In this document: positions 1 to 47,507 of the stretch, piece after piece
How positions within the stretch are numbered: position 1 is the stretch's first letter
Layout of the letters: every line of letters starts with the position of its first letter
NCBI GenBank assembly: GCA_049642725.1
Contig: JBARPC010000005.1
Location: 1 to 47,507, forward strand
Source of the DNA: Minisyncoccales bacterium
GTDB taxonomy: Bacteria > Patescibacteriota > Minisyncoccia > Minisyncoccales > JAGMDC01
Length of the DNA stretch: 47,507 nucleotides
Direction: 5' to 3'
Notes under the pieces: model-generated
The model's database searches: none
Seen by the model: only the letters and a program-made list of their open reading frames with translations
What the model was told of the DNA's origin: nothing
Made by a program: the position numbers and the translations under genes

Positions 1-137
1 GGTAGAACCAGTAAAAGCAGATGAAAACAAGTAAGGTATTGACTTTTTTTTATTAAATAGTAAAATCACAATATAGTAGCTTTTTCAGAAAGGTCGGGCT
101 ACTGAATGAAAAAATAAAGTTAAGAAATTACAGACTT

Positions 138-467
138 ATGGCAAAAGACAATGACAAAGAATTTCTTGAGTACATTATTAAAGGATTAGTAGACCACCCT
201 GACGATGTTAAGGTAGACAGAAGCGTAGATGAAATGGGGGTATTGCTTTCTCTTAAGATTCATTCTGAAGATATGGGTCAGGTAATCGGGAAAGCTGGCT
301 CCACTGCAAGATCTATCCGAAACTTAGTCAGAATTGTTGGTCTTAAAAACCATGCTAGGGTAAACTTAAAGATTGAGGAACCCGAGGGTGGCAAAGCTAC
401 TACTCGAGATACTCAAGAAAGAAAAGAAACCAGTGCTAAAGAAAGCCTGGACGATCTCAAATTGTAA
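138..467 (+). CDS. KH-domain RNA-binding protein (YlqC-like; sits where the rpsP-KH-rimM-trmD neighbourhood is expected)
   Basis: Carries the GKAGSTARSIRNLVRIVG motif typical of a KH domain. The position immediately upstream of trmD matches the conserved operon. Confidence 0.55.
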   Translation: MAKDNDKEFLEYIIKGLVDHPDDVKVDRSVDEMGVLLSLKIHSEDMGQVIGKAGSTARSIRNLVRIVGLKNHARVNLKIEEPEGGKATTRDTQERKETSAKESLDDLKL

Positions 468-483
468 GTTTACAAACAATAGA

Positions 484-518
484 AAACCGTGCTATCATAT
501 TTGATAGCGCGGTTTTTG
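484..518 (+). terminator. Imperfect hairpin plus T-run between the KH gene and trmD (terminator or attenuator)
   Basis: accgtgctatca / tgatagcgcggt stem followed by tttttgttttc. Confidence 0.4.
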
Positions 519-534
519 TTTTCTTCGTCAAACT

Positions 535-1218
535 ATGCGTTTTGATATTATCACAATTTTTCCGGACATTTTTGACTCTTATTTTAAAGAGAGTTTGATT
601 TTACGCGCCCAAAAAAAGAGATTGATACATATTAAAATTCATAATCTAAGAGATTTTACTTTTGATAAGCATCATGTTGTTGATGACAGGCCTTTTGGCG
701 GCGGCTTTGGAATGGTGATGAAAATAGAACCCATTTTTAGAGCAGTAAATACTGTGAAGAAAATACAAAATCCAAAATCCAAAACCATTCTTTTCACGCC
801 GAGAGGGAAAAAATTCAATCAAAAAATGGCTTATCAGCTTTCTAAAAATGACCAGCTTATTTTAATCTGCGGCAGATACGAGGGGTTTGACGAGAGAGTA
901 GCAAAAATTGCTGATATGGAATTATCTATTGGTGATTATGTTCTAATGGGCGGTGAACTGCCGGCAATGGTAGTGGTAGAAACAATAGCTCGTTTAATTC
1001 CAGGCGTTATTGGCAAGCCAGAGTTATTAAAAGAAAGAATTCCAGTTAAACGCGGCAGAGGAGGCAGGGGATTTATTGAATATCCTCAATATACCAGACC
1101 GGAAGTTTTTAGCCCTAAAAAAGGTGTTTCTTGGAAAGCGCCTAAGGTTCTGTTGTCCGGCAATCAGAAGAAAATTGAACAATGGAGAAAAGAACACAGA
1201 AAAATCATCTTGTCCTGA
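535..1218 (+). CDS. trmD: tRNA (guanine37-N1)-methyltransferase TrmD
   Basis: Classic TrmD motifs: IFPDIF, FGGGFGMVMK, ICGRYEGFDERV and LMGGELPAMVVVE (SPOUT knot). Confidence 0.9.
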   Translation: MRFDIITIFPDIFDSYFKESLILRAQKKRLIHIKIHNLRDFTFDKHHVVDDRPFGGGFGMVMKIEPIFRAVNTVKKIQNPKSKTILFTPRGKKFNQKMAYQLSKNDQLILICGRYEGFDERVAKIADMELSIGDYVLMGGELPAMVVVETIARLIPGVIGKPELLKERIPVKRGRGGRGFIEYPQYTRPEVFSPKKGVSWKAPKVLLSGNQKKIEQWRKEHRKIILS

Positions 1219-1273
1219 GGCCTGCCGAAGTATTGAAAAATAAGTAGTTTTATGGTATGTTATATCTGAAAAT

Positions 1274-1357
1274 GGGTAGGTTCCTGAGCGGCCAAAGGGG
1301 ACTGGCTGTAAACCAGTTGGCCTCGTGCCTTCGGGGGTTCGAATCCCTCCCTGCCCA
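1274..1357 (+). tRNA. tRNA-Tyr (anticodon GTA), bacterial type with long variable arm
   Basis: Acceptor gggtagg/cctgccc, anticodon stem actgg/ccagt with loop ctGTAaa, long variable arm, T-loop ttcgaat. Near-identical in layout to E. coli tRNA-Tyr. Confidence 0.8.
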
Positions 1358-1485
1358 CCCCTTCGCCAAGGCTTCGGGGTGCAAAGCACTCCTTTATCAA
1401 AATCGTTGAATATGAGTCGTAACGAAGTTGATAGTTTTAGCGAAGGGGTGTTCTCCGAAGCTTTAGCGAAGGAGAACAACAATTT

Positions 1486-1725
1486 ATGCATTATGTTTAT
1501 ATTTTAAAAAGTGTTAAAGATGGAAGCAATTATATCGGCGTAACAAAAGATTTAAGTAAAAGAATCAGAGAACACAATTCTATTGGTTTGAAGTTTACCA
1601 CTACAAAAAGACCTTATAAGATTATTTGGTATTCTACCTTTTTAGACAAAGTAAAGGCATATCGATTTGAAAAATATTTAAAAACCGGTTCTGGAATTGC
1701 ATTTTTGAGAAAACATTTAATATAA
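1486..1725 (+). CDS. GIY-YIG nuclease family protein
   Basis: N-terminal YVYILKS...NYIGVTKDLSKRIREHN matches the GIY-YIG motif. SD-like ggagaa lies upstream. Confidence 0.65.
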   Translation: MHYVYILKSVKDGSNYIGVTKDLSKRIREHNSIGLKFTTTKRPYKIIWYSTFLDKVKAYRFEKYLKTGSGIAFLRKHLI

Positions 1726-1732
1726 ATTAAAA

Positions 1733-1939
1733 ATGAAAAATAAAAAACCATCTGAAAATGATTTCAAAAAAGAAATTACTATGTGTCAGGAATTGTGCAG
1801 GAAAAACAATGGCAAGTGCAATTGGGGAAAATGTAAGGATTGCGGAGTAATTTTTCTGCTATATAAATTACACAAAGGAAAACTAATTGAAGATAAAAAC
1901 CAAATTGAAAAACTTAGAAAGAAAATTTTGAAGATATAG
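1733..1939 (+). CDS. Small Cys-rich hypothetical protein
   Basis: 68-aa ORF with CxxxC...CxxxxC...CxxC pattern. Its stop sits 3 nt before tRNA-Thr. Confidence 0.3.
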   Translation: MKNKKPSENDFKKEITMCQELCRKNNGKCNWGKCKDCGVIFLLYKLHKGKLIEDKNQIEKLRKKILKI

Positions 1940-1942
1940 ACT

Positions 1943-2014
1943 GCCGATGTAGTTCAGTGGTAGAACATCCCCTTGGTAAGGGGAAGGTCGGGAGTCCAAT
2001 TCTCCCCGTCGGCT
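1943..2014 (+). tRNA. tRNA-Thr (anticodon GGT)
   Basis: Acceptor gccgatg/cgtcggc, D-arm gttc-agtggta-gaac, anticodon stem tcccc/gggga with loop ttGGTaa. Confidence 0.75.
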
Positions 2015-2139
2015 TGCTTAAAGGGCGTGAGGTCAAAGGTTCGATTACGCTAGGTCTATTGAAGACGTCTGTTGAAGTCTGACGTCAACAGACCTTCCGC
2101 CTATAAATAAAGTCGTCAGTAAAACAATAAAATAAAATC

Positions 2140-2304
2140 ATGGCAACAAAAAAGAAACCATTTATAAAACTTCAGTGCAAGGAATGTAAGCGAATAAATT
2201 ATTATACTCACAAATCAAAAGGAATAACTGAGAAGAAGTTAGAGTTGAAGAAATTCTGCAAATGGTGCCAGAAGCATACAGCGCATAAAGAAATGAAAAA
2301 ATAA
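2140..2304 (+). CDS. rpmG: 50S ribosomal protein L33
   Basis: 54 aa, MATKKKPFIKLQCKECKRINYYTHKSKG...KFCKWCQKHTAHKEMKK, with two CxxC zinc-ribbon pairs. It is below the length cut-off of the ORF track. Confidence 0.8.
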   Translation: MATKKKPFIKLQCKECKRINYYTHKSKGITEKKLELKKFCKWCQKHTAHKEMKK

Positions 2305-2310
2305 GTAACT

Positions 2311-2895
2311 ATGAGCGATTTAGAAAACATTGAGAAACTGGAAAAAATTCTGAAAAAGAACGAAAAGGTTCAAGCCATTCTGAAATTAGCGCCTTCTCTG
2401 AAAATGCCGAACTGGTATTTGGGCGCTGGATGTATTGCTCAAACCGTATGGAATATATTGCATAGCTTTGAGCCGAATAAGGGAATCAGAGATTACGATT
2501 TGGTGTATTATGATAGTTCTGACCTTTCTTCCGATGGAGAAGATTTCTATATTAAGAAAGGAGAGAAATTATTTAAGGATTTTCCTGTTTTGGTAGAAAT
2601 TAAAAACGAGGCAAGGGTGCATTTGTGGTACAAAAATCATTTCGGGTATGAAATCCAGCCATATAAGTCGGTGGAAGATGCCATCAGAACGTGGCCTACT
2701 ACAGCTACATCTGTGGGAGTGAAATACGGAGATGATAAATTCAAAATTTTTGCGCCGTATGGATTGGATGATCTTTTGGGAATGATAGTAAAAGCTAATA
2801 AGATTCAGATTACAAAAGAAATATACCAGAAAAAGACAGAAAGATGGATGAAGATATGGCCAAAAATTAGAGTAATTTCGTGGAACGATTCCTAA
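2311..2895 (+). CDS. Putative nucleotidyltransferase-family protein (DUF925-like)
   Basis: WYLGAGCIAQTVWN...DYDLVYYD motifs resemble nucleotidyltransferase-fold proteins. Family assignment is from memory. Confidence 0.45.
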   Translation: MSDLENIEKLEKILKKNEKVQAILKLAPSLKMPNWYLGAGCIAQTVWNILHSFEPNKGIRDYDLVYYDSSDLSSDGEDFYIKKGEKLFKDFPVLVEIKNEARVHLWYKNHFGYEIQPYKSVEDAIRTWPTTATSVGVKYGDDKFKIFAPYGLDDLLGMIVKANKIQITKEIYQKKTERWMKIWPKIRVISWNDS

Positions 2896-2900
2896 ATCCG

Positions 2901-2969
2901 TCTTGATTTGAAAAAATTCTGCAAATGGTGCAAAAAGCATACAGCGCATAAGGAGGGGAAGAAGTAAAA
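2901..2969 (+). repeat. Direct copy (copy 2) of the rpmG 3' end plus an SD-like ggagggg
   Basis: aaattctgcaaatggtgcaaaaagcatacagcgcataa matches rpmG 2251-2289. It has no start codon and sits directly after the stop of the upstream gene. Confidence 0.8.
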
Positions 2970-2971
2970 CT

Positions 2972-3427
2972 ATGGAAGATTGTATATTCTGTAAAATTGC
3001 AAAAGGAGAGATTGATTCAGCGAAAATCTGGGAGAATGAGAAATTTCTCGCAATCCTTGATGTTAGTCCAAACACCAAGGGAATGACGCTTTTGTTAATT
3101 AAAGACCATTACGATTCGTATATGTTTGATATACCAGATAATATTTATACAGAATTTATGCTAGCCGCAAAGAAAGTTTCTAAAATCTTAGAGCAAGGAT
3201 TAGATGTAAAGCGTGTTGCTATGGTCATGGAGGGAATGGGCATTAATCATGCGCACTTGAAGTTATATCCGCTCCATGGGATTAAGGATAAGTTTGAGGA
3301 GATGTGGGCAAAGGAAAAGATCTTTTTTGAAAAGTATGAAGGCTATGTCTCGACACAATTAGGCCCAAGAGTTGACTTAGAAGAACTGAAACGACTTGCA
3401 GAAGAAATTAAGAAAAAGAATTTATAA
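2972..3427 (+). CDS. HIT-family (histidine triad) protein
   Basis: CIFCKI...ILDVSPNTKGMTLLL plus NHAHLKLYP, a degenerate HxHxHxx motif. Confidence 0.55.
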   Translation: MEDCIFCKIAKGEIDSAKIWENEKFLAILDVSPNTKGMTLLLIKDHYDSYMFDIPDNIYTEFMLAAKKVSKILEQGLDVKRVAMVMEGMGINHAHLKLYPLHGIKDKFEEMWAKEKIFFEKYEGYVSTQLGPRVDLEELKRLAEEIKKKNL

Positions 3428-3492
3428 TCTTGATTTGAAAAAATTCTGCAAATGGTGCAGAAAGCATACAGCGCATAAGGAGGGGAAGAGAT
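3428..3492 (+). repeat. Direct copy (copy 3) of the rpmG 3' end plus ggagggg
   Basis: Near-identical to 2901-2969, with one A/G difference in the core. Confidence 0.8.
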
Positions 3493-3507
3493 AATTAACT
3501 CTTAAAC

Positions 3508-3858
3508 ATGGAAATAAAAATTGTTAAGGATTCTATAAATAAAAAAGAACTTATTGATATAACAAGAGGACAATTTGGTAATTTAGTAAAGGCAGCGGTT
3601 GATATTGAGCAAGAAATAATGGCTGTGGGCGGTGAAATGCACGCCGATGAAGAAGTAGCATTAATGGAACAGGAAAATTCAAAACGGGAGCATACATGGT
3701 GCATTAATCTTTATCCGGAAAAGAGCGGCGAGGAATTGATAGAATTTGATTCTATAAATAATATCAAGCCTTTCTATGATAATCGTTCGCGAGATGTAGA
3801 AAATCCGAAGACAAAAGAGGAAATCAAAGTAATTGTAAATAAATTAGTTGTGGAGTAA
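3508..3858 (+). CDS. Hypothetical protein
   Basis: 116-aa ORF lying 12 nt after the ggagggg of repeat copy 3. Confidence 0.45.
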   Translation: MEIKIVKDSINKKELIDITRGQFGNLVKAAVDIEQEIMAVGGEMHADEEVALMEQENSKREHTWCINLYPEKSGEELIEFDSINNIKPFYDNRSRDVENPKTKEEIKVIVNKLVVE

Positions 3859-3862
3859 AAAC

Positions 3863-4198
3863 ATGAAGATTATCCATAAAGAATTAGCGTCGGGAAGATG
3901 GTTTCAGCTTTCTTTAGCCGAGCAAATGGCAAATATCGGAAGCGAAGTGAGCAGGGCCTGTAAATGGCAGGGAAAAGATGAAGATATTTTTTGTGGCGCG
4001 GTTGAACGAGCATTAGAACTTTTTGATTTAACATTAAAGGATCCGCGCTGGAATAAACGATTAAAAGAAATTGCTCGCGCCAGAGAATTATTTTGCGATG
4101 CAATTACTGGTGGAAAAGAATATAAAAGCACGCTTAAAGATCTTGACCGTTATTTCTTTTGTTACGCTTTTTACGCTCGCAATAAAATAGGGGCATAG
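3863..4198 (+). CDS. Hypothetical protein (an alternative upstream start exists at 3848)
   Basis: Open frame with no recognisable domain. Its stop codon overlaps the first bases of tRNA-Trp. Confidence 0.4.
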   Translation: MKIIHKELASGRWFQLSLAEQMANIGSEVSRACKWQGKDEDIFCGAVERALELFDLTLKDPRWNKRLKEIARARELFCDAITGGKEYKSTLKDLDRYFFCYAFYARNKIGA

Positions 4199-4262
4199 TT
4201 CAACGGCAGAATAGTGGTCTCCAAAACCATTGATGAGGGTTCGAATCCTTCTGTCCCTGCCA
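4189..4262 (+). tRNA. tRNA-Trp (anticodon CCA), with CCA encoded
   Basis: Acceptor aggggca/tgtccct, anticodon stem gtggt/accat with loop ctCCAaa, T-loop ttcgaat, terminal gcca. Confidence 0.8.
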
Positions 4263-4291
4263 TCATATGCTAAGTCAGGTGACTGAGACGC
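4263..4291 (+). repeat. Conserved 29-nt trailer tcaYatgctaagtcaRgtgactgagacgc, copy 1
   Basis: It immediately follows the CCA end of tRNA-Trp. A second copy at 28858-28886 follows another ...tgcca end. Confidence 0.7.
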
Positions 4292-4364
4292 ACGTGTGTT
4301 AAATACTTGGTGTCTAATAATTAAAATAAAAGAAGATATGCTAAATAAATGATAATTACTATTT

Positions 4365-5048
4365 ATGATTTACAAACATCAATATTTTAGTTTAGATGCT
4401 AAAGCTAAAAAGGTTTTTGACGAAAACGAAAGAGAACTTCGTTTGACGGGCAATGCTTATCGCATGCTCGTTTTTTTGTGCGAAAACAAAAATGCCAATC
4501 TTACAGAAGTTGGTGATTATTTTGATTGGGCTAAAGATTACAGCGAAAACCACATTAGGCAATATAGATACAAGATAAATACCATTATTGGTCGTGATGT
4601 GGTTGAGTATAAAAATGGGGTTTATTCCTTGATAGGAGAGGTAAAAGAGATAGAGAATTTAGAAAAGAGCCAACGTAATACGGATTTATTACAGGGTAGT
4701 GATATAAAATTAGAGAAAGATATTATGAACAAAATTAGAAATATCAAATTCAGCATTATACCAGGAATAATAGCTTCAACTTTATTGCTATTAACTTTTT
4801 TGGACTGGCCATATGGTTATTATAACTTTTTAAGAATAATCGTAGCAGGTGCAGCTATTTATTACGCATATTATCTTTATCAAAAACTTAAAGAATTAGA
4901 TTTGTGGTTCTGGGGTTTAATTGCCATCGCAATTATTTTTAATCCTATTGTTCCAATCTATTTAGGCGACAAAACAATATGGATAATTATTGATGTAATA
5001 GCAGCGATATTTTTTATAAGTTTCATTATTAAATTTAAGAAAAAATAA
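4365..5048 (+). CDS. ToxR/CadC-like membrane-bound regulator (OmpR-type winged helix at N-terminus, C-terminal TM helices)
   Basis: LRLTGNAYRMLVFLCENKNANLTEVGDYFDWA...SENHIRQYRYKINTIIG...GVYSL resembles a trans_reg_C wHTH. The C-terminal 80 aa are hydrophobic. Confidence 0.45.
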   Translation: MIYKHQYFSLDAKAKKVFDENERELRLTGNAYRMLVFLCENKNANLTEVGDYFDWAKDYSENHIRQYRYKINTIIGRDVVEYKNGVYSLIGEVKEIENLEKSQRNTDLLQGSDIKLEKDIMNKIRNIKFSIIPGIIASTLLLLTFLDWPYGYYNFLRIIVAGAAIYYAYYLYQKLKELDLWFWGLIAIAIIFNPIVPIYLGDKTIWIIIDVIAAIFFISFIIKFKKK

Positions 5049-5049
5049 T

Positions 5050-5568
5050 ATGAAAGAAAATTTAGAAATTAAAGTTTTTATATCTATATTTTTTATAAGT
5101 TTAATTATATGTTTGGTTGGTTATTTTTGCGTCCCTTCTCCGAAAATAAGCATTGGCGAGGGGCTTTTTATTTCTATTGCCATCTCTGTATTTATTGCTT
5201 TATTTATTACTCTAATCTGCATAATAATTAATTGGATTTTACTTGCTAAATCATTTATCACTAAAAAATTATTATTTGAAAGTGATGTATCGGCGGCAAG
5301 GCAACAAAAAGAATTAGAGCAACAAAAAATCGGGAATAATGCAAAAACGAAAAAGAATAAATTAGCTGTCACAGGTTTCATTTTAGGCGTACTTTCTATT
5401 TTTTTAAGCTGGATAGGAATTATTCCAATTTTGGCTTTAATTTTATCAAGTATAGGATTGCATCAAACCAAAGAACGAAAAGAAAGTGGCGAAGTTTTAG
5501 CCATTATTGGATTAATTTTAGGCATTATTTTTACGCTAATATATATGAAAACTTACGGACATATCTAA
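5050..5568 (+). CDS. Membrane protein with a DUF4190-like C-terminal domain
   Basis: Multiple TM segments. The C-terminal AVTGFILGVLSIFLSWIGIIPIL...LGIIFTLIY motif is DUF4190-like. Confidence 0.45.
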   Translation: MKENLEIKVFISIFFISLIICLVGYFCVPSPKISIGEGLFISIAISVFIALFITLICIIINWILLAKSFITKKLLFESDVSAARQQKELEQQKIGNNAKTKKNKLAVTGFILGVLSIFLSWIGIIPILALILSSIGLHQTKERKESGEVLAIIGLILGIIFTLIYMKTYGHI

Positions 5569-5583
5569 AAATAAATTTGTCTT

Positions 5584-6108
5584 ATGAAAGAAAAAACTAA
5601 AACCAAAAAACAAAAGCTTCTAAGTATTTTCTTGTTATATGTGTTTACTTTTGGGCTGTATTTTTTATTCTGGTTTTATAATAGCTGGAAGAAGATTAAA
5701 GATTATACCGAAACAAGTTTTAATCTTTCTTGGAAGATAATAGGTTTATTTATACCAATCTATAATATGTGGGTAGTCTATACTCTCTTTCGTGAAGTTA
5801 ATTTACTTAGAAAAAAAATTAATCTTCCATGTATATATCCTCCAGAAGCTTTGGCTTTTTTATTTATTCTTTTAACATTTTTGATAAGAGGATTACCTGA
5901 TCCATGGTGGATTATCGCTTTTCTATTGAGCGTTCTTCCTATATTAGAATGTCAAGCTGAGTTAAATGAATATTGGGATAATAAAAATGAGTCTATTAAA
6001 GAAGATATTGATGCACAATCTAATAAAATAATAAAGAATTGTCCTAATTGTGGGGCTAAAATTAAAAGAGGTGCAAGTTTTTGTGCTCAATGTGGTGACA
6101 AAGTATGA
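5584..6108 (+). CDS. Membrane protein with C-terminal zinc ribbon
   Basis: TM helices followed by CPNCGAKIKRGASFCAQCG. Confidence 0.45.
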   Translation: MKEKTKTKKQKLLSIFLLYVFTFGLYFLFWFYNSWKKIKDYTETSFNLSWKIIGLFIPIYNMWVVYTLFREVNLLRKKINLPCIYPPEALAFLFILLTFLIRGLPDPWWIIAFLLSVLPILECQAELNEYWDNKNESIKEDIDAQSNKIIKNCPNCGAKIKRGASFCAQCGDKV

Positions 6109-7457
6109 TTTGTCCAAATTGCAAAAAAAGAATATCTAAAGATGATAAATTTTGCGGATATTGTGGTTCAAGAATTAATTTTAAAGAAGAAAAAAGTAAT
6201 TATCCAAAAGTTCTTGATAAACACAAAATAGAATACATTAGTCGTCCCAGAAAACAAGATATTCAAAAAAGACATACAAGTATAATACATACTTTACACA
6301 ATCACTGGAAGGCAACTCTTTGGATAATTATCGCACTTTTTATTTTCTGGAGTATTATTTCTGATAGTGGATTTGGCACAAGAGAATTTCCTGAATTAGC
6401 AGAACCAAAAACTATAACTTTTGAATGGAAATACAATGGCTTTAAGTATGTCATAACAGAGACCTTTTATAAAACAGTTTATGATTATTACAACTCAAAT
6501 CCAGATAAACATTGTTGGCAAGAAGTAGAAGATTATGAAATTTGTCTTAAAAGGTTTTTAGAAGAAGCAAAGGAAGATAACACAATTTCTAAAATTGCAT
6601 CAGATATTAAAACAATAGCTTTAAAAGAGAGGTTCGGGGGTGATGAATTATTAGAATTAACCGTAGCTTTTGTTCAGTCAATTCCTTATGACGAAGATAG
6701 ATTTGAATTAATTGCACATCCCAATAAACTTGAAGATTTATATCCAAACTATCCCTACGAAGTTTTGTATAACAATAAAGGGGTTTGTGCAGGTAAGACA
6801 TTTTTAGCCGTATCACTTATTAAAGAACTTGATTATGGAGTTGCTATGTTTTATTACGAACCTGTAATAGAAGATGAAGTTGGACACATAGTTCCAGCAA
6901 TTGAATGTTCTAAAGAATACTCCTCATATGATTCTGGTTACTGCTATACAGAAATTACAGAAAAAGGATTTAAAATAGGAGAGATACCGATAGACATTGA
7001 TGATGGAATAGCCAAAACACGAACAGCTATAAATTTATTTGAAGAAGAAAATATATTTGATTCGGATAATTTAGGGTTAGGAAATGCGGAAATTTATGTA
7101 ATAGCATATGGTGATAGTTATTATGGAATAATCAACACTATGCAAACAATAGAGAGAGTAGAAAAGTTAGAGAAAGAAATGGATACATTATATCGTGTTA
7201 TAAATTCGTTAGACAAAGAAGCTCAACAGTTAGAAAACAGTGTAGACTATTATGATCAACAAAGTGAGGCGGCTTATAAAAGACACATGGTTTTAGAAGA
7301 TTATAGTTCATATAATGAATATAGCAGGCTATACTCCCAGTACGAATCTGCTCATAAGAGATACGAATCTAAATTAAATGAATATAATAAAAAAATAGAC
7401 AAATATAACGATTTCGTTGAGGAATATAATGTTCTAATAGAAGATTTTTATAAATAA
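6105..7457 (+). CDS. Zinc-ribbon / transglutaminase-like domain membrane protein
   Basis: N-terminal CPNCKK...CGYCG, one TM helix, then a Cys-His-Asp core (GVCAGKTFLAVSLIKELDYG...VGHIVPAIE) and a Tyr-rich coiled C-terminus. Confidence 0.5.
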   Translation: MICPNCKKRISKDDKFCGYCGSRINFKEEKSNYPKVLDKHKIEYISRPRKQDIQKRHTSIIHTLHNHWKATLWIIIALFIFWSIISDSGFGTREFPELAEPKTITFEWKYNGFKYVITETFYKTVYDYYNSNPDKHCWQEVEDYEICLKRFLEEAKEDNTISKIASDIKTIALKERFGGDELLELTVAFVQSIPYDEDRFELIAHPNKLEDLYPNYPYEVLYNNKGVCAGKTFLAVSLIKELDYGVAMFYYEPVIEDEVGHIVPAIECSKEYSSYDSGYCYTEITEKGFKIGEIPIDIDDGIAKTRTAINLFEEENIFDSDNLGLGNAEIYVIAYGDSYYGIINTMQTIERVEKLEKEMDTLYRVINSLDKEAQQLENSVDYYDQQSEAAYKRHMVLEDYSSYNEYSRLYSQYESAHKRYESKLNEYNKKIDKYNDFVEEYNVLIEDFYK

Positions 7458-7461
7458 ATCT

Positions 7462-7959
7462 ATGAAAGAAAAAATTAAAAAAAATTGGAAATTAATTTTA
7501 TTATTTTTAAGTATAATCTTTTTTATAATATTATATTTTTTATTTGTTTTTGATATTGGTCTAAATAGTGAACACTTTGTAAGAAGAGATTTTAATGGTG
7601 CTTTTTTAGCAAGAGAAACAGGAAATTGTAGTTTATTTAAAGAGTATGTTTCGGAACAATATAAAGAAGAATGGAATGAAAAATGTATGAATGAAAAAGA
7701 TAAATCTATTAGTCCTATAAGAAATTTCAGTATAAAAAATATCACTATAGCTAACGAAAAAGCTTTTCTACAAGTAGAAATAGAAAGAGAACTAAATATT
7801 ATAGCAAGAGCTGAAATAGAAAAAGAACTCGGTAGAGAGTTTGAAGCAATCTTCAACTTCAATTATGATATGGAAAAAACCAATTCCGATAAATTCTTAT
7901 ATATCATTCCTAAAACAAGGTGGATTATTATGAATGAAATTATGACAAAAATGAGATAA
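7462..7959 (+). CDS. Membrane-anchored hypothetical protein
   Basis: N-terminal MKEKIKKNW plus a TM helix. The 5' end motif is shared with neighbouring genes. Confidence 0.4.
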   Translation: MKEKIKKNWKLILLFLSIIFFIILYFLFVFDIGLNSEHFVRRDFNGAFLARETGNCSLFKEYVSEQYKEEWNEKCMNEKDKSISPIRNFSIKNITIANEKAFLQVEIERELNIIARAEIEKELGREFEAIFNFNYDMEKTNSDKFLYIIPKTRWIIMNEIMTKMR

Positions 7960-7963
7960 ATCT

Positions 7964-9958
7964 ATGAAAGAAAAAATTAAGAAAATTTGGCATTATGTTG
8001 TTCTAATTGTTTCGACCTTAATAATCATTGTTCAATCTATTAATCTTTTAACAAATTTAATAGTTTACAATTGGTATGGTGTTTTAATTGATACTGTTAT
8101 AATTTCCTTGTTTTTATACATTATTTGGAATAGATTCTCTAAGAAAAGACAATCTATCAAAGAAAAAATCAAAATTCAAAAAGGTTTTATTCATATACCA
8201 ATTTTAGCTGTAATTATGATTGGGACTTTAGCTATTGGTGGTGGAGGGTTTGGTTTCCTTTATTATAAAAATTCTGAGCTGATTAAAGAAGCTGAACAAT
8301 TAGCCGAAGAAGAAAAATACAATGAAGCAATTGAGAAACTGCAACTTGCTCAAGATAGTTTTATTGTTGAAAAATTGACATTGAATAAACAAAAAATTAC
8401 TGATAGAACAGAGGAAAATAAAAAATTAGTTATAGATAAAATAAATTATAATCAAGGATTAGATAGATTTGATAAAGAAAATTACCAGGAAGCCATAGAT
8501 TTATTTTCCGAGATTCCCGAAGACTCTTTTTATTCTAATAACTCTAAGTTAAAGACAGAAGAAGCTAAAAGAAAAATTGTTGAGGAAGAACTTGGAGAAA
8601 CAAAGACAGCTCAAAAGGAAGCTGAAGAAGAAGCCCAACAAGAAGCAATCAAAAGAAGTCAAGCTGAAGCGAAAGCGAAACAAGAAGAATTTGAAAAAAA
8701 GTTAAGAGAGCAAGAATTAGCAGATAAAGAAACAGAAGAAAAAATGATGAATGCCGATAATGATAACGATGGTTTAACTTATAGAGAAGAAGAGAAAAAG
8801 GGAACTTCTGATTGGAATTCGGATTCTGATGATGATGGAATACCTGATGGGGAAGATACTAATCCTACTGGTGGTGGGGAATATAAACCTCAATATTTTG
8901 AGTGGGAGTATGATGGCACAGCTTGGACTTGGACTTATTCAATACACGAAGATTGGTATAACTATTATAACAACAAACCAAGAAGTTCTCACGGTCTTGA
9001 GTATGTGACCTCAGATGACCCATTTATACAAGAGATAGCAAAAGCACTAAAAGAAACTGCGGAGGAAAAGGATTATCATTTAGCTTCATTTATAACAAGT
9101 TTTGTGCAGGGATTGCCCTATGTAGCTGATTTTTATACAAATATTGCCGACCGCCCAAAATATCCAGTAGAAACATTTATTGATAGAAACGGTGACTGTG
9201 AGGATTTTTCATATTTGTCTGCCTCGCTTATTACAGCTACTGACATAGGAGTTGCGTTAATTGAGTTTGATGACCATATGGCAATTGGAATCAAAACAGT
9301 TCCAGAACAAGATGGAAGTTATTACGAAATAGGTGATGGTAGATATTATTATTTTGAGACAACAGCAGAAGATTGGCGATTAGGAGAAATGCCAGATGAA
9401 TATAAAAATAAACAGGCGAAAATAACAAGAGTTTGGGATGGTGAAATTACCCATTCTTATCCTAAATATAAAAAACCTTGCTATGCTTCACCAGATTTTT
9501 CTGGTTATTATTACGATAGTAGTAATTATTATTCAGACAGCCAATGCAATAACTTAATCTATTGTATGCCTTATCAAGAGTTTTATCTTAATCCCCAAAC
9601 TTCAAATTTTTATTGGGATAGTAGTTGTAGCCAAATAGTTGTAAAAGGATGTAAGAAGTCAAAAACTTATTCTGGAAAATTTTATATATCAGGCACAGCT
9701 TGGTATTACGACTCAAGATGCACAAACCTTTATAAATCTATGACCTGTGATTACCCGTCTTCTTACGCATATAGCTGTGCCTACGAATCTTCTTATAATC
9801 TAAAAGAGAGCACTTGTGATTACTATAAATCATCCAGCTACTTATCTGACTTGGCTGATGATTGTTATGAAGAACTTGCCCAATGCAGAAAGGATATAAA
9901 TGAATACCAGAGCAAATTAGATGAATACAATCAATGCAAAGATAGAAAAGAATACTAA
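7964..9958 (+). CDS. Large membrane-anchored protein with coiled coil, Asp-rich Ca-binding-like repeats, transglutaminase-like core and Cys/Tyr-rich C-terminus
   Basis: DNDNDGLTYREEEKKGTSDWNSDSDDDGIPDGEDTNP resembles TSP3/OmpA-like repeats. NGDCEDFSYLSASLITATDIGVALIEFDDHMAIG resembles a transglutaminase-like Cys-His-Asp core. Confidence 0.5.
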   Translation: MKEKIKKIWHYVVLIVSTLIIIVQSINLLTNLIVYNWYGVLIDTVIISLFLYIIWNRFSKKRQSIKEKIKIQKGFIHIPILAVIMIGTLAIGGGGFGFLYYKNSELIKEAEQLAEEEKYNEAIEKLQLAQDSFIVEKLTLNKQKITDRTEENKKLVIDKINYNQGLDRFDKENYQEAIDLFSEIPEDSFYSNNSKLKTEEAKRKIVEEELGETKTAQKEAEEEAQQEAIKRSQAEAKAKQEEFEKKLREQELADKETEEKMMNADNDNDGLTYREEEKKGTSDWNSDSDDDGIPDGEDTNPTGGGEYKPQYFEWEYDGTAWTWTYSIHEDWYNYYNNKPRSSHGLEYVTSDDPFIQEIAKALKETAEEKDYHLASFITSFVQGLPYVADFYTNIADRPKYPVETFIDRNGDCEDFSYLSASLITATDIGVALIEFDDHMAIGIKTVPEQDGSYYEIGDGRYYYFETTAEDWRLGEMPDEYKNKQAKITRVWDGEITHSYPKYKKPCYASPDFSGYYYDSSNYYSDSQCNNLIYCMPYQEFYLNPQTSNFYWDSSCSQIVVKGCKKSKTYSGKFYISGTAWYYDSRCTNLYKSMTCDYPSSYAYSCAYESSYNLKESTCDYYKSSSYLSDLADDCYEELAQCRKDINEYQSKLDEYNQCKDRKEY

Positions 9959-10039
9959 TCTTAGAAATAGTGAGTAGCGAAGTAGGATAAAATTTGATTA
10001 AAATTAATAGATAAGGGGACACTTCACTTTTGAAAAAAT

Positions 10040-10172
10040 AGTGTCAACTCTATTTTTTAAAGCAAAAAAAAAGCTCAAAGAATACGAACAGAAAATTGAT
10101 AAAATGGTGTATAAACTATACAACTTAACCAATGAAGAAATTAAAATCGTAGAGAATTTTAATAAAAAATAA
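10040..10172 (+). pseudogene. Remnant C-terminal stub of a DNA methyltransferase/RM gene
   Basis: Translates to ...KAKKKLKEYEQKIDKMVYKLYNLTNEEIKIVENFNKK* with no upstream start. This ending is characteristic of N6-methylase and type IIG C-termini. Confidence 0.45.
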
Positions 10173-10524
10173 AAATTGCGGAGGCAAAGATTGTGATCCT
10201 AATGAACTTTTTCAAACTCGCAGCAGAATTTGCGAGCCATCAGGTTGTAATATTGAAACCGGAAGTCAATGCGTGAATGACCCAAGTTGTGTCCCAGTTT
10301 TTGAAACTGAGACACCATTATTTGAAGAAAAAGTAACTATTATGCATCCTTCTGCACCAGAAGAAACAGCGCCTCAGAAAAGTTTATTGGCTAGTTTAGA
10401 TATGGTTTGGGAAGAAATTACTCAATCAGTTTTCTTGGTAATAATCGTAATTTTATGTTTGATTGGTTTGGTTTTTATTGGAGTTAAGGAATGGCGTTTG
10501 TTTCAAAAAAAGAGAAAGAGATAG
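10153..10524 (+). pseudogene. C-terminal fragment of a Cys-rich surface protein with a membrane anchor
   Basis: Open frame without an in-frame ATG. The only start is GTG at 10273. It reads ...CGGKDCDPNELF...CEPSGCNIETGSQCVNDPSC... followed by a TM helix and KKRKR. Confidence 0.35.
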
Positions 10525-10717
10525 ATCTATGAAAGAAAAATATGCGTCAATTTTATTTTCAAAAATAGTGAGTAGTAAAAAGGGATATGTTCGTAATATT
10601 AAGCGTTCACTAGTAATAATCTTTGCGTTTGTTTTATCATAGCCACAAAGGGCTCAATTTTTTTTATCTTTCTCTAATTAATGGTTTTAAATGCGTTCAA
10701 CACGGTGGAGCAAGCTT

Positions 10718-10741
10718 GTGCTCGGTTCGAGCGACCAAGAC
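10718..10741 (+). repeat. 24-bp direct repeat gtgctcggttcgagcgaccRagac, left copy
   Basis: Identical except for one base to 28918-28941. Contains hairpin ctcggt/accRag. Confidence 0.7.
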
Positions 10742-10755
10742 GCATCAGAATAAGT

Positions 10756-10786
10756 AAAAACATGAAGTATAATGCTTCATGTTTTT
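10756..10786. terminator. Bidirectional rho-independent terminator hairpin
   Basis: aaaaa-catgaag-tataatg-cttcatg-ttttt, with U-runs on both strands. It sits just 3' of minus-strand gene 10808..11716. Confidence 0.55.
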
Positions 10787-10807
10787 GTGTCTGTCGTTAT
10801 TGAAATT

Positions 10808-11716
10808 TTAATTGCAACAACCTGGCATGAAATCACGTTTTGGTGATGGCCATCTTTTCTCTACTCCTTCAATCGTTATTTTTAAACTTTCTTCCTTGGT
10901 AATACTATATTCTTTCCTTAATTTTTCCTTACAGCTATCTGTTAATTCTGATACATTATCTGCATATTTATATATATCAGCTGTTATGAATTCAGAGCAG
11001 TATTCGCATCCAGGAAAATAGCGCTTCATCGCTTCTAAATCAGCCCAGTCTTCACACTTAGCAATTTCTGTAAATATTTCTTTTCGTATTGCTTCGGTTA
11101 ATCCAAAGAGAGTTTCTTCTTTTACTTCTTTGATAGATTCAAGAGTTTTTTCGTCAATGTGGTAGATAATCTTATAAGAGTCTCTGATATTATCCTTTGC
11201 TATTTCTTGAGTTATACCGTCCCAGTTTCCATTAGGACACCATTCAGTATAGCCAATAGTAGGATTACCTCCTTTTAAGTTTTCTTCGCTCTCCCAAGAT
11301 TGAACTACAATTTCATCTATATCTGGATTTTCTGTAGATTTCTCTTTTACTACTTGAGCTAATGTAGATTTTAATTCCTCCAAAGTGATATCAGAGGACA
11401 CTACAATTTGATATTTCATTCTGAAATTGAGAGGCAAATCTTCTAATTCCTGAATAGAATAATCTGATAGTTTTCTCACTCCCAATGCCTTAACGCTTAT
11501 ATCTTCTTCATTGGCTATTTCATAATCTCTTACCTTGTTTTCTTTAATATAGTTTTCGAAAGAAAATTTCTGTTCAGAAATTTGGGGTTGTTCTTGGGCT
11601 TTTTTCTTTTCTTCACCGCTTGGAGCAATGATAATTATTACAAAAATAACAATTAACCAGAACCACCACTTTTTCCAGATTGGTTTTTTAGGTTTTATTT
11701 CAGTTTCGTTTGTCAT
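10808..11716 (-). CDS. Membrane-anchored hypothetical protein
   Basis: 302-aa ORF with N-terminal TM helix WWFWLIVIFVIIIIA and an acidic extracytoplasmic domain ending in CC. Confidence 0.5.
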   Translation of the reverse strand: MTNETEIKPKKPIWKKWWFWLIVIFVIIIIAPSGEEKKKAQEQPQISEQKFSFENYIKENKVRDYEIANEEDISVKALGVRKLSDYSIQELEDLPLNFRMKYQIVVSSDITLEELKSTLAQVVKEKSTENPDIDEIVVQSWESEENLKGGNPTIGYTEWCPNGNWDGITQEIAKDNIRDSYKIIYHIDEKTLESIKEVKEETLFGLTEAIRKEIFTEIAKCEDWADLEAMKRYFPGCEYCSEFITADIYKYADNVSELTDSCKEKLRKEYSITKEESLKITIEGVEKRWPSPKRDFMPGCCN

Positions 11717-11831
11717 TTTTTTATCTGAGATTATTTTAAGTCTTTCTCCGACCTTTTATTTTCGGCGGCATAACACAAAGCTCGCCGCCAGCGATGGTTT
11801 TCACCACCCATACCCCTTTCGGGATATGACC

Positions 11832-11882
11832 CGGTAAGAGTGCTCTGACGACGAGCTTGATGTCTCTTACCGGGTTTTTTGT
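11832..11882 (+). terminator. Strong plus-strand intrinsic terminator (10-bp stem ccggtaagag/ctcttaccgg followed by tttttt)
   Basis: Seen directly. A GC hairpin ggcggc...gccgcc precedes it at 11763-11790. There is no plus-strand CDS upstream. Confidence 0.5.
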
Positions 11883-11949
11883 GCCATGCCTTATAGAATT
11901 ATAAGGGTTAGGCAATATTAAATTGTTATTTCATTATACCTGATTTTCT

Positions 11950-13269
11950 TTATTTTTCCAGCAGAATTTCTCTATCCTTAAGAACCAATTTACTTTTCAA
12001 ACAGGAAAGCAGTTCTCGTTTCTCAAAAATATTTCCTTCTTTTAAGAGATATTTTGCATAATTCCGTATATCAACATCAATATTCGTATTTTCTTTTTTG
12101 TCACCAAGAACCCCAATTCTGAATTTATTGAATCTCATAATTTCCTGCTCGATTTTGGATTTTATTCCGAGTTCGTCTAAATCAACTTTGTCTATAAGTT
12201 TTATTAGTTCATTAATGAGATTTGGTTCATTGATGGCAGGGTTTTTACAATCAATATTTCTCGCTTTCGTGCAGAAATAATAGACATGGCGGTTTACACC
12301 GCCATTTTTGAGCTTTTTAAATTTCTCGTCAGCTGTAACGCCTGAACCGCAATATCCGCATTTAATCAACTTTGTGAATGCAAATTCCTTGCTTTCGGTT
12401 TTCGGAATAAAGTTTTCGTTAAGCGTCATTTGGACTTGATCAAACAACTCTTTGCTTATAATCGGTGTATGCTTGCCAATATACCAATTACTGCTTCCTA
12501 CTGGATATTCAAACTCTCCGTAATAGAAGGAGTTTCGAAGGATAAGATAAATATTTCCAAGTACCAGCAGTTTATCATTTTTGGTTTTGAATCCAATTTC
12601 TATCAACCAGCGATATACTTTGCGTCCACTCCATTGTTCATTTGCCACTCTTTCAAACATTTGTTTTATAATCGGTGCTCGTTTCGGATCTATCCTAACT
12701 TGGCATTTCTTATCAATGTGTTTTTCGTTGAGATAGCCAGTAGGAGCTACTCCTGGTCTAAATCCCATTTCACATCGCGTCCGCAGACCGCGTTTCACAT
12801 TCACAGCCTTATTATCGTTTTCAAGTTTAGCCTGCGAACCAAGTATCATAAGTAGAAATTTTTCATTCGGATTATCGGTGAATTTTTGCCCGAACGTCTT
12901 TATCTCTAAGAGAAGTTTTTGATCCATAAGATCTACGACCGAACCCAGGTCTCCGGCGTTTCTGCTTAGTCTATCCGGAGCCCATGTTAGGATGCCGTTG
13001 TATTTTCCTTCGCGGACTTCGGTTAACATTTGATTGAATATTTTTCTTTGGCCAACTTCCTTTGAGGAATATGATTCGCGTTTGATGTCTACTACTTTAA
13101 GATTGTCTCGTTCAGCTAAAGATAGCATTTCTTTTACCTGTGATTCTATAGAAAGAGCTTGCTTGTCTTCGGCTTCGCTTGATTTTCTGGCATATAAACA
13201 GTACTTAATGTTTGTTGTAAGAATAGGGAACTGGTTATTACTCAATTGTGCTGTTGTCGCTTGTTCCAT
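11950..13269 (-). CDS. Large serine recombinase (phage-type serine integrase)
   Basis: N-terminal resolvase domain (YARKSS...ALSIESQ, catalytic Ser region), recombinase domain (GVAPTGYL...) and a C-terminal zinc ribbon (CGYCGSG...YYFC). Confidence 0.8.
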   Translation of the reverse strand: MEQATTAQLSNNQFPILTTNIKYCLYARKSSEAEDKQALSIESQVKEMLSLAERDNLKVVDIKRESYSSKEVGQRKIFNQMLTEVREGKYNGILTWAPDRLSRNAGDLGSVVDLMDQKLLLEIKTFGQKFTDNPNEKFLLMILGSQAKLENDNKAVNVKRGLRTRCEMGFRPGVAPTGYLNEKHIDKKCQVRIDPKRAPIIKQMFERVANEQWSGRKVYRWLIEIGFKTKNDKLLVLGNIYLILRNSFYYGEFEYPVGSSNWYIGKHTPIISKELFDQVQMTLNENFIPKTESKEFAFTKLIKCGYCGSGVTADEKFKKLKNGGVNRHVYYFCTKARNIDCKNPAINEPNLINELIKLIDKVDLDELGIKSKIEQEIMRFNKFRIGVLGDKKENTNIDVDIRNYAKYLLKEGNIFEKRELLSCLKSKLVLKDREILLEK

Positions 13270-13391
13270 AGGTTTATTTTTTTAATTTCTTATTATTCGA
13301 CCTTTGGAACAAGGATGCCGCAACCCTCCTAGGGAGTCCAGACCCCATCAGTTGGTAAATTGTTTATAAGCTAAAATAGATTTAAACTTAT

Positions 13392-14918
13392 CTATGGAAA
13401 AGGTCTCCATCCTTCGTCATCTTCTCCATCATCTAATAGCCCCATTCTTCTTCGCGGACCAATATTAATCCATTCAAAATGTGGCACAGGTTGATTGCAG
13501 TATACGATAAATTGGTTGGCAACGAGCGAAAAGGCATCCGCAAGATCGTTGTATTTTTCTACACCGAAGCCAATAAGTTGAAGAATAAGTTCTTCGGCAC
13601 CTTTTTTGGGAAACAGAATGAGTCCTTCTTTTATTGCTGCTGTAGTAAGCACAAGTCGTTCATGTTTGTCTCCGTGGGGAGGAACACCCTGAACCTGAAT
13701 TCCTAAACTATGACAATGCTGAATAATAGATTCCTGATAGGCGACTTTTTCAACAAAAATTGTTGGATTAGAGTATACTTCCGTATTTGTCACTAGAAGT
13801 TTAATCTGCGTTACCTGTTCCGGGAATCCAACAGTATCATTAAAAGGAAAAGGCATGACGTAAGCATACTTTTTATCTTTCACTTGATAAATTCTCATAG
13901 CAACAATAGCCGTGCGGTGTGCACTGTTTTTTTCTGATATCGCTAAATCCACGCCAATATAAGTCTGAACGAAATTTTTATCATCCGGAAGCTCTTTATC
14001 GTAATCGTAATAATGAATATATTCGGGTTTAACAACGCGTCCCGTTTCAGAAACAACACGAAGAAGGTATTCTCTTAACCAGGTGATTTCGGTAATGCCT
14101 TTTGTTTTTTCTTCCTCGATAGCTTCCTGGTTGGGAAATTTCCCGGGCCAGGCACAATTACCCTGTTCGTCCAGAAGGGGATATTCCCGATAAATACCGT
14201 GCATTTTATTTTCCTTGATATTTTTTTGCAGTCGTTTAATAAGAGAATCTTCATGAAGCAGGCTTCCAACAATTATAAGTCTGGTATATCTGCTTCCGGC
14301 AGGGATTACATCACCGAGAAGCCAGTTGTATACCTTGTCTCTCCCTTCTTTTGTTCTTACGGAATCCATGTCTTCCAGATCGTCGCAAATGATTAATTGC
14401 GGACGGTACTGCTTATGACGTATACCACGTATGCTCTGTTCGGTAGAGGCAACGGTAATTTTGGCATCATAATGAGTTAGATAAAGTGATACCAAATTCC
14501 AACCATTGTGTTCTTCCTTAAAAGGTCCTAAATCATTTTTTAGCAAATCGTTTGTCTCAAGCTCGTACTTGATTTGTTGGAGCAGTGTTTGAGCTTTCTG
14601 CTGTGTTTTACTCAGAATCAGAACGTGTTTTATTTTCTGCTCTCCGAGGATAGCCCAGAGCGGGAAAGAAAGCGAAAGTAGGGTTGATTTTCCACAGCCA
14701 CGAAAACCGAGTGTCACTGCACTGCGGATGTTCGTATCCTGCGTTATATGGAATATTTCTTCGTGGAAAGGAGCGATGGGGAATTCGGTATAATGTGGAA
14801 AGTAGAAATAGAAGAAGAACTTATGACTCCTTTTTACGATACTTAATCTGACTCTTTTCTCTTTCAACATCACATCAAAAATTTCCTCCACACTCATTTG
14901 TTTATTTTTCTTTTTCAT
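13392..14918 (-). CDS. Phage terminase large subunit
   Basis: Walker A GFRGCGKST, Walker B LIICDDLED, and an RNaseH-like nuclease region IGVDLAISEKNSAHRTAIVAM. Confidence 0.7.
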   Translation of the reverse strand: MKKKNKQMSVEEIFDVMLKEKRVRLSIVKRSHKFFFYFYFPHYTEFPIAPFHEEIFHITQDTNIRSAVTLGFRGCGKSTLLSLSFPLWAILGEQKIKHVLILSKTQQKAQTLLQQIKYELETNDLLKNDLGPFKEEHNGWNLVSLYLTHYDAKITVASTEQSIRGIRHKQYRPQLIICDDLEDMDSVRTKEGRDKVYNWLLGDVIPAGSRYTRLIIVGSLLHEDSLIKRLQKNIKENKMHGIYREYPLLDEQGNCAWPGKFPNQEAIEEEKTKGITEITWLREYLLRVVSETGRVVKPEYIHYYDYDKELPDDKNFVQTYIGVDLAISEKNSAHRTAIVAMRIYQVKDKKYAYVMPFPFNDTVGFPEQVTQIKLLVTNTEVYSNPTIFVEKVAYQESIIQHCHSLGIQVQGVPPHGDKHERLVLTTAAIKEGLILFPKKGAEELILQLIGFGVEKYNDLADAFSLVANQFIVYCNQPVPHFEWINIGPRRRMGLLDDGEDDEGWRPFP

Positions 14919-15298
14919 GGTTTTTTGTCGAACGAAGCAAGCCGGAGAGCTGTTTTTACTAAAGCCATCTGTTCCGGCGTTAGTTCTTCGTCCGAGTGTG
15001 TTAAGCGACCGCTAATTTCAACTTTATTTCCATATTTTGGGTGATGATGACGGAGCCATAATTGAAGAGCCTGAAAGTTCCGGTCGCGAATCAGGGAAAT
15101 TAGCTGAGATTCGCTCATATCTGTTATAAATGCTTCGCCTTCGGTAATAGCCGCATCAGCCTCCCTGGCAAATTTCTTACTTTCTCGCCAGCGGTAATAT
15201 GTGGTTCGTCCAACGCCAACCTTTTTGCAGGCAACCTGCACAATTGGCATTTCCTTTAGCACTACAATCATTGAATCTTTTATTTTATCTTTTTTCAT
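14915..15298 (-). CDS. Terminase small-subunit-like HTH protein
   Basis: HTH VACKKVGVGRTTYYRWRE. Sits directly upstream of and overlaps terL. Confidence 0.45.
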   Translation of the reverse strand: MKKDKIKDSMIVVLKEMPIVQVACKKVGVGRTTYYRWRESKKFAREADAAITEGEAFITDMSESQLISLIRDRNFQALQLWLRHHHPKYGNKVEISGRLTHSDEELTPEQMALVKTALRLASFDKKP

Positions 15299-16629
15299 AA
15301 CTTTTTAGCATTGCGGCCGGTTAATTTTTCAATTCGGCATCTTATAACCGCCGTATAAATGGGGGATTTCTCCATTACAAAGCATCGACGTTCCATGGTT
15401 AAAGCCGCGGCTGCGGTGCTTCCACTACCACCGAAGGGATCAATGATTAGGTCACCCCTTTTAGTTAAGACCTTTAGGTAAGGAATAAGTATGGGTAGCG
15501 GTTTGGTCCCAAAAATTATACCCTGTCCTGAATGTTTGGCGTCGTCTACTTTGAACTGAATAAAATCGGATGGACAGATCTTTTTCCCTTTTTTATAGCC
15601 TTCCCAATGAGGTTTTCCACTAATAGCGTATAGAGCCGTTTCGTATTCATTCTGTAGTAATTCATTTTCCGATTCGCAACTCAGTTCTTTATTTCCCGAT
15701 TTACCAACCATGGCTATATCGTACTTGCTAAAGAATTTATACTTGGCGGAAAATCCCTGCGTCCTATTCGGGGTATTCCAGACAATCATATTCTTTACTT
15801 TCCAGTGTTTCTCCATCTCTCCCCATACGGTTCGAATGTTTTTCCAATTTTCATATACGATGATTGAAAAATCTGGCTTGGCTATCTTTGAAATATTTGC
15901 CATCCATTTTTGGGTGAAATCCGGTGGCAGGAAATCCGTTTCCAAATACCGCCTGTCTCTTTTATAGCCGAAACCCTCAATAGCTTTTCCGTGCTTTTTC
16001 TTGCCCTGCAAATAATTCAGGATGTATGGGGGGTCGGTTAGGCACATGTCGGCTTTTTCTTTACCCATCAACTTGAACACGTCATTTTCGATAGTGGAGT
16101 CTCCGCACATTATCTTTACAAACGGCCCAACCTTATAAACATCACCCTTCTTTATATCTATCTTTTGAATTCCAAGTTTCCGTAATTCTTTTTGGAGGTC
16201 AAAGATTTCTGGGTTTTCGTCAATTCCGAAAACTTCATCCAATTCCTCTGAATTAAATCCAATACCACTTAAGAAATCCTCATCAAAGTTAGCCAACAAA
16301 TTCCAGTCCCAGTCGCCAGTATTCTTATTTAAGCGGATGTTCAATTCCTTCTCGCGTTCAATGTCCGAAATGTTTACGTAAACCACGGGAATTTCCTTAA
16401 ACTTTAACTCTTTTGCTGCCCGTAACCTCATGTGCCCGCCAATCACAATATTCTTCCTACTTGGAGCAATATTTGCAATTACTGGATCAACCATTTGGAA
16501 TCGTTTGATGCTCTCTTTTAATTGTTCCATTGATTCATTGCTGATTTTTCGGGGGTTATATTCCGATGGCCGGAGAGAATCTATGGGAACATACACTATA
16601 TTAAGTTTTGGTTTTGTTATTTTAGTCAT
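15295..16629 (-). CDS. ParB-like nuclease domain fused to DNA methyltransferase (N6-A/N4-C, beta class)
   Basis: N-terminal ParB motifs (LRPSEYNPR, GGHMRLRAAKEL), a DPPY catalytic motif (CLTDPPY) and C-terminal FDPFGGSGSTAAAA (motif I). Confidence 0.75.
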   Translation of the reverse strand: MTKITKPKLNIVYVPIDSLRPSEYNPRKISNESMEQLKESIKRFQMVDPVIANIAPSRKNIVIGGHMRLRAAKELKFKEIPVVYVNISDIEREKELNIRLNKNTGDWDWNLLANFDEDFLSGIGFNSEELDEVFGIDENPEIFDLQKELRKLGIQKIDIKKGDVYKVGPFVKIMCGDSTIENDVFKLMGKEKADMCLTDPPYILNYLQGKKKHGKAIEGFGYKRDRRYLETDFLPPDFTQKWMANISKIAKPDFSIIVYENWKNIRTVWGEMEKHWKVKNMIVWNTPNRTQGFSAKYKFFSKYDIAMVGKSGNKELSCESENELLQNEYETALYAISGKPHWEGYKKGKKICPSDFIQFKVDDAKHSGQGIIFGTKPLPILIPYLKVLTKRGDLIIDPFGGSGSTAAAALTMERRCFVMEKSPIYTAVIRCRIEKLTGRNAKKL

Positions 16630-16887
16630 GCTTTTAATTAGATTATTTATTCTTTATTTACCTCGACTACTGGTAAATATTCACCGCAAGAAACCATCGA
16701 CCAAAATTCTTTCCAGAGAAACAAAACGCCCGCCTAAAAGGAGAGCTCAAAAACAATATTTGTTTAAGCTATCTTTTTAAGCGGGCACGACCGAGGCGAA
16801 CCTCTTCGATATTTTTATTTATTGAATATCTTCTATCGGAGATGACTCCGAAATCCGTGGTACCTACGAAATGTCTCTAAAAAGAAC

Positions 16888-17382
16888 TTAACTTCTTACC
16901 GCTACTTTTATTATAAGAGTCCCATCTTCTATGTCAAGTGCTACCAATTCTCCATATCCTTCGGTGGCTTTATATCGTTCAAATCCTACGCGGCGATTAC
17001 GGGCCCGGACTGCTTCTTTTAAATTTTTATCAAACAGAATTTTAACCATTCTGTCTTTCGGAATATAAATCTTAAATTTTTTTCCAGAATTAATTGCATT
17101 TTTATATATTTCAGTATTTTCTTTATTTAAAGGGAATTTGCTTTCTATCATCAAACCTGAATCAGGGGAGAAGTTCATGTTTACATTTGATATCTGTGTA
17201 GATATCCTGGCACCTTGATGCATTTTTGAGTTGTATGGCAGTTCGGGATACCATTCTTTAGGTTTCCTAAAAACAGTCCCATGAAATTGGATATAATTAA
17301 CTACCATGTCTGCATATTCCGGTTTTTCAACAATCTCTATACTATCTTTTTTAATTTTTCCTTTACTTTTCTTTTTTAGCAT
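16888..17382 (-). CDS. Hypothetical protein (phage-associated)
   Basis: 164-aa ORF divergent from the excisionase-like gene. Confidence 0.4.
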   Translation of the reverse strand: MLKKKSKGKIKKDSIEIVEKPEYADMVVNYIQFHGTVFRKPKEWYPELPYNSKMHQGARISTQISNVNMNFSPDSGLMIESKFPLNKENTEIYKNAINSGKKFKIYIPKDRMVKILFDKNLKEAVRARNRRVGFERYKATEGYGELVALDIEDGTLIIKVAVRS

Positions 17383-17424
17383 TGTAAATTAATAGTAGGT
17401 TATATTTTAATTATATTCTGATTT

Positions 17425-17604
17425 ATGAATAAAAACAAATTACCAGAAATTCTAACAATGAAACAGGCTTGCGAGTTCTTGAACGTTCACCCCAACACCT
17501 TAAGAAATTGGGATAATAAAGGCGCTCTTAAAGCTATTCGATTTGGTAGTCGTAGAGATAGGCGATATAAAAAATCGGATATTTTAAAATTGATTAAAAA
17601 ATAA
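17425..17604 (+). CDS. Excisionase/AlpA-like HTH DNA-binding protein (59 aa)
   Basis: LTMKQACEFLNVHPNTLRNWDNKGALKAIRFGSRRDRRYKKSDI matches an HTH_17/MerR-like excisionase motif. Not in the ORF track because it is shorter than 60 aa. Confidence 0.55.
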   Translation: MNKNKLPEILTMKQACEFLNVHPNTLRNWDNKGALKAIRFGSRRDRRYKKSDILKLIKK

Positions 17605-17651
17605 TTTATATGTTTTTAAACGATAACAAAAATTGATTAATTTTAAAAAAT

Positions 17652-20600
17652 ATGAAAAAATTTTTTGAAAATTACGTTCAATCAATTTCTTCTAAATTTT
17701 CCCACAAAGAAACTAGCGAAATGGGATACAGAGGAGATTTTGAGATTCTAATTAAAGAGATTTTTAATTCAATTAAGGTTTATAGAATAGGACACGATGA
17801 CAAAGCTGAAGAAGGGAATAAGCCCGATTTTGTCATATTTAAAAATGATGTGCCCATTTTATATATAGAAGCAAAAGACATTGGAATCTCTTTGGATAAG
17901 GTTGAAAAATCGGAACAAATGGCAAGGTATTATGGTTACACGAATTTAGTTCTTACTGATTATGTAGAATTTCGTTTTTATAGAAATGGACTTCGTTACG
18001 AAGAACCAATAAAAATAGCAAATTATAATATTAAAAATCGGACGATTTCGCCTATTCCAGAAAATTACGAACATTTGGCAAAATCGCTAATAAACTTTAC
18101 TCAATCATTCAAAGAGCCAATAAAATCAGGAGAGCATCTTGCTAAAATTATGGGAGGCAGGGGGCAGAGAATTAGGGATAATGTACGCCAATTCTTCGCC
18201 GTTGAAACAGATAAAAATGCAGGGATTTTTCAGGTTTATAAGGCAATACAAGATCTCCTTGTCCACGATCTCACACAAGATTCTTTCTCGAATATGTACG
18301 CGCAAACTCTCGTCTATGGCCTTTTTGTCGCGCGCTATTATGATGAAACACCAGAAACATTCAGTCGCCAGGAAGCACGAGATCTTATCCCTGCTTCTAA
18401 TCCCTTTCTCGGACATTTTTTTGACCATATTGCTGGACGTAATTTCGAGAAAAGGCTTGCCTATATCGTTGACGAACTTTGCGAAGTCTTTTCCCATGCG
18501 AATGTAAAAGAATTAATGAGCCAGTATTTTAAAAAAGATTTATTTGGCGAAGTTTATAAAGGGCTTGATCCTGTAATACATTTTTATGAAGATTTTTTGA
18601 AAGAATACGATTCTGAATTACGAAGAAAAATGGGCGCTTATTATACACCATTGCCTGTTGTGCATTTTATTGTTCGCGCGGTAGACGAATTGCTTAAAAA
18701 AGATTTTGGATTAGCCAGAGGCCTTGCAGACACTGTAAAAAACAATGACGGTACTCATCGTGTCCAAATTCTTGATCCGGCTGTAGGCACCGGTACATTT
18801 TTAAGCTCTGTTATTGACGCTATTCATACCAACCAATTGGAACGAGGGCAAAAAGGAGGATGGGTGAGTTATGTTCATCACGATTTGCTTCCTCGAATTT
18901 ATGGTTTTGAATTAATGATGGCTCCTTATACCATTGCTCACCTTAAAATAAGCATGAAATTGCAAGAAACTGGGTTCAAGTATTTTAATGAAACGCGAGA
19001 GGGAAAAACACGACTTAAAGTTTATCTGACGAATTCTCTTGAGGGCTCTCAACCTCAGAAGGATTTATTTGCTTTTGATTTCGGAGCGGCTATCGCCGAC
19101 GAAGCTAAGGAGGCAACGAAAATTAAAAACGAGAAGCCGATTATGGTTGTGCTTGGTAATCCGCCATATTCTGTTAGCTCATCAAACAAAGGCGAATGGA
19201 TACAAAATTTAATATCAGATTATAAAAAAAACTTGGGCGAAAGAAAAATCAATCTTGATGATGACTATATAAAATTCATTCGTTTCGCAGAACATTTTAT
19301 AGAGAAAAATAAAAGTGGAATAGTAGCCATGATTACCAATAATTCTTTTATTGATGGCATTACGCATCGCCAGATGAGGAAACACTTATTGGAAACATTC
19401 GATGAGATTTATATTCTTGACCTTCATGGAAACTCCAAGAAAAAAGAGAAAGCACTAGACGGAAGCAAGGATGAAAACGTATTTGATATTCAGCAGGGAG
19501 TGGCGATTTCTATATTTATACGTAGGGTTGGCGAAAAAAAAGGACTCGGAAAAGTTTATTATTCCGAAATTTATGGCATAAGAGAATATAAATTTAAAGC
19601 CCTCGACGAAAGTAATTTGAAAACCATAAAATGGAATAATCTTGGATATTCCGAACCTTATTATTTCTTTGTTCCGAAAGATTTTATGGGAAAACAAGAA
19701 TATGAGAAAGGTTTTTCTATAATTGAATTGTTTCACGAATACAATTCTGGAATACAAACAAAAAGAGATCATACGACAATTTCTTTTACAAAAGAAAGGT
19801 TAAAAAAAGTTATTTCTGATTTTCAAAAATTATCTGAACAAGAGATTAGGGTGAATTATAATCTACCAGAAGATGGGCGTGATTGGAAAATAAAATTAGC
19901 AAAAGAAGATTTATTAAGAGATTACAGAATTACTGGTATTTTGTATAGACCATTCGATAATCGATTTACTGTATATACAGGAAAATCAAAAGGTTTTATT
20001 GCATATCCAAGGCAGAAAATTAATAAACATATTATTGAAAAAAATAATTTAGTTTTGGTCACTTGCAGAAATCAAATCTTTAACACAATAGCATTGGTGA
20101 CTAAAAAAATATCTGATTTGCGCACGTATTCAAATCCAGGATCTTTAGGGACGGATTACGTCTTTCCCCTTTATTTATATTTAGATGATGGTTCGTATAT
20201 ACCAAACCTGAAAAGGGAAATAGTTAATGAAACAGAGAAAATTGTTGGTAAAGTTTCTCCAGAAGATCTTTTTGATTATATTTATGCCGTTTTATACTCT
20301 CCAAATTATCGAGAGAAATATAAAGAGTTTCTAAAAATTGATTTTCCATATATTCCTTACCCAAAAGATAAAGTGAGTTTCAAAAAGTTTGTTGCGCTTG
20401 GCGCTAAGTTGCGTTCATTCCATCTTCTTGAGTCGCCAAAAGTAAACCAATTTATTACTACTTATCCTATTACCGGATCCAATGTTATAGAGAAAATAGT
20501 TTACAGAAATGGCAAGGTATTTATTAATGCCGAACAATATTTCGGTAATGTTCCTAAGATAGCTTGGAATTTTTATATTGGTGGTTATCAACCAACTCAA

Positions 20601-20729
20601 AAATGGCTCAAAGATCGAAAAGGTAGAATTCTTATCAGTACTGACATAGATCATTACCAAAAAATCATCATCGCCCTAATCGAAACTGACAGAATTATGA
20701 AAGAAATTGATAAGATTATTAAATTTTAA
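17652..20729 (+). CDS. Type IIG restriction-modification enzyme (fused endonuclease and N6-adenine methyltransferase)
   Basis: 1025 aa. Motif I ILDPAVGTGTFL and motif IV VVLGNPPYSVSS (NPPY) are present, with a long N-terminal nuclease-like region and a C-terminal target-recognition region. Confidence 0.7.
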   Translation: MKKFFENYVQSISSKFSHKETSEMGYRGDFEILIKEIFNSIKVYRIGHDDKAEEGNKPDFVIFKNDVPILYIEAKDIGISLDKVEKSEQMARYYGYTNLVLTDYVEFRFYRNGLRYEEPIKIANYNIKNRTISPIPENYEHLAKSLINFTQSFKEPIKSGEHLAKIMGGRGQRIRDNVRQFFAVETDKNAGIFQVYKAIQDLLVHDLTQDSFSNMYAQTLVYGLFVARYYDETPETFSRQEARDLIPASNPFLGHFFDHIAGRNFEKRLAYIVDELCEVFSHANVKELMSQYFKKDLFGEVYKGLDPVIHFYEDFLKEYDSELRRKMGAYYTPLPVVHFIVRAVDELLKKDFGLARGLADTVKNNDGTHRVQILDPAVGTGTFLSSVIDAIHTNQLERGQKGGWVSYVHHDLLPRIYGFELMMAPYTIAHLKISMKLQETGFKYFNETREGKTRLKVYLTNSLEGSQPQKDLFAFDFGAAIADEAKEATKIKNEKPIMVVLGNPPYSVSSSNKGEWIQNLISDYKKNLGERKINLDDDYIKFIRFAEHFIEKNKSGIVAMITNNSFIDGITHRQMRKHLLETFDEIYILDLHGNSKKKEKALDGSKDENVFDIQQGVAISIFIRRVGEKKGLGKVYYSEIYGIREYKFKALDESNLKTIKWNNLGYSEPYYFFVPKDFMGKQEYEKGFSIIELFHEYNSGIQTKRDHTTISFTKERLKKVISDFQKLSEQEIRVNYNLPEDGRDWKIKLAKEDLLRDYRITGILYRPFDNRFTVYTGKSKGFIAYPRQKINKHIIEKNNLVLVTCRNQIFNTIALVTKKISDLRTYSNPGSLGTDYVFPLYLYLDDGSYIPNLKREIVNETEKIVGKVSPEDLFDYIYAVLYSPNYREKYKEFLKIDFPYIPYPKDKVSFKKFVALGAKLRSFHLLESPKVNQFITTYPITGSNVIEKIVYRNGKVFINAEQYFGNVPKIAWNFYIGGYQPTQKWLKDRKGRILISTDIDHYQKIIIALIETDRIMKEIDKIIKF

Positions 20730-20746
20730 TTAAATAAAACCGACAG

Positions 20747-20808
20747 AAAATTGATAAAATGGTGTATAAGCTTTACTGACTAACGGGAAAGGAGATTAGA
20801 ATTATAGA
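20747..20808 (+). pseudogene. Degraded methylase C-terminal stub
   Basis: Translates (with a stop) as QKIDKMVYKLY*LTGKEIRIIE, the same motif as 10040-10172. Confidence 0.4.
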
Positions 20809-20872
20809 GAGTGTTTCAAGATAGATTATCATAGAGAAAAAACCAATTAAATTGAATTAATACAATAAAACG

Positions 20873-21433
20873 ATGTCAATATTAGATAACTTTATTAAAA
20901 TAGTTGATGAGATTTATGGAGTTTATTTAGATAGCACGGCTGGATTTGATACTGTGAGAGAAAGTTGTATAAAGCTTCAAAAAAATTTAGCCGTTGAATG
21001 CTCATTATCGGAAGAAGAGATAGATAAGCGTTCGTTCACTTTTGGAAAGGGAAATCCTAACAAAAAAGGAGCTTATCCGCTTCATGTTTGTTCGCAGGGG
21101 ATATTCAAAAAGAGAAATAAAAAGAATGGAAGAAATTATAGAATAATTGCGAGACTTTGTTTGGTTATGATTTATCAATACTGGGAAGATTATTATAGGC
21201 CAAGAATAGCTGAAGAGAACAAGGTTTTAAAAGAGAATATAAAATGGGACATAATTGGAGATTTAAGATTTTTTCGTGAGTCGATTATACATCACAAAGG
21301 AATTGCAATTCCTAAGATAGAAAATTGTAAAATATTGAAATGGTTTAAGGAGGGAGAAATAATAAACATTAATAATCGTCAATTTGAAGAAATTATTAGG
21401 AGTATTAAAACTTCAAAATATGAAATATGCTAA
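20873..21433 (+). CDS. Hypothetical protein
   Basis: 186-aa ORF with no recognisable domain. Confidence 0.4.
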   Translation: MSILDNFIKIVDEIYGVYLDSTAGFDTVRESCIKLQKNLAVECSLSEEEIDKRSFTFGKGNPNKKGAYPLHVCSQGIFKKRNKKNGRNYRIIARLCLVMIYQYWEDYYRPRIAEENKVLKENIKWDIIGDLRFFRESIIHHKGIAIPKIENCKILKWFKEGEIININNRQFEEIIRSIKTSKYEIC

Positions 21434-21481
21434 ATAAGAGGAAATTAAAATAGTTGAAGATTTTAACAGCGGTATTTAAAT

Positions 21482-22324
21482 ATGAAAATCGTATTTCCAA
21501 ACAAAAAGCAGTTAGACGAACAATACAAAAAGGAACATCCTGCTGATTTTATGACGCATTTGAATTATGTCTCTTGTTTAAACGATTTGTCTAAAAGTTT
21601 AGTAGTAAAATGCAATATTAATTTAAAAAATAGATTGCCAGAAACAAAAAATTTGTCTAAAAAAATCAGGTTGATAAATTTGGTAAAAAGAAATTTAGAT
21701 GAAGAATACAAATTAATTTTAAGAGATCCTGGGTTCGCTGAAATATGTGTTCCTTGGATTGCCGTTAAATCATACTATCTCTTTTTTAATTTATTTTTAA
21801 CATTAGAGTATTTAATCACTGGTGAGGAGCGTTCCTTCTTCAATTCCCATCACGGTGTTTTAGAAAATCTAAAAAGACATATAAGAAATAAAGAACTTGA
21901 GTTTAATAAGACGCAATTCAATAAAATTTATAAAGGTGGAAGTATATTAAAATGGAAAGCTAAGCCACACGCCAACATTAAAATTACTAGTCCAAATACA
22001 CAAGAAAGATTTTTCCAAATTATTAAAATATTAATGAGGTATTACATTGAAGACTTCAAACGCAAAGAAAAACTAAAAACCTTAAATTGTAAAAAGGGAA
22101 AGAGTTTTTTAAATAAATCTAATATAAATATCTGTGAATTTTTTTACTGGTATAGGATAAAATCTAATTATAGAGATTTAGAATTTTTGGATAAGGATAT
22201 AAGCGATGATTGGTTCAGTGATTTTTATAGAAATTATTTTGAATTAACATCTAACTTTTATAAAACTATTCAAAATTTGATAAACAACTTATCAAAGATT
22301 AGATTAAATAAAATGGTTTTATAA
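21482..22324 (+). CDS. Hypothetical protein
   Basis: 280-aa ORF. Confidence 0.4.
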   Translation: MKIVFPNKKQLDEQYKKEHPADFMTHLNYVSCLNDLSKSLVVKCNINLKNRLPETKNLSKKIRLINLVKRNLDEEYKLILRDPGFAEICVPWIAVKSYYLFFNLFLTLEYLITGEERSFFNSHHGVLENLKRHIRNKELEFNKTQFNKIYKGGSILKWKAKPHANIKITSPNTQERFFQIIKILMRYYIEDFKRKEKLKTLNCKKGKSFLNKSNINICEFFYWYRIKSNYRDLEFLDKDISDDWFSDFYRNYFELTSNFYKTIQNLINNLSKIRLNKMVL

Positions 22325-22383
22325 ACTTTATGAATTAACGGAAGAGGAGATTAAAATTCTTGAAGATTTTAGTAAAAATTAAT
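22325..22383 (+). pseudogene. Methylase C-terminal stub (K)LYELTEEEIKILEDFSKN*
   Basis: It has no start codon and is out of frame with the preceding gene. Confidence 0.45.
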
Positions 22384-22385
22384 CT

Positions 22386-23075
22386 ATGGAATATATTATT
22401 GAGTTTGATACAGGTAAAAATATCCGTTTTACAGGATTTCATTTTTTTAAAAATATAAGCGAATTTTGTAATCTCTGTTACTTTATTTTCAAAGGAGAAA
22501 AGTCTTTTATATTATTAGATATTAATTATGGTTACGATATTGACGACAGATTTCTTTTAAAGCAAATAGTTTCCGCTGAAGTAGACGTTCTGGCTAATAT
22601 AATTTCTTGGGAGTATGAAGTTGCTATGAGGGAATCAAGGATATATTTAAATGATTTTAAAAACATTAAATCTTTTCCTTCTAAGGAGCCAGAAGACGCT
22701 AAATTCATTTATAAGGGATTATTCACGAGTAAACTTACAGAGGAAAATTTGTCTATCCTTTCTGGTTTTAGACAAATGAAGAACGAAGTAAGTCGTCCTC
22801 TCAAGTATTTAATGTGTTATCGTTTGCTTGAAGTATTTGCTAAATATCATGAAAATAATGTAGATAAATTTATAATTAATAATAGAATTAAGACTAAATT
22901 TATGAAAGACCCTAGAAATTCTAAAAATACAAAAACTTTAATTACTCATTTTAGAAATAAAATTCATCCGACAAAAACAACATATATTTTCCCATCAAGT
23001 TTGCTAAGTGCTCATTTGGAAGAGATTGAACGTGTAGTTTCTCTAATAATAGGAGACATAATAAAAATTAAATAA
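22386..23075 (+). CDS. Hypothetical protein
   Basis: 229-aa ORF. Confidence 0.4.
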   Translation: MEYIIEFDTGKNIRFTGFHFFKNISEFCNLCYFIFKGEKSFILLDINYGYDIDDRFLLKQIVSAEVDVLANIISWEYEVAMRESRIYLNDFKNIKSFPSKEPEDAKFIYKGLFTSKLTEENLSILSGFRQMKNEVSRPLKYLMCYRLLEVFAKYHENNVDKFIINNRIKTKFMKDPRNSKNTKTLITHFRNKIHPTKTTYIFPSSLLSAHLEEIERVVSLIIGDIIKIK

Positions 23076-23082
23076 AAAATTA

Positions 23083-23772
23083 ATGAAAAAACAATTAAAA
23101 GATAAAAATTGTATTTATTGCGGGAAGCCAGCAGAGGATGAAGATCATATACCATCTAGGAACCTTTACAAGGGGATTATTAAAAATATAAATCCCATTA
23201 AGGTGCCAAGTTGTAGAAATTGTAATAATTCTTTTTCAAAAGATGAAGTATATTTTAGAGATTTAATTAGTAGTTTAAGATATGAACAATCAATAACGGC
23301 TACTTGTTTGTTTGATAGCGTTATTAAAAGATCAATAATAAAAAAACCCGGTTTAGCTAAAAAGATGTTCAATCAGATGTCCTTGGTGAATTTCTATTCG
23401 AAAGGTGGTATTTATTTGGGGAGAAAAACAGCAATAAAAATTGATCACAAAAGAGTATTTAATGTTTTAGATAAATATATAAAAGGATTATTTTACCATC
23501 ACTTCGGTCAAGCTATACTAAATGATTGGATAATTAGTCATCATTGGCTTACGCCTCAGTTCGAGAAAAGAGTGATCGATATTCTCAAAAAATTAAAATG
23601 GAAAAGAGTTCAAAAAAATGTTTTTGTTTACGGATATAATTTTGTACCGAATACCTACCAGTCGATTTGGTGTTTAGTTTTTTTCGGACAACCTATATTT
23701 TATTCATTAGTATTAGATAATGAAACCGCAAACAAAAACCGTAATCAATTTAATAATCAAAATAAAAAATAG
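23083..23772 (+). CDS. HNH-endonuclease-like protein
   Basis: CIYCGK...EDEDHIPSRN...CRNCNNSF matches the CxxC...DH...N...CxxCN signature. Confidence 0.45.
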   Translation: MKKQLKDKNCIYCGKPAEDEDHIPSRNLYKGIIKNINPIKVPSCRNCNNSFSKDEVYFRDLISSLRYEQSITATCLFDSVIKRSIIKKPGLAKKMFNQMSLVNFYSKGGIYLGRKTAIKIDHKRVFNVLDKYIKGLFYHHFGQAILNDWIISHHWLTPQFEKRVIDILKKLKWKRVQKNVFVYGYNFVPNTYQSIWCLVFFGQPIFYSLVLDNETANKNRNQFNNQNKK

Positions 23773-23797
23773 AATATAAAAAATAATTTTTCAGGGT

Positions 23798-24265
23798 TTG
23801 ACAATGGAAGATAATTATTGGAATTATAATAGATTAATAGGGGCAACAGAGGAAGAGATAGAGGCGCTTTTGAAATATGAGATTTGGATGTTTTACGAAA
23901 CTTGTAACCAGCTTAATTCGTGTCAAGCAACGCGATTTGAAAGAAATTTGTTATTAGAGTCACTGTCTACTCATACTAGAATATTAATAGATTTTTTTTA
24001 TGGGAAGAAAAAATATCAGAACGATTTAATAGCTCAAGATTTACTGTCAGATAATATAAATTGGCAAAAGGAGAGGCCATCAGTAACCGAAGTACTTAAG
24101 GTGGCAAAAAATAAAGCAGATAAGCAATTAGCCCATTTGGGTCGTTGGAGAGTAAAAATTGAGAGAGATAATAAAAAGGTATGGAATTGGAATGATATTA
24201 AAAAAGATATGGAAATAATAATTGAGAAATTTGGAAGATTAAGAAATAATCAAAATTTAGTTTAA
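23798..24265 (+). CDS. Hypothetical protein
   Basis: 155-aa ORF. Confidence 0.4.
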   Translation: MTMEDNYWNYNRLIGATEEEIEALLKYEIWMFYETCNQLNSCQATRFERNLLLESLSTHTRILIDFFYGKKKYQNDLIAQDLLSDNINWQKERPSVTEVLKVAKNKADKQLAHLGRWRVKIERDNKKVWNWNDIKKDMEIIIEKFGRLRNNQNLV

Positions 24266-24307
24266 ATTTGAAGAAAGAAAAAAAGTTAAAGAATTCATTT
24301 TTAGATT

Positions 24308-25114
24308 ATGCAAATTAAATTACCAGATATAAATTTATTGATGGAAAAAATTTTACCAGTAAAAGCTTCTTTTATTGGTGATTATATCCATCCGGCCTTG
24401 GGGCAAACTGCGACACAAACCATAGAACAATGGAGATTGAATTATTTAAAAGAGCTAAAACTAAATAATTCTTTTGATAATATTGAGAAATTTAAGGTTT
24501 TTATTACTAGTTTATTACTAAGGGCTAATAGGGGAGAAGTTGGAGGAAGATTATATAATACTTTCAATAATAGGGTTAGAAAATTTAGCGATTTAAATAA
24601 AGGAGATATTAGAAAGGTTTTGAGAGATTCAGGTTATCGTTTTCAGAATCAAGGAACAGAAACCGTATTAAACTCCAAAGAGTTATTATTTAACAAATAT
24701 CAAGGAAAGTGGGATAAGTATTTTAAAGAAGCCAAGGAAGATTATAGGAATAATTTTCCAAACGATGATTTTTTGAAAATAAAGGGAGTTAGTTTCAAAG
24801 TAAGAGATTTAGCTTTAAGCTGTTTCCTGAAAGAATATTCTGCTAATGATTTTCATGTAGTTGATGTTTTAGCAAGAACAGGTTTAATTTTATATGGATA
24901 TGCTGATTTAAATTTTGGCACTAATCCTAACAACAAGAAAAATTATTTATTTTTAAGGAATTTAATAATTAAAATTTCTAAACAAACACGCTATTCGCCA
25001 GGAGAAATTGATAGAATTTTTTGGCATTTTGGCCGAGCAATTTGTAGAAGTAAACCATTATGTGAGGAATGCCCCGTTAAAAACATTTGTTTGACTCATA
25101 AAAATAAAAAGTAA
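24308..25114 (+). CDS. HhH-GPD superfamily DNA-glycosylase-like protein with C-terminal Fe-S-type Cys cluster
   Basis: IKGVSFKVRDLALSCFL (HhH-like), FHVVDVLARTGLI (cf. the EndoIII VDTHVFRV.NRLG motif) and C-x5-C-x2-C-x5-C (CRSKPLCEECPVKNIC). Confidence 0.4.
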   Translation: MQIKLPDINLLMEKILPVKASFIGDYIHPALGQTATQTIEQWRLNYLKELKLNNSFDNIEKFKVFITSLLLRANRGEVGGRLYNTFNNRVRKFSDLNKGDIRKVLRDSGYRFQNQGTETVLNSKELLFNKYQGKWDKYFKEAKEDYRNNFPNDDFLKIKGVSFKVRDLALSCFLKEYSANDFHVVDVLARTGLILYGYADLNFGTNPNNKKNYLFLRNLIIKISKQTRYSPGEIDRIFWHFGRAICRSKPLCEECPVKNICLTHKNKK

Positions 25115-25133
25115 AAATTAATATAAGACAATT

Positions 25134-25538
25134 ATGAAACAATATCTTATAGATGCATCAGTTCTACACGGTTGGTCTAATACTAAAGATAAACACCATT
25201 CAGTATGTAAGAAATTTTTCCAAGATCGCTTAGAAGATGAATTGTTTTTTCCTATTCATTGCCTTTTTGAAGTAAAAGCTTCCAGGGAAAGAAGATTAAA
25301 GGGAGGTGATTTTTCTGGACTACCCGGCAAATTTGTTTTAAGAAATAAGAAATTCATTAACGTTGACCGTAAATTTTTTGATCATTGTCAGCAAAAAGAG
25401 CTTTTCGATGCATTTAAAAAACTAAAAGGTTCTGATTTAATTTATGCATGTATGGCCAAAATAGGCGGTTTCATTCTTGTTACCTGCGATAACGATTTCG
25501 ACGCTTATAGTAGAAAAATAAATTTATTGAAATTATGA
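25134..25538 (+). CDS. PIN-domain protein (VapC-like nuclease)
   Basis: YLIDASVL, FEVKAS and GFILVTCDNDFD match the conserved acidic PIN residues. Confidence 0.55.
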   Translation: MKQYLIDASVLHGWSNTKDKHHSVCKKFFQDRLEDELFFPIHCLFEVKASRERRLKGGDFSGLPGKFVLRNKKFINVDRKFFDHCQQKELFDAFKKLKGSDLIYACMAKIGGFILVTCDNDFDAYSRKINLLKL

Positions 25539-25599
25539 AAGAAAAAATTAAGTAAGAAAGAATTAATAAAAATAATTAAAGAATTTATATTTTATAAAC

Positions 25600-26925
25600 A
25601 TGCTTTGGCTATTTTCAAAAAATAGATCAGTTGATTCATCAAAAATTGTATTAACTGAAGAATTCCGTTCTGTATTGTCTTTATTTGAAAATTCTAATAA
25701 TAATTTGTTTTTAACTGGCAATGCAGGAACAGGAAAAACTACTCTTCTTAAACAATTTCGAGAACAAACGAATAAGAAAGTAGTTTTGTTAGCTCCAACG
25801 GGCATTGCCGCTCTTAATGTTGGGGGGAAAACAATACATTCTTTTTTTCATTTTCCGCCCCGCATTATAACATCTCAAGTCATCAATGAATTATGTTCTA
25901 ATAACCGGATTTACAAAATCGTTGACACTATTATTATCGATGAAGTATCTATGGTTCGAGCTGACGTTTTTGAAGGTATAGATATTTTTATGAGACGGCA
26001 TGGACGAGATAGTAATCGACCATTTGGTGGTGCCCAGATTATTTTAGTTGGCGATCCCTATCAGTTGCCACCTGTTGTGACTTCCGCAGAAGAACCGGTA
26101 ATTTCGAAGATTTACAAAACACCATATTTTTTTAGTGCAAAAGCATATAACGGTGGTAAATTTCGATTATTAGAGTTAACGGAGATTCATCGACAGCACG
26201 ATGCGAAGTTTATCGAGTTTCTAAATTTAATTCGTCACGGAAACGTAAACATGCGAACCCTTCAACCCATTAACAATCGCATCACTAAGGATTTTTATTC
26301 AGATTCTAAAAATCAAGGAGTTACCCTTACAACAACAAATAGGGTAGCAGATACCATCAATCAGACAGAATTATCAAAACTTTCTGGTCCAGAATATGAA
26401 TTTGAGGCCAATATTGAAGGTGAATTCCCTAAAGAAAAAGATGTAATTATTCCTCGCAATTTATCATTGCGTAAAGGTGCGCGCGTTATGGCCCTAAAGA
26501 ACACTGGAAAGTTTAATAACGGAGATATGGGGATTGTAACGAAATTGGATGGAAAAAATATTTCTATCAAATTAGGCTCAACTGGCGAAGAATTCGTCGT
26601 TTTACAAGACGAATGGGAGAATATTCGTTATGGTATTGACCCAGATTCAAATACTATTACGACAGAAGTTCTTGGAAAATTAAAACAATTTCCACTTCGT
26701 CTTGCTTGGGCAATTACTATTCACAAGAGCCAGGGAATGACTTTTGATCGTGTCAATATTGATTATACTCGATCTCCTTTTGTGGGAGGACAAACATACG
26801 TTGCTCTTAGTCGTTGTCGAACCTTAGAGGGCATTACTATCACAAAAGAACTTTACCCGAACGATGTATTCGTCGATGATCGAATAGTTAATTTTATGAA
26901 CGGCTCTCAGGATGCCAAAGTTTAG
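25600..26925 (+). CDS. Pif1/RecD-family SF1 DNA helicase
   Basis: Walker A GNAGTGKTTLL, LLAPTGIAALNVGG, IIDEVSMV, ILVGDPYQLPPV, and the C-terminal TIHKSQGMTFDRV...ALSRCR motif. Confidence 0.7.
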   Translation: MLWLFSKNRSVDSSKIVLTEEFRSVLSLFENSNNNLFLTGNAGTGKTTLLKQFREQTNKKVVLLAPTGIAALNVGGKTIHSFFHFPPRIITSQVINELCSNNRIYKIVDTIIIDEVSMVRADVFEGIDIFMRRHGRDSNRPFGGAQIILVGDPYQLPPVVTSAEEPVISKIYKTPYFFSAKAYNGGKFRLLELTEIHRQHDAKFIEFLNLIRHGNVNMRTLQPINNRITKDFYSDSKNQGVTLTTTNRVADTINQTELSKLSGPEYEFEANIEGEFPKEKDVIIPRNLSLRKGARVMALKNTGKFNNGDMGIVTKLDGKNISIKLGSTGEEFVVLQDEWENIRYGIDPDSNTITTEVLGKLKQFPLRLAWAITIHKSQGMTFDRVNIDYTRSPFVGGQTYVALSRCRTLEGITITKELYPNDVFVDDRIVNFMNGSQDAKV

Positions 26926-26950
26926 GCCGAAATTAAGATAATATTTAAAA

Positions 26951-27136
26951 ATGATTTCTAAGGAAAGTTTAGAAAAATTCAAGAAGATTTATAAAAAAAG
27001 ATTTGGCGAAGACATTTCCGATCAGGTTGCTTTAGAAAAGGCGACTAAATTATTGAATTTAGTGAAAGCCGTTTATCGGCCAATGACTAGAGAAGAATAT
27101 GATAAAGTCCAAAAACGTAGAGAAAAAACAAAATAA
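26951..27136 (+). CDS. Small hypothetical protein
   Basis: 61-aa ORF. Confidence 0.3.
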   Translation: MISKESLEKFKKIYKKRFGEDISDQVALEKATKLLNLVKAVYRPMTREEYDKVQKRREKTK

Positions 27137-27281
27137 TAAGGAGGGATTAGAGGAAGCGAAAAATAATCTGTTGGGATTTTTTGATTTACTTCTCAAAATC
27201 GATAGAAGAATAAATCCTCAAAGATATAAATTAAAAAGGAAGAAGATTTAATTAAATTAATTTTTTTGGGAAAATAGTAAT

Positions 27282-28598
27282 ATGGAGAAATTATCAAAAA
27301 AACTTATTGTTTATCTCGACCAGAATTTTATAAGCGAAATGGCAAAGGTTGAAACAAATAAAAAAGTAAGTTCTCAATTTAAAGATATATATGAATTACT
27401 TCATGAGGGTTTTATTGATGAAAAAATTGTAGTTCCATCTTCTTGGTTTCATGAGATTGAAACAAGCTTGTCTACTATTCTTAAAAAGAAAATTATGGAA
27501 TATCAAGGATATTTAGGTCAAATAGATATGAATTTCCCTACAGATATACGAAGATTTCAGTTAGTAAAAGCAGTTAAAGAATTTCTTGGAGAAAAAGAGG
27601 CTGAACCTACAAGTTACGGTTTTGTTTTTCGTAATAATCCAGATCAGAGAACAAGAATGTTTGATATCAAAATAGATACTCAACTAGAACGTTTTAATTA
27701 TAGAAGTGAACGAGTATCAACCGCAAAAGATTTAGATAAATTAAGAAAAAGTATTGAGGAAAATAAAATTAACTATAAAGAACAATTACAAAAAGAGCTA
27801 AATGCCCAAATAGATTTTTTAAAGCAGCAAGAGAATTACACCTTTCGTTGGTTATTCAAAAATAATCCAGAAAAAGTAGATATGTTTTTAAAATCTAATT
27901 ATTTTAAAGAAATGCCAACAGTAAGTATTTATTCGCAGATGTGGTCAAAGCTACTTACTAGCTATAAAAATAGACAAATAAAGAGTAGCGACATGACCGA
28001 TATTGATATTATATCTACCTACCTTCCATATATAGAAGTATTAGCAACAGATTTATTTATGGCAAATTTAGTTAAGGAATTAGAGCTTGATAAGATATAT
28101 CAAACAACTATATTTTCCTCAAAAAATGAGAGTCTTAAAGATTTTAAAATCTATCTTAAAAATTATCTAATTAATACCAAAGCTATAAATATTCCAAAAT
28201 CTTCTATTTTTGTTTTATCAGATGACATTATTAAAGAACATTCATTTGAGTTATTCCATGATTTGGGCATGATGTCTGGAAATATATCGCATAGTAAAGA
28301 ATGGGTAGATATTTATGGTTTTGATGATGGTAATATGCCCGAATATCAACTAAAAAAGGGACCGAAACGTCCCTGGCCATTTTATGGACTTCAGGATGTA
28401 CACATAATCAAAATTAAACCAAAAATTCCTTTGTTAGAAATAATAAAAATCTGCAAAGAAAAATGTCGTTCTGAAAAGTTTATTCTCCTTAATTCATATA
28501 GAAAATTACCAAGTAATTTCGTAGAAACTTTAATTAAATACTGTGATTCTAAAAAAGATAGAATTTTGAACTACAAAATTTATAGTAGAAAAGTGTAA
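27282..28598 (+). CDS. Hypothetical protein
   Basis: 438-aa ORF with no recognisable domain. Confidence 0.45.
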   Translation: MEKLSKKLIVYLDQNFISEMAKVETNKKVSSQFKDIYELLHEGFIDEKIVVPSSWFHEIETSLSTILKKKIMEYQGYLGQIDMNFPTDIRRFQLVKAVKEFLGEKEAEPTSYGFVFRNNPDQRTRMFDIKIDTQLERFNYRSERVSTAKDLDKLRKSIEENKINYKEQLQKELNAQIDFLKQQENYTFRWLFKNNPEKVDMFLKSNYFKEMPTVSIYSQMWSKLLTSYKNRQIKSSDMTDIDIISTYLPYIEVLATDLFMANLVKELELDKIYQTTIFSSKNESLKDFKIYLKNYLINTKAINIPKSSIFVLSDDIIKEHSFELFHDLGMMSGNISHSKEWVDIYGFDDGNMPEYQLKKGPKRPWPFYGLQDVHIIKIKPKIPLLEIIKICKEKCRSEKFILLNSYRKLPSNFVETLIKYCDSKKDRILNYKIYSRKV

Positions 28599-28602
28599 AA
28601 TG

Positions 28603-28857
28603 AGACAATAGAATATATCCTTAAGTAGTGTCTCACTCTCATTTCTCGAACAGAACACCTAAACTGAGACACAGGGGTGAGACATTCCCGAAAGCTTCAA
28701 AACGGGACACTCAACTGTTCCATTGGAACACCCCCTTTTCGTGTTCCGTTTGTTCCGTTTTAGCTTCAAAATGCCCGACCGAGACGGGTCAATGGAACAC
28801 GCCGAAAATAGCCTGAATTACCCTTAAAATCTCGGTTCTGGACCGAGGTTGTCTGCC
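28603..28857 (+). ncRNA. Structured repeat element with tRNA-like 3' end (candidate tRNA-like RNA or MITE)
   Basis: 5' agacaat (28603-28609) can pair with 3' gttgtct (28847-28853), followed by g+CCA. T-arm-like ctcgg-ttctgga-ccgag. An internal palindrome gttccaTtggaac and a gttccgttt x2 direct repeat are present. A partial homologue lies at 46698-46876. Confidence 0.4.
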
Positions 28858-28886
28858 ATCACATGCTAAGTCAAGTGACTGAGACG
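28858..28886 (+). repeat. 29-nt trailer tcacatgctaagtcaagtgactgagacgc, copy 2
   Basis: Same motif as 4263-4291 and again placed immediately after a ...tgcca end. Confidence 0.7.
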
Positions 28887-28917
28887 CCTTAATTCGAGTC
28901 ACAAGGGGGAATAGGAT

Positions 28918-28941
28918 GGTGCTCGGTTCGAGCGACCGAGA
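28918..28941 (+). repeat. 24-bp direct repeat gtgctcggttcgagcgaccgagac, right copy
   Basis: Matches 10718-10741. It is followed by a T-run (ggtttattttt), so it may also act as a terminator. Confidence 0.7.
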
Positions 28942-29076
28942 CAGGTTTATTTTTACAATTCTAGTCTAAATTGCGGTCGCTGATCGAAAATAAAAACGGC
29001 TGAGTTTAGCCGTTTTTAAGACTCAGAAGAATAGTTTTTATTTTTTAATTCAAGATTATATATTTATACCTTAGCG

Positions 29077-29164
29077 AATCAAGGTTCTGCCGAGCGTCAG
29101 CGAGGCAGGTTCTTAATTACAAAGTAATCAAGGTTCTGCTGAGCGTCAGCGAGGCAGGTTCTTA
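29077..29164. repeat. Tandem direct repeat (2 x 39 bp, 49-bp period) duplicating the 3' end of the XRE gene
   Basis: aatcaaggttctgcYgagcgtcagcgaggcaggttctta appears twice. The reverse complement encodes ...KNLPR*, the C-terminus of gene 29146..29529. Confidence 0.8.
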
Positions 29165-29529
29165 TATTTTTTATCAACGATTTCTTTAGCCATTTCTATG
29201 TCGCGGATAGCTTGAGGCGAAAGATGATATTTTGCCCGGAGATATTGCGGAAGATCAGGAAGCTCATACTCGTCACTATCAACTAAGCCGGCTTCTTTCA
29301 AGAGAGCTCCTACTGGTATGTTATAAAATTTTGAAAGTTTCAATAGGGTATGAATATTGATAGTGAAAAAAGAATTGCCGTTTTCAATTTTGAAAAGATA
29401 ACTGGGAGCTATTCTAGATTTTTCAGCTACTTCCCTGATTGATAGTTCAGATTCTTTTCTCAATTGTTTAAGATAGGTTCCTAATTTTTTCATTTCGTAA
29501 GGAATTGTTTTTTTCAAAGTTTTTAGCAT
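29146..29529 (-). CDS. XRE-family HTH transcriptional regulator
   Basis: LRKESELSIREVAEKSRIAPSYLFKIENG matches an HTH_3 domain. Confidence 0.7.
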   Translation of the reverse strand: MLKTLKKTIPYEMKKLGTYLKQLRKESELSIREVAEKSRIAPSYLFKIENGNSFFTINIHTLLKLSKFYNIPVGALLKEAGLVDSDEYELPDLPQYLRAKYHLSPQAIRDIEMAKEIVDKKYKNLPR

Positions 29530-29861
29530 AGCACCTGTGGATAACTTTAATTATTTATTTTAGTTTACTAAATCAAAAAATTCTGTCAAGAGACATTTTG
29601 TTATTTAAAATAAACAAATAAGAAAGTAGGCTCTTAGTTTTAACTTATTTTTTGATAATTAAATTAAAAATGCCCTCCCTCCCCTGAGAGTATGTTCTCT
29701 TAAAGAAATAATTTGTAGATTTCAATAAATAACTCAAAATTGGCTTGACAGCATTGATTGACTTCTTAATAAAGAGTATAATGAAACAAGTTATTAAAAA
29801 GAAGATTTACTAAAGAAGATTTACTATGAAAATAATCAAAGAAGTAACTAAAATTTCAGCG

Positions 29862-29895
<34 letters not shown>

Positions 29896-30118
29896 CGAAT
29901 TTGCCGCGGGATTTAGCTCTAAGAGTTTCGTATTTTGTATTAAAAACAAATCTCTGTTGCTTGCCCCGTATAATCCTGAAAGGATTTGTTCGGGGCTAAT
30001 TTAGTGACGGAGGTTTTTGTTTTTAAAAAACGTTTCAGAAATTTAGAATAACTTAATCCTTAAGAATAAAATAAAGCTCTTAATTGTGGTTGGATACAAT
30101 TAGGAGTTTTTATTTGTT

Positions 30119-30187
30119 TAGATATCTGAATGGGGCGTGGGAGGGCTAGAAAATCCAACTACTTCCCACGCCCGATCCAGATATCTA
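30119..30187. promoter_or_regulatory. Imperfect 25-bp inverted repeat (candidate operator or RNA hairpin) upstream of gvpA
   Basis: tagatatctgaatggggcgtgggagg ...20 nt... cttcccacgcccgatccagatatcta. Confidence 0.4.
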
Positions 30188-30319
30188 AATTTAGCTATTA
30201 TAGGATAGCATAATTGAGGAAATTTGTCAGCCCTAAATAATAAACCCGCTAAAATTTAAGCGGGCAAGGGTCGATTAGGGCAAGTGTAAAATAAATCTTA
30301 AATTCAAATTTAAACAAAT

Positions 30320-30526
30320 ATGGCTGTAGAAAAAGCAATAGGTAGCTCTAGTTTAGTGGAGGTAGTAGACCGAATTCTTGACAAGGGTGTTGTTATTGAC
30401 GCTTGGGTAAGAGTTTCATTAGTTGGTATTGAATTGCTGGCAATTGAAGCCAGAGTGGTAGTTGCTTCGGTTGAAACTTGGTTGAAATATGCAGAAGCTG
30501 TCGGTCTTACTGCCACCGCTGCCTAA
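30320..30526 (+). CDS. gvpA: Gas vesicle structural protein GvpA
   Basis: 68 aa, [53 protein letters not shown], the hallmark GvpA sequence. Confidence 0.9.
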
Positions 30527-30698
30527 GAGCTAAGCTAAATTGTTTAAAGCATCCTTTATGTTCGGAGGAGTACCCGAATTCCTTCTCCAAATCCTTAAAA
30601 AGGGTTAAGAGTAGAAAGTATGCCTTAAACAATATTTTGAATATCAAAATTTGTTCTTGAAAAAAAAGAGTAAATTCTGGTATTTAAATTTAAGAGTT

Positions 30699-31241
30699 AT
30701 GTCTAATAATAATTTCAAAATTGCTCAAGACATCGTCGCTTCATACGAAGCTCGGATAAAGGTAATTCAGGCAACAGCTGAAGACACCCAAAAATTGCTT
30801 GAAGAATTTAGGGAAAAGAGAGAAAAGATGAGCCAGGAATTAAAAGGAGCTTTATCCCAACATGAATCTTTGAGAAAGAAAGATTTTGACAAAATGATGG
30901 AAGATATTTTAATTGCTCAAAAAACTCGAGAAGAAAATGTAAAACAAATGCTAGTTGATTTTCAAGATGAGGAAATGAAAGTTGTTGAGGGTTTAAGAGA
31001 AATGCTCAAAAAAGGAGAAAAATTAAGGCTCAAAGATTTTAAGGGTACTTTGGTTAAAATTAGAGAAGAACAAGAAATTCGAGAAAAAAAAACCCCCACT
31101 CGTATTGGCGAAGAATTAATTCGGATGAAATCAGAAGTTTGTGAGATGCTTGAAAATTTTAAGAGAGAGCGGGAAAAAGTGGCTTCGGAATGGAAAGAGA
31201 TGACGACCTCAGTGAATCAAAAACGAAATTTAAATAAATAA
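30699..31241 (+). CDS. Coiled-coil gas-vesicle-associated protein (paralogue of 31708..32226; alternative start at 30651)
   Basis: Charged heptad-rich sequence sharing RKKDFDKMMEDI / LKDFKGTLVKI motifs with the downstream paralogue. Confidence 0.5.
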   Translation: MSNNNFKIAQDIVASYEARIKVIQATAEDTQKLLEEFREKREKMSQELKGALSQHESLRKKDFDKMMEDILIAQKTREENVKQMLVDFQDEEMKVVEGLREMLKKGEKLRLKDFKGTLVKIREEQEIREKKTPTRIGEELIRMKSEVCEMLENFKREREKVASEWKEMTTSVNQKRNLNK

Positions 31242-31295
31242 TTAACCCGCCAAAATTTTGCATCGCAAAACTTAGGCGGGTAAAGGTCAAAAACT

Positions 31296-31601
31296 ATGGC
31301 AAAAAAAGCATCAATTAAATACAAGATGATCACCTGTGCTTTCTGTAAAGGAAAAGGAATAGATCCTTTTGGAATTCCTTCAAAGTTGTCTAATTGCCAA
31401 GTGTGTTGGGGTAAAGGCAAAGTAGCCATTGCTGATATTCCTCATGAGACCTGCGGAGCTTGCGAGGGTTCAGGAATTTTTGAACATCATCGATTGCCTT
31501 GTTCGGTCTGCAAGGGGAAAGGAGTGGTTCCGAAAGACAGGAGGCAGGGATCGAAAGGAATGAATCCGGGCACGGGATTACCGGAAATCGGGAACTACTA
31601 A
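31296..31601 (+). CDS. DnaJ-type zinc-finger (CR-domain) protein
   Basis: Four CxxCxGxG repeats: CAFCKGKG, CQVCWGKG, CGACEGSG and CSVCKGKG. Confidence 0.6.
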   Translation: MAKKASIKYKMITCAFCKGKGIDPFGIPSKLSNCQVCWGKGKVAIADIPHETCGACEGSGIFEHHRLPCSVCKGKGVVPKDRRQGSKGMNPGTGLPEIGNY

Positions 31602-31707
31602 AAAAGTCGAAACTTAACATAAAATTAATTAAATTTTTGATTTTTAATTAATCTAATGTCTCATTAATTTTAGTCATTAGAATTAATTATTAGTCATTGT
31701 GAATAAT

Positions 31708-32226
31708 ATGGCTTACGCACAAGAAATGAAAAATTTAGCGGCCGAAATCAAAACCTCTCATCAAGACCGAACTCAATATATAGCGGACGTTAAAGATGCT
31801 ACTCATGAATTGATTGCTAAATTTCAAGGAGAATTGAAAGAAATGGCTAGAGATCTGAAAGATTTTCTGGCAAAAAGTGAAGATACAAGAAAGAAAGATT
31901 TTGATGGAATGATGAAAGGGATTCAAGTAAAGATTAAGGAAATTCAAGGCGATGTAAAAGATTTCTTAGCCGAAAGTGAAGAAAAAAGAATGGCCGATTT
32001 TAAAGTCACAATGAAAGATATTACTGATAGAGTTGATGATATAAAGAAAACCGCAAGGGGAATGCTTGGCAACTATAAAACAGAGAGAAAAGAGGCAGCT
32101 GGTTATTGGGGAAGATTGAAAGGCAAAGAGGCTGCAGTAGTCAAAGAAGCGGTAGTTGAAGAAGCGGTAGCTGAAGAAGCGGAAGAAGAAGCGCCAAAAA
32201 GAAAAAAAGGAAGAAGGAAGAAATAA
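31708..32226 (+). CDS. Coiled-coil gas-vesicle-associated protein with basic C-terminal tail (alternative GTG start at 31699)
   Basis: RKKDFDGMMKGI and VKDFLAESEEKRMADFK motifs are paralogous to 30699..31241. The sequence ends in an EEAEEEAPKRKKGRRKK tail. Confidence 0.5.
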   Translation: MAYAQEMKNLAAEIKTSHQDRTQYIADVKDATHELIAKFQGELKEMARDLKDFLAKSEDTRKKDFDGMMKGIQVKIKEIQGDVKDFLAESEEKRMADFKVTMKDITDRVDDIKKTARGMLGNYKTERKEAAGYWGRLKGKEAAVVKEAVVEEAVAEEAEEEAPKRKKGRRKK

Positions 32227-32306
32227 TTCGTATCCGAAGCCGCAAATTCGTAAATTCGTACAACGGTTTCGGTAAAAAGGTCGAATTTAATTTATATTCT
32301 AGTAAA

Positions 32307-33245
32307 TTGAGAGATATGCCTTATTTATCATCAGAAGAAGAACAAGCTATTATTGAGCCAAAACCAATGGCTGATTTTGTTGAGACACCTTACATTAAGC
32401 GATTGACTCGCCGAGCTTTGAATTATCTCAAAGTTGGAATTCCAGTCCATTTTAGGGGTCCGACTGGAACCGGTAAAACCACTTTAGCTTTACATGTAGC
32501 AAGCAAAATTGGAAGACCGGCAGTCCTTTTGCATGGAGACGACGAATATAAAACTTCTGATTTAGTGGGAGGCGAACACGGTTATCGTTACCGCTATTTA
32601 AAAGACAATTTTATTTCCAGCGTTCTTAAGGTAGAGCAAGATATGTATAAGCGCTGGACGGACAACCGCTTAACATTAGCCTGTAAAAATGGTTTCACCA
32701 TGATTTATGATGAATTTACTCGTTCAAAACCAGAAGCCAATAATATTTTACTCTCCATTTTACAAGAAAAAGTGATGGACTTGCCGGCCCAAAGACAGGG
32801 AGAGGAAGCTCATTATTTGCAAGTTCATCCCAATTTCTGCGCTGTTTTTACCTCTAATCCCGAAGAGTACGCTGGCACTCATAAAGCCCAAGATGCTTTG
32901 AGAGATAGAATGGTTACTATGGACCTGGATTATTTTGACCGAAAAACCGAAGTAGCAATAACTCAAACAAAATCTGGCCTTTCTGAAGAAGATTCCGGGA
33001 AAATAGTTAATGTGGTCAGAGGAATGAGAACGCACAATCCCTGCGAATTTCCTCCTACTGTAAGAAGCTGCATTACTTTAGCTAAGGCTGTAGTAATTAA
33101 TAGAGGAAAGGTTTCGGTTGCCGATTCCGTTTTTCGAGAATTGGCTCAAGATGTATTAGTTTCTCAAACTACTCGAAGCCCTTGGTCACCAAAACGAAAA
33201 GAGATAAAAGAATTGGTTGAAGGATTAATTAATAAATATTGCTAA
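32307..33245 (+). CDS. gvpN: Gas vesicle AAA+ ATPase GvpN (MoxR/CbbQ-like)
   Basis: Walker A GPTGTGKTTLALHVA, Walker B MIYDEFTRSKPE, and the position after gvpA. Confidence 0.8.
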   Translation: MRDMPYLSSEEEQAIIEPKPMADFVETPYIKRLTRRALNYLKVGIPVHFRGPTGTGKTTLALHVASKIGRPAVLLHGDDEYKTSDLVGGEHGYRYRYLKDNFISSVLKVEQDMYKRWTDNRLTLACKNGFTMIYDEFTRSKPEANNILLSILQEKVMDLPAQRQGEEAHYLQVHPNFCAVFTSNPEEYAGTHKAQDALRDRMVTMDLDYFDRKTEVAITQTKSGLSEEDSGKIVNVVRGMRTHNPCEFPPTVRSCITLAKAVVINRGKVSVADSVFRELAQDVLVSQTTRSPWSPKRKEIKELVEGLINKYC

Positions 33246-33248
33246 AAT

Positions 33249-33593
33249 ATGAAAACTTCAATAAAAACACTTCAAGATGTTAGTGGCTTCCACGATCTTA
33301 GAACATATACTGGAGCAGTTAGGAAAAGCGGCAAGCCAGCGCTTCCCACCACGAATATCCTAGATCTTTATATGCGAAGGAATGAAAGAGATAGGTTGGT
33401 CAAGGAATTAAAACTGGTGAAAAGAAGAAGGGTGCAGTTGCGCGGAAGATTAAAAGACGTAGAGAAGGAGATGACGAAACTTCTCGTTAAGGCTACCAAA
33501 ACAGCAGTAGACATAAGAGGAGAAACGATAAGGGGCGGCTTAAGTTCAATTGAGGAATCGAAAAAGAAAGGAAAAATGGTATTAGGATATTAA
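33249..33593 (+). CDS. Basic, coiled hypothetical protein
   Basis: 114-aa ORF. Confidence 0.4.
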   Translation: MKTSIKTLQDVSGFHDLRTYTGAVRKSGKPALPTTNILDLYMRRNERDRLVKELKLVKRRRVQLRGRLKDVEKEMTKLLVKATKTAVDIRGETIRGGLSSIEESKKKGKMVLGY

Positions 33594-33628
33594 ATTCTAA
33601 TAATTTGTGTTTAAGTTAGTGAATATTT

Positions 33629-33943
33629 ATGGGCATTATGACTACGAACGAGCTAAGAGTTTTATCTATTATTTGGGATTGGGGAGGAGAAGCATCGGTT
33701 GATATTATTGCCAGAGAAGTTGGTATTAGCATTGATTATGCAAGGCTTTTATGTGAAAGTTTGGGAAGAGAAGGCTGTATAGATTTTTTGGGCTCCAAAC
33801 TCTGCAAAATAAAAAGTAAAGGAAAGGTAATGGTAGCAAGTAAAAAGGGCCAGAATCCCCAAAAAATTGTTATCCCAGAAAGGCCGAGCAGATTCGGCTT
33901 AGGCAAAGATAAAAGAGGAAGAATTATTTTAAATTATGGTTAA
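33629..33943 (+). CDS. Winged-helix DNA-binding protein (putative regulator; paralogue of 37263..37709)
   Basis: LRVLSIIWDWGGEASVDIIAREVGISIDYARLLCESLGREGCIDF. Confidence 0.45.
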   Translation: MGIMTTNELRVLSIIWDWGGEASVDIIAREVGISIDYARLLCESLGREGCIDFLGSKLCKIKSKGKVMVASKKGQNPQKIVIPERPSRFGLGKDKRGRIILNYG

Positions 33944-34544
33944 AAAATATAAATTTAAAAAAACTGAAAAGGGAAAAACCGATCAGGCTAGAGAAGAATT
34001 GAAAAATCTGGAAGATTTGCCTTTGGTCGGTGGACTTCTCAAAGGATTGGGAAAATTCGTTGATCTGGCAGAAAGAGTAGAAGAAGCCGGAGGAGAGATT
34101 AAAAAGAAAGGAGAGATAAAAAGCGATGAGGGAAAGGTAAGGGGTATTTATGGATTTTCGATAAAAAGCGGAATCGGGGAGAGGCCGAAATTTCAAACTT
34201 TTGGCAATATAAAACCAATTAAAAAAGAAGCTAAAGCAAAACCGGAATTTAAAATCACGGAGACCAGAGAACCGATGGTGGATGTTTTTAATGAGAAAGA
34301 CCATGTTTTGATTGTAGCTGAGCTTCCTGGAGTAAGCGAAGACAGTATCAACTTGGATCTAAAAGGAGATATTTTGATCTTAGAAGCTGGAGATGAAAAA
34401 AGAAAGTATTCAAAAGAAATTTTGCTTCCCCGTTCGACTTCGCCTGGACGAAGTCCTGGCGGGCGGGCAGCGAAAGTTGATTTTGACGGGAGAGAAGAAA
34501 ACTTTAAGAATGGAGTACTTGAAGTAAAGATGAGAAAAATATGA
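33936..34544 (+). CDS. Hsp20/alpha-crystallin small heat-shock protein (GvpH-like position)
   Basis: [28 protein letters not shown]...ILLP...[12 protein letters not shown] matches an alpha-crystallin domain. Confidence 0.7.
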
Positions 34545-36697
34545 CAGCTATTTTCAAAATAGCAGAAGCAGAATCAAAAGATGTAGGGAGGGCTATTGTC
34601 CGAATTGACCCAAAAGATCTTTCCAAAGTTAAAGCTGAAATTGGAGATATAGTGGAAGTTAAAAGTGCCAAGGAAAAAGTTAAGAAAAAAACAGTAGCTA
34701 AATTGATGCCGGCTTTCGAAGAAATGCGCGGCAAGGGAATCTTACAAATGGATGGAATTTTAAGGGATAATATTAAGGTTGGTTTAAACGAGAAGATAAA
34801 GATTAAAAAGATAGAGACGAACCTCGCTTCAACTATAGTTTTAAAACCTTTAACTTCGGAAAGCTCTTTAAAAGAGACCGATTCAGAATACTTAGCTCAA
34901 ATATTGGATGGGGCACCAGTTATTACAGAGAATAAAATCCGGGCAACCTTTTTCGGATCAAAATTTCAAGACTTTTTAGTGGAAGATACTGATCCCGACG
35001 GGGCAGTTTTGATAAATTCCGAAACAACAATCAAAATTAAGGGGGCTGCCAAAGCAAAAAGAGGAGTAGGGATTACTTACGAGGATATTGGCGGCCTTAA
35101 AAAAGAAATGGGGAAAATTAGAGAAATGATTGAGCTTCCCTTGAAATATCCTGAGGTTTTTGAAAGATTAGGAATTGATGCTCCAAAGGGAGTATTGCTT
35201 CATGGTCCTCCGGGCTGCGGAAAAACTTTAATTGCCAGAGCTATTGCCAATGAAACTGACGCTTATTTTACCCATATTTCGGGACCGGAAATAATGGGTA
35301 AGTTTTATGGGGAATCCGAAGGAAGATTAAGAGAAGTATTTGAAACAGCCGAATCTAATGCTCCAGCTATTTTAGCAATAGATGAAATTGATGCTATTGC
35401 CCCTAAACGTGAAGATATGGGGGGAGAAAAACAGGTAGAAAGAAGAGTAGTGGCTCAACTTTTGGCTTTAATGGACGGATTAGAATCTCGAGGAGATTTA
35501 ATTGTAATCGGAATTACCAATATTCCTAATACTTTAGATCCTGCCTTAAGAAGACCGGGAAGATTTGATCGAGAAATTTCAATTCCTATTCCTGATAAAA
35601 ACGGCAGAAAAGAAATATTAGAAATTCATACCCGGGGAATGCCTCTAACTAAGAACTTTGATTTAGAGAAACTGGCTGAGATTACTCACGGTTTTGTAGG
35701 AGCAGATTTGGAGGCCCTAGCCAGAGAAGCGGCGATGTCGGCCCTGAGAGAGATTATGCCAGAGATTGAATTTGAAAAAGAATATATTCCTTATAAAAAA
35801 CTTTTGGGCATTGAAGTAACCATGGATCATTTCCGAGAGGCACTGAAAGAAGTTGAACCCTCGGCTTTAAGAGAAGTATTTACTGAGATTCCTAATGTCA
35901 GGTGGGAAGATGTCGGAGGGTTAGAGGACATAAAACAGACCCTCAAAGAAGCTATTGAATGGCCATTAAAATACGGAAAGCTCTTTGATCATTCAAAAAC
36001 CAGTCCCCCTAAAGGAATATTGCTTTCAGGGCCTCCGGGTACCGGAAAAACTTTAATAGCTAAAGCAGTAGCTTCTGAATGCGGAGTCAATTTTATTTCA
36101 GTTAAGGGCCCCCAACTTTTATCCCGTTGGGTTGGAGAAAGCGAAAAGGGAGTAAGAGAAGTTTTCAAAAAAGCAAAGCAATCCTCTCCCTGTATTGTCT
36201 TTTTTGATGAAATCGACAGTTTGGTTCCGGCTCGAAACCAATCTTCAGATTCCCATGTAACAGAACGGGTGGTTAGCCAATTTCTTACCGAACTTGACGG
36301 CATAGAAGAGCTTAAAGGAGTAGTAATTCTAGGAGCAACTAATCGATTGAATTTAATTGATTCTGCTTTACTGAGAGCCGGAAGATTCGATTTTCTCTTG
36401 GAAGTTCCAAAACCCGATGAAAAAACTAGGCTGAAAATATTCAAAATTCATACTCAAGGCAAGCCCTTGGCTCAAGATGTAGATTTTAAAATCCTAGGTA
36501 GGGAAACAGAGGGGCTTACCGGAGCTGATATTGAAACCATTTGTAAAAAAGCATCCATAATGGCAATTAGAGAGTTTGTGAATTCAAGCAACCCCAAAGG
36601 AAAGCTTTCGGCTTCCTACGTGGCAGGCCAAAACGAGAAAAATTTTAAAATTAAATTTAAATATTTTAAAGAAGCATTAAAGAATTTAAAGACATAA
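34541..36697 (+). CDS. Cdc48/VCP-like double-ring AAA+ ATPase
   Basis: N-domain plus D1 ([22 protein letters not shown]) and D2 ([22 protein letters not shown]), with second-region-of-homology motifs. Confidence 0.85.
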
Positions 36698-36698
36698 T

Positions 36699-37211
36699 AT
36701 GCCCAATATAGAAGATCTAAAGCAAGCACAACAGCAATTAAACCCCCACACCAAACGAGGACAAATCGCTGAAAGCGATTCAGTTGGAGAAGCCAGTCCT
36801 CGTTCTGGTGTGGGGGTAAAGGAAAGCGAGCAAGACCCAAAAGACACTAAAAATTTTCCCAGAAGAACTTCTCCTCCCTTCACTGTTTCCAGAGCTGTTA
36901 GCGAAGTGCCTGACGTTTCTCTAAACAAGAAGGAAATTCAAGGACAGGAGGAGAAGAGTTGGGTTTCTCCCCAAGAATGGCAAAAAGAAATCTTAAATGA
37001 AAAGCAAAAACTTGAAAAGGCGTCTAAGGAAATAGAAAATTGGCAGGCAAAAATTCAAGAACGGCTTGGGATAATAAAAAAATTAGAATCTCAAAGCGAA
37101 AAAATAGATGAAGCGGTAGGGGAACTTCAGCAGAAAATAGTTTTAGTAAAAAAAGAAAATAATACTTTCTTGTATCAAATAAGAACCTCTCGCTTCGCTC
37201 GAGAACCTTGA
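36699..37211 (+). CDS. Coiled-coil hypothetical protein
   Basis: 170-aa ORF with a coiled C-terminal half. Confidence 0.45.
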   Translation: MPNIEDLKQAQQQLNPHTKRGQIAESDSVGEASPRSGVGVKESEQDPKDTKNFPRRTSPPFTVSRAVSEVPDVSLNKKEIQGQEEKSWVSPQEWQKEILNEKQKLEKASKEIENWQAKIQERLGIIKKLESQSEKIDEAVGELQQKIVLVKKENNTFLYQIRTSRFAREP

Positions 37212-37262
37212 TTCCTGCCGGCACTAATGTATAAACATATAATTTTGAATTAAAAAACAATA

Positions 37263-37709
37263 TTGAACATGGAAACCGAGTTGGAAATTTTAAAGAAGAT
37301 TCTGAAAAATAAAAAATCTGCTTACGTTCGATTGATTTCTGTTCAAACTGGCCTTGGCGCAGATTATGTTCGATATATTTGTAAAAATTTACAAAGAAAA
37401 AATTTAATAAAAAAGCAGGGGAGAGATGAATATTCAATAAACCACGCAGGAGAAAAGGAATTGGAAAAAAGGGGATTAATTAAAACAAAAGGGATTTTCC
37501 AAAGTTCACAAACTGGTTGTCCAGCTTTTGCAAAATTAGCTCTGTGGAAACCAAAGGAAATTAAAGTTGGAACAACTCCTGTTGTTAGAGCTAAAATTGA
37601 AAAAAAATTGAATTTTCCTGAATTAAAAGAAGAAAAGTTAACCATTGGTAAAAAGGTCGAAAAAGCAGTATCATTTCTTAAAAAATTAAAAGGAAAGGAG
37701 GGATTCTAA
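37263..37709 (+). CDS. Winged-helix DNA-binding protein (putative regulator)
   Basis: LEILKKILKNKKSAYVRLISVQTGLGADYVRYICKNLQRKNLIKK is paralogous to 33629..33943. Confidence 0.45.
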   Translation: MNMETELEILKKILKNKKSAYVRLISVQTGLGADYVRYICKNLQRKNLIKKQGRDEYSINHAGEKELEKRGLIKTKGIFQSSQTGCPAFAKLALWKPKEIKVGTTPVVRAKIEKKLNFPELKEEKLTIGKKVEKAVSFLKKLKGKEGF

Positions 37710-37717
37710 AAAGGATT

Positions 37718-38761
37718 ATGAAAAAAGGAAAGAAGAAAATTAAACAATCGCAAGCTATGCCATCTCAAATTGGAAGAGGTTTAGATGTAGGGACTACTTT
37801 CATCTATTCAGCCCAGAAAATGGGTTCGGAAGTGAAATTTAATACTGAGCGAAACGCGTTCTTTGATATTGAGCGAAATGATTTCGTTGAAAACATATTA
37901 AAAAAATCCAATGTAAAATGCGCCCTAAAGGGAGATAAACTCTGTGTGATAGGAGAAAATGCGCTAAAATTTGCCAATGTTTTTGGCAAAGAAACGAGAC
38001 GTTCTTTAAAAAGCGGAGTAATTAGTCCCCAAGAAGAGGATGCTTTACCGATTCTAAATCTAATTATTGAAAATACTTTAGGTCCCCATCGCCATAAGGG
38101 CGAAACTATCTTTTATTCAGTTCCGGGCGCTCCGGTAGACGCTGATTTCAATGTAATTTACCATGAACAGATTTTAAGAAGAATGCTTCAGAATTTGGGA
38201 TATGAGCCAAAATCTATCAATGAGGGATTAGCAGTGATTTATTCTGAATTGGCTAATAATGATTTTACAGGGATGGGAATTTCTTTCGGCGGAGGAATGG
38301 CTAATGTTTGCCTGGCAGTAATGTCTATTCCAGTGTTTTCTTTCAGTATAGCCAAAGCAGGTGATTGGATAGATGCAGAAGTTGCGCGAGTAAGTAATGA
38401 AACTGGAAGCAAAATTACCGCAATTAAAGAATCCAGATTAGACCTTACGAAACCGGAAAATAGCTTAACTAAAATAGAGCAAGCTCTTTCTATTTATTAC
38501 AATCATTTAATCGAATATGTATTGAGTTGTGTTAAAAATGAAATTGAAAAGCAAAACAAAATGCCTTTATTAGAAAGCCCTATTTCTATTGTTATTTCTG
38601 GAGGAACAGCCAAGCCCAAAGGATTTTTAGAAAGATTTAAGACAGCCCTAAATAAAACTAATCTCCCCTTAAAAATCGGAGAAGTGAAACTGGCTTCCCA
38701 TCCTCTCCACACTGTAGCCAAAGGCGCGCTAATCGCAGCAATTGCTGATAAGGGAAAATGA
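37718..38761 (+). CDS. Actin-like ATPase (ASKHA fold; ParM/MamK/Hsp70-like)
   Basis: Phosphate-1 GLDVGTTFIY, connect/phosphate-2 GISFGGGMANVCLA, and adenosine VISGGTAK motifs. Confidence 0.55.
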   Translation: MKKGKKKIKQSQAMPSQIGRGLDVGTTFIYSAQKMGSEVKFNTERNAFFDIERNDFVENILKKSNVKCALKGDKLCVIGENALKFANVFGKETRRSLKSGVISPQEEDALPILNLIIENTLGPHRHKGETIFYSVPGAPVDADFNVIYHEQILRRMLQNLGYEPKSINEGLAVIYSELANNDFTGMGISFGGGMANVCLAVMSIPVFSFSIAKAGDWIDAEVARVSNETGSKITAIKESRLDLTKPENSLTKIEQALSIYYNHLIEYVLSCVKNEIEKQNKMPLLESPISIVISGGTAKPKGFLERFKTALNKTNLPLKIGEVKLASHPLHTVAKGALIAAIADKGK

Positions 38762-38765
38762 CATT

Positions 38766-39803
38766 ATGACAGAAGAAGGAAAATATATCTACTCCATAAT
38801 TAAAGAGAACAATGACCGAAGGTTTGATTGTATTGGGATAAATAATCGAGAGGTAAACATTGTTCACTACAAAGACATAGCAGCAGTGGTCTCAAGCAGT
38901 CCAATTATTAACTTTGATCGTTTAAACAAGAAAGAACTAACAAACCATGTTGCTACCCACCAAAGAGTAAATGAAGCAGTGATGAAAGAGTATGATGTTG
39001 TGCCTATGGCATTCGGAATTATTGCTCCCAGCGTCAATGAAGTGATGCGTATTTTAGAAAAAGCCTATCTTCAATTCAAAACAGCCTTTAAAAATATAAC
39101 CGGTAAAGCAGAATTTGCGGTTCAAGTATGGTGGAATCCAAAAAAACTTCTTGAAGAATTAGCTAACACCAATCCAGAAATCCGGAAATTAAAACAAACG
39201 GTGGTTTTGAAAGGAAGTATTTTAGGAATGCCAATGAAGTTGAAATTAGGAAAGTTAATACAAAAAGAAGCAGAAATTCAAAGACAAACTTTTATTAATG
39301 ATATTCATAAATCCCTAAGAAACTTATCCCTTGCTTCCACATCGAATAAATTAATTGATGATGAGATGATAGCCAACCTCTCTTTCTTAATAGAAAAAGC
39401 TAAAGAACTCGAGCTTGATAGAAAGATGCAAGAACTCGGAAAAAAATATGAGGGGAAATTAAAATTTAAATATATTGGGCCGATGCCTCCTTACAGTTTT
39501 GTAAGAATAAATTTAAACTTAGGCAATTTTGAAGTAGTTAATAGGGCAAGAAAACTTTTAGGATTAGAAGAAATAGCCACTCTTGATGAAATTAAAAAGG
39601 CTTATTATGTCCTTGCCCATCAATATCATCCGGATAAACATCAGGGTGACCCCCAAAAAGAAGAACAAATGAAAAAAATAGCCCAAGCCCATAGTATTTT
39701 GGAGAATTACTGCCAGAGTTATGATGATTTTGAAGGAAAAACCGAAGACCAAAAATATTCTTTTAAAGAAGGAGATGTTAAGGCCGCAATATTGATTCGT
39801 TAA
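38766..39803 (+). CDS. GvpF/L-family protein with a C-terminal J-domain
   Basis: N-terminal KYIYSIIKEN...VNIVHYKDIAAVVSS matches GvpF/L. C-terminal LDEIKKAYYVLAHQYHPDKHQGDPQKEEQMKKIAQAHSIL carries the HPD motif. Confidence 0.7.
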   Translation: MTEEGKYIYSIIKENNDRRFDCIGINNREVNIVHYKDIAAVVSSSPIINFDRLNKKELTNHVATHQRVNEAVMKEYDVVPMAFGIIAPSVNEVMRILEKAYLQFKTAFKNITGKAEFAVQVWWNPKKLLEELANTNPEIRKLKQTVVLKGSILGMPMKLKLGKLIQKEAEIQRQTFINDIHKSLRNLSLASTSNKLIDDEMIANLSFLIEKAKELELDRKMQELGKKYEGKLKFKYIGPMPPYSFVRINLNLGNFEVVNRARKLLGLEEIATLDEIKKAYYVLAHQYHPDKHQGDPQKEEQMKKIAQAHSILENYCQSYDDFEGKTEDQKYSFKEGDVKAAILIR

Positions 39804-39877
39804 TAACTCCCTTTTAATGAGGGGGGCATTAAAGGTCGAAGCATAAAATAAAAACCAAAATTAAAAAACAAAAAACT

Positions 39878-40216
39878 ATGTCAGAAATTATTACTTTATT
39901 CCAAACTCTGTATATTCAAGTTATTACGCTAATGATACTGATTGATATCCTTTTGGGAATTACTGCCGCGGTTGTCAAAAAAGATTTTCTTTTTGCGAAG
40001 TTAGCTGATTTTATGAAAGGCCCGGTAATAGCCTATATTTTAGGTTTTGCTGTTTTAGGAATGGTGGCTCCAGTATTGCCAATGATAGGCACTATTGCCT
40101 TGGGACCATTAGTTCTTAAGTTTGCCTTTGTTTTGATTGTCTTGACTTTATTGGCTTCCATTTTTAGGAATTTAAAGAAACTGGGATTACCGTTGCCAGG
40201 AATTCTGGAAAAATAA
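39878..40216 (+). CDS. Small multi-TM membrane protein
   Basis: 112 aa with three predicted TM helices. Confidence 0.45.
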   Translation: MSEIITLFQTLYIQVITLMILIDILLGITAAVVKKDFLFAKLADFMKGPVIAYILGFAVLGMVAPVLPMIGTIALGPLVLKFAFVLIVLTLLASIFRNLKKLGLPLPGILEK

Positions 40217-40221
40217 GTATT

Positions 40222-40256
40222 GGACGTGTGGCGTCCGAATTGGACGTCGCACGTCC
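40222..40256. promoter_or_regulatory. Two tandem 15-bp palindromes (GGACGTGTGGCGTCC and GGACGTCGCACGTCC)
   Basis: Located directly upstream of the ATG at 40265. Confidence 0.4.
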
Positions 40257-40264
40257 ATAAGATT

Positions 40265-41029
40265 ATGATCGAAGCTCAAGGAAAATATCTTTATTGCGTT
40301 ATTAAAGAAAAGAGTCCTAAGAAATTTAATATTTTGGGGCAGGAGGGAAAAGAAGTTTATACAATTAATGAAAGGGATTTGGCAATTGCGGTGAGCGATA
40401 CATTAAAAACAGAATATTCGTTTATCAAAGAACACTTGACAGGGCATCAAAGAGTTATTGAAGAGGTGATGAAGGAAGGATACGATGTTTTACCGGTTCG
40501 TTTTGGAACAATAGCAAAGACAGCCGAAGACGTCAGAGAAAAAATATTAAAATCAAAAAGAAAAGAACTTTTAGAAACATTTCCAAAAGTGGAAGGTAGA
40601 GTAGAATTGGGTTTAAGGGCTTATTGGAAAGATATGCCGGGTATTTTTCAAGAAATAGTTAAAGAAAACCCTGAAATTCAAACAGCAAAAAAAGAAGCTC
40701 AGAAAAACCCATTCCAAATGAAAGTTGCTAGTGTAGGAGAAATAGTCCAAAAAGCGCTTGATGCCAAAAGAGAAAGAGAAGCTGAAAAGATACTTAATCC
40801 TTTAAAGAAATTAGCGGTAGATTTTAAAGAAAGAGAATTTCTGAGATCAAGCGATGTTATGAAAGATTCAATGATTTTAAGCAGTGCTTTTCTGGTATCA
40901 AAAGATAATGAGAAAGAATTTGATAAAAGAGTAGAGTCCTTTACCAAAAAATATGGGGAGAGAATGAAATTTATTTACATGGGTCCTATTCCTCCTTTTA
41001 ATTTCGTAGAATTGGTTTTAAACATATGA
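40265..41029 (+). CDS. GvpF/L-family gas vesicle protein
   Basis: MIEAQGKYLYCVIKE...VYTINERDLAIAVSD. The track ORF begins at 40220 but that stretch is palindromic. Confidence 0.7.
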   Translation: MIEAQGKYLYCVIKEKSPKKFNILGQEGKEVYTINERDLAIAVSDTLKTEYSFIKEHLTGHQRVIEEVMKEGYDVLPVRFGTIAKTAEDVREKILKSKRKELLETFPKVEGRVELGLRAYWKDMPGIFQEIVKENPEIQTAKKEAQKNPFQMKVASVGEIVQKALDAKREREAEKILNPLKKLAVDFKEREFLRSSDVMKDSMILSSAFLVSKDNEKEFDKRVESFTKKYGERMKFIYMGPIPPFNFVELVLNI

Positions 41030-42975
41030 CAAATCAATTCCTCATCAACCCTAAATTGAATTTTATTATTTTTGGAGGAAAGGGCGGCAGCGGAAAAACA
41101 ACTTCAGCCTGCGCGACTGCCCTGCATTTAAGCCAAAAACAGGGAGATAAAAAGATTTTAGTGGTTTCTACTGATCCAGCCCCTTCAGTAGGCGATAGTT
41201 TCGATGTAGAAGTCGGCAATAAAATTACTCACATCAAAGACAATGTCTGGGCTCAAGAATTGGATGCCAAAGAATTAATGGAAGATTTTCGGAAAAAAAA
41301 TTTAGAGACCATTAAGACATTAGCAGATAGAGGGACTTATCTTTCAAGAGTTGATATAGAAGAATTTTCTTCTCTTTCTCTGCCGGGAATGGATGAGATG
41401 ATGGCTGTTATAAAAATTGCGAATCTTTTGAAAACTGAAAAATATGACTTAATTATTCTTGATACCGCGCCTACCGGCCATACTAAAGCGCTTCTATCAT
41501 TACCTAAAAAAATGAAAACATGGTTGAGGGTAGCAGATTTAATGCTCGCAAAACATCGATTTATGATGAGGAGAATAAGAGGAAAGTATGTAAAAGATGA
41601 ATGCGATAAATTTTTAGAAGAAAGCAGGGCTGATATAGAAAGAGTAGAGGAACTTTTAAAAAATTCTGAAAATACTGAATTTGTTCCGGTAACTATTCCT
41701 GAACCAATGAGTATATTAGAAACAGAGGATTTGGTTGATGATTTGAAAGAAATGGACATTTCTGTGAAAAGTATAATCTGCAATCGGGTAATGGTTCCAG
41801 ACAAATGTGTATTTTGCAGATTAAGAGTCAAAGAAAAAGAAAAGCACATTAAGTTGATTGAGGAGAAATTTAGCCATTACAATCTTTTTAAAATACCTCT
41901 TTTTCCTTCAGAAGTTAGGGGCAATAGCTCTTTACAAGAATATGGCAGGGTTTTATTTGGCGAAAAGAAATTTGAGATTGCTCTTCCGAGAATTTTACCG
42001 AAATTTCCAGAAATTCCCCAGGGCAGAATGGCTGATTTTCTGAAAAAAGATTTAAATTTTGTTATTTGCGGAGGAAAGGGAGGGGTGGGAAAAACCTCGG
42101 TAGCGGCAGCTACTGCCATATCTTTCGCCAAGAAGTATAAGGATAAAAAAATTCTTATTACCACCACTGATCCGGCTCACGCTTTAAGTAATATCTTTGC
42201 CCAAGAGATTCCTTTCGGAGAAAAAGCAGTTCCAATTCAAGGAATAAAAAATTTAGATGGATTAGAAATAGATGCTCAAAAATTACTTCAAGATTTTAAA
42301 GAAGAATATAAAAAAGATATCCAAGGAGTATTTGAAAAATTTTTTACTGGAGGCGTGGATGTAGCTTTTGACCGAAGAGTAATGGAAGAATTATTGGATT
42401 TTTCTCCGCCAGGATTAGAAGAAATAATGGCTTTGGGAAAAATCACCGATTTGATGAAGGAGGGTAAATATGATATTTATGTTTTAGATTCAGCCGCTTC
42501 TGGACACTTGCTTCGATTTTTAGAACTTCCTGGCTTAATAAGGAAATGGCTTAAAAGCATCTTTAAAATACTTCTTAAATATAAAAATATAACTAGGGCC
42601 GTAGAAATTAAAATTCGACTTCTGGAATTATCTAAAAATATTAGGAAAATTCAAGAAACATTATTTGGATCTAAAAATACGGAGTTTATAATGCTCAGTA
42701 TTGCCGAAGAAATGGGAGTAAGAGAAATGGGGGATTTAGGCAAATGTTTAGAAAAGTTGAATGTCAATTTCAATTATATTGTTATGAATTACATAAATCC
42801 TTCTTCTCGCTCCTGCAGATTCTGTTTAGCCAAAAGAAATAATCAAGAAAAATATATTAAATTAGTAAAGAAAAAATATCCTTCAAAAAAACTGATATTA
42901 ATTCCTTTATTGCCGCATGATATTCGAGGAATAGATTCTTTAAATAAGTTTTCAAAAATAATATACGGCATATAA
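41026..42975 (+). CDS. ArsA/GET3-family ATPase, tandem double domain
   Basis: Two deviant Walker A motifs (GGKGGSGKTT and GGKGGVGKTS) plus DTAPTGHT and DSAASGHLLRFLELP. Confidence 0.8.
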   Translation: MTNQFLINPKLNFIIFGGKGGSGKTTSACATALHLSQKQGDKKILVVSTDPAPSVGDSFDVEVGNKITHIKDNVWAQELDAKELMEDFRKKNLETIKTLADRGTYLSRVDIEEFSSLSLPGMDEMMAVIKIANLLKTEKYDLIILDTAPTGHTKALLSLPKKMKTWLRVADLMLAKHRFMMRRIRGKYVKDECDKFLEESRADIERVEELLKNSENTEFVPVTIPEPMSILETEDLVDDLKEMDISVKSIICNRVMVPDKCVFCRLRVKEKEKHIKLIEEKFSHYNLFKIPLFPSEVRGNSSLQEYGRVLFGEKKFEIALPRILPKFPEIPQGRMADFLKKDLNFVICGGKGGVGKTSVAAATAISFAKKYKDKKILITTTDPAHALSNIFAQEIPFGEKAVPIQGIKNLDGLEIDAQKLLQDFKEEYKKDIQGVFEKFFTGGVDVAFDRRVMEELLDFSPPGLEEIMALGKITDLMKEGKYDIYVLDSAASGHLLRFLELPGLIRKWLKSIFKILLKYKNITRAVEIKIRLLELSKNIRKIQETLFGSKNTEFIMLSIAEEMGVREMGDLGKCLEKLNVNFNYIVMNYINPSSRSCRFCLAKRNNQEKYIKLVKKKYPSKKLILIPLLPHDIRGIDSLNKFSKIIYGI

Positions 42976-42979
42976 TTTT

Positions 42980-43249
42980 ATGGCATTTTTAATAGACGAT
43001 ATATTATTAGCTCCAGTTAAAGGTGTTGTTTGGATAGCTGAAAAAGTCCGGGATATTGCCCTGGAAGAGATAGAAGACACCCCGGAAAAACTTCAAAGAG
43101 AACTCCTTGATTTACAAATGGAATTAGAGGTAGAACAAATTACCGAAAAAGAATATCAAAAAAAAGAGAAAGATATTTTAGAAAGATTAGAATCTTTAAA
43201 AGAAGAAGATAAAAGTAAAAAGGTCGACTCAAGAAAATTAAACAAATAA
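42980..43249 (+). CDS. gvpG: Gas vesicle protein GvpG
   Basis: MAFLIDDILLAPVKG...ELLDLQMELE...EKEYQKKEKDILERLESLK matches the GvpG pattern. Confidence 0.6.
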   Translation: MAFLIDDILLAPVKGVVWIAEKVRDIALEEIEDTPEKLQRELLDLQMELEVEQITEKEYQKKEKDILERLESLKEEDKSKKVDSRKLNK

Positions 43250-43260
43250 CAAAAATTATT

Positions 43261-43530
43261 ATGGAGCCAAAAGAACTTATAGAAAGCGCGAAAAAACAAT
43301 TAGCCGATTTAACTGGTTTTAAAGAACCGGCCGGAATTGGATTTAAAAAAGAAAAAGAAGGGTGGGTAGTAACAGTTGAAATTGTTGAAAAAAAATCTAT
43401 TCCCGAAGGAATGGATATTATAGGAACTTATGAGGTTCAAATAGATGCCAAAGGAGACCTGCTTGGTTATGAAAAAACGGCAATGCGGAAAAAAATGGAT
43501 ACTGGGGCCTTTGAGAAAAAAGAAGAGTAA
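43261..43530 (+). CDS. gvpO: Gas vesicle protein GvpO
   Basis: LADLTG...GWVVTVEIVEKKSIPEGMDIIGTYEVQIDAKGDLLGYEKT resembles the haloarchaeal GvpO core. Confidence 0.55.
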   Translation: MEPKELIESAKKQLADLTGFKEPAGIGFKKEKEGWVVTVEIVEKKSIPEGMDIIGTYEVQIDAKGDLLGYEKTAMRKKMDTGAFEKKEE

Positions 43531-43537
43531 AGGTTAA

Positions 43538-44344
43538 TTGTTCAATTTTATGGATAAGGGATTATATCTTTATTGTATTAGACGGAAAAATGACTCTAAA
43601 TTTTCTGGAAAAGGAATTGGAGGAGAGGAGGTTTATGCTATTCCTTATCAGGATTTAGAGGCAGTAGTGAGTGAAGTTTCTTTAGAAGAATTTGGTTCGG
43701 AAGAAATTCAGAGGAAAGCCCAAGAAGATCTCAAATGGATTAAAGAAAAAGCTCAACTTCACGAGCAAGCCGTTGAAGAAGCTATGAAAAGAGGTGATGG
43801 AGTTTTGAGTATAATTCCAATGAAATTTGGTACCATTTTTAAGACCAAAGAAAAACTAGAAGAAACCTTAAAAAAGCATTACAGACAATTTCGGGAAAGT
43901 TTAGAAAGATTGAAAGGAAAGCAAGAATGGGCAGTAAAAGTATATTTAAATCGCAAAGCCTTCGAAGAGGAAGTAAAAAAAGTTAGCAAGGTAGTGCAGG
44001 AAAAGGAAAAAGAAATAGCCCAACTTCCTGAAGGGATTGCCTATTTTATGCAAAAGCAAATAGATGAAGCCGTTTCAAAAGAAGCAGATAAGGCCATTGA
44101 AAATTATACTGAGATTTTTTTTGAAACTCTTAAAAAATATGCAGAGGCAGAGACTAAAGGAAAAATTTTAGAAAAAGAATTGACCGGAAAGTCCTTGTCC
44201 ATGGTTTTAAATGCTATTTTTCTTGTTTCCGAAGAGAAATTAGAAGATTTTATAAAAGAAATTGATAAATTAAATAAAGATTATAAACCCAAAGGTTTTA
44301 ATTTTGAATACGCTGGCCCCTGGCCGCCGTATAACTTCATTTAA
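43538..44344 (+). CDS. GvpF/L-family gas vesicle protein
   Basis: GLYLYCIRRKND...VYAIPYQDLEAVVSEV with a long helical C-terminal half. Confidence 0.7.
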   Translation: MFNFMDKGLYLYCIRRKNDSKFSGKGIGGEEVYAIPYQDLEAVVSEVSLEEFGSEEIQRKAQEDLKWIKEKAQLHEQAVEEAMKRGDGVLSIIPMKFGTIFKTKEKLEETLKKHYRQFRESLERLKGKQEWAVKVYLNRKAFEEEVKKVSKVVQEKEKEIAQLPEGIAYFMQKQIDEAVSKEADKAIENYTEIFFETLKKYAEAETKGKILEKELTGKSLSMVLNAIFLVSEEKLEDFIKEIDKLNKDYKPKGFNFEYAGPWPPYNFI

Positions 44345-44348
44345 AGAT

Positions 44349-44954
44349 ATGAAACATCATTCAATTAAAACTCCAGAGACTGATACAAAAAGCCCCATGG
44401 GAAGAGAGCCGACACTCGAGAAAGTAACCCTCATTGATGCCTTAGACAAGGTTCTTGAAAAAGGAGCAATAATACAGGGAGATGTGGCAATAAGGGTAGC
44501 CGATGTAGACCTTATATATTTAGGATTAAGAGTTCTTTTAACCTCTATTTCCAAAGCTGAAGAAATGTCTGGCAAAAATTGGAGAAGCTTTGGAACCGAT
44601 TATCATCCTAGTCAAGAACCGATTAAAGAAGAGTTGCAATATCTGGCAAAATTAGAACAAGAAATAAGGAAAGCAGAAGCTAATATACCCAAACTTATTG
44701 ATGCTGGAAACCCCAAAAAAGCAGAGCAGGGGATAGCCAAATTAGTCCTAACTCTTGTTGAACTCCTTAGAAGACTAATGGAAAAAGAAGTAGTTCGTCG
44801 AATTTCAAGAGGATCTCTTTCTAATGTAGAAATTCAAAAGCTGGGACTGACCTTTAAAGCCATGGAAAAGAAAATGCAAGAACTAAAAGTAGTTTTTGGG
44901 ATTGAGGATGAGGAGTTAAATCTGGACCTGGGGCCGCTCGGAAATCTAATGTAA
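44349..44954 (+). CDS. GvpA-superfamily protein: GvpJ/M-like core with GvpK-like C-terminal region
   Basis: TLIDALDKVLEKGAIIQGDVAIRVADVDLIYLGLRVLLTSI, then ...KLVLTLVELLRRLMEKEVVRRISRGSLSNVEIQKLG...LNLDLGPLGNLM. I remember the DLGPLG region as a GvpK feature. Confidence 0.6.
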   Translation: MKHHSIKTPETDTKSPMGREPTLEKVTLIDALDKVLEKGAIIQGDVAIRVADVDLIYLGLRVLLTSISKAEEMSGKNWRSFGTDYHPSQEPIKEELQYLAKLEQEIRKAEANIPKLIDAGNPKKAEQGIAKLVLTLVELLRRLMEKEVVRRISRGSLSNVEIQKLGLTFKAMEKKMQELKVVFGIEDEELNLDLGPLGNLM

Positions 44955-44982
44955 TTAAAATAATAAATAATTAATTAAAACT

Positions 44983-45291
44983 ATGGCACAACAAATTGCT
45001 CACGGTATAGAAGCCACAAACTTAGCTGATATTTTGGAACGAGTTTTAGATAAAGGAATTGTTATTGCTGGCGACATTCAGATTAAGCTAGCCGATGTTG
45101 AATTGCTGACCATCAAAATTAGATTATTGATTGCTTCAGTAGATAAAGCCAAAGAAATGGGAATTAATTGGTGGGAGACTGATTCTTATTTGAGTAGCCA
45201 AGCAAGAGAGATAGAGTCAGAAAAGGAAAGAATAAAACTAGAGAAGAAAGTGGAAGAACTCGAGAAAAAGCTGAAACCTAAAGCCGAATAA
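44983..45291 (+). CDS. Small GvpA-superfamily protein (GvpM/S/K-like)
   Basis: LADILERVLDKGIVIAGDIQIKLADVELLTIKIRLLIASV. Confidence 0.6.
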   Translation: MAQQIAHGIEATNLADILERVLDKGIVIAGDIQIKLADVELLTIKIRLLIASVDKAKEMGINWWETDSYLSSQAREIESEKERIKLEKKVEELEKKLKPKAE

Positions 45292-45368
45292 AAACCAAGG
45301 TCGAACCCACGCACCAAAATAAATTCGGTGCGGGGTAAATATTTTCAAATAATTAAATTCTATTTATT

Positions 45369-45650
45369 ATGACTACAACTACTTCAGATAAAACTCAGGC
45401 CAAAGCTATAGAAGAATTGCTGGAAATGGCAAAAACCTGGGGAGAAGAACCAGGCAAGATTCAGCATGCTATTGAAACTTATGAGAGGGTAATAGGAATT
45501 GACCCGGAAAGCAAAGAAGCAGAGCGGGCTAGAGAAGCCCTGCTTGAAATAGCCAAAAGGTTTGAAAAGGAAGGAAAAAAATATTCAGCTTATTATCTTT
45601 ATCAAAAAATAGGTTATGGAAGAGAGGGCATGTCTAAAAGACCTGTTTAA
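45369..45650 (+). CDS. Hypothetical helical protein
   Basis: 93-aa ORF preceded by a hairpin + AAGGTCGAA motif. Confidence 0.4.
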   Translation: MTTTTSDKTQAKAIEELLEMAKTWGEEPGKIQHAIETYERVIGIDPESKEAERAREALLEIAKRFEKEGKKYSAYYLYQKIGYGREGMSKRPV

Positions 45651-45734
45651 TTAGAGCTAAAGTAAAATTTTTTATTTAGCTAGTTATACTACTAAATTTA
45701 TATTAGATTAATTTAACTTTTTTGGTTAAAGAAA

Positions 45735-45950
45735 ATGCCCATCCAAGTAAAAACAATGAGAGATATTTGGGATAAAGGAAAAGAAAAAAAGGAAGTAAAA
45801 AAGTATAAAACTCTTCCGCCAAAGATCGAGAAGTATTACCTTGAGTATTTGGCCAGAAAGAAAGCATTCTTGGAGACAAAAGATGAAATAGTTAAAGCTT
45901 TTTCCGAACACGAAAAGAAGTTAGGAGAGGCTGGATTCTCAAAGATTTAG
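45735..45950 (+). CDS. Small hypothetical protein
   Basis: 71 aa and lysine-rich. Confidence 0.3.
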   Translation: MPIQVKTMRDIWDKGKEKKEVKKYKTLPPKIEKYYLEYLARKKAFLETKDEIVKAFSEHEKKLGEAGFSKI

Positions 45951-45995
45951 TAAACCACGTTAGAGATTCATCTCTAAACGGGGTAAAGAAGAAAT

Positions 45996-46565
45996 ATGCC
46001 AAAAGAGAAAAATTTAATTAAAGTAGCTGAGCCCCGGGTTCAAAAAATAAATATTAAAAAAAGACGGAGCAGAAAGAAGCCGGAGATTGAGTTTAAATCA
46101 ATTAGGAAGTTTTTAGTTTCAATTATTATTCTATTGGCTATTCTTTTATTGCTTGAATCAACCCAAATTTTTTTACAATTCAAAAAAACTATTGTTCAGC
46201 GTCCGGTATATATGGCGGAAGGACAACCAATTGATATCGATGCTTATTTGCGCGAGTATTTTGTCAATACAATTCCTAAAAAGATAATGTATGTGACGGT
46301 TACTGCCTATTCAAGTACAAATGGCCAAACTGATGGAACCCCTTACTTAACTGCCATTGGTACTCCAGTTCGCGATGGGATAATAGCCGCAAATTTTTTA
46401 CCAATAGGGACGGTGGTCCGTTTGCCGGATAAATTTGGAGAAAAACTTTTTGTGGTAGAAGATCGAATGCACGAAAAATATGGCCTTCAGATTGATATCT
46501 GGATGTCTGCGCAGGAAGAAGCAAAAAAATTTGGTATTCAATATTTAAAAATGGAGATTTTTTAA
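45996..46565 (+). CDS. 3D-domain protein (MltA/YuiC-like, putative cell-wall-binding or lytic) with N-terminal membrane anchor
   Basis: VTVTAYSSTNGQTDGTPYLTAIGTPVRDGIIAANFLPIGTVVRLPDKFGEKLFVVEDRMHEKYGLQIDIW. Confidence 0.55.
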   Translation: MPKEKNLIKVAEPRVQKINIKKRRSRKKPEIEFKSIRKFLVSIIILLAILLLLESTQIFLQFKKTIVQRPVYMAEGQPIDIDAYLREYFVNTIPKKIMYVTVTAYSSTNGQTDGTPYLTAIGTPVRDGIIAANFLPIGTVVRLPDKFGEKLFVVEDRMHEKYGLQIDIWMSAQEEAKKFGIQYLKMEIF

Positions 46566-46697
46566 AGTTTAGTTTTAATTTTATAAATTTTTGACTCCTT
46601 GACGAAGTTTTTTATTACTGCTGGAAAATTTGATTTAGCTTATAGGTAGTTTCTGGATAAAAATTAAACTTGTTGTTTAAGCCAAAATGGAACGCTT

Positions 46698-46876
46698 CAC
46701 TGTTCCATTCGGAACACTCCCTTTCCGTGTTCCATTTGTCTCATTTTAGCTTCAAAACACCCTGATTTATCCGTCCGAAGCTTTAGCGGAGGAGGACTGA
46801 GACGCGTTAATGAGACACCCTGAAAACCGCCCAATTTCCCTTTAAAATCTTGGTTCTAGACCGAGGATGCCTGCAA
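46698..46876 (+). repeat. Partial, diverged copy of the 28.6-kb structured repeat (right flank of the gvp island)
   Basis: Two blocks are shared with 28712-28772 (ctgttccattYggaacac...ttttagcttcaaaa) and 28821-28857 (cccttWaaaatctYggttctRgaccgagg...ctgc). Confidence 0.7.
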
Positions 46877-46992
46877 ATTATTTTTTTGAACTCAAATTTT
46901 ACTAACCCATCGTGGACGTTAGAACTTTTTGTTTTCGGACTTGACTTTTTATTTTAAAAATATAAACTGGAAATAGTAAAAAATATGGAGAG

Positions 46993-47268
46993 ATGATAGA
47001 AATGATAGAACCCAAGAAAGGAATGACTTTTAGTATTTCCGAAATAGAGGTAAAGAAGCTCGATGCATGGTTAGAGCAACATGATAAATCTTGTCGCTTC
47101 GCTATGTTGAGACATGAGAGTGTGGTTAAAATGCCAGACGAAAACAGACCAGCGATTATGGAAAGTGGTTTGTCTTATTCCTTCAAGCCAACCTCAATAG
47201 GTAACGTCATTGTAGTCGAATGCAAATGCGGCGAAGAATGTAATATAACCGATTACGAAAGTTGGTAA
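46993..47268 (+). CDS. Hypothetical protein
   Basis: 91-aa ORF with a CKCGEEC motif. Confidence 0.35.
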   Translation: MIEMIEPKKGMTFSISEIEVKKLDAWLEQHDKSCRFAMLRHESVVKMPDENRPAIMESGLSYSFKPTSIGNVIVVECKCGEECNITDYESW

Positions 47269-47354
47269 TTTTTTTCAATGTGGTGCGATGATATCAAACC
47301 ACTCTTTTTTTATTTAAAAAACACCACTAGGTCTGTCCTCGCTCTGTTTTTGTA

Positions 47355-47398
47355 AAAGAGAAAAAGGTGTCAGTGTAAAAGAGAAAAAGGTGTCAGGA
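47355..47398. repeat. Tandem 22-bp direct repeat gtaaaagagaaaaaggtgtcag x2
   Basis: Seen directly upstream of the partial gene at the window end. Confidence 0.8.
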
Positions 47399-47433
47399 AC
47401 CTTTTTCTCAAAATTATATAAAAAAAGAAATCA

Positions 47434-47507
47434 AAACACGCAATGAATTCCGAAAACAATAAAACACTTTTTATTTTTGTTGACGAATCTGGTAATTTTG
47501 ATTTTAG
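47434..47507 (+). CDS. Partial CDS running off the window (N-terminal LFIFVDESGNFDF, DUF3800-like)
   Basis: ATG followed by an open frame to the window edge. The DUF3800 assignment is from memory. Confidence 0.3.

Follow-up and report, generated by a model that had tools for sequence, protein, structure and literature searches.

Large serine recombinases (LSRs) are known to drive insertion at the 3' end of a conserved gene in SCCmec and the staphylococcal and enterococcal cassette chromosomes (CcrAB/CcrC), where the target is rlmH. Units of SCCmec-type cassettes are flanked by 15-18 bp direct repeats and form composite tandem arrays in which recombinase-less units are moved in trans. The integrase of mycobacteriophage phiRv1 is likewise an LSR, with a chromosomal site inside the dispersed multi-copy sequence REP13E12 and several usable sites per genome; REP13E12 is species-specific, has no connection with tRNA genes, and we know of no description of tandem accretion there. 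In Prochlorococcus, tycheposons form tRNA-anchored islands in which successive integrations push older elements outwards, with partial tRNA copies between units, cargo or defence genes, helicase or replication genes and terS; most use tyrosine recombinases and core repeats of approximately 40 nt, and an LSR is present in 27 of 937 (Hackl et al., bioRxiv 10.1101/2020.12.28.424599).

The stretch of DNA analysed here (the window, 47 507 nt) comes from contig JBARPC010000005.1 of a metagenome-assembled genome (MAG) of the Minisyncoccales (Patescibacteria/CPR). Our best explanation, which we consider reasonably probable, is that it represents a tandem array of at least three inserted blocks behind tRNA-Trp, built by an LSR family that targets tRNA 3' ends. 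The LSR of the window (439 aa, 11950-13269, minus strand) has Pfam matches to Resolvase (PF00239, 8e-19), Recombinase (PF07508, 6e-15) and Zn_ribbon_recom (PF13408, 1e-8), and its translation shows YARKSS, DRLSR and a Cys-rich ribbon (CxxC...C). A predicted catalytic serine domain, recombinase domain and zinc ribbon/coiled-coil point to the LSR class, and the integrases of phiC31, Bxb1, TP901-1 and A118 have the same Resolvase, Recombinase and zinc-ribbon architecture, catalytic serine and DRLSR motif. Further likenesses to phage-type LSRs are a putative attP of approximately 55 bp, with imperfect inverted arms and a central dinucleotide, and a small HTH_17 excisionase (Xis)-like ORF (17425-17604, plus strand), a possible directionality factor. 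The usual target of phage-type LSRs is an ORF (PMC9303363), whereas the window family targets the extreme tRNA 3' end in at least 11 anticodon families; it also differs in its P' arm, conserved over approximately 27 nt and persisting at every junction, in the tandem accumulation of units and in the lack of capsid or tail genes in the window.

The array shares with tycheposons its tRNA anchoring, tRNA-like copies between units, cargo and defence genes, helicase and terS, but it belongs to a different phylum, its junctions are P-GC-P' composites with a non-tRNA P' arm, and its elements carry TerL, a ParB-methylase and a LOOT RNA beside the integrase. SCCmec may be likened to it in LSR-driven 3'-end insertion, flanking direct repeats and tandem arrays with recombinase-less units; the target is a tRNA rather than rlmH, however, the host phylum is different and the recombinases are not close relatives. 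With phiRv1 and REP13E12, the likeness is an LSR site within a dispersed multi-copy sequence. Integrons (IntI, attI and attC) offer the analogy of a fixed anchor followed by arrayed cassettes that all terminate in a conserved structured site, and units at two other loci (L016 and L039) hold a single ORF and no recombinase, like many cassettes. The window nevertheless lacks IntI and single-stranded attC hairpins, and each of its units has its own terminator; an integron was rejected, as no tyrosine recombinase was present among the Pfam-scanned window ORFs.

Relatives of the window LSR number at least 491 in metagenomes, and 91 loci (11 from viral contigs and 80 from metagenomes) formed our comparison set. 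The LSR gene belongs to a conserved four-gene module with TerL (13392-14918; Pfam/PHROGs), a TerS-like gene (14915-15298) and a ParB-N6/N4 methyltransferase (15295-16629), all on the minus strand; TerL, TerS or the methyltransferase lies beside the LSR in 9 of the 11 viral and approximately 25 of the 80 metagenome loci. A prophage was rejected, as only TerS and TerL match phage families. Other ORFs in the 10.8-23.1 kb region gave no PHROG match (E<1e-3) to phage structural genes, a Pfam search at 23.1-28.6 kb found no structural protein, and the module recurs in relatives without structural genes. A LOOT RNA (11793-11914, minus strand; Rfam RF03000, 98.6 bits against a gathering score of 46.4) lies immediately downstream of the LSR gene. 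This RNA is linked to the LSR family, being found approximately 40-250 nt from the LSR gene in many relatives.

A sequence-only reading had proposed that a 24-bp direct repeat brackets an approximately 18-kb integrated element. The repeat is real. GTGCTCGGTTCGAGCGACCRAGAC occurs in exactly two plus-strand copies (23/24 identical), at 10718-10741 (A at position 20) and 28919-28942 (G), with no third match in the window at up to three mismatches and none in any of 100 dinucleotide shuffles. The left copy is where that reading had it, while the right copy lies one base further rightward, and the genes listed between them (LSR, terminase, ParB-methyltransferase, excisionase and type IIG restriction-modification) are as described. 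On the left the similarity runs on, to a total of 42 nt with 81% identity (10700-10741 versus 28901-28942). Independent Logan contigs (run SRR28062514) span both repeat regions with 100% identity, covering window positions 4976-23269 and 27040-29121, so the arrangement was not created by the assembly of this contig.

Under the array model, each unit would have a P' arm at its LSR-proximal end and a P arm at its distal end. The P' consensus is RTGCTAAGTCAGGTGACYGAGACGCAT, and the 24-mer, GTGCTCGGTTCGAGCGACCGAGAC, appears to be a variant of it that is two bases longer; the P arm would be tRNA-3'-like, its last few bases mimicking the acceptor end of the target tRNA. Crossover would occur at the discriminator and C74 (GC in the window), leaving tRNA-GC-P' on one side and P-GC-old downstream sequence on the other. 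Read from the tRNA, the order would be J0 (tRNA-Trp::P', GC 4259-4260), unit gamma (4261-10711), J1 (P::P', GC 10710-10711), unit delta (10712-28856), J2 (P::P', GC 28855-28856), a decayed J3, unit beta to 46874 and J4 (P::B'). The corresponding junctions lie at approximately 4260, 10711, 28856, 28912 (decayed) and 46874; GC is the only dinucleotide common to J0, J1, J2 and J4, while J3 has AT in its place. The repeats, how they are distributed across the family, the tRNA::P' rule and the gene content are direct observations; action of the LSR on the array sites, crossover at GC, the order of events and movement of integrase-less units in trans are inferences.

The chromosomal anchor and B arm of J0 is tRNA-Trp(CCA) (4189-4262, plus strand; ARAGORN and Rfam), in which the putative crossover GC is discriminator G73 with C74. 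Abutting it is the P' arm CATCATATGCTAAGTCAGGTGACTGAGACGC (4261-4291, plus strand), copy 1 of a 35-nt repeat pair, DR-A (4257-4291 versus 28853-28887, 33/35 identical). J1 (10676-10747, plus strand) comprises a short, tRNA-3'-like class-A P arm (10676-10709), the GC, a spacer AAGCTT, the left 24-mer ('m1') and a terminal GCAT. It matches the class-A family (E=6e-18), a P' profile trained on tRNA trailers (E=3.7e-3, in register) and a junction profile (E=2e-4), and is directly followed by a bidirectional intrinsic-terminator hairpin (10756-10786). The distal end of unit delta is copy 1 of DR-C (28692-28856, plus strand), a GGAACA/TGTTCC-box region and then a P arm made of tRNA-3'-like CTCGGTTCTGGACCGAG and GTTGTCT (28830-28856). 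DR-C is a pair of approximately 165-196 nt (28692-28856 versus 46679-46874, approx. 80% identical); its first copy aligns with three L039 junctions and detects LSR-upstream distal P arms in eight other loci. DR-A and DR-C, both missing from the sequence-only reading, delimit the array better than the 24-mers do. The P' arm of J2, DR-A copy 2, is CATCACATGCTAAGTCAAGTGACTGAGACGC (28857-28887, plus strand; P' profile E=3e-7). The decayed J3 (28888-28945, plus strand) starts with partial-tRNA-like TTAATTCGAGTCACAAGGGGGAAT, its upstream half (28888-28911) resembling a tRNA-fragment class of L005, L011, L017 and L021, and continues into the right 24-mer ('m2'), with a P' profile match that is partial only (E=0.66); a second bidirectional terminator hairpin follows (28991-29018). 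At J4, DR-C copy 2 (46679-46874, plus strand; GC at 46873-46874) ends in CTTGGTTCTAGACCGAG and GATGCCT, a tRNA-3'-like P arm at 46848-46874, and the unrelated sequence beyond it is probably B'.

The arms are imperfectly inverted about the crossover. At J2, TCTCGGTTCTGGAC (28830-28843) pairs with the reverse complement of 28870-28884, TCTCAGTCACTTGAC, centred on 28857, within 1 nt of the GC, and for m1 with the P arm of unit delta, GGTTCTGGACCGAG, the mirror image across the GC is GGTCGCTCGAACCGAG, the reverse-complemented 24-mer. These readings of the sequence suggest an attP of approximately 55 bp with half-sites around GC, in keeping with the expected LSR form of about 50 bp. What the array junctions have in common is GC and 2-4 flanking bases matching the target tRNA; the long repeats of 24 and 35 nt would be P' arms repeated in neighbouring units rather than a common core. 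In LSR systems, attL and attR have no more than a core of 2 to about 12 bp in common, attP and attB being otherwise different.

Unit gamma carries no integrase. Its cargo (4292-10675, plus strand; ORFs and Pfam) comprises membrane and zinc-ribbon proteins, a restriction-enzyme C-terminal remnant, an 83-aa ORF and a conserved 664-aa CPR protein (7964-9958, plus strand) whose homologues occur in other contexts; in L009, a class-A::24-mer junction comes after homologues of the 450-aa and 664-aa genes. In unit delta, a 302-aa membrane protein with weak PHROGs similarity to superinfection-exclusion families (10808-11716, minus strand) is cargo between the LSR and the P' arm, a position held in relatives by other, unrelated genes of approximately 1 kb. 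The remaining delta cargo (16888-28598) includes the Xis-like ORF, a type ISP/IIG restriction-modification enzyme (17652-20729, plus strand), HhH-GPD-like (24308-25114) and PIN (25134-25538) genes, a PIF1-like helicase (25600-26925), ORFs of 164 aa and 438 aa (the latter at 27282-28598) and five unknown ORFs. Unit beta, also without an integrase, has cargo at 29146-46565: an XRE-type HTH regulator (29146-29529, minus strand) and a gas-vesicle cluster (GvpN-like AAA, Hsp20-like, CDC48-like double AAA, GvpF/L, GvpK and GvpA/J). The gas-vesicle operon resembles a mobile unit. The window thus has the make-up of a tRNA-anchored tandem island, with a full tRNA-Trp at one end of the array, tRNA-3'-like arms at 10676-10709, 28830-28856, 28888-28911 and 46848-46874, and an integrase together with replication, packaging and cargo genes (the LSR, PIF1-like helicase, TerS/TerL and restriction/defence genes).

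The related loci follow a rule. Of the metagenome LSR loci, 46 have at least one tRNA downstream of the LSR, and in 45 of these the first such tRNA is convergent to the LSR, at a distance of 76-9329 nt (median 1340); the kinds found are Gln (24), Arg (6), Trp (4) and eight more. Their trailers hold the P' arm at a fixed distance, starting 7 nt after the discriminator, and the arm is absent from the other tRNAs of the LSR loci and from an unoccupied tRNA-Gln in L007. Many LSR loci have the window's DR-A-type arm directly against the 3' end of their convergent tRNA, with 0-3 mismatches in L052, L072, L041, L039, L068 and L024. The four loci at tRNA-Trp are L045, L051, L080 and L111, and in the first two the LSR element sits at the same tRNA-Trp, with the host genes to the left in common with the window. 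Distal P arms in the same orientation occur upstream of the LSR, 2.9-5.3 kb from the LSR-proximal P' arm, in L048, L059, L066, L072 and L078, and L039, L049 and L075 likewise bear distal P arms. P-arm ends match the target tRNA: CTGC/Trp in the window, CAGC/Gln in L039 and GGGGCAC/Lys in L059.

Most likely, the LSR-bearing unit delta spans 10712-28856 with the left 24-mer as its own P' arm, and the right 24-mer belongs to a decayed neighbouring junction approximately 60 bp past the true end of the unit. From the LSR stop codon to the left copy is 1.17 kb; the copy is on the strand opposite to the LSR and directly before a terminator, a placement typical of relatives. The closest relatives (LSR identity 75-86%) have an LSR-adjacent arm of the DR-A rather than the 24-mer type, so the window LSR's own arm could instead be 4261-4291. 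This would give a single 24.6-kb element from tRNA-Trp (4260) to 28856 with DR-A1 and DR-C1 as arms, 4292-10675 as cargo, and the 24-mers as internal or neighbouring relics bounding nothing active. The LSR-tRNA gap would be 7.7 kb, inside the observed range to 9.3 kb, and J2 would read as a perfect attP, matching in type the DR-C2/DR-A2 pair that belongs to the next unit. We nonetheless think this unlikely, if worth weighing: J1 has the full P-GC-P' and terminator architecture at the position of the relatives' P' arm, genes of 4292-10675 occur in 0 of the 91 LSR loci, and L039, L037, L047 and L053 place a small integrase-less unit after the tRNA, ahead of a second P' arm that abuts the LSR. 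L039 (LSR identity 84%) has 24-mer-like P' arms in alternation with DR-A-type ones along a single array, on identical P arms.

The 24-mer is also found away from LSRs. A scan of 596 Gb placed its 21-nt core at 17 loci, unrelated to one another and spread over at least 11 other Patescibacteria MAGs, against approximately one exact match expected by chance, with which a single Myxococcales match is in line. The core always follows the 3' end of a gene or tRNA, with a terminator close behind it, a layout shared by nearly all 24-mer family sites. Counting against the array model, none of the 17 loci has an LSR homologue nearby (8 kb of DNA per locus, reaching approx. 4 kb). The unit of approximately 75 nt could accordingly be a tRNA-like 3'-UTR or trailer RNA element, for example a processing or stability signal, whose copies merely end two transcription units. 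Its orientation is always that of the upstream gene, it stands 5-15 nt ahead of an intrinsic terminator and follows housekeeping genes (glyS, dnaX, clp-like and mltG, identified by eye from ORF translations), and compensatory hairpin changes are seen in class A (TCCG/CGGA, TCCAG/CTGGA and TCCC/GGGA) and in P arms (CTCGG/CCGAG, CCTGG/CCGGG and CTTGG/CCGAG). On the other hand, 10676-10747 and 28888-28945 have no Rfam match even at E<=10, RNAalifold found no covariation in the 21-mer (in a set chosen by exact match), and the unit is homologous and positionally equivalent to an arm found only at tRNAs abutting LSR elements, whose sequence shifts with LSR clade. We therefore regard a purely RNA-level explanation as improbable, while an RNA role may exist in addition to the DNA role.

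Several observations connect the 24-mer with the P' arm. It starts exactly 7 nt past the real discriminator in L014 (tRNA-Asn) and L018 (tRNA-Gln) and past a pseudo-discriminator elsewhere, intermediates between the two occur in L040, L087-L089 and L100-L111, and a P' profile built exclusively from tRNA trailers at other LSR loci gave in-register matches to m1 and to 17/17 genome-scan sites. The scores of these matches are modest (E = 2e-4 to 0.7), which counts against the array model, and the many short forms in L016 (P arm then terminator only, without a P' arm) are accounted for loosely by it.

These data also bear on the single 18-kb element, in which insertion into a pre-existing 24-mer would have duplicated a shared attB/attP core as attL and attR. 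Its repeat is non-random and has an LSR near the left copy, and the A/G mismatch would fit if crossover lay 5' of position 20 and the right copy kept the G of the chromosomal consensus. Yet the common core of a serine integrase usually measures 8-12 bp or less (PMC9303363), the complete P-GC-P' junction J2 comes before the right copy, which is in a junction of its own without GC, and the flanks of the two copies are different junction classes. The 24-mer is, moreover, conserved at unrelated loci across phylum-level diversity, and related LSR elements lack it beside the LSR: its family profile matches only 4 of the 80 metagenome loci (L039, L040, L095 and L096), none with an LSR-proximal arm of this type, and 0 of the 11 viral-contig loci at up to five mismatches. 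Copies scattered elsewhere, and inner genes without the repeats, were named by the sequence-only reading as findings that would speak against it, and at face value both were found. Exact-protein contig look-ups recovered no empty site, circular junction or excision product; besides the window, all matches came from one run in the integrated state, which counts against the array model too. We consider an element bounded by the 24-mers very improbable, as both copies are the same half-site type (P') of neighbours in a tandem array. What survives of the proposal is that the LSR unit ends within approximately 60-90 bp of the right copy, and that the repeats derive from attachment sites of a serine-integrase element, the left one standing where the family keeps its own element-end arm. 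A chance or low-complexity repeat is a negligible prospect given the shuffles and the 17 exact matches.

To our knowledge, LSRs have not been reported to recombine attL-like sites, and re-use of tRNA::P' is an assumption of the array model. We conclude that the 24-mer is, as far as its sequence indicates, a variant of the element-borne P' arm of a serine integrase family in CPR bacteria. Integrase-less units such as gamma and beta would be mobilised in trans, and because a tRNA-GC-P' junction retains the tRNA half-site, it would be reusable and would allow units to accumulate behind the tRNA.

The window, a complete contig of 47,507 bp from a Minisyncoccales (Patescibacteria/CPR) MAG, carries the 24-nt repeat GTGCTCGGTTCGAGCGACCRAGAC on its + strand at 10718–10741 (m1) and 28919–28942 (m2). 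The copies are 23/24 identical, with similarity reaching 42 nt at 81% identity. No third copy was found in the window at up to three mismatches, and none arose in 100 shuffles. The direct repeat proposed by the sequence-only reading is therefore real; its left coordinates and the list of genes between the copies agree with ours, while the right copy had been placed one base too low. Both repeat regions are covered at 100% identity by two independent Logan contigs (run SRR28062514), and no tRNA, tmRNA or known RNA was found at the repeats. The same reading proposed the pair as candidate attL/attR cores of an integrated element. We retain the two copies as attachment arms of a serine-integrase element, but not as the attL/attR core of one event: the left 24-mer is very likely the integrase unit's own end, the unit's right end falls approximately 60 bp before the right 24-mer, and the true anchor is tRNA-Trp.

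A scan of one genome per GTDB species with the 21-nt core TGCTCGGTTCGAGCGACCNAG yielded 18 loci, 17 of them in Patescibacteria (Parcubacteria, Nealsonbacteria, Liptonbacteria and Saccharibacteria), including four within one MAG and two within another. The eighteenth was in a Myxococcales genome, a number that agrees with the chance prediction. At every site the motif is co-oriented with an upstream gene, 28–190 nt past it, with an intrinsic terminator at most 5–15 nt beyond. The upstream genes, identified by eye from ORF translations, include glyS, a clp-like gene, dnaX and mltG; in L014 (tRNA-Asn) and L018 (tRNA-Gln) the motif begins 8 nt past the tRNA end. A conserved unit of about 75 nt could be defined (GGTTCTAACATCGTCC, a variable hairpin ending GGAG, CAGGCTWG, then the 21-mer with NNGCAT), which matches no Rfam family. 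RNAalifold was uninformative on the class-A set, units with a short tRNA-3'-like upstream arm, because those sequences had been picked by exact match. The flanking DNA examined at the genome-scan loci held no homologue of the window's large serine recombinase (LSR; 11950–13269, −), and a search of viral contigs for the 24-mer returned no matches. At this stage the 24-mers appeared to be scattered and the inner genes to occur without them, both of which the sequence-only reading had named as refuting its proposal. A dispersed terminator-associated motif unrelated to the integrase was considered, and abandoned after comparison of 80 LSR loci.

The 439-aa window protein is a canonical LSR, with relatives at 11 loci from viral contigs and at least 491 in metagenomes, of which the best 80 (60–86% identity) were compared together with their flanks. 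Of these 80 loci, 46 have a tRNA downstream of the LSR, and in all but one of the 46 the nearest such tRNA is convergent with the LSR, at 76–9329 nt (median 1340). These 45 tRNAs comprise 24 for Gln, 6 for Arg and 4 for Trp, two each for Asn, Lys and Ser, and one each for Leu, Met, Glu, Gly and Phe. Behind this tRNA, seven bases past its discriminator, begins a conserved arm, ATGCTAAGTCAGGTGACTGAGACGC(AT), whose sequence varies by clade; it is absent behind other tRNAs of the same loci and behind an unoccupied tRNA-Gln in L007. We conclude that this arm, termed P', moves with the element and is joined to whichever tRNA the insertion lands behind.

In the window, tRNA-Trp (4189–4262) is followed by a P' arm, and a 35-nt stretch, CTGCCATCAYATGCTAAGTCARGTGACTGAGACGC, occurs at 4257–4291 (DR-A1) and 28853–28887 (DR-A2) with 33/35 identity. 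To the left of DR-A2 lies a stretch of approximately 165 nt (DR-C1, 28692–28856) that recurs at 46679–46874 (DR-C2) with approximately 80% identity and ends in tRNA-3'-like CTCGGTTCTGGACCGAG, then GTTGTCT, then GC; this end is the P arm. A profile built from the two window copies and three junctions of L039 located co-oriented P arms upstream of the LSR in related loci, 2.9–5.3 kb from the LSR-proximal P' arm in L048, L059, L066, L072 and L078, and others in L039, L049 and L075. Units of the family are therefore bounded by two defined ends, an LSR-proximal P' and a distal P. Where unrelated sequence follows a P arm, it often opens with a terminator, which is what one would expect behind a tRNA gene. 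Upstream of the P arm, a conserved stretch of roughly 80 nt (28698–28776 and 46683–46762) bears GGAACA/TGTTCC boxes in several copies, among them the palindrome TGTTCCATTGGAACA; the boxes are candidate binding sites for a protein, either a directionality factor or a regulator, at the distal end of each unit.

Several observations connect the 24-mer with P'. It starts exactly 7 nt past the discriminator in L014 and L018, in the same register as the DR-A-type arm, and in class-A units 7 nt past a pseudo-discriminator (the G of ...GGAG). The main difference between the two types in a multiple alignment is a 2-nt insertion, and intermediates are found: GTGCTAAGTCAAGTGACCGAGACGC in L040, GTGCTAAGTCGAGTGACCGAGCGGC in L087 and GAGCGTAGTTCGAGCGCACGAGTCGCG in L100, L101, L107 and L111. 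A P' profile trained on tRNA trailers of the LSR loci alone, leaving out the window and the genome-scan loci, matched m1 in register (E = 3.7e-3) and 17/17 genome-scan sites (E 2e-4 to 0.7). Locus L039, whose LSR is 84% identical, carries both types on the same kind of P arm in one array: tRNA-Gln::P' (DR-A type), a two-gene unit, P::P' (DR-A type) with terminator and LSR, P::P' (DR-A type), P::P' (GTGCTCGGTATCGAGAAACCGAGACG), a one-ORF unit and P::P' (ATGCTCGGTATCGAGCGACCGAGACGCAT). On these grounds we read the 24-mer as a variant P' arm. Two further loci were noted. A dense cassette-like array in a Patescibacteria chromosome, L016 (MAG CR_Bin_053, contig NODE_22, 1467–6353), has seven P-arm copies within 5 kb, each preceded by one small ORF and followed by a terminator, only one with a 24-mer P' arm. 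In L006 (3100–3568) the usual P arm is replaced: by eye from the translation, the sequence running up to the 24-mer is the 3' end of a transposase gene of the IS30 family, which suggests that insertion sequences also strike the junction.

Five junctions can be recognized in the window. J0 joins tRNA-Trp to P' (DR-A1) at GC 4259–60, J1 a class-A P arm to P' (m1) at GC 10710–11, J2 P (DR-C1) to P' (DR-A2) at GC 28855–56 and J4 P (DR-C2) to unrelated sequence at GC 46873–74; J3 joins a partial-tRNA-like piece to m2 and has AT in place of GC. J0, J1, J2 and J4 have no dinucleotide in common other than this GC (discriminator plus C74); shifted by one position in either direction, the dinucleotides no longer agree between junctions that a single exchange would have had to produce. 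P arms finish with a copy of the local tRNA acceptor end: CTGC in the window (Trp), CAGC in L039 (tRNA-Gln array) and GGGGCAC in L059 (tRNA-Lys array). Arrays on discriminator-A tRNAs have AC at this position. As read from the sequence, the 24-mer in reverse complement (GGTCGCTCGAACCGAG) and the P arm (GGTTCTGGACCGAG) mirror each other about the GC at comparable distances, giving the imperfect palindrome expected of a serine-integrase attP.

We infer a mechanism in which the LSR would recombine a tRNA gene, at its 3' end, with attP (P|GC|P'). One half-site would be the T-arm and acceptor region of the tRNA; few constraints probably apply to the other, since the stretches behind the various target tRNAs have no sequence in common. 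The predicted products are tRNA|GC|P', which keeps the tRNA half-site and would therefore be reusable as a target, and P|GC|downstream sequence. New units would thus enter beside the tRNA, with older ones pushed outwards. Integrase-less units, such as gamma and beta in the window (below) and many small ones in L016, L039, L005, L014 and L017, would depend on LSR supplied in trans. Predicted junctions are ...GGACCGAGGTTGTCTGC|AAGCTTGTGCTCGGTTCGAGC for a circle of unit delta, ...TTCAACACGGTGGAGC|CATCACATGCTAAGTCAAG for the chromosome after delta loss, ...GGTTGTCTGC|CATCATATGCTAAGTCAGG for a circle of gamma plus delta and ...TTCTGTCCCTGC|AAGCTTGTGCTCGG for tRNA-Trp joined to m1.

We favour three units: gamma (4261–10711), delta (10712–28856, containing the LSR) and beta (approx. 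28913–46874), with J3 as the decayed junction between delta and beta. This is because m1 is found 1.17 kb beyond the LSR stop codon, on the other strand and immediately ahead of a bidirectional terminator, and the P' arm of relatives lies 40–90 nt or approximately 1.0–1.8 kb past the LSR; L037, L039, L047 and L053 have a small integrase-less unit between the tRNA and a second P' arm abutting the LSR; the genes of 4292–10675 are found in 0/91 related LSR loci; and homologues of two of them precede L009's own class-A::24-mer junction. The main rival, a single 24.6-kb element from 4260 to 28856, is supported by the DR-A-type arm that the closest LSR relatives use; we consider it unlikely. The window's 302-aa gene has no homologue among the genes lying between LSR and P' arm in relatives. 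Look-ups of the exact proteins, aimed at an empty site or a circle, returned only same-sample contigs in the integrated state, and no record of the HTH protein. Homologues of the 664-aa flank protein (L035 and L036) were set aside as comparison contexts, since their surroundings are rich in defence genes but show no collinearity with the window.

A full gas-vesicle gene cluster occupies 29146–46874 of this CPR contig, encoding a GvpN-like AAA protein (32307–33245), an Hsp20-like protein (33936–34544), a CDC48-like double AAA protein (34541–36697), GvpF/L (43538–44344), GvpA/J and GvpK (44304–44954) and a GvpA-like protein (44983–45291). Since the same junction repeats bound it, the cluster looks like a mobile unit that lacks an integrase of its own. 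Unit beta also holds an HTH regulator, whose gene is overlapped at its 3' end by two tandem 39-nt repeats (29077–29115 and 29126–29164; 97% identical, internal inverted repeat CTGCC...GGCAG), exactly where a Logan contig breaks. Further upstream, the window has three copies of the terminal 67 nt of rpmG, which encodes ribosomal protein L33 (2238–2304, 2901–2967 and 3428–3494; 81–96% identity), separating single-gene inserts for NTP_transf_6 (2311–2895), HIT (2972–3427) and DUF5674 (3508–3858). The pattern suggests a second cassette-insertion site of another kind, at which insertion duplicates the target gene's 3' end. In the related hosts L045 and L051, tRNA-Thr and tRNA-Trp are only approximately 215 nt apart. 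Remnants of a restriction/methylase C-terminal tail (...KMVYKLYxLTxEEIKIVEDF) follow several unrelated ORFs, at 10077–10172, 20732–20815, 21436–21465, 22310–22375, 25558–25587 and 30967–30996, one with in-frame stops; they resemble scars left where genes were replaced repeatedly at the 3' ends of restriction-modification genes. A TGA within one remnant hinted at a TGA=Gly code, which was rejected: standard code 11 holds because the real genes have no in-frame TGA.

The gene order ParB-methyltransferase, TerS-like, TerL, LSR (window 13392–16629 and 11950–13269) recurs widely, including in L025, L029–L034, L037, L040, L069, L077 and L085. Matches to TerL, TerS or the ParB-methyltransferase lie beside the LSR in 9/11 viral and approximately 25/80 metagenome loci, and capsid genes are always absent where this module accompanies the LSR, which suggests a satellite-like element that brings its own terminase. 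A TerL-based peptide-pattern search of viral contigs for such loci returned nothing, a limit of the pattern method. Six metagenome loci and the viral locus L031 have a Type ISP restriction gene in divergent orientation, and L037, the locus of the closest LSR relative, has a group I intron (RF00028, 69 bits) at 8482–8756 (−), about 1 kb downstream of the LSR.

Beside the LSR gene, at 11793–11914 (−), lies a LOOT RNA (Rfam RF03000), an orphan motif known from metagenomes. LOOT sits approximately 40–250 nt from the LSR gene, either divergent upstream or co-directional downstream, in L019, L024–L027, L034, L037, L049, L064, L069, L077, L085, L095–L098, L112 and others. The curated model detected it in 5/11 viral loci and confirmed it in 11/11 metagenome loci tested, and a sequence profile in 22/80 metagenome loci. 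LOOT could regulate or assist the recombinase. The literature searched, including the main text of the naming paper, offered no usable genomic context for LOOT; measured against that literature, the LSR neighbourhood is the first.

The ORFs scanned for protein families include no phage structural gene and no IntI, so the element is neither a prophage nor an integron. The closest described biology to the window array is the tycheposon, and a second analogy may be drawn with staphylococcal SCC composites, in which LSR-driven units are each flanked by the same short repeat and some lack a recombinase. Tycheposons are tRNA-anchored islands formed by successive integration, with partial tRNAs between units; they carry terS and helicase genes, with an LSR in a small minority (bioRxiv 10.1101/2020.12.28.424599). 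Serine integrases normally target ORFs and have 3–12-bp cores, tRNA targets being a hallmark of tyrosine integrases (PMC9303363), so that an abundant LSR family inserting at the last bases of many tRNA genes is unusual. Its tandem arrays include integrase-less units, here a complete gas-vesicle operon and a defence block. The natural LSR/att pairs, with a predictable target rule (discriminator plus C74, 27-nt P' arm), are of interest for genome engineering, and the conserved junction sequence can be used to map islands in fragmentary MAGs. We tentatively propose that Patescibacteria may practise an integron-like gene capture in which a serine integrase takes the place of the tyrosine enzyme, with the tRNA 3' end as a reusable dock, mobilization in trans of units that lack an integrase, and LOOT as cofactor or regulator. 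Captured units would run from one ORF up to an 18-kb block of gas-vesicle or defence genes, each with a P' arm at its start and a tRNA-mimicking P arm at its end. CPR/Patescibacteria genomes are very small and their gene gain is poorly understood; if the proposal is true, hundreds of P::P' and P::terminator sites behind ordinary genes would be the footprint of a main route of gene gain.

Follow-up and report, generated by a model that had tools for sequence, protein, structure and literature searches.

The tRNA-like sequence near position 28603 of the window, by which we mean the entire 47.5 kb contig (47,507 nucleotides) of a Minisyncoccales (CPR) MAG, probably represents the distal junction of an integrative genomic island that used the 3′ end of a tRNA-Trp gene as its insertion site; this would be either attR or a junction between two elements. 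The junction would consist of two parts: the right-end module of the island (28765–28858, with a lineage-specific extension that starts at 28597), and a 25–27 bp dyad core that is also found behind the tRNA at the proximal junction. The tRNA-like appearance of the site is most likely mimicry at the end of the island and not the mark of a new tRNA-like RNA. Taken together with related loci, the site suggests that islands with a serine recombinase form a widespread family whose target is the 3′ end of tRNA-Gln (tRNA-Trp in this contig). The islands of this family would accumulate one behind another, with a cargo of defence systems, phage modules and perhaps an entire gas-vesicle cluster. In the CPR bacteria (Patescibacteria), whose genomes are tiny and in which few mobile elements have been characterised, such a family would represent a concrete route for horizontal gene flow. 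It would also supply a potential recombinase target, the very well conserved 25–27 bp core, and two unannotated conserved non-coding elements, namely a small RNA led by the core and the right-end module. An island junction is ordinary in kind; the family itself is apparently undescribed, and we found no description in the literature of such a serine-recombinase island family in CPR bacteria.

The initial annotation of this DNA described a 7 bp pairing of agacaat with gttgtct, followed by a T-arm-like hairpin, a discriminator g, CCA and a 29 nt trailer nearly identical to that of tRNA-Trp, and suggested either an unusual tRNA-like or tmRNA-like RNA or the attachment site of an element that targets a tRNA 3′ end. 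The hairpin, the g and the CCA are present as described, at 28831–28858. The pairing also exists, but its 3′ strand had been placed at 28847–28853, one position too early, and one of its pairs is a G·U. The shared trailer likewise lies at 28859–28887 and not at 28858–28886; it is identical to the 29 nt after tRNA-Trp (4263–4291) at 27 of 29 positions. When the preceding CTGCCA is included the repeat extends to 35 nt with 33 identities (4257–4291 versus 28853–28887), far above chance. The features are collected in Table 1.

Table 1. Features of the window discussed in the text.
Feature	Position	Strand	Evidence or description
tRNA-Trp(CCA), intact, proximal anchor of the island	4189–4262	+	ARAGORN; Rfam tRNA, 63.3 bits
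Direct-repeat copy 1	4257–4291	+	CTGCCA (tRNA end), 4 nt spacer, 25 nt core ATGCTAAGTCAGGTGACTGAGACGC (4267–4291)
Inferred island E1, ~24.6 kb, possibly composite	4263–28858		Pfam, PHROGs, GC
Large serine recombinase, candidate integrase	11950–13269	−	Resolvase, Recombinase and Zn-ribbon domains
'Long-form' upstream extension of module	28597–28764	+	Repeated 9-mers (TGTTCCGTT twice, GTGTCTCAC)
agacaat	28603–28609	+	Direct reading of the window sequence
Conserved ~96 nt right-end module	28765–28858	+	nhmmer, 83 bits; alignments
T-arm-like hairpin	28831–28847	+	ctcgg (28831–28835), ttctgga, ccgag (28843–28847)
gttgtct	28848–28854	+	Six Watson–Crick pairs and one G·U with agacaat
Direct-repeat copy 2	28853–28887	+	CTGCCA, 4 nt spacer, core (28863–28887; centre AG, not GG)
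Discriminator-like g	28855	+	3′ of gttgtct
cca	28856–28858	+	3′ of gttgtct
Possible second, recombinase-less unit E2	28859–46876		Core, HTH regulator, gas-vesicle cluster, module copy 2
Core-related dyad, 'gamma' box type	28921–28942	+	gctcggttcgagcgaccgagac
Terminator-like bidirectional hairpin	28991–29018		Between the junction and the convergent HTH gene
HTH regulator gene	29146–29529	−	Convergent to the junction
Module copy 2, long form	46686–46876	+	32 nt hairpin insertion; ends GATGCCTGCAA, no core after
Beta box	46877–46930	+	TTTGAACTCAAA...CGTGGACGTTAGAACTTTTT; alternative right-hand junction partner

Of the two readings, the attachment site is supported by the layout of the contig. The intact tRNA-Trp stands at one end of a 24.6 kb stretch, the repeat of its 3′ end at the other, and phage- and defence-type cargo together with a site-specific recombinase lie between them. 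This cargo includes membrane and Zn-ribbon genes, a sie-like gene, a LOOT RNA (11793–11914), the large serine recombinase, TerL and a TerS-like gene, followed by a ParB-methylase, a Type ISP restriction–modification gene, PIN, a PIF1 helicase and an unknown 438-aa protein. GC content is 32% between the repeats and 36% in the flanks. Housekeeping genes including khpA and trmD lie to the left of tRNA-Trp, and repeat copy 2 is followed on its right by an HTH regulator gene, convergent in orientation, and a complete cluster of gas-vesicle genes. The order of tRNA, core, cargo, module and core recurs in many CPR genomes, as detailed below. Searches with the exact flanking proteins and scans of genomes and metagenomes with the core pattern returned neither an empty tRNA-Trp site nor a circular module–core junction, the only contigs recovered being from the same sample and having the same arrangement. 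A comparison with phage databases revealed no similarity.

No tRNA, tmRNA or other Rfam family was detected at 28603–28886 by ARAGORN or Rfam, either at the gathering threshold or at E ≤ 10, and these identities were rejected on that basis. ARAGORN identified only tRNA-Tyr, tRNA-Thr and tRNA-Trp in the window, and Rfam the same three tRNAs (48–69 bits with RF00005) and the LOOT RNA; a permissive Rfam scan of 28300–29200 gave only noise. The covariance-model check advised by the initial annotation thus left the candidate without a match. When the upstream sequence was shuffled 500 times, 79 shuffles (16%) gave a pairing as good as or better than the proposed acceptor pairing, and in homologous copies the best partners lie at non-homologous positions and are no better than chance. 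The loop, TTCTGGA (or TTCTAGA in copies), breaks the T-loop consensus TTCRANY. As for a tmRNA, the third acceptor pair would be A–U and not the G3·U70 of tmRNA, and the element is present twice in 47 kb and several times per locus elsewhere. A by-eye likeness to a D-loop and an anticodon loop had raised the possibility that the whole module is a degenerate tRNA; this was discarded after alignments against shuffled controls, which confined the tRNA similarity to the last 25–30 nt and placed the 5′ part at chance. At this 3′ end the resemblance is to tRNA-Gln specifically (z up to 5.7), with none to the tRNAs for Trp, Thr, Tyr, Gly or Ile. Taken as a whole, the region is nevertheless unusual, and here the comparison of folding with shuffled controls divides: the acceptor pairing is at chance, but the candidate region folds better than every shuffle (z of −3.5 and −3.8). 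GC content reaches 47% in 28603–28950 against 34% for the window, and six of the window's 31 plus-strand GAGAC pentamers fall there. From these properties and the null Rfam scan we regard 28603–28950 as special sequence that belongs to no recognisable RNA family.

The sequence that precedes the core is itself conserved. About 115 nt ending in the core are common to ten loci, with the consensus CCCGACCGAGACG.GTCA.TGG.ACAC..AAAA..CCCCTTAAAA..GGTTCTAGACCGAGGATGCCAGCCA followed by 4 nt and the core, and an nhmmer profile built from the ~96 nt that precede the core identified ~27 distinct instances. In the window the blocks of this module are, in order, GACCGAGACG, TGGAACAC, AAAA, CCCTTAAAA, GGTTCTGGACCGAGG and CTGCCA, and its last 25–30 nt mimic the T-arm, the acceptor 3′ strand and the GCCA of tRNA-Gln. 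Modules are conserved across distant CPR lineages. They always lie distally, at the far end of a variable cargo that shares their orientation and has been inserted behind a tRNA. The layout tRNA(-Gln) and core, cargo (0.85 to >7 kb), module and core is seen in loci L030, L047, L018, L087 and L028; the window conforms to it, its tRNA being tRNA-Trp and its cargo 24.6 kb long. The second module copy of the window scores 72 bits with nhmmer at 46795–46874, and its homology reaches back to ~46686. The right half of the core reappears in the opening block of the module, GACYGAGACGC, and GACYGAGAC occurs only five times in the window, always on the plus strand and always in these elements; because the repeats are in direct orientation, the pattern looks like reiterated DNA sites. 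The upstream extension, which also carries the complements GGAACAC and TGAGACA of its 9-mers, is restricted to some copies, being found in L028, L018b, L082 and window copy 2 besides the candidate. Two properties of the modules weigh against the island-junction reading: several of them, including copy 2, have no core, and both the length and the conservation of the module exceed what a serine-integrase site of ~50 bp requires.

The core was counted by exact matches to the 23 nt pattern ATGCTAAGTCARGTGACTGAGAC, the conserved box being 25–27 nt. It occurs exactly in 16 CPR species-representative genomes and 66 metagenome contigs (82 loci), from hosts that include Saccharibacteria, Nomurabacteria, Kaiserbacteria, Adlerbacteria, Staskawiczbacteria, Paceibacteria/Paceibacterota, Minisyncoccales and others; viral contigs contained no exact match. 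A tRNA-Gln is present in almost every core locus, almost always with the core just 3′ of it, and inspection by eye places the start of the core a few nucleotides (mostly seven) past the discriminator base in many loci. As DNA, the core is the dyad CTaAGTCA-GG-TGACTgAG around a central dinucleotide, which is a candidate crossover point. This dinucleotide differs between the two cores of the window (GG versus AG), which again speaks against the junction. In 21 distinct loci, ~60 conserved nucleotides and a terminator come after the core. The unit of core and ~60 nt has a consensus energy of −30 kcal/mol with compensatory changes in 13 of 26 pairs. The core folds as the GNRA-capped hairpin AUGC-[UCAG-GUGA-CUGA]-GCAU, and a second hairpin, CNGN-UGAGN-NCNG, covaries. 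The covariation indicates that the core and the ~60 nt form a well-supported RNA structure, for which Rfam has no family. A dif/Xer-type site was also considered for the core and rejected, the core being tied to tRNA ends; we know of no resemblance between it and dif.

The large serine recombinase encoded between the repeats has SPbeta SprA/YokA as the closest solved structure. Orthologues 72–83% identical to it occur in 18 loci (75% in L024), always downstream of the core and convergent to it. The recombinase stop codon lies ~40–100 nt from the core in L048, L044, L085, L088, L025 and L052, or in seven loci when L090 is counted, and typically follows right behind the terminator of the core RNA. 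L090, an IMG/VR contig, illustrates the arrangement: tRNA-Gln, a core with two mismatches, the 60 nt RNA, the terminator and the stop codon of a 79% identical recombinase. A 46% identical relative in L098 also adjoins tRNA-Gln but with a different box. In the window itself the recombinase is 7.7 kb from the core and not adjacent to it, a point against the island-junction reading, so E1 may be composite or rearranged. The site resembles that of a serine recombinase in having this domain architecture beside it (18 loci, L090) and in its dyad around a dinucleotide. It departs from the sites of canonical phage integrases, at which attL and attR have the crossover dinucleotide and little else in common: the shared stretch is 35 nt long in the window and 28 bp in L051. 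Sharing 28–35 nt would be closer to the behaviour of Ccr or TnpX-type enzymes, or may reflect homologous left ends of tandem units.

Comparison of junctions across loci reveals a modular organisation. Modules always end in ...GGTTC.AGACCGAGG....C(A/T)GC(C/T)A, and the breakpoint always comes immediately after the tRNA-like C(A/T)GC(C)A. The sequences to the right of a module fall into three classes: 4 nt and the core, a beta box or a gamma box. The beta box, of the form TTTGAACTCAAA..CCGTCGTGGACGG..TTAGAACTTTTT, is found behind window copy 2 and behind the L074 and L035 modules, and in L010 it is directly behind tRNA-Gln. The gamma box, of the form ..CGGTTCGAGAGACCGAGACGC, follows modules in L010 and L018b, with gamma-related forms directly behind tRNA-Gln in L018 and L028. 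Left partners comprise tRNA-Gln, tRNA-Trp (window), tRNA-Glu (L052), modules and other pseudo-3′-end sequences. From the partner classes seen at these junctions, left and right partners combine freely. The ends of the modules match the local tRNA: they read CAGCCA at tRNA-Gln sites, and CTGCCA and CTGCAA in the tRNA-Trp array of the window. A small remnant in L051 is bounded at both ends by a clean 28 bp attL/attR repeat, CAGCAGTCTTATGCTAAGTCAGGTGACT, and L027 carries a duplication of 30 nt of the tRNA-Gln end. We infer that the exchange point lies between the tRNA-end C(A/T)GC and the centre of the core. The 35 nt repeat of the window may be a duplicated attachment sequence, or it may represent the homologous left ends of two tandem units. 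As the layout suggests, 28859–46876 is possibly a second unit that carries the gas-vesicle cluster. Arrays of this type, with a repeated site at each junction, tandem units and some units without a recombinase, are seen elsewhere: three cores lie 0.8–1.3 kb apart in L064/L071, and two modules each are present in L018, L028 and L087, compared with two cores and two modules in the window.

These observations can be accommodated in the following model. The usual target of the element family would be tRNA-Gln, whose end is imitated by the module tail. In the excised unit the module would be joined to the unit's own core to form attP, and attB would be the tRNA end plus whatever follows it, so that integration swaps the tRNA into the place of the module. 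The tRNA-Gln-like tail would give the recombinase a left half-site resembling the target and would offer later arrivals a second landing site. Since the module ends like a tRNA, further units could insert at either the tRNA or the module, and this second landing site is proposed to account for the tandem arrays and the recombinase-less units. Under this model the order in the window would be tRNA-Trp (4189–4262); E1 (4263–28858), with core, recombinase and module; a possible E2 (28859–46876), with core, gamma dyad, terminator, HTH gene, gas-vesicle cluster and module copy 2; and the beta box from 46877 onward. Such a layout resembles SCC-type and tycheposon-type tandem islands. A further-reaching version, which we put forward as speculative and rather doubtful, is that the tRNA-Gln 3′ end in CPR bacteria serves as an integron-like capture platform with a serine recombinase, decoy-attB module tails and a core RNA that depends on integration. 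If it were true, units would stack and be mobilisable in trans through the tRNA-Gln-mimicking tail acting as a decoy attB. Integration would set the core hairpin and ~60 nt RNA of the element directly behind the tRNA promoter. The core RNA would then be made solely in the integrated state, which it could report or control, and the module and its paired extension would be functional, as DNA and possibly as RNA, instead of a mere scar.

Several other explanations of the site were weighed against the serine-recombinase island. Long direct repeats with a tRNA 3′ end are the hallmark of classical tyrosine-integrase islands (Islander, PMC4383910). On this view the att core would correspond to the 35 bp repeat, the repeated 9-mers upstream would serve as arm-type binding sites for the integrase or Xis, and the integrase itself would either be gone or have diverged beyond recognition. 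Short motifs are indeed reiterated in both orientations beside the core, and the duplicated tRNA-Gln end in L027 would fit as well. Yet domain searches found no tyrosine recombinase or Phage_integrase domain in any ORF of the window, and the HxxR...Y signature was likewise missing from 199 non-redundant ORFs located no more than 4 kb from cores at other loci, as judged by a crude motif screen. The neighbouring 438-aa ORF has no recombinase similarity and appears in unrelated contexts elsewhere, and the serine recombinase is the sole recombinase that recurs across loci. We therefore consider a tyrosine-integrase origin improbable. With orthologues convergent near the core and no tyrosine signature, the serine recombinase is the most likely catalyst of insertion, and the core, or the tRNA end together with the core, would be its site. 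A decayed tRNA duplicate, in which a pseudo-tRNA and its trailer arose by local duplication in the absence of any mobile element, would explain the T-arm-like hairpin, the G, the CCA and the shared trailer. It is hard to reconcile with a tRNA-like portion limited to the final 25–30 nt that matches tRNA-Gln and not the neighbouring tRNA-Trp, with the preservation of the same module across distant CPR lineages, and with the phage and defence cargo and the recombinase between the repeats; we consider it very improbable indeed.

A structured non-coding RNA of the island, transcribed from the plus strand and consisting of the extension, the module and the core hairpin, is another rival, which we judge unlikely. 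Its tRNA-like 3′ end might be processed like a tRNA, or might take the place of the tRNA usually found ahead of the core RNA. The raised GC content and the folding z scores are in keeping with such an RNA. The candidate is also co-oriented with the upstream ORFs and is followed by hairpins and terminators, and the adjacent core and ~60 nt unit, with its GNRA hairpin, is well supported. Further signals come from the extension, where changes in the tandem 9-mers are mirrored in the separate complements with which they pair. In copy 2 the two tandem 9-mers are not identical, and each finds a complement that matches it. The 9 bp helix of the long form is 98% paired with two compensatory columns among six sequences, and its five wobbles, read on the plus strand, are all G·U. 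The module behaves otherwise. RNAalifold gave for 25 copies of the 96 nt module a consensus fold of −0.8 kcal/mol with three invariant pairs and no compensatory changes, and the 3′ strand of the T-stem, GACCGAG, is kept as sequence while its 5′ strand drifts without compensation. The failure of even a permissive search to find an Rfam, tRNA or tmRNA relative, the chance-level and unconserved acceptor pairing, and conserved blocks that reiterate the core half GACYGAGAC directly, as DNA sites do, also count against the RNA, and the long-form evidence comes from six sequences only. The tRNA-like or tmRNA-like RNA first suggested for this site thus finds no backing in the scans, in the pairing, in the consensus fold or in the copy number. 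The six long-form sequences provide modest evidence that the extension pairs while single-stranded (as RNA or ssDNA), and it is for the sake of this helix that a role at the RNA level is kept as a minority alternative to the island junction.

Other partners and counterparts of the element were considered and set aside. The 438-aa ORF (27282–28598) ends 4 nt before the element and belongs to a widespread unannotated family with more than 190 homologues, with no similarity to Pfam, PHROG or PDB entries. It was examined as a hidden integrase or RNA partner; since its other members lie in unrelated neighbourhoods and lack a similar or conserved downstream element, the family is not taken to be a partner. 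The guide-like match to the tRNA end led us to consider the homing guide of a CRISPR-associated transposon, the omega RNA of TnpB/IscB and the bridge RNA of IS110, none of which is accompanied here by matching transposase or nuclease genes. The LOOT RNA was considered as a counterpart of the core and shows no convincing similarity to it, and its position relative to the recombinase varies.

The proposed island shares features with several known systems. Islands at tRNA genes, as catalogued by Islander and TIGER, have an intact tRNA at one end, a repeat of the tRNA 3′ end at the other and a recombinase in the cargo between; tandem arrays at one tRNA gene are common, and the islands are overwhelmingly driven by tyrosine integrases with the repeat inside the tRNA (PMC4383910, PMC12424338). 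The present island agrees with them in its intact tRNA, distal 3′-end repeat, foreign cargo and recombinase. It differs in that the recurring enzyme is a large serine recombinase, that the repeat consists of the last ~6 nt of the tRNA and a conserved 25–27 bp downstream box, and that a conserved ~96 nt module marks the island end. In SCCmec and pseudo-SCC elements, the Ccr large serine recombinases insert at the 3′ end of the housekeeping gene rlmH. Direct repeats of the site are found at every SCC junction, tandem composites include recombinase-less units, and the cargo contains defence genes. Shared with SCC (cf. PMC10581047) are thus the serine recombinase, the gene 3′-end target, the junction repeats, the tandem array and the defence genes. 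The target here is a tRNA and not rlmH, the host phylum is different, and SCC ends have no tRNA-mimicking module. The likeness drawn to Ccr concerns the layout of the system, and among solved structures the recombinase is nearer to SPbeta SprA. Tycheposons of Prochlorococcus (Hackl et al.) are reportedly cargo elements that integrate at tRNA genes and pile up in tandem, with distal partial tRNA repeats and recombinase-less satellites. By this description, the present islands would be similar in their tRNA-gene integration, tandem units and distal tRNA-like ends. They belong to another host clade, and no counterpart has been described for the conserved hairpin of the core or for the module at the right end. 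Among phage serine integrases (SPbeta SprA, A118, phiC31), the att sites are 40–50 bp and attL and attR share the crossover dinucleotide and a few bases (PMC3556126, 10.1101/2025.05.02.651858). The domain architecture, the gene adjoining the site and the dyad around a central dinucleotide are the same here. Unlike those sites, 28–35 bp are shared, which does not favour the island-junction reading, and an extra ~70 nt of flank is conserved. Compared with tRNA-gene islands, SCC elements and tycheposons, the present family alone combines four features: a serine recombinase, a tRNA 3′-end target, a highly conserved box that in a small RNA forms the 5′ hairpin, and a conserved module at the right end.

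The core, a conserved 25–27 bp box located 3′ of the tRNA, adjoins more than one type of right end. A second family of pseudo-tRNA right ends, distinct from the module (the conserved ~96-nt island right end, the tail of which mimics tRNA-Gln), reads CACTAGGG.G.C.GA...GTTCGA.TC...CAGCA and is found just upstream of the core in L034, L037, L042, L056, L073, L051 and L022 (L-numbers denote the loci compared with the window). Both families occupy the same position relative to the core; therefore, the same target and core are common to several element families. Module copy 2, which contains a 32-nt hairpin insertion, has another conserved box, TTTGAACTCAAA...CGTGGACGTTAGAACTTTTT, behind it in place of the core; this box is also present behind tRNA-Gln in L010 and behind modules in L074 and L035. 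Very small units (0.8–1.5 kb, none or one gene each) bounded by cores or modules are also arrayed downstream of tRNA-Gln, with three cores inside ~2 kb in both L064 and L071 and two modules each in L018, L028 and L087. These arrays recall cassette arrays.

Together with ~60 nt and a terminator, the core forms a small RNA whose conserved structure is supported by strong covariation, with compensatory changes in 13 of 26 pairs. No Rfam family corresponds to this RNA, and the window carries only its core part. This RNA lies between tRNA-Gln and the recombinase stop codon and is therefore probably encoded by the element, and it would share one transcript with the tRNA after integration. A further RNA, LOOT (RF03000), accompanies the large serine recombinase of the window and is present in four other elements with the same recombinase family, at differing distances and orientations relative to the recombinase gene. 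This recurrence suggests that LOOT may be one of the parts that make up these phage-like CPR elements.

Coordinates of the RNAs, right-end module and cargo genes
Feature	Location	Strand	Remark
Core-to-terminator RNA	L012, L015, L022, L029, L031, L038, L045 and others		~115 nt, just 3′ of tRNA-Gln
Core part of this RNA	window 4267-4291, 28863-28887		
LOOT RNA	window 11793-11914	-	directly 3′ of serine recombinase
LOOT RNA	L081 12412-12538		
LOOT RNA	L090 3385-3512		
LOOT RNA	L091 1418-1532		
LOOT RNA	L092 2016-2132		
Three defence-type cargo genes	window 17652-20729, 15295-16629, 25134-25538	+, -, +	
438-aa protein	window 27282-28598	+	
Gas-vesicle gene cluster	window 30651-45650		complete; Minisyncoccales (CPR) MAG
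Module copy 2 and box behind it	window 46686-46930		

Three cargo genes of the island, coding for a Type ISP restriction-modification enzyme, a DNA methylase fused to ParB and a PIN-domain protein, give it a gene content like that of a defence island. The 438-aa cargo protein shows no similarity to Pfam, PHROG or PDB entries and has more than 190 full-length homologues (37–62% identical) in Acidobacteria, Zixibacteria, CPR and metagenomes. The varying neighbourhoods of these homologues (Mrr, RHS toxin, IS1595) suggest that the gene is mobile and possibly defence-related. The gas-vesicle cluster comprises GvpA/J, three GvpF/L, GvpG, GvpH, GvpK, GvpO and an N-like AAA protein, as well as a CDC48-like AAA protein, ArsA, Volactin and a DnaJ-fused GvpF. 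As it is flanked by the second copies of the core and of the module, this cluster may be horizontally acquired cargo.

Follow-up and report, generated by a model that had tools for sequence, protein, structure and literature searches.

The window, the whole 47,507-nucleotide stretch of DNA that was analysed, contains 22 closely packed genes at 30320–45650, all in the same direction (+ strand), with intergenic gaps of at most about 170 nt and overlaps of 4–8 nt at several gene pairs. Every class of gene named in a preliminary description of this DNA was found where it had been placed, on the + strand. Absent from that earlier list are a holin_4_1-like gene (39878–40216), the ORFs beginning at 33249 and 45369 and, just outside 30320–45650, an XRE-family gene (29146–29529). 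Related loci in other genomes are referred to below by L numbers.

The core gas vesicle (gvp) genes are bona fide – they are above curated HMM cut-offs, and GvpA matches the solved shell protein of Anabaena. The gvpA gene (30320–30526) encodes the 68-aa major shell protein (Pfam Gas_vesicle, 9.1e-17; NCBIfam NF006874, 129 bits versus a cut-off of 100), which aligns full-length to Anabaena GvpA (8GBS, 3e-30, ca. 84% identity) and to B. megaterium GvpB (7R1C, 1e-25). The gvpN gene (32307–33245) encodes an AAA+ ATPase (TIGR02640 gas_vesic_GvpN, 4e-98, 328 bits versus a cut-off of 266.8) with a Pfam AAA_5 match and the Walker A motif GPTGTGKT. The second and third GvpF/L proteins are encoded at 40220–41029 (Pfam GvpL_GvpF, 5.4e-60) and 43538–44344 (1.9e-62), gvpG at 42980–43249 (Pfam GvpG, 4.9e-18), and gvpO at 43261–43530 (Pfam GvpO, 3.9e-19). 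A single ORF (44304–44954, probably starting at the ATG at 44349) fuses a J/M-like GvpA-family domain (Pfam Gas_vesicle, residues 42–80, 1.2e-12) to GvpK (Pfam GvpK, residues 136–216, 9.9e-29); the same fusion was called in L001, L003 and L004. It is followed by a gvpJ-like gene for a minor GvpA-family protein (44983–45291; Gas_vesicle, 1.3e-17) whose top NCBIfam match, halo_gas_GvpJ (4e-14), is under its cut-off. The GvpA-like ORFs clear the Gas_vesicle-family HMMs, a check that the preliminary description had proposed.

Several other genes encode proteins of chaperone and unfoldase families. The first GvpF/L protein (38742–39803; GvpL_GvpF, 1.4e-60) carries a C-terminal J domain (DnaJ, 5.6e-16), whose HPD motif is intact in all 32 homologues; the J domain is always C-terminal on a protein of GvpF length. 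A stand-alone DnaJ-type cysteine-rich zinc finger of 101 aa (31296–31601; DnaJ_CXXCXGXG, 5e-9, above cut-off) has four CxxCxGxG motifs, at residues 14, 34, 53 and 69. It is found in most related clusters, with three to seven copies in L029 and L038, and is a candidate holdase. An Hsp20-type small heat-shock protein (33936–34544), encoded directly upstream of the Cdc48 gene, is GvpH-like (Pfam GvpH, 1.4e-5, 25.7 bits versus 22; ArsA_HSP20, 2e-5, 24.5 versus 22.5), with an NCBIfam match to archaeal Hsp20 (1e-33) under its cut-off. GvpH is a canonical, Hsp20-like Gvp protein of haloarchaea.

The Cdc48/VAT-type unfoldase (34541–36697; TIGR01243 CDC48, 923 bits versus 802) is a double-ring AAA+ protein with the Pfam domains CDC48_N, CDC48_2, two AAA and two AAA_lid_3; its closest solved relative is Thermoplasma VAT (5G4F, 1e-221). 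Both of its rings have aromatic pore loops (KFYGESE and RWVGESE), two Walker A motifs are present, and its C-terminus (...NLKT) lacks an HbYX motif. A tandem, pseudo-dimeric ATPase of the Get3/TRC40/ArsA family (41026–42975; TIGR00345, 448 bits versus 135; two ArsA_ATPase domains, 7e-137) has two P-loops and one CxxC motif per half (CVFC and CRFC, at about residue 260), conserved in most of the cluster homologues that cover the site. Its closest solved relatives are Chlamydomonas ARSA1 (5ZME, 2e-74) and archaeal Get3 (3ZQ6, 3UG6), while E. coli ArsA (1F48) scores only 3e-34; judged by sequence, it is Get3-like rather than ArsA-like.

The actin-like ATPase (37718–38761) belongs to a gvp-linked subclade of the volactin family (Pfam PF25216 Volactin, 1.7e-89, 300.9 bits versus a cut-off of 35). 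Its AF2 model has a pLDDT of 74 and matches MreB, MamK, EutJ, FtsA and actin best in Foldseek, and its nucleotide-binding motifs are invariant across the alignment. The gene upstream encodes a winged-helix protein, wH2 (37263–37709), modelled by AF2 as a confident winged helix (residues 1–70), a disordered linker (75–120) and a helix (126–142); the C-terminal helix is conserved, as is a C-terminal motif. A shorter winged-helix protein, wH1 (33629–33943), is a paralogue of wH2 (1.6e-13 against the wH2-family HMM; blastp, 7e-5), with no match in a Pfam search.

The two winged-helix proteins had been described as regulators. The fold assignment holds; the regulatory role may not. One of the two, wH2, is strictly paired with the actin gene. 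wH2 may be a plain transcription factor, its N-terminal domain resembling an ordinary DNA-binding winged helix, although its best Foldseek matches (ArsR, MarR, CggR, Sso10a and the pNOB8 centromere-binding protein) are not significant, with E values of about 0.005–0.03. Against that reading, the family is tied to the actin gene – it is the first ORF upstream of volactin in 36 of 43 gvp-linked loci and is absent at non-gvp volactin loci. wH2 is a candidate filament adaptor, or a regulator.

Two of the remaining proteins, CC1 (30651–31241, probably starting at the ATG at 30699) and CC2 (31699–32226), are alpha-helical repeat proteins, the former basic and the latter with an acidic-then-basic tail. 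The preliminary description had counted three coiled-coil paralogues. These two are related (blastp, 3e-12); the third, u170 (36699–37211), is not detectably related to them. It is a partly disordered, poorly conserved coiled-coil protein with no family match and a single weak homologue (L007, 31%) in related loci. CC1 has an internal repeat with a period of 51, no match among curated families, and is kept directly 3’ of gvpA in L004, L013, L022, L033 and L049. CC2 has two 33-aa repeats (self-shift score 92, versus a shuffle maximum of 58) and only sub-threshold phasin-like and apolipoprotein-like similarity. The position after gvpA is the usual place of gvpC, and CC1 and CC2 may be outer-surface (GvpC-like) or scaffold proteins. 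No GvpC homology was found for either, and the repeat period, which is 51, 58, 65 or 69 in homologues of CC2, differs among homologues, which leaves the case for a GvpC-like role weak.

Four further small proteins are encoded. A very basic protein of 114 aa (s114, 33249–33593, pI 10.5) follows GvpN; family searches gave no match, and the order GvpN-s114-wH1 is kept in L001, L003, L004, L013, L022, L033 and L049. The holin_4_1-like membrane protein, TM112 (Pfam Phage_holin_4_1, 2.3e-7, 31.4 bits versus 22.2), has four hydrophobic segments and, among the related loci examined, is restricted to the Patescibacteria-like clusters L003, L008, L009, L028, L092 and L099. A small helical protein, TPR93 (45369–45650), has weak TPR similarity – its TPR, YbgF and SNAP matches are all sub-threshold – and homologues at 35–79% identity in L015, L045, L056, L091 and L111. 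The last gene of the cluster is probably u71 (45735–45950, + strand), a small basic ORF with no family match; its homologues adjoin TPR93 in L015 and L091; the cluster of L022 has a weaker one (32%) at another position.

Upstream of gvpA, the XRE-family HTH protein (Pfam HTH_3, 1e-12) is encoded divergently, on the - strand, and is probably a regulator of the cluster; its homologues (61–65% identity) are likewise divergent, ca. 720–750 nt upstream of gvpA, in L004, L033 and L049. About 130 nt upstream of gvpA is a long hairpin (30117–30189, + strand), an inverted repeat with 26-nt arms that are 92% complementary (RNA fold -44.2 kcal/mol, z -6.96). The L022 hairpin has substitutions on both arms with pairing retained, and the hairpin possibly sits in a 5’ leader or operator. 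Near the cluster is a serine recombinase adjoining a LOOT RNA; L004 has the same arrangement, with a recombinase that is 64% identical. The cluster is probably carried on an integrative island, which would account for its spread over phyla.

The gvp cluster is intact and complete, and its host is a member of the Patescibacteria (CPR). The contig also carries trmD, which has its best homologues in sequences labelled Parcubacteria, Nealsonbacteria and Patescibacteria, in agreement with the NCBI label of the contig, Minisyncoccales. The host is a tiny-celled bacterium of the candidate phyla, and ultra-small cells have little space for gas vesicles, a point against gas vesicles in such a host.

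An assembly chimera was considered and is ruled out by the gene order common to two Falkowbacteria MAGs (L033 and L049), which is that of the window, by the linkage counts for volactin and Cdc48, and by the Parcubacteria-like trmD. The same gene set, in shuffled blocks, is present in L001, L003, L004, L013, L022 and in loci labelled as many other phyla; the genes remain co-directional. Independent MAGs and metagenome contigs have the accessory set together with gvp genes, and their labels span at least 12 phyla, a count that rests on MAG taxon labels, which can err, and is possibly inflated. The accessory genes share strand and contig with gvp genes in independent assemblies, and, as the preliminary description held, they belong to the cluster.

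At least two gvp genes were found at 43 of 50 volactin loci with at least 49% identity, and at none of 37 below 49%, Planctomycota and haloarchaeal volactins included. Two close-volactin loci (L010 and L039) have no gvp genes in the flanks examined, which include 10 kb on one side. Among the best 80 metagenomic relatives of the Cdc48, 66 have gvp genes alongside; Hsp20 is present at 66 of these 80 loci, a J domain at 40, and volactin at just 11. Some 22-kb loci (L145, L147 and L153) have gvp genes and Cdc48 without volactin. The volactin module is therefore optional, and vesicle assembly itself cannot depend on it.

Two of the accessory genes had been claimed in error to lie outside described gvp operons: gvp clusters with ArsA and Hsp20 were already published in 2010 (PMC2963123), and Hsp20 (as GvpH) and tandem ArsA have both been described there (PMC2963123; PMC9501494). 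The literature search found no gvp cluster described as having a Cdc48, a CR zinc finger, volactin, or a J domain or J fusion. Nor did it find any report of Patescibacteria with gas vesicles, which the preliminary description had held would be unusual in a CPR-like host. The cluster is one of a widespread gvp class in uncultivated bacteria, undescribed as far as the literature was searched.

The short, very hydrophobic proteins of the GvpA family are prone to aggregation. Proteins of the A-J-M family aggregate when chaperones are missing, GvpF binds monomeric GvpA, and GvpH prevents aggregation of GvpM (PMC9501494). The linkage of the chaperone module to the gvp genes is observed, and its function is probably to handle the aggregation-prone GvpA-family proteins. 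The J domain on GvpF, with its HPD intact, would hand the client to the host DnaK, and the DnaJ-type zinc finger and the GvpH-like Hsp20 would be holdases. Get3 shields the hydrophobic segments of tail-anchored proteins; the tandem Get3-like ATPase, both halves of which have a Zn-type CxxC, may shield hydrophobic segments here. The VAT/Cdc48 protein, which has no proteasome-docking tail, would pull out or unfold GvpA-family subunits that have misassembled or collapsed, so that they can be reused or cleared.

The linkage of the actin module is likewise observed, and this module probably positions the vesicles. With wH2 as its proposed filament adaptor, volactin would set the position or alignment of gas vesicles in the cell or partition them, a role that may be likened to that of MamK for magnetosomes. 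The holin-like TM112 is not accommodated by this combination of chaperones and actin. Machinery for folding, targeting and positioning can reasonably be inferred from domain families and gene linkage, and the best explanation of the locus, held with moderate confidence, is that core gvp genes are joined by a proteostasis module and a cytoskeleton module in a widespread class of gvp cluster.

The gas-vesicle cluster of the window consists of 22 genes between 30320 and 45650, all on the + strand by ORF listing and translation, and 2–3 more small ORFs downstream reach 46565. Intergenic gaps within the cluster are at most ca. 170 nt, and several of the genes overlap by 4–8 nt. Genes were identified by Pfam and NCBIfam scans against curated cut-offs, and these searches, run on each ORF, bore out the core gvp set named in the preliminary description. 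GvpA (30320–30526 +) passes the Gas_vesicle-family model (9e-17; NF006874, 129 bits against a cut-off of 100) and can be aligned over its whole length to the shell protein in the solved gas-vesicle structure of Anabaena (8GBS; E 3e-30), with 57 of 68 positions identical by our own count. GvpN, GvpF/L, GvpG, GvpJ/M, GvpK and GvpO are each above their Pfam or NCBIfam cut-offs. GvpN is encoded at 32307–33245 + (TIGR02640, 328 bits against 266.8); three GvpL_GvpF proteins start at 38742, 40220 and 43538, GvpG at 42980 and GvpO at 43261; a GvpA-family domain and GvpK share a single ORF starting at 44304; and a GvpJ-like protein starts at 44983 (Pfam, all on the + strand). All 22 ORFs are intact with conserved motifs, and the cluster may form gas vesicles.

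Several genes had been missing from the preliminary list: a holin-like, four-helix membrane protein (39878–40216 +), which is above the Phage_holin_4_1 threshold; a very basic 114-aa ORF 3’ of gvpN (33249–33593 +); a TPR-like ORF (45369–45650 +); and a divergent XRE-type regulator (29146–29529). The 114-aa and TPR-like ORFs gave no significant family in Pfam at E values up to 1 or in NCBIfam, and the same was true of u170, a coiled-coil ORF (36699–37211), of wH1, a winged-helix protein (33629–33943), and of a 189-aa protein beyond the cluster (45996–46565). The last of these has an N-terminal hydrophobic segment, and homologues with 63–74% identity are found inside or at the end of three gvp clusters labelled Patescibacteria (L013, L028 and L099).

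A promoter and terminator consensus scan of 28600–47507 was set aside because its hits were not clearly above shuffled expectation. Between the XRE regulator and gvpA are 790 nt of intergenic sequence, with a perfect (GA)14 microsatellite (29868–29895) that might act as a slippage-prone switch or be without function. Ca. 130 nt upstream of gvpA is a hairpin with 26-nt arms (30117–30189 +; −44.2 kcal/mol, z −6.96), and the same hairpin occurs upstream of gvpA in the related locus L022, with bases changed on both arms such that they still pair. A ‘GGTCGA(A/T)T’ box 50–60 nt upstream of the gvpA start is, from a reading of the alignment, apparently common to the window and loci L022, L033, L049 and L013. 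Just past the gvpA stop codon is an inverted repeat with 19-nt arms (30539–30633 +; fold −29.5 kcal/mol, z −3.45). This fold may stabilise the mRNA or cause attenuation, setting gvpA apart from the genes that follow.

Interleaved with the core genes are genes for Cdc48, Hsp20, a DnaJ-type zinc finger, a GvpF with a fused J domain, a tandem ArsA-family ATPase and an actin-like ATPase, all of which the preliminary description had recognised and the Pfam and NCBIfam models support. The Cdc48 protein has the CDC48_N and CDC48_2 domains, two AAA domains and two lid domains (TIGR01243, 923 bits against 802), and among solved structures it is closest to VAT, an unfoldase of Thermoplasma (5G4F, 1e-221). 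Both Walker A motifs are present, as are aromatic pore loops in both rings (KFYGESE and RWVGESE), and the C-terminus (...KEALKNLKT) is without the HbYX motif for docking to the 20S proteasome. The tandem ATPase (41026–42975) has two ArsA_ATPase domains and is Get3-like (TIGR00345, 448 bits against 135); its nearest solved relatives are the tandem ARSA1 of Chlamydomonas (5ZME, 2e-74) and an archaeal Get3 (3ZQ6), with E. coli ArsA far lower. P-loops of the deviant Walker A type are found at residues 18 and 350, and CVFC and CRFC at 261 and 597, so that each half has one P-loop and one CxFC near residue 260 in half numbering. This CxFC corresponds to the CXXC that binds zinc at the interface of Get3 dimers. 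It is kept in most of the single-domain and tandem homologues in related clusters that cover the site, and Pfam scans of the window ORFs detected no ars genes.

The Hsp20 fits the GvpH model (25.7 bits against 22) and the ArsA_HSP20 model (24.5 against 22.5) and falls under the cut-off of the generic HSP20 model (16.9 against 20.8). The zinc-finger protein (31296–31601) is 101 aa with four CxxCxGxG motifs. In two related loci from Anaerolineae-labelled MAGs (L029 and L038), the zinc-finger gene has three to seven separate tblastn matches inside the gvp cluster, and L029 also has three matches to the Get3-like ATPase. The J-domain protein, J-GvpF (38742–39803), matches Pfam DnaJ at 5.6e-16. In 32 of 32 homologues the J domain is fused C-terminally to a GvpF-length protein, and the HPD tripeptide is conserved in all of these as it is here. 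J-GvpF is not a DnaJ ortholog, because it has neither the G/F region nor the DnaJ C-terminal domain.

The actin-like ATPase (37718–38761) belongs to the volactin family, matching Pfam PF25216 over positions 3–321 of 321 (1.7e-89; 300.9 bits against a gathering score of 35). No sequence relatives were found in the PDB. An AlphaFold2 model (pLDDT 74, pTM 0.73) has MreB, MamK, EutJ, FtsA and actin as its top Foldseek matches, at TM-scores of only ca. 0.45–0.5, and the nucleotide-binding glycines and aspartate (GxDxGT and GGG) are invariant across 20 homologues. At 50% clustering, a threshold of E 1e-30 leaves the family with ca. 375 representative clusters; among the representatives listed, query aside, only P0251 and P0252 have at least 50% identity to the window protein. 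Some representatives, including P0250, P0253 and P0255, are 650–890 aa long, with two volactin-like stretches or long N-terminal extensions, and from their sequences would be tandem or fused actin-like proteins. Volactin-family proteins with 32–37% identity to that of the window are also encoded in the huge uncultured phage genomes LR745208.1 (485 kb) and LR756511.1 (595 kb).

Directly upstream of volactin is wH2, a winged-helix protein (37263–37709) of which the shorter wH1, 3’ of gvpN, is a paralogue. The wH2 family accounts for 36 of the 43 first ORFs upstream of volactin in gvp-linked loci, with more found by HMM search, and by the same two approaches is absent from the volactin loci of Planctomycota and haloarchaea. 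The structure of wH2, predicted with an alignment of nine close homologues, has a confident winged helix (residues 1–70), then a disordered linker and a terminal helix; a broader alignment has a conserved C-terminal motif. Foldseek matches are generic (ArsR, MarR and CggR types) and not significant (E about 0.005–0.03).

Another cytoskeletal gene was seen in the related locus L004, a 202-kb contig, where an ftsZ gene (17697–18887; Tubulin 1e-47, FtsZ_C 2e-22) ends the gvp cluster just before a recombinase. By these domain matches it appears to be a second cytoskeletal gene adjoining a gvp cluster.

The preliminary description also had three coiled-coil paralogues in the cluster. CC1 (30651–31241) and CC2 (31699–32226) are indeed paralogues (E 3e-12), both with internal repeats, but u170 is poorly conserved and has no relation to either. 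CC2 has two clean 33-aa repeats. A 33-residue, GvpC-like repeat was considered as a sign of equivalence to the outer scaffold protein GvpC and rejected because the repeat period varies among homologues, in which it is 51, 58, 65 or 69. When a CC-family profile was run against the sequences of the PDB, the only matches were sub-threshold ones to coiled-coil, designed-helix and apolipoprotein structures and none was to GvpC; no ORF matched a GvpC model in the Pfam scans at the thresholds used. GvpC is found in cyanobacteria and haloarchaea and is not universal. CC1 and CC2 are candidate GvpC counterparts by position only.

The association of these genes recurs in other genomes. Contig look-ups for three volactin homologues yielded five loci of different metagenomic origin, every one a gvp cluster with the same extras: the zinc finger, GvpN, Hsp20, Cdc48, volactin, the GvpF–J fusion, ArsA, GvpG, GvpO and the Gas_vesicle–GvpK fusion. 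Because accessory and gvp genes keep company in all five, and two Falkowbacteria MAGs (L033 and L049) keep the gene order of the window at 38–89% protein identity, the cluster is not a chimera of the assembly. A scan with the volactin alignment, taking one genome per species, gave 80 loci, in which all 24 window proteins were searched by tblastn. Many of these loci have the same gene set in blocks that are reshuffled but co-directional. Several of the related contigs come from groundwater of the Hainich wells. The labels of the loci with this gene set span many phyla – Patescibacteria, Saganbacteria, Omnitrophota, Nitrospirota, Chloroflexi, Planctomycetia (including Ca. Scalindua rubra), Lentisphaerae, Elusimicrobia, Aerophobetes, Acidobacteria, Desulfobacterales and Bacteroidetes.

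The linkage is strong as well as phylogenetically broad. At least two gvp genes were found in 43 of the 50 volactin loci with at least 49% identity, and a neighbour-joining tree places the gvp-linked volactins in a single clade. Of the other seven loci, L010 and L039 lack gvp genes over 10 kb on one side, and the rest are on short or truncated contigs, in some cases with Cdc48/Hsp20 or zinc-finger/Hsp20 as neighbours. None of the 37 more distant volactin loci had gvp genes; these comprise a large clade of Planctomycota, a single locus from Terriglobia and copies on haloarchaeal megaplasmids with 42–43% identity to the window protein. Halogeometricum is a vesicle former, and linkage of haloarchaeal volactins to gvp was considered and rejected, since in that genus the volactin gene has rdfA and an SMC-like shape gene in its neighbourhood and no gvp. 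A volactin contig labelled ‘Nanoarchaeota’ was considered as a link to DPANN but is only 3.5 kb, carrying wH2 and volactin and no gvp gene, and was uninformative. From the Cdc48 side, the best 80 metagenomic relatives (62–80% identity) have gvp genes in 66 loci, Hsp20 in 66 and the J domain in 40, and only 11 have volactin. The cluster therefore divides into a core and two separable modules: a widespread proteostasis module and a rarer actin module.

The arrangement was compared with canonical gvp clusters: the p-vac gvpACNO/DEFGHIJKLM of Halobacterium, the gvpA-C-N-J-K-F-G-V-W of Anabaena and the gvpAPQBRNFGLSKJTU of B. megaterium. Like these, it has GvpA, GvpN, GvpF/L, GvpG, GvpJ/M, GvpK and GvpO together with a GvpH-like Hsp20, and two repeat proteins follow gvpA at roughly the position of gvpC. 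Unlike these, it has no recognisable GvpC, GvpD/E, GvpI, GvpV/W or GvpP/Q/R/T/U; GvpJ/M and GvpK are fused and one GvpF has a J domain; and Cdc48, the CR-type zinc finger, the tandem Get3, volactin with wH2 and the holin-like membrane protein are added.

Contrary to the preliminary description, not all of the accessory genes are new to gvp clusters. ArsA homologues and Hsp20 were described inside gvp clusters of cyanobacteria, Chlorobi, Bacteroidetes, Acidobacteria and a deltaproteobacterium (Castillo and Saier 2010, PMC2963123), and GvpH is a standard Gvp of haloarchaea. Those clusters share with the window a two-domain ArsA-family ATPase of ca. 640 aa and an Hsp20 with no ars genes near, whereas no Cdc48, actin-like gene, J-domain fusion or zinc-finger gene was reported in them; the window ATPase, in addition, has the Get3-type CxxC, and Get3 and ARSA1 are nearer to it than E. 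coli ArsA is. For Ca. Scalindua rubra, ‘11 gas vesicle synthesis proteins’ were noted, without comment on accessory genes (PMC5486813). The literature searched, which covered few subscription journals, has no prior description of Cdc48, volactin or any actin homologue, J-domain genes or zinc-finger genes in gvp clusters, and the novelty of these associations is provisional.

The one known role of volactin is in the cell shape of Haloferax: it acts in the rod-to-disk transition of H. volcanii, the only species in which its dynamic filaments are known (Schiller et al. 2024, PMC10869688). The window protein resembles the haloarchaeal members in its PF25216 match, its 42–43% identity, its predicted actin fold and its conserved nucleotide-binding motifs. 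It differs in being linked to gvp genes rather than, as in Halogeometricum, to rdfA and SMC-like shape genes, and the bacterial gvp-linked clade is a separate branch with an obligate wH2 partner that haloarchaeal loci lack. The nearest organelle parallel is MamK, likewise an actin-family ATPase within its organelle’s own gene cluster and among the top structural matches; the role proposed here for the window volactin, in placing and segregating an organelle, would be analogous to that of MamK. By sequence, however, it is not of the MamK family, and there is no MamJ or MamY. Gas vesicles, unlike magnetosomes, are protein-shelled and not membrane-bounded, and the candidate adaptor here is a winged-helix protein. 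The Cdc48 and Get3-like proteins have the full domain architecture and motifs of archaeal VAT/Cdc48 and archaeal and eukaryotic Get3/TRC40, but are encoded by bacterial genes within a gvp cluster. The Cdc48 differs from those of archaea in its missing HbYX, and the Get3 from its archaeal and eukaryotic counterparts in being a fused tandem whose presumed client is a cytoplasmic shell protein, not a membrane protein.

The window begins with trmD and bacterial-type tRNA genes, and the best named homologues of TrmD (74–80% identity) are labelled Parcubacteria, Nealsonbacteria and Patescibacteria, so the CPR assignment rests on housekeeping sequence of the same contig and not on binning alone. An identical volactin protein also came out of the independent Logan assembly (two contigs, with ncbi and lgn as sources). 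G+C is 0.35–0.40 in the gvp cluster and 0.26–0.29 in the neighbouring 20–28 kb.

A LOOT RNA (Rfam RF03000, 98.6 bits; 11793–11914 −) lies directly beside a large serine recombinase (11950–13269 −). In L004, a recombinase with 64% identity (18980–20311 −) comes right after the gvp cluster, with a LOOT RNA adjacent (20419–20538 +, 93.9 bits) and a tRNA gene (915–985) on the opposite side of the cluster. These arrangements suggest that the gvp genes may be carried on an integrative island, and that LOOT RNA may be linked to this type of recombinase. The region from the recombinase to the gvp cluster (13392–28598) is packed with defence and mobile-element genes, including a ParB-domain DNA methylase, a Type ISP restriction-modification enzyme (1025 aa), a PIN protein and a PIF1-type helicase, along with about eight ORFs without a family; G+C is 0.26–0.29 in part of it.

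GvpA, GvpJ and GvpM aggregate without chaperones, monomeric GvpA is bound by GvpF, and aggregation of GvpM is prevented by GvpH (Pfeifer review, PMC9501494). From these properties we infer proteostasis roles for the accessory genes. J-GvpF would recruit DnaK to clients held by GvpF, the zinc finger and Hsp20 would act as holdases, the Get3-like ATPase may shield hydrophobic segments, and Cdc48 could unfold or extract misassembled or collapsed shell subunits. The actin and its adaptor-like partner wH2 may position or partition vesicles, by analogy with MamK. As a whole, the picture of a core with a proteostasis module and an actin module is reasonably probable; taken alone, vesicle positioning by the actin module commands clearly less confidence. 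The holin-like membrane protein does not fit into this picture, wH2 could be only a transcription factor, and ultra-small cells would have little space in which vesicles could fit and function. The gene set and conservation of the preliminary description thus hold, some of its claims of novelty were overstated, and the folding and positioning functions are predictions from gene content.

An alternative for the actin module, which we regard as unlikely, places it outside vesicle biology: wH2 and volactin would serve to partition the DNA of a gvp-bearing mobile island or episome, as a type-II-like cassette in the style of ParR/ParM, with wH2 on a centromere and the actin filament pushing DNA copies apart. 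An actin-like ATPase beside a small protein with a DNA-binding fold is the layout of ParMR, AlfAB and Alp7AR, but an adaptor-first gene order is atypical of ParMRC-like type II systems. The structural matches of wH2, weak and none of them significant, include AspA of pNOB8 (4RS8), a plasmid centromere-binding protein. A large serine recombinase lies near the cluster both here and in L004, but the pair is also on chromosome-sized contigs, e.g. 202 kb, and no iteron or centromere-like repeat array was found in 28600–47507 or in the region upstream of gvpA. A related haloarchaeal actin, salactin, was reported to aid DNA partitioning (PMC10869688). The wH2–volactin module is optional among gvp clusters, which fits a partition cassette and also counts against the overall picture. 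The pair lies between gvp genes, however, rather than at the island edge, and its position varies across phyla yet stays inside the cluster; this volactin subclade is almost never away from gvp genes, which would not be expected of a general partition system.

A role for the accessory chaperones in vesicle biology could also be questioned, if they were general stress and proteostasis genes merely co-located or co-transferred with gvp on the island. Hsp20, DnaJ-type domains, Cdc48 and Get3 each serve general purposes in the cell, such functions could be provided by an island in the small genomes of CPR, and the window is rich in mobile and defence genes (the recombinase, restriction-modification systems, PIN and PIF1). 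This reading is improbable given the physical fusion of the J domain to GvpF in every homologue, the position of the closest Cdc48 relatives mostly beside gvp genes, a linkage that outlasts extensive shuffling of gene order across many phyla, and the better fit of Hsp20 to the GvpH and ArsA_HSP20 models than to generic HSP20. It is equally doubtful that the cluster, though real, is mis-assigned or was recently acquired and is unexpressed, being silent cargo or a binning or assembly artefact in a CPR host without vesicles. Gas vesicles in Patescibacteria were not described in the literature searched (again with few subscription journals), the region is variable and island-like with its distinct G+C, and the MAG labels of related loci include implausible mixes. 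Against this stand the 22 intact ORFs with their conserved motifs, the CPR-type trmD and bacterial tRNAs on the same contig, and the identical protein in the Logan assembly. The cluster is also present on at least 12 further contigs with Patescibacteria, Parcubacteria, Falkowbacteria or Saccharibacteria labels, with TyrRS, PBP1 and PolX as neighbours on one of them, and the CPR copies are at 38–89% identity with ORFs still intact, which argues for long-term maintenance.

Beyond the picture of a core with two modules, a broader and distinctly tentative idea, itself rather doubtful, is that many uncultivated bacteria, including the ultra-small cells of CPR, have a dedicated and self-contained kit for building vesicles. 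Its delivery line for shell protein would be made up of the Get3-like ATPase, J-GvpF, zinc finger and Hsp20; Cdc48 would dismantle or recycle an otherwise almost indestructible shell; a private actin, the gvp-linked volactin with wH2 as its adaptor, would provide positioning or partition; and the whole kit may move between phyla on an integrative island.

The cluster bears on the question of how the very hydrophobic GvpA stays soluble, is delivered and is inserted into the growing shell. Use of gas vesicles as acoustic reporter genes is limited by poor assembly and proteotoxic stress, and the cluster’s own holdases, J-domain adaptor, Get3-like carrier and unfoldase are concrete candidate helper proteins for assembly. 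Cdc48 is unusual in bacteria, and its linkage to gvp offers a handle on its bacterial role. For the little-studied volactin family, the tie of the actin to gvp would be a second biological context. A positioning role for the gvp-tied actin, if true, would take organelle-positioning cytoskeletons beyond magnetosomes to an organelle with a protein shell, and a dedicated vesicle actin would be the first cytoskeletal system to serve one. Buoyancy organelles in CPR, if true, would bear on a planktonic phase of these ultra-small, supposedly host-attached cells.

Follow-up and report, generated by a model that had tools for sequence, protein, structure and literature searches.

A GvpF/L–J-domain fusion in a gas-vesicle gene cluster of a Minisyncoccales bacterium is a candidate Hsp70 co-chaperone

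Results

The gas-vesicle cluster and its fusion gene

The DNA analysed here (the window, 47,507 nucleotides) comes from a Minisyncoccales bacterium and carries a gas-vesicle cluster between 30.3 and 45.3 kb, in which gvpA, N, H, G, O and J/K are found on the same strand together with the fusion gene FLJ and two further F/L genes, FL2 and FL3 (Table 1). FL2 is the cluster paralogue nearest to cyanobacterial GvpF, and FL3 is GvpL-like, judged by its position beside gvpJ/K. FLJ is a third GvpF/L paralogue, apart from the GvpF-like FL2 and the GvpL-like FL3.

Table 1. Features of the gas-vesicle cluster and of FLJ (positions in the window)
Feature	Position	Strand	Basis or remark
gvpA, 68-aa major shell protein	30320..30526	+	ORF and sequence; the cluster starts here
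Standalone DnaJ-type zinc-finger protein, 101 aa, four CxxCxGxG motifs	31296..31601	+	PF00684, 36.7 bits vs cut-off 32.7
GvpH-like protein, small-heat-shock (alpha-crystallin) domain	33936..34544	+	Pfam GvpH 1.4e-5 (25.7 bits vs 22), ArsA_HSP20 2e-5
Cdc48-like double-ring AAA+ ATPase	34541..36697	+	Pfam CDC48_N and two AAA domains (E=5.4e-92)
Volactin-family actin homologue	37718..38761	+	Pfam PF25216, E=1.7e-89; 4-nt gap to FLJ
FLJ, GvpF/L + J-domain fusion gene, 345 aa	38766..39803 (stop codon included)	+	Single ORF; Pfam GvpL_GvpF and DnaJ
GvpF/L domain of FLJ, residues 5-246	38778..39503	+	Pfam PF06386; sequence and fold matches to GvpF structures
J-domain of FLJ, residues 254-323	39525..39734	+	Helix I 254-264, helix II 273-286, helix III 296-323 (AF2 model); PF00226
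HPD tripeptide H288 P289 D290, Hsp70-activating loop	39627..39635	+	Translation
Conserved C-terminal tail of FLJ (..YCQS..KYSFKExDVKxxIIIK)	39735..39800	+	Strand 330-332, helix 335-342
FL2, plain GvpF/L paralogue	40220..41029	+	Pfam 5.4e-60; PDB 4qsg at 5.3e-27; own clade in tree
FL3, plain GvpF/L paralogue	43538..44344	+	Pfam 1.9e-62; PDB 6l5d at 5e-10; own clade in tree

The reading frame of FLJ is open without a break from 38742, or from its start codon ATG at 38766, to 39803, and no frameshift has to be assumed. The start codon is located 4 nt past the stop codon of the upstream gene and is preceded, about 9 nt to the 5' side, by the Shine-Dalgarno-like motif AGGGA. The original prediction had described this gene as a GvpF/L protein with a C-terminal J-domain and an HPD motif, and the profile searches bear this out: one ORF encodes both Pfam domains, the HPD is at residues 288-290, and the peptide YYVLAHQYHPDKHQGDPQ quoted with the prediction is present in the translation. 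The GvpL_GvpF profile (PF06386) aligned with residues 5-246 over profile positions 1-244 of 245, which is its full length (E=1.3e-60, 205.9 bits), and a PDB sequence search matched the same domain to the GvpF structures 6l5d and 4qsg at about 1e-14. The DnaJ profile (PF00226) matched residues 263-314 significantly (E=5.4e-16, 58.9 bits vs the gathering cut-off of 27.8), with an alignment that spans only positions 4-55 of the 63 in the profile; many solved J-domains also matched FLJ by sequence. At E<=0.1 these two domains were the only Pfam domains of FLJ. FLJ lacks a G/F region, a zinc finger and the C-terminal domains of DnaJ, and by its sequence it is classified as a class C (type III) J-domain protein.

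The AF2 model of FLJ (pLDDT 90.6, pTM 0.84) agrees with this architecture. Foldseek superposed it on the GvpF crystal structure 6l5d_B (E=8.5e-17, TM(target) 0.86) and on 4qsg (TM(target) 0.81), and the J-domain on 5nro_B, in which the J-domain of DnaJ is in complex with DnaK (52 columns at an rmsd of 1.0 A and 42% identity). The HPD is placed between helix II and helix III, which form the helical hairpin of a J-domain. At the position of the canonical helix IV the model has instead a strand and a short helix, a tail specific to this family. A second short strand is predicted at 270-272, and it may pair with strand 330-332.

Conservation and spread of the fusion

The original prediction treated the fusion as absent from described gvp clusters. 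A literature search with most subscription journals outside its coverage yielded no paper on a GvpF/L–J-domain fusion, none that places Cdc48 in gvp clusters and none about gas vesicles of CPR bacteria (Patescibacteria). The fusion is apparently undescribed, its database labels being automatic only; some members bear the automatic UniRef name 'J domain-containing protein'. It is, however, not peculiar to this cluster. A search of public genomes recovered it from several phyla as a large family that comprises no fewer than 134 clusters at 50% identity: the GvpF/L domain, the J core and the HPD are all retained by 134 of the 150 best cluster representatives. Carriers include Patescibacteria, Dehalococcoidales, a 'Deltaproteobacteria' MAG, Thiohalocapsa and cultured gas-vacuolate Alphaproteobacteria (Ancylobacter aquaticus, A. 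vacuolatus, Xanthobacter, Stella vacuolata and Prosthecomicrobium pneumaticum), and the fusion is conserved across at least four phyla.

Among the matches listed, all 120 homologues have the GvpF/L-J architecture in one ORF, and the HPD is unchanged in 120/120 of the aligned sequences. The invariant HPD is the hallmark of J-domains that activate Hsp70. The helix-II residues matching E20, I21, R22, Y25 and L28 of E. coli DnaJ are invariant alongside it; helix II of the CPR proteins is less basic than that of E. coli DnaJ, with Y and V at the equivalents of K26 and R27. In the tail, C316, Y331, S332, D337, V338 and S341 are invariant or almost so, and a similar tail is present in the homologues from Chloroflexota, the 'Deltaproteobacteria' MAG and Thiohalocapsa. 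In a tree of GvpF/L proteins every J-bearing protein falls within one paralogue clade. Because the fusion is kept across phyla and all J-bearers belong to this clade, the J-domain has been under long-term selection.

Gene neighbourhood of the fusion

A small GvpA-homologous ORF heads every syntenic locus. The J-fusion is almost always found just 3' of genes for GvpH and a Cdc48-like protein. The Cdc48-like gene precedes it directly or by one to three genes in the CPR, Dehalococcoidales, Xanthobacter and Ancylobacter loci and adjoins it in two further metagenomic clusters. Stop and start codons often overlap, by 4 nt in L034, L017 and L018. A GvpH/sHsp-like gene is located directly 5' of the Cdc48-like gene in the CPR and Dehalococcoidales loci; in Xanthobacter (L031) a GvpH-like ORF (at 5246) and the Cdc48-like gene downstream of it are about 3 kb apart, and the Ancylobacter locus (L034) gave no GvpH/HSP20 Pfam match. 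A volactin-family gene is present in nine CPR loci, mostly directly 5' of the J-fusion, and in none of the non-CPR clusters; the volactin homologue is an accessory, CPR-specific neighbour. The Thiohalocapsa homologue (L029) is located outside any gvp cluster: no gvp gene was found up to 10 kb away, and the genes around it have no informative Pfam matches.

The 101-aa zinc-finger protein is a conserved gene specific to gvp clusters. All eight of its cysteines are unchanged in 37 homologues, and in 14 of 14 gvp-cluster loci, two of them from distant homologues retrieved independently, the zinc-finger gene is accompanied by the J-fusion. Besides PF00684 the protein matches the Anti-TRAP and BSD2_CRD profiles, and the only fold matches of its model were DnaJ zinc fingers and Anti-TRAP, none of them significant (E 0.12-1.3; E 0.12-0.5 for the DnaJ zinc fingers).

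A PROSITE-style motif scan, which divergent Hsp70s could escape, found no Hsp70 gene in the 47.5-kb window nor within 10 kb of any CPR locus. The sole locus with an Hsp70 motif match was L030, a gvp operon of Dehalococcoidia in which an Hsp70 gene (PF00012, 4e-171) is located directly upstream of the GvpH-Cdc48 pair. In the same MAG the orthologous GvpF/L protein (L026) reads QRD and has lost the HPD, which sits badly with a simple picture of a J-fusion served by a dedicated Hsp70.

Discussion

Since the fusion is genuine and its HPD is intact and invariant, recruitment of Hsp70 to gas-vesicle proteins is the most reasonable function for the J-domain. From the architecture, predicted fold, conservation and gene order, and from the one related operon with an Hsp70 gene, we propose that FLJ is probably a gas-vesicle-specific class C J-protein that brings the DnaK of the cell to GvpA-family clients or to nascent vesicles. 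We infer its clients, its Hsp70 partner and, from gene order alone, its cooperation with GvpH and the Cdc48-like protein. The GvpF/L domain would bind hydrophobic members of the GvpA family (GvpA/J/M), or else the assembly complex located on the nascent vesicle, and GvpA is the presumed ultimate client. The HPD loop would then trigger ATP hydrolysis in DnaK/Hsp70, and Hsp70 activated in this way would clamp onto the clients at the vesicle site. GvpA is a binding partner of GvpF, and the partners of GvpL include all accessory Gvps (PMC7688916); GvpM is bound by both GvpF and GvpL (PMC6107691), and a role as chaperone of GvpA2 has recently been proposed for GvpF (PMC11445434). By analogy with this binding by GvpF and GvpL in Halobacterium and Bacillus megaterium, where these proteins are also required for vesicles to form, the GvpF/L domain of FLJ may likewise be client-binding.

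FLJ shares with GvpF and GvpL (PF06386; 4QSG from Microcystis, 6L5D from Anabaena) the full-length profile and the two-lobed alpha+beta fold, and it is encoded in a complete gvp cluster, to which gvpA, N, H, G, O, J and K also belong. It differs from them by 95 C-terminal residues that comprise the J-domain and tail, and by its place after a Cdc48-like AAA+ gene instead of in an F-G-L block. To our knowledge Halobacterium, Anabaena, B. megaterium and Serratia build gas vesicles without such a fusion, and since these well-studied systems manage without it, the J-domain would be an add-on and not a universal requirement.

Class C J-proteins such as auxilin/GAK, HscB and DjlA combine an HPD J-domain with a specialised domain that targets a client or site, as FLJ appears to do. 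Auxilin and GAK act in clathrin uncoating, and HscB serves the Fe-S scaffold IscU. GvpF/L as the targeting domain of a J-protein was not described in any paper found by the literature search. Unlike these proteins, FLJ has the conserved strand-helix tail in place of helix IV, and its activation of Hsp70 is a prediction. In auxilin the J-domain is C-terminal to the lattice-binding part; FLJ has the same order, its J-domain following the presumed lattice- or client-binding domain, and its presumed target is also a protein lattice. FLJ might dock on finished, mis-assembled or collapsed GvpA lattices, so that Hsp70 and the Cdc48-like unfoldase take GvpA off the lattice and bring it back into solution, for turnover or to be used again, and give no help to new vesicles. 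The Cdc48-like unfoldase and the sHsp-like GvpH, both conserved neighbours of FLJ, are consistent with this reading, but FLJ is co-oriented and tightly packed amid assembly genes, and characterised GvpF/L proteins have an early role in assembly. Roles in assembly and disassembly are moreover compatible, and the evidence at hand fits either. We regard a role confined to recycling as rather unlikely.

It is improbable that the J-domain of FLJ and the standalone zinc-finger protein associate on the vesicle into a type-I DnaJ reconstituted in trans, as the original prediction suggested when it took the zinc-finger protein for the other half of a split DnaJ. The zinc-finger protein itself is real. 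It has the four motifs and eight invariant cysteines, exceeds the Pfam DnaJ_CXXCXGXG threshold and was seen only in gvp clusters with a J-fusion; clusters with a J-less paralogue (L025, L026 and L032) have no zinc-finger gene. The claim was nevertheless overstated. FLJ and the zinc-finger gene are separated by 7 kb and ten genes, and the J-fusions of Xanthobacter, Ancylobacter and the 'Deltaproteobacteria' MAG occur without a zinc-finger gene. In real DnaJ the zinc finger is inserted in the C-terminal (CTD I/II) client-binding domain, but a Pfam scan of 25 proteins of the cluster and its flanks found no G/F region and no such domain. E. coli DnaJ, a class A (type I) Hsp40, resembles FLJ closely in its J-domain, but FLJ has no G/F linker, CTD I/II or dimerisation domain, and the four CxxCxGxG motifs are encoded elsewhere in the cluster. 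The weak fold match of the zinc-finger model also argues against a split DnaJ, and the idea is only weakly supported. BSD2 and Anti-TRAP are standalone DnaJ-type zinc-finger proteins that work without a J-domain. The 101-aa protein is, like the Rubisco assembly chaperone BSD2, small, assembly-linked and devoid of a J-domain; it differs from BSD2 and Anti-TRAP by its specificity to gvp clusters, and its structural match is weak.

The J-domain could also act on an ATPase other than DnaK, either the volactin homologue or the Cdc48-like AAA+ protein, or be just a helical docking element. Actin and the nucleotide-binding domain of Hsp70 have the ASKHA fold in common. The volactin-family gene ends immediately before FLJ, the motif scan found no Hsp70 gene near any CPR cluster, and helix IV of FLJ is not canonical. 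On the other hand, the HPD is strictly invariant, one related operon (L030) encodes a true Hsp70, and no J-domain with an ATPase partner other than Hsp70 is known to us. A volactin-type partner was set aside because the gene is missing from many J-fusion clusters, namely from about half of the CPR loci and from every non-CPR locus with a J-fusion. Such a non-canonical role is very improbable. That FLJ is an artefact, two separate genes made to look like one by a frameshift, an assembly chimera or an accidental HPD, can practically be dismissed: nothing in favour of this was found, the frame is continuous and the DnaJ match is highly significant. Over 120 independent sequences (NCBI, JGI, ENA and Logan) share the architecture, and it also occurs in isolate genomes and in a single-cell genome (L013).

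If FLJ recruits Hsp70 as we propose, the sHsp-like holdase GvpH, the Hsp70-J pair and the Cdc48-like AAA+ unfoldase could form a built-in proteostasis module, which would keep shell proteins soluble, deliver or release them during assembly and possibly also dissolve mis-assembled or collapsed shell material. This trio of an sHsp-like protein, a J-protein and a double-ring AAA+ ATPase resembles the disaggregation system of sHsp, Hsp70/J-protein and ClpB (Hsp104). It differs in that the AAA+ protein is of the Cdc48 type (CDC48_N and two AAA domains) and not ClpB, and that the motif scan found no Hsp70 gene in the cluster, the only exception being one Dehalococcoidia operon. We tentatively extend the proposal to a dedicated ATP-driven machine in which GvpH, the Cdc48-like protein, FLJ and Hsp70 hold and unfold GvpA-family subunits, pass them on for insertion as the shell grows and pull them back out of collapsed shells; in CPR bacteria the module would add the volactin-family actin, perhaps for positioning vesicles. 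This extension is possible, but we consider it less probable than the role of FLJ as a J-protein.

How the very hydrophobic GvpA stays soluble, reaches and enters the growing gas-filled shell, and what provides the energy, is a question of the field. FLJ, as read from its sequence, would tie the biogenesis of gas vesicles to the general Hsp70 machinery, a concrete connection that is open to testing, and cultured carriers of the fusion are at hand in Ancylobacter and Xanthobacter. Proteotoxic stress sets a limit to the heterologous expression of gas vesicles, which serves for acoustic reporter genes (PMC12848028). Clusters with their own co-chaperone module might express better in heterologous hosts; alternatively, the module might explain why a cluster fails in hosts with a non-matching DnaK. 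A separate outcome of our analysis is the wide occurrence of complete gas-vesicle gene clusters among the ultra-small Patescibacteria. If the ATP-driven machine exists, it would be the hitherto unidentified energy-coupled step in the assembly of gas vesicles, and it would represent an Hsp70–AAA+ partnership in bacteria with a Cdc48-type instead of a ClpB-type motor.

Results

The 345-aa J-fusion protein is encoded by a single unbroken ORF. Its ATG follows the stop of the preceding gene by 4 nt, with an AGGGA motif upstream of the ATG. Within the N-terminal ~250 aa, Pfam GvpL_GvpF covers residues 5–246 with nearly the entire profile (E=1.3e-60); C-terminal to this, Pfam DnaJ covers residues 263–314 (E=5.4e-16, 58.9 bits; curated cut-off 27.8). 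The J-domain peptide quoted in the original prediction was found in this protein, with HPD at H288-P289-D290 (codons at 39627..39635). When the sequence was compared with solved structures, the N-terminal part matched the cyanobacterial GvpF structures 6L5D and 4QSG (about 1e-14) and the C-terminal part matched many J-domains, including that of E. coli DnaJ. An AlphaFold2 model, built from an alignment of 120 homologues, had a pLDDT of 90.6 and a pTM of 0.84. Foldseek matched its N-terminal part to GvpF (E=8.5e-17, target-normalised TM 0.86) and its C-terminal part to the DnaJ J-domain in the DnaK complex 5NRO (rmsd 1.0 Å over 52 columns, 42% identity). Therefore, the GvpF/L–J fusion predicted at 38766..39803 is real and far above chance: a GvpF/L fold is joined to a structurally canonical J-domain hairpin with the HPD kept across phyla. 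A frameshift or a separate J-domain ORF is ruled out, as one ORF runs to 39803 and both Pfam domains are present in 120 of the 120 homologues listed (identity down to 50%).

The identical protein in NCBI is annotated as a 'GvpL/GvpF family gas vesicle protein' from a Minisyncoccales MAG, and the named members among the 120 listed homologues are Patescibacteria (CPR), namely Doudna-, Parcu-, Berkel-, Falkow- and Portnoybacteria. All 120 aligned proteins share an invariant HPD; a number of positions in helix II and a conserved C-terminal tail (..YCQS..KYSFKEEDVKNSIIIK) are likewise invariant. When 1.84 billion representatives at 50% identity were searched exhaustively with HMMER, 262 proteins had E<=1e-30, and the GvpF/L domain, J core and HPD were all present in 134 among the best 150 of these. 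The fusion recurs in public genomes and is not confined to Patescibacteria. With each GTDB species represented by one genome, a scan gave 33 loci, in which full non-CPR fusions with Pfam DnaJ and HPD were found in Dehalococcoidales/Chloroflexota MAGs (L020–L022, L024), a 'Deltaproteobacteria' MAG (L023), Thiohalocapsa sp. ML1 (L029) and Xanthobacter agilis (L031), with a weaker case in a Rhodothermaceae MAG (L027). With the Xanthobacter protein as query, the fusion was found in cultured, classically gas-vacuolate Alphaproteobacteria: Ancylobacter aquaticus, A. vacuolatus, A. dichloromethanicus, Xanthobacter spp., Aquabacter spiritensis, Stella vacuolata and Prosthecomicrobium pneumaticum. HPD was kept in 27 of the 29 proteins from this search, and UniRef automatically names some of them 'J domain-containing protein'. 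The Thiohalocapsa fusion (L029 9818..10789, +) has HPD and a Pfam DnaJ score just over threshold (28.2 bits). No other gvp gene was found within 10 kb of it; its neighbours include an OmpA/BON protein and several proteins without a Pfam match. Typical CPR-type gvp clusters were also seen in MAGs labelled Gammaproteobacteria or Neomarinimicrobiota (L004 and L016, 58–64% identity; L019, 42%), which are probably mis-binned or mislabelled CPR contigs.

The J-fusion gene is part of a complete, + strand gvp cluster (30320..45291), with chaperone-type genes as neighbours. The gene order of the cluster is common to CPR loci; the genomes of at least 17 further CPR species, one of them a single-cell genome (L013), have the same strongly syntenic cluster (loci L001–L019).

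Features of the gvp cluster and the DNA flanking it
Feature	Coordinates	Strand	Remarks
Large serine recombinase	11950..13269	-	
ParB-N6/N4 methylase	15295..16629	-	
Type ISP restriction-modification enzyme	17652..20729		
PIF1-like helicase	25600..26925		
Small ORF	29146..29529	opposite	127 aa; just upstream of gvpA
gvpA	30320..30526	+	
Coiled-coil protein	30651..31241	+	no confident Pfam family
CxxCxGxG x4 zinc-finger protein	31296..31601	+	
Second coiled-coil protein	31699..32226	+	no confident Pfam family
GvpN-type AAA+	32307..	+	
Two unknowns	33249.., 33629..	+	
GvpH-like sHsp-domain protein	33936..34544	+	
Cdc48-like double AAA+	34541..36697	+	CDC48_N plus two AAA domains
Two unknowns	36699.., 37263..	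+	
Volactin-family actin homologue	37718..38761	+	PF25216, E=1.7e-89
J-fusion	38766..39803	+	
Small holin_4_1-like membrane protein	39878..40216	+	
FL2 (GvpF/L)	40220..41029	+	
Tandem ArsA/Get3-like ATPase	41026..42975	+	E=7e-137
GvpG, GvpO	42980.., 43261..	+	
FL3 (GvpF/L)	43538..44344	+	
Single ORF, GvpJ-like + GvpK domains	44304..44954	+	
GvpJ/A-like protein	44983..	+	

The two coiled-coil proteins (~175–196 aa) are encoded on either side of the zinc-finger gene, in the gvpA–gvpN interval, the usual place of gvpC. Both are conserved in CPR clusters and in some from Dehalococcoidales, possibly as analogues of GvpC. The ArsA/Get3-like ATPase and the holin_4_1-like protein recur in several CPR loci, a hint of a step linked to membranes or tail anchors that is not known for gas vesicles. 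The ORF at 44304..44954 has a GvpJ/M-like 'Gas_vesicle' domain (residues 42–80) and a GvpK domain (residues 136–216); homologous ORFs of 177–270 aa are found in CPR loci, so it looks like a conserved GvpJ–GvpK fusion. Its annotated TTG start runs 41 nt into the preceding gene and may be too far upstream. A mobile-element and defence-type block (10808..29529), which includes the first five entries of the table, stands between the housekeeping genes KhpA and TrmD (0.1–1.2 kb) and the gvp cluster. The cluster may lie beside or within a genomic island. The GC content of the cluster (0.33–0.39) is inside the range of the rest of the window (0.26–0.41), so composition gives no foreign mark.

The most conserved feature around the J-fusion gene is the upstream Cdc48-like AAA+ gene. 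It lies immediately or 1–3 genes before the fusion in CPR, Dehalococcoidales, Xanthobacter, Ancylobacter aquaticus and two more metagenomic clusters, with the order reversed in L004, and a 4-nt overlap between the pair is common (e.g., L034 7872..10004 and 10001..11005). In addition to GvpN, this double-ring AAA+ is conserved in gvp clusters of this type, including loci L034, L036 and L037. A GvpH/sHsp-like gene is directly upstream of the Cdc48-like gene in CPR and Dehalococcoidales loci and ~3 kb farther upstream in Xanthobacter; Pfam gave no GvpH/HSP20 match in the Ancylobacter locus. In a Dehalococcoidia MAG, a bona fide Hsp70 gene (L030 2077..3831, +; 584 aa, PF00012, E=4e-171) is inside the gvp operon, directly upstream of GvpH–Cdc48. 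The same MAG encodes a fusion-clade GvpF/L (L026 9980..11077) with a degenerate J-like extension, in which QRD replaces HPD. A motif scan found no Hsp70 gene in the window, nor around any of the CPR loci. The volactin-family homologue ends 4 nt upstream of the J-fusion and is found in 9 CPR loci, usually at the same position. By analogy with MamK and magnetosomes, the homologue might position or organise vesicles. The volactin family has been described in Haloferax with a role in cell shape and no link to gas vesicles.

In a neighbour-joining tree without support values, the GvpF/L domains formed three paralogue clades. All J-bearing proteins fell in one clade alongside a few J-less or HPD-less members, which suggests a single old fusion followed by occasional loss. 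FL2 is closest to the cyanobacterial GvpF structures (5e-27), the J-fusion is intermediate (5e-14) and FL3 is farthest. By sequence, then, the J-bearing protein is neither 'the' GvpF nor 'the' GvpL but a third paralogue.

Discussion

J-domains act by HPD-dependent activation of the Hsp70 ATPase, and in class-C J-proteins the other domain selects the site or client. In Halobacterium, GvpF is a binding partner of GvpA, and GvpL of all accessory Gvps (PMC7688916). GvpF and GvpL both bind the GvpA-like GvpM (PMC6107691). For B. megaterium, GvpF has been suggested to chaperone GvpA2 transiently (PMC11445434). From these properties we infer that the J-fusion would direct DnaK to clients of the GvpA family or the nucleation complex; recruitment of Hsp70 to gas-vesicle proteins in this way seems fairly probable. 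The fusion would probably cooperate with the sHsp-like GvpH and the Cdc48-like unfoldase, and the proposed set of GvpH, J-fusion/DnaK and Cdc48-like protein resembles the sHsp, Hsp70-J and ClpB disaggregation system. Such a module might serve assembly, quality control or recycling; a variant of the Hsp70-recruitment model restricted to recycling is unlikely.

The original prediction also regarded the zinc-finger protein as the other half of a split DnaJ. The CxxCxGxG x4 protein is real: its score is above the Pfam cut-off for the DnaJ cysteine-rich domain, and its eight Cys are invariant in 37 homologues. All 61 relatives found are small (96–162 aa), 60 of them annotated with PF00684. Foldseek of its AF2 model (pLDDT 83.6) gave four matches, all weak and all to DnaJ zinc fingers or Anti-TRAP. 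The gene was found in 12 GTDB loci, all gvp clusters, and two distant homologues looked up independently were both in gvp clusters with the Cdc48–J-fusion pair; the zinc-finger protein is specific to gvp clusters. In these co-occurrence counts, which cover a few dozen loci, the J-fusion was present in 14 of the 14 loci with the zinc finger, so the zinc finger always implies the fusion in the sample. The converse fails, however, in Xanthobacter, Ancylobacter and the 'Deltaproteobacteria' MAG, and Pfam found no G/F region or DnaJ C-terminal domain among the cluster proteins scanned. A functional link with the J-fusion is plausible, but a reconstituted type-I DnaJ is not supported. By analogy with BSD2, the protein is at least as likely to act on its own as a holdase or assembly factor.

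In the literature searched, mostly non-subscription, we found no report of gvp clusters or gas vesicles in CPR bacteria, of gvp clusters with a Cdc48-type ATPase, or of a GvpF/L–J fusion; the last agrees with the original prediction, which knew of no such fusion in described gvp clusters. The architecture is already in databases as automatic annotation. Therefore, the J-fusion unites known kinds of protein, a class-C J-protein and a GvpF/L accessory protein, and is not categorically new. A possible role of Hsp70 in gas-vesicle biogenesis becomes directly testable in cultured Ancylobacter or Xanthobacter.

Follow-up and report, generated by a model that had tools for sequence, protein, structure and literature searches.

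A tandem Get3-like ATPase encoded in a gas-vesicle gene cluster of a Minisyncoccales bacterium: a candidate factor for the handling of shell proteins

The window analysed here, a 47,507-nucleotide stretch of DNA, is a contig of a Minisyncoccales (CPR) bacterium. Positions 41026-42975 of its forward strand hold an ATG-to-stop open reading frame of 649 aa (open reading frame list), located inside a gas-vesicle (gvp) cluster of ~15 kb that extends from gvpA (30320) to about 45650. As read at the junctions, the stop of the upstream gvpF/L gene shares 4 nt (ATGA) with the start of the ATPase gene, which is predicted to be translationally coupled to gvpF, and gvpG begins 4 nt past the ATPase stop codon. 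The sequence-only reading of this DNA had placed a tandem ArsA/GET3-like ATPase between gvpF/L and gvpG; its coordinates proved exact, PF02374 was matched twice, and Gvp matches were obtained on both sides. The NCBI record names the product 'ArsA family ATPase'. The genes considered below are the following:

30320-30526, + strand: gvpA, major shell protein, 68 aa, with a canonical GvpA sequence; candidate client
32307-33245, + strand: GvpN-like AAA_5 ATPase (PF07728, E=4.6e-17)
33936-34544, + strand: GvpH/Hsp20-like protein, alpha-crystallin type (PF05455, E=1.4e-5; PF17886, ArsA_HSP20, E=2e-5, at 24.5 bits against a cutoff of 22.5)
34541-36697, + strand: CDC48-type double AAA+ ATPase (CDC48_N and two AAA domains)
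38742-39803, + strand: GvpL/F with a C-terminal J-domain, an Hsp70 co-chaperone module (PF06386, E=1.4e-60; PF00226 DnaJ, E=5.6e-16)
40220-41029, + strand: gvpF/L, its stop overlapping the ATPase start (PF06386, E=5e-60)
41026-42975, + strand: tandem (pseudo-dimeric) Get3-like P-loop ATPase, 649 aa (PF02374 twice; TIGR00345, 448 bits; AF2 model)
42980-43249, + strand: gvpG, with an N-terminal hydrophobic helix (PF05120, E=5e-18; hydropathy)
44304-44954, + strand: GvpJ-like and GvpK fusion, candidate client (PF00741, PF05121; hydropathy)
44983-45291, + strand: second GvpA-family protein, GvpJ/M-like, candidate client (PF00741; hydropathy)

A gene for the cytoskeletal protein volactin also lies within the cluster. 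By hydropathy, aa 24-42 of GvpA form the most hydrophobic soluble-protein segment in the cluster; in the assembled shell the hydrophobic element of GvpA is a beta-hairpin and no transmembrane helix. A hydropathy scan of the cluster found no gene encoding a classical tail-anchored protein. The earlier statement that GvpA, J, K and M are extremely hydrophobic held for GvpA and for the J part of the fusion; it failed for GvpK, as the hydrophobic segment of the fusion is its J part. GvpK has been suggested to be fully soluble (PMC11445434).

The Pfam ArsA_ATPase model (PF02374) matched the ATPase twice, at aa 12-310 and from about aa 345 to 649 (E=7.4e-137), and a Walker A motif is present in each half, so that the two P-loop domains expected from the first reading were recovered. 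The N- and C-halves are 35% identical (BLASTP, 2e-61). With TIGR00345 (GET3_arsA_TRC40), scores of 448 bits for the whole ATPase, 242 for the N-half and 212 for the C-half were obtained against a cutoff of 135, a model that also includes ArsA, so that passing its cutoff alone cannot separate Get3 from ArsA. The Pfam scan gave no HSP20/alpha-crystallin match on the ATPase. The AF2 model reached a pLDDT of 84.5 and a pTM of 0.84. The motifs and regions of the two halves are as follows:

41074-41103, + strand: deviant Walker A of the N-half, GGKGGSGKTT, aa 17-26 (G-K-G-G-x-G-K-T invariant in family alignments)
41461-41484, + strand: switch II of the N-half, DTAPTGHT, aa 146-153 (invariant in the alignment; DTAP[TSA]GHT in 74/74 full-length members)
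41485-41673, + strand: helix 7-9/TRC40-insert-like region of the N-half, aa 154-216, 63 aa, with predicted helices including a Met-rich one
41806-41817, + strand: CxxC of the N-half, C261-V-F-C264, aligned with the zinc-binding CxxC of Get3 and invariant in the family
42070-42099, + strand: deviant Walker A of the C-half, GGKGGVGKTS, aa 349-358, conserved in the family
42487-42510, + strand: switch II of the C-half, a divergent DSAASGHL, aa 488-495, with D, G and H invariant
42511-42678, + strand: helix 7-9/TRC40-insert-like region of the C-half, aa 496-551, 56 aa, with an amphipathic WLKSIFKILLKY helix
42814-42825, + strand: CxxC of the C-half, C597-R-F-C600, which pairs with the N-half CxxC when the two halves are aligned; C-x-F-C invariant in the family

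Walker A, the switch I Asp and switch II are kept in both halves of the window ATPase and of 74 relatives, and the nucleotide-binding motifs of both halves look intact. The middle positions of the C-half switch II differ by subclade (DTAPTGHL, DTSPTGHL or DSAASGHL). According to the alignments, both CxxC motifs are conserved in essentially all full-length family members. The helical subdomain is enriched in Met (5.6% vs 2.4%), with a conserved amphipathic periodicity of hydrophobic residues; the Met-rich helix of the N-half has the family consensus MMMEKHRYMMR, and the AF2 model predicts long helices at aa 150-185 and 192-212 of that half.

Among solved structures, the top relatives by sequence were ARSA1 (5zme, E=2e-74) and the archaeal Get3 proteins 3zq6 (8e-51) and 3ug6; the alignment of E. 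coli ArsA with the ATPase was restricted to aa 12-164. In the alignment, C261xxC264 of the N-half matched the Get3/TRC40 CxxC position by position (3zq6, 3ug6, 6so5, 2woo). The helix 7-9 regions (63 and 56 aa in the N- and C-half) compare with 67-72 aa in solved Get3 and 49 and 36 aa in arsenical ArsA. In the AF2 model each half superposed on MtGet3 with a TM of 0.82-0.86, and the whole model on closed tandem ArsA with a TMq of 0.71. The halves clustered apart from the ArsA halves in an NJ tree, and the tandem fusion therefore looks independent of that of ArsA. HMMs, CxxC motifs, helix 7-9 regions and tree all describe the pseudo-dimeric Get3/ArsA-type ATPase of the sequence-only reading as a two-domain protein that is Get3-like rather than ArsA-like. 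Its suggested comparison of substrate-groove residues gave a less clear answer: hydrophobic residues occupy 15/21 (N-half) and 17/21 (C-half) of the positions conserved in Get3, compared to 14/21 and 11/21 in ArsA, a weak separation and weakest for the N-half.

The ATPase family comprises 533 confirmed loci among species-representative genomes, in Bacteria and Archaea and in many phyla. Homologues of 68% and 53% identity to the window ATPase are located in gvp clusters, and the co-occurrence with gvp genes, proposed earlier as a check, was found across phyla, in 54/59 species-representative long-flank loci. A Gvp gene lies within 300 nt of the ATPase gene in 70/81 loci, the direct neighbours being most commonly GvpG (29), followed by GvpF/L (21) and GvpO (14); an Hsp20/GvpH gene directly adjoins it in 19 loci. 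Chaperone genes are frequent: of the 59 long-flank loci, 46 carry Hsp20/GvpH, 37 CDC48, 36 a J-domain and 28 Hsp70, and fusions of GvpF to a J-domain were seen in 41 related loci. Five of the 59 lack gvp genes. Two loci of the latter kind, L020 and L060, have the ATPase gene beside DUF2760 and two Hsp70-like genes, and beside a gene for a DnaJ-type zinc-finger protein, respectively. Taken as a whole, the placement of the ATPase in the gvp cluster exceeds by far what chance would give, and the same arrangement is found in dozens of unrelated lineages; at the level of sequence, a dedicated gas-vesicle role is well supported. The carriers of the CxxC-bearing form belong mostly to anaerobic lineages and the oxygenic cyanobacteria lack the motif, a correlation only.

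The evidence on this role consists of sequence, predicted structure and gene context. The ATPase most likely helps to handle the very hydrophobic shell proteins, and from homology and gene context alone a function as their holdase or targeting factor is plausible. We give about an even chance to the following interpretation, in which the ATPase would belong to the Get3/TRC40 branch as a fused pseudo-dimer and would serve as an accessory factor of gas-vesicle biogenesis. By analogy to Get3, binding of ATP would close the two halves, and in the closed state the amphipathic Met-rich helices of both helical subdomains would make up one hydrophobic groove. This groove would shield a hydrophobic Gvp segment, the likeliest clients being shell proteins of the GvpA family (GvpA, GvpJ/M); the N-terminal hydrophobic helix of GvpG is an alternative candidate. 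Hydrolysis of ATP, possibly triggered by GvpG or GvpF/L at the nascent vesicle, would then free the client for assembly. The four invariant Cys of the two CxxC motifs probably bind zinc at the hinge between the halves, as they do in Get3. As the gene context suggests, the ATPase may work in a chaperone network encoded by the cluster, with the GvpF-J-domain fusion, Hsp20/GvpH, CDC48 and, in related clusters, Hsp70.

Several observations count against a client-holding role. Tail-anchored proteins are missing from the cluster, the hydrophobic element of GvpA is a beta-hairpin in the shell, the helix 7-9 regions fall short of the length seen in bona fide Get3, the groove positions separate the ATPase weakly from ArsA, and 5/59 loci are without gvp genes.

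A bolder scenario, which we regard as possible but rather doubtful, is a targeting pathway of the Get3 type whose destination would be a protein shell in place of a lipid membrane. Freshly synthesised members of the GvpA family would be bound at their hydrophobic segment by the tandem ATPase, perhaps on handover from an Hsp70 recruited by the GvpF-fused J-domain, comparable to the Hsp70-to-Get3 relay of eukaryotes. The ATPase would then dock on vesicle-bound GvpG or GvpF/L, where hydrolysis of ATP would put the subunit into the gas-facing wall; the four-Cys metal site would act as a hinge and perhaps as a redox gate. If true, this would supply a missing, transferable helper for the building of gas vesicles in foreign hosts, as well as a role for the bacterial and archaeal Get3 homologues of this class.

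How the aggregation-prone, extremely hydrophobic GvpA is kept soluble and inserted into the growing vesicle is a standing question (PMC11445434). In foreign hosts gas vesicles assemble poorly, which restricts their application as ultrasound reporters, and a Get3-like ATPase that is conserved in the gvp clusters of many phyla and missing from the model operons is a concrete candidate helper. The accessory-factor interpretation, if true, would also provide a function for the tandem Get3 homologues with CxxC motifs in bacteria and archaea, flagged as unique but uncharacterised (PMC6593721).

One unlikely alternative is that the ATPase is a general Get3-like chaperone, possibly activated by stress or redox changes, which would serve many clients together with Hsp70 and J-proteins and would not be specific to shell proteins; it would travel with gvp clusters because these are rich in chaperones. 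Get3 itself is a known ATP-independent holdase, and the family also occurs at the non-gvp loci described above, where its neighbours are Hsp70-like and DnaJ-type genes. A general chaperone role has in addition been suggested by Farkas et al. for bacterial Get3 homologues that bear the TRC40-insert (PMC6593721), and the Myxococcus member was reported by Castillo and Saier not to be linked to gvp genes (PMC2963123). Such a chaperone would, however, not be expected to show so tight and repeated an operon membership: more than 90% of the long-flank loci are gvp-linked in very distant phyla, and the directly adjacent Gvp gene found in 70/81 loci often has a reading frame that overlaps, or nearly overlaps, that of the ATPase. 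Small CPR genomes would also be unlikely to retain a dispensable general factor in a gvp operon.

An improbable scenario is that of a nucleotide-dependent assembly switch or positioning ATPase which, like the SIMIBI dimers MinD, ParA and FlhG, holds no hydrophobic clients; its ATP-dependent binding to GvpG, GvpF or GvpO would set where and when vesicles nucleate or grow. The SIMIBI fold and the deviant Walker A are consistent with this, as are the volactin gene in the cluster and the direct neighbours, which vary yet stay Gvp-type (GvpG 29, GvpF/L 21, GvpO 14). The formation of vesicles in model systems without the ATPase would likewise fit a regulatory role (PMC11445434). Against it, the ATPase departs from ArsA in the very features with which Get3 binds its clients, namely extended Met-rich helices 7-9 and a CxxC hinge, and neither a MinD-type membrane-targeting helix nor ParA-type DNA-binding features were noticed in it, although no dedicated search for these was made.

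The four invariant Cys may also form a redox- or oxygen-sensitive metal site, holding zinc or an Fe-S cluster as in relatives of the Nbp35/ApbC type, that couples vesicle biogenesis to the redox state; this function, which could be combined with any of the other roles, appears highly improbable. Yeast Get3 is activated oxidatively through its cysteines. In the family studied here, both halves keep an invariant CxxC although the covalent linkage of the tandem has removed the need for it in dimerisation, and the mostly anaerobic carriers, with the motif missing in oxygenic cyanobacteria, would agree with such a sensor by correlation only. Other tandem forms (ArsA, ARSA1 and cyanobacterial Group 7) have lost the motif (PMC6593721). 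The alignment of the CxxC with the structural zinc site of Get3 argues against a sensor, making a purely structural hinge the simpler reading.

The last explanation, an ordinary arsenite-pump ArsA subunit that ended up in the gvp operon accidentally, is refuted by HMM, Cys and synteny tests and has practically no likelihood left. It is favoured by names (ArsA family ATPase at NCBI, ArsA_ATPase in Pfam) and by the best whole-chain fold match, which is to ArsA, both being tandem chains. The ATPase fails both ArsA equivalog models, with 212 bits against a cutoff of 650 for TIGR04291 and 267 against 800 for ArsA_halo (NF041417). In an alignment referenced to the Klebsiella arsRDABC ArsA (locus L086), which has C113, C172 and C422, the equivalents of all three metalloid-binding residues are non-Cys in the window ATPase and its aligned relatives; those of C113 and C422 are non-Cys in 74/74 full-length relatives and read as the Get3-type PG[ML]DE. 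A tblastn search of the window and 85 related loci with ArsR, ArsD, ArsB and ArsC (Acr3 not being among the queries) yielded no homologue at E<1e-3, and Pfam scans of 50 window ORFs gave no arsenic or transporter family, including the ArsB/Acr3 type. The sequence-only reading had named Cys triads together with nearby arsB/arsR as the signs of a pump, and neither the triad nor ars genes were found. Identity is 23-26% to genuine ArsA halves, compared to 32-35% to archaeal Get3, and the gvp synteny is kept across phyla and domains. Judging from these comparisons of sequence, the ATPase is not part of an arsenic pump.

Among known systems, the archaeal Get3 proteins of M. thermautotrophicus (3zq6) and M. 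jannaschii (3ug6) are 32-35% identical to each half of the ATPase and share with them Walker A, switch I/II, 'PGxDE', C-x-F-C and the C-terminal 'PL…E.(R/K)G' loop. They are single-domain, zinc-bridged homodimers (or tetramers) that bind tail-anchored membrane proteins, whereas the window ATPase joins two diverged halves (35% identity) covalently in one chain, its helix 7-9 regions are shorter (63/56 vs 70-72 aa), the switch II of its C-half is variable and its operon has no tail-anchored client. ARSA1 of Chlamydomonas reinhardtii (5zme), a tandem Get3 homologue of chloroplast-bearing eukaryotes, resembles the ATPase in its tandem Get3-type build with TRC40-insert-like regions; unlike the ATPase it is eukaryotic, has no CxxC motifs and is unrelated to gas vesicles. 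Its whole-chain superposition on the ATPase model is poor (rmsd about 16 Å), probably due to a differing conformation. Arsenical ArsA (E. coli R773 1f48, L. ferriphilum 9nbw and the Klebsiella protein) is a tandem pseudo-dimer of the same fold with 22-26% identity, from which the ATPase differs by much longer helix 7-9 regions, by its CxxC motifs and by the absence of the Cys113/172/422 site.

No single piece of this picture is new, as gvp-linked ArsA homologues have been known since 2010 and tandem CxxC-bearing Get3 homologues since 2019; a link between the two was not found in the searchable literature. ArsA homologues in gvp operons were described by Castillo and Saier in 2010 (clusters 4 and 6), for example in Anabaena/Nostoc, Pelodictyon, Polaribacter and an acidobacterium, and were proposed to 'energize' some step, no connection to Get3 being made (PMC2963123). 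Their co-location and co-evolution with gvp genes are published (PMC2963123, PMC5464585). Like the window ATPase (649 aa), these proteins have two domains, about 640 aa and no ArsA cysteines, and are encoded among gvpF/G/J/K/L/N/O and hsp20, with arsR and other ars genes absent nearby (PMC2963123). A member from a Nostoc sphaeroides plasmid is 32% identical to the ATPase, also has helix 7-9 insertions and has a GvpL/F gene immediately upstream; the cyanobacterial gvp-linked proteins, unlike the window ATPase, have neither CxxC motif and are missing part of the C-terminal region. Compared to the set of 2010, the window ATPase is CPR-borne and its clade covers many more phyla, as well as archaea. 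The B. megaterium operon GvpA2RNFGLSKJTU, which includes no ATPase of this type, gives rise to vesicles in E. coli, and GvpF and GvpG have already been proposed as GvpA chaperones and GvpN as an energy source (PMC11445434). As model gvp operons assemble vesicles without the gene, the role of the ATPase would be accessory or redundant.

Get3 homologues of other lineages carry a fused alpha-crystallin domain (PMC6593721, PMC10248533), whereas Hsp20 is here encoded by a separate gene that often lies directly beside that of the ATPase. Among published classes, Group 8 of the bacterial Get3 homologues (Farkas, De Laurentiis and Schwappach, 2019) comprises 17 sequences from Myxococcales and some Proteobacteria, which lack the listed Get1/2/4-binding residues, whose function was 'currently unclear' and in connection with which gas vesicles were unmentioned (PMC6593721). 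All four features of the group are present in the window ATPase, namely two Get3 domains in tandem, a TRC40-insert in each of them, the CxxC motif and the absence of an alpha-crystallin domain (PMC6593721), an assignment made by shared features and not by placement in a tree with Group 8 sequences. In comparison to Group 8 as published, the class described here is mostly gvp-linked and far more widespread (533 loci).

The window ATPase, the product of ORF 41026-42975 (+), is 649 aa long and carries two Pfam ArsA_ATPase matches (aa 12-310 and about 345-649; E=7.4e-137), its N- and C-terminal halves being 35% identical to each other. Its ATG shares nucleotides with the stop codon of the upstream gvpF (ATGA), and gvpG starts 4 nt past its own stop, a spacing that packs the three genes into one operon. 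The sequence-only reading had given the right coordinates for the ORF and had correctly described it as a tandem ArsA/Get3-like ATPase between gvpF/L and gvpG. The public database has an identical protein under the name 'ArsA family ATPase'. The surrounding gvp cluster covers ~15 kb, with every gene on the + strand, as listed below; a scan of the cluster for promoters and terminators revealed promoter-like sites at a frequency not above shuffled expectation.

Genes of the gvp cluster in the window
30320-30526, +, GvpA
30651-31241, +, coiled-coil/amphipathic protein, first of two
31296-31601, +, small DnaJ-type zinc-finger protein built of CXXCXGXG repeats, near the cluster start
31699-32226, +, coiled-coil/amphipathic protein, second of two
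32307-33245, +, GvpN-like AAA_5 ATPase
33936-34544, +, GvpH/Hsp20-like protein
34541-36697, +, CDC48/p97-type double AAA+ ATPase with a CDC48 N-domain
37718-38761, +, volactin, an actin-family protein (PF25216, E=1.7e-89)
38742-39803, +, GvpF (GvpL/F) fused to a C-terminal DnaJ J-domain
39878-40216, +, holin-like multi-pass membrane protein (112 aa, weak PF05105 match)
40220-41029, +, GvpF/L
41026-42975, +, tandem ATPase
42980-43249, +, GvpG
43261-43530, +, GvpO
43538-44344, +, GvpF/L
44304-44954, +, GvpJ-like (GvpA-family) protein and GvpK fused in one reading frame
44983-45291, +, second GvpA-family protein

The complete cluster (30320-45650) lies on a contig of Minisyncoccales, an order of the phylum Minisyncoccota, a name proposed for Patescibacteria/CPR (PMC12281837). 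Similar clusters were seen in Falkowbacteria and Doudnabacteria MAGs and in one Patescibacteria single-cell genome, and database names place close ATPase homologues in Gottesman-, Roizman- and Nealsonbacteria as well; a literature search found no paper tying CPR bacteria to gas vesicles. The GvpJ-like/GvpK fusion is also present in the related loci L001 and L002, and the true start of its frame may be further downstream, because the TTG listed as its start lies inside the 3' end of the gvpF before it. The holin-like protein is located between two gvpF genes; gas-vesicle operons would not be expected to encode a membrane protein. In L001, a 66-aa LiaI/LiaF-like membrane protein lies between volactin and gvpF. 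Volactin itself is encoded in L001 and in six of the 59 related loci flanked by 8 kb or more (long-flank loci), and its place in a gvp cluster hints at a possible cytoskeletal tie to vesicle positioning. DnaJ-type zinc-finger proteins like that near the cluster start occur in 20/59 long-flank loci, and the J-domain on GvpL/F would recruit Hsp70 to the binding target of GvpF.

Upstream of the gvp genes, a block of higher GC content (10808-17382, -) encodes a serine recombinase, a 508-aa protein without a Pfam match and a ParB_N-DNA methylase fusion; the block probably represents a mobile element or the remnant of a prophage. A similar set comprising a recombinase, a terminase-like protein and a ParB-methylase is found beside the gvp cluster in L001 and L002. 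The window also has a gene for a 1025-aa single-chain Type ISP restriction-modification enzyme with Type_ISP_C and N6 methylase domains (17652-20729). Viral contigs were scanned for a phage-borne origin of the ATPase, and no relatives were found in them.

An ordinary arsenic-pump subunit, for which the sequence-only reading had named intact arsenite-binding Cys triads and arsB/arsR adjacent elsewhere as the marks, was rejected on the equivalog HMMs, the missing triad and the lack of ars-gene neighbours. The window ATPase clears the cutoff of the broad GET3/ArsA/TRC40 subfamily model (448 vs. 135 bits) and falls short of those of the ArsA equivalog models (212 vs. 650 bits; 267 vs. 800). When aligned to the genuine ArsA of a Klebsiella arsRDABC operon, the positions of the metalloid-binding C113, C172 and C422 are occupied by residues other than Cys in the window ATPase and its aligned relatives, and in 74 full-length relatives the equivalents of C113 and C422 form the Get3-type 'PG[ML]DE'. 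By tblastn, ArsR, ArsD, ArsB and ArsC are absent from the window and from 85 related loci, and Pfam scans of 50 window ORFs detected no arsenic-related or transporter family.

The relationship to Get3 was apparent at several levels. Among solved structures, the sequence is closest to ARSA1, the tandem Get3 homologue of Chlamydomonas (5zme, 2e-74), and to archaeal Get3s (3zq6, 3ug6); E. coli ArsA aligns over aa 12-164 only. In the N-half, C261-V-F-C264 matches residue for residue the CxxC of archaeal, fission-yeast and human Get3/TRC40, a motif that in Get3 coordinates a zinc ion at the dimer interface (PMC6593721); the C-half carries the equivalent C597-R-F-C600, and by analogy both motifs may bind zinc. 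The nucleotide-binding motifs of the window ATPase are intact. Conservation across the family extends, in each half, to the CxxC motif, the Walker A loop, the switch I aspartate (D50 and D382 in the window ATPase, counterparts of yeast Get3 D57) and the D…GH core of switch II, the C-half switch II (DSAASGHL in the window ATPase) being more variable than that of the N-half. The stretch from switch II to the next strand is the counterpart of Get3 helices 7-9 with the TRC40-insert; it measures 63 aa (N-half) and 56 aa (C-half), compared to 67-72 aa in solved Get3s and 49 and 36 aa in arsenical ArsA. It includes a Met-rich helix (family consensus MMMEKHRYMMR), and the Met content of the helical subdomains is 5.6% vs. 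2.4% elsewhere.

A confident AlphaFold2 model (pLDDT 84.5, pTM 0.84) superposes as a whole chain best on the closed-state tandem ArsA of L. ferriphilum (9nbw; TMq 0.71, 22% identity), and for each half the best match is M. thermautotrophicus Get3 (TM 0.82-0.86, 33-34% identity). In a rough, merely indicative neighbour-joining tree of half-domains, the N-halves of the family make up one clade and the C-halves its sister, suggesting a single old duplication; the ArsA halves pair together, apart from both family clades, and the fusion therefore looks independent of that of ArsA. The comparison of groove residues proposed in the sequence-only reading leaned in the expected direction and separated the protein from ArsA weakly: of 21 Get3-conserved hydrophobic positions in helices 7-9, the window ATPase retains 15 (N-half) and 17 (C-half), vs. 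14 and 11 in arsenical ArsA.

The association with gas vesicles is systematic. A scan of one genome per species confirmed at least 533 relatives. Three homologues, with identities of 68%, 53% and 53%, lie in gvp clusters, adjoining GvpG and a GvpF-J-domain fusion. The best 80 of the at least 533 relatives are from bacteria (several CPR lineages, Chloroflexota, Desulfobacterota, anammox Planctomycetota, Actinomycetota, Acidobacteriota, Zixibacteria and Bacillota, the last including the cultured Marinisporobacter balticus) and from archaea (Nitrosotalea, Methanosarcinales, Altiarchaeota and Nanoarchaeota). At least two kinds of gvp gene are present in 54/59 long-flank loci and none in the other five; in 70/81 loci the ATPase has a Gvp-family ORF no more than 300 nt away. 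The commonest direct neighbour is GvpG (29/81 loci, often with gaps of 0-6 nt or overlaps), a count reached with iterated HMMs, since simple tblastn under-detected this gene (9/80 loci); it is followed by GvpF/L (21), Hsp20/GvpH (19) and GvpO (14). No gene is constantly adjacent in the 81 loci. A single fixed partner gene was thus rejected: with GvpG adjoining in only 29 loci, adjacency singles out no one partner. Chaperone genes are frequent in the long-flank loci (Hsp20/GvpH in 46, CDC48 in 37, J-domain proteins in 36 and Hsp70 in 28), and GvpF-J fusions occur in 41 of the 81 related loci.

In L020 (3265-7801), one of the five long-flank loci devoid of gvp genes, DUF2760 and two Hsp70-like genes come after the ATPase; Pfam confirms the first of these two, and the second is presumed from its size. 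In L060 (5129-5524), another of the five, a DnaJ-type zinc-finger protein comes before it. Two paralogous genes of the tandem Get3-like type, ~10 kb from each other and each close to gvp genes, are found on one Desulfobacteraceae contig (JAUVVL010000002.1; L028 and L071).

Taken together, these results make a joint reading of the protein as not arsenical, dedicated to gas vesicles and Get3-like well supported and, in our judgment, very probably correct. That part of the sequence-only reading, which had proposed a dedicated holdase or targeting factor for Gvp shell proteins, was upheld by the failed ArsA models and the gvp synteny; the mechanism itself fared less well, given the weak groove contrast and a hydropathy scan of the gvp cluster that found no classical tail-anchored protein. 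A holdase/targeting function is nevertheless the best available explanation, to which, arguing by analogy, we would give an even chance. As in Get3, the two ATPase halves would close on binding ATP, and their amphipathic helices may form one hydrophobic groove that would shield a hydrophobic segment of a Gvp protein, to be freed at the nascent vesicle, presumably upon ATP hydrolysis. As clients, the strongly hydrophobic proteins encoded in the cluster come into question: GvpA (aa 24-42), the GvpJ-type proteins and the N-terminal helix of GvpG. The B. megaterium operon GvpA2RNFGLSKJTU yields vesicles in E. coli without such an ATPase gene, and GvpF and GvpG have already been proposed as GvpA chaperones and GvpN as an energy-using factor (PMC11445434); any role of the ATPase must therefore be accessory.

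Two-domain ArsA homologues of ~637 aa, in operons with gvpFGJKLMNOW and hsp20, were described by Castillo & Saier in 2010 from cyanobacteria, Chlorobi/Bacteroidetes, an acidobacterium and a deltaproteobacterium; arsR and the ArsA cysteines were recorded as absent, and it was proposed that the homologue 'energizes' some biogenesis step (PMC2963123). A 2017 study reported that ArsA co-evolves with gvp genes in cyanobacteria (PMC5464585). Farkas et al. (2019), who never mention gas vesicles, assigned tandem Get3 homologues of cyanobacteria, which have TRC40-inserts but lack CxxC, to Group 7, and 17 proteins of Myxococcales and Proteobacteria that combine tandem domains, TRC40-inserts and CxxC to Group 8, termed 'unique… in all domains of life' and of 'currently unclear' function (PMC6593721). 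Our literature search found no paper joining 'gas vesicle' and 'Get3'. What is added here is the link between the gvp-ArsA and Get3 Group 8 literatures, a much wider distribution of the tandem ATPase, CPR bacteria and archaea included, and its chaperone-rich gene context; the value lies mainly in a testable candidate for the open problem of gas-vesicle assembly, and also in a likely function for an orphan Get3 class. On a Nostoc sphaeroides plasmid the gene order is gvpA…GvpL/F, ArsA-family ATPase, AAA ATPase; that ATPase shares the helix 7-9 insertions with the window ATPase but lacks both CxxC motifs. The window ATPase possesses all Group 8 features and is a CPR member of a kind already described.
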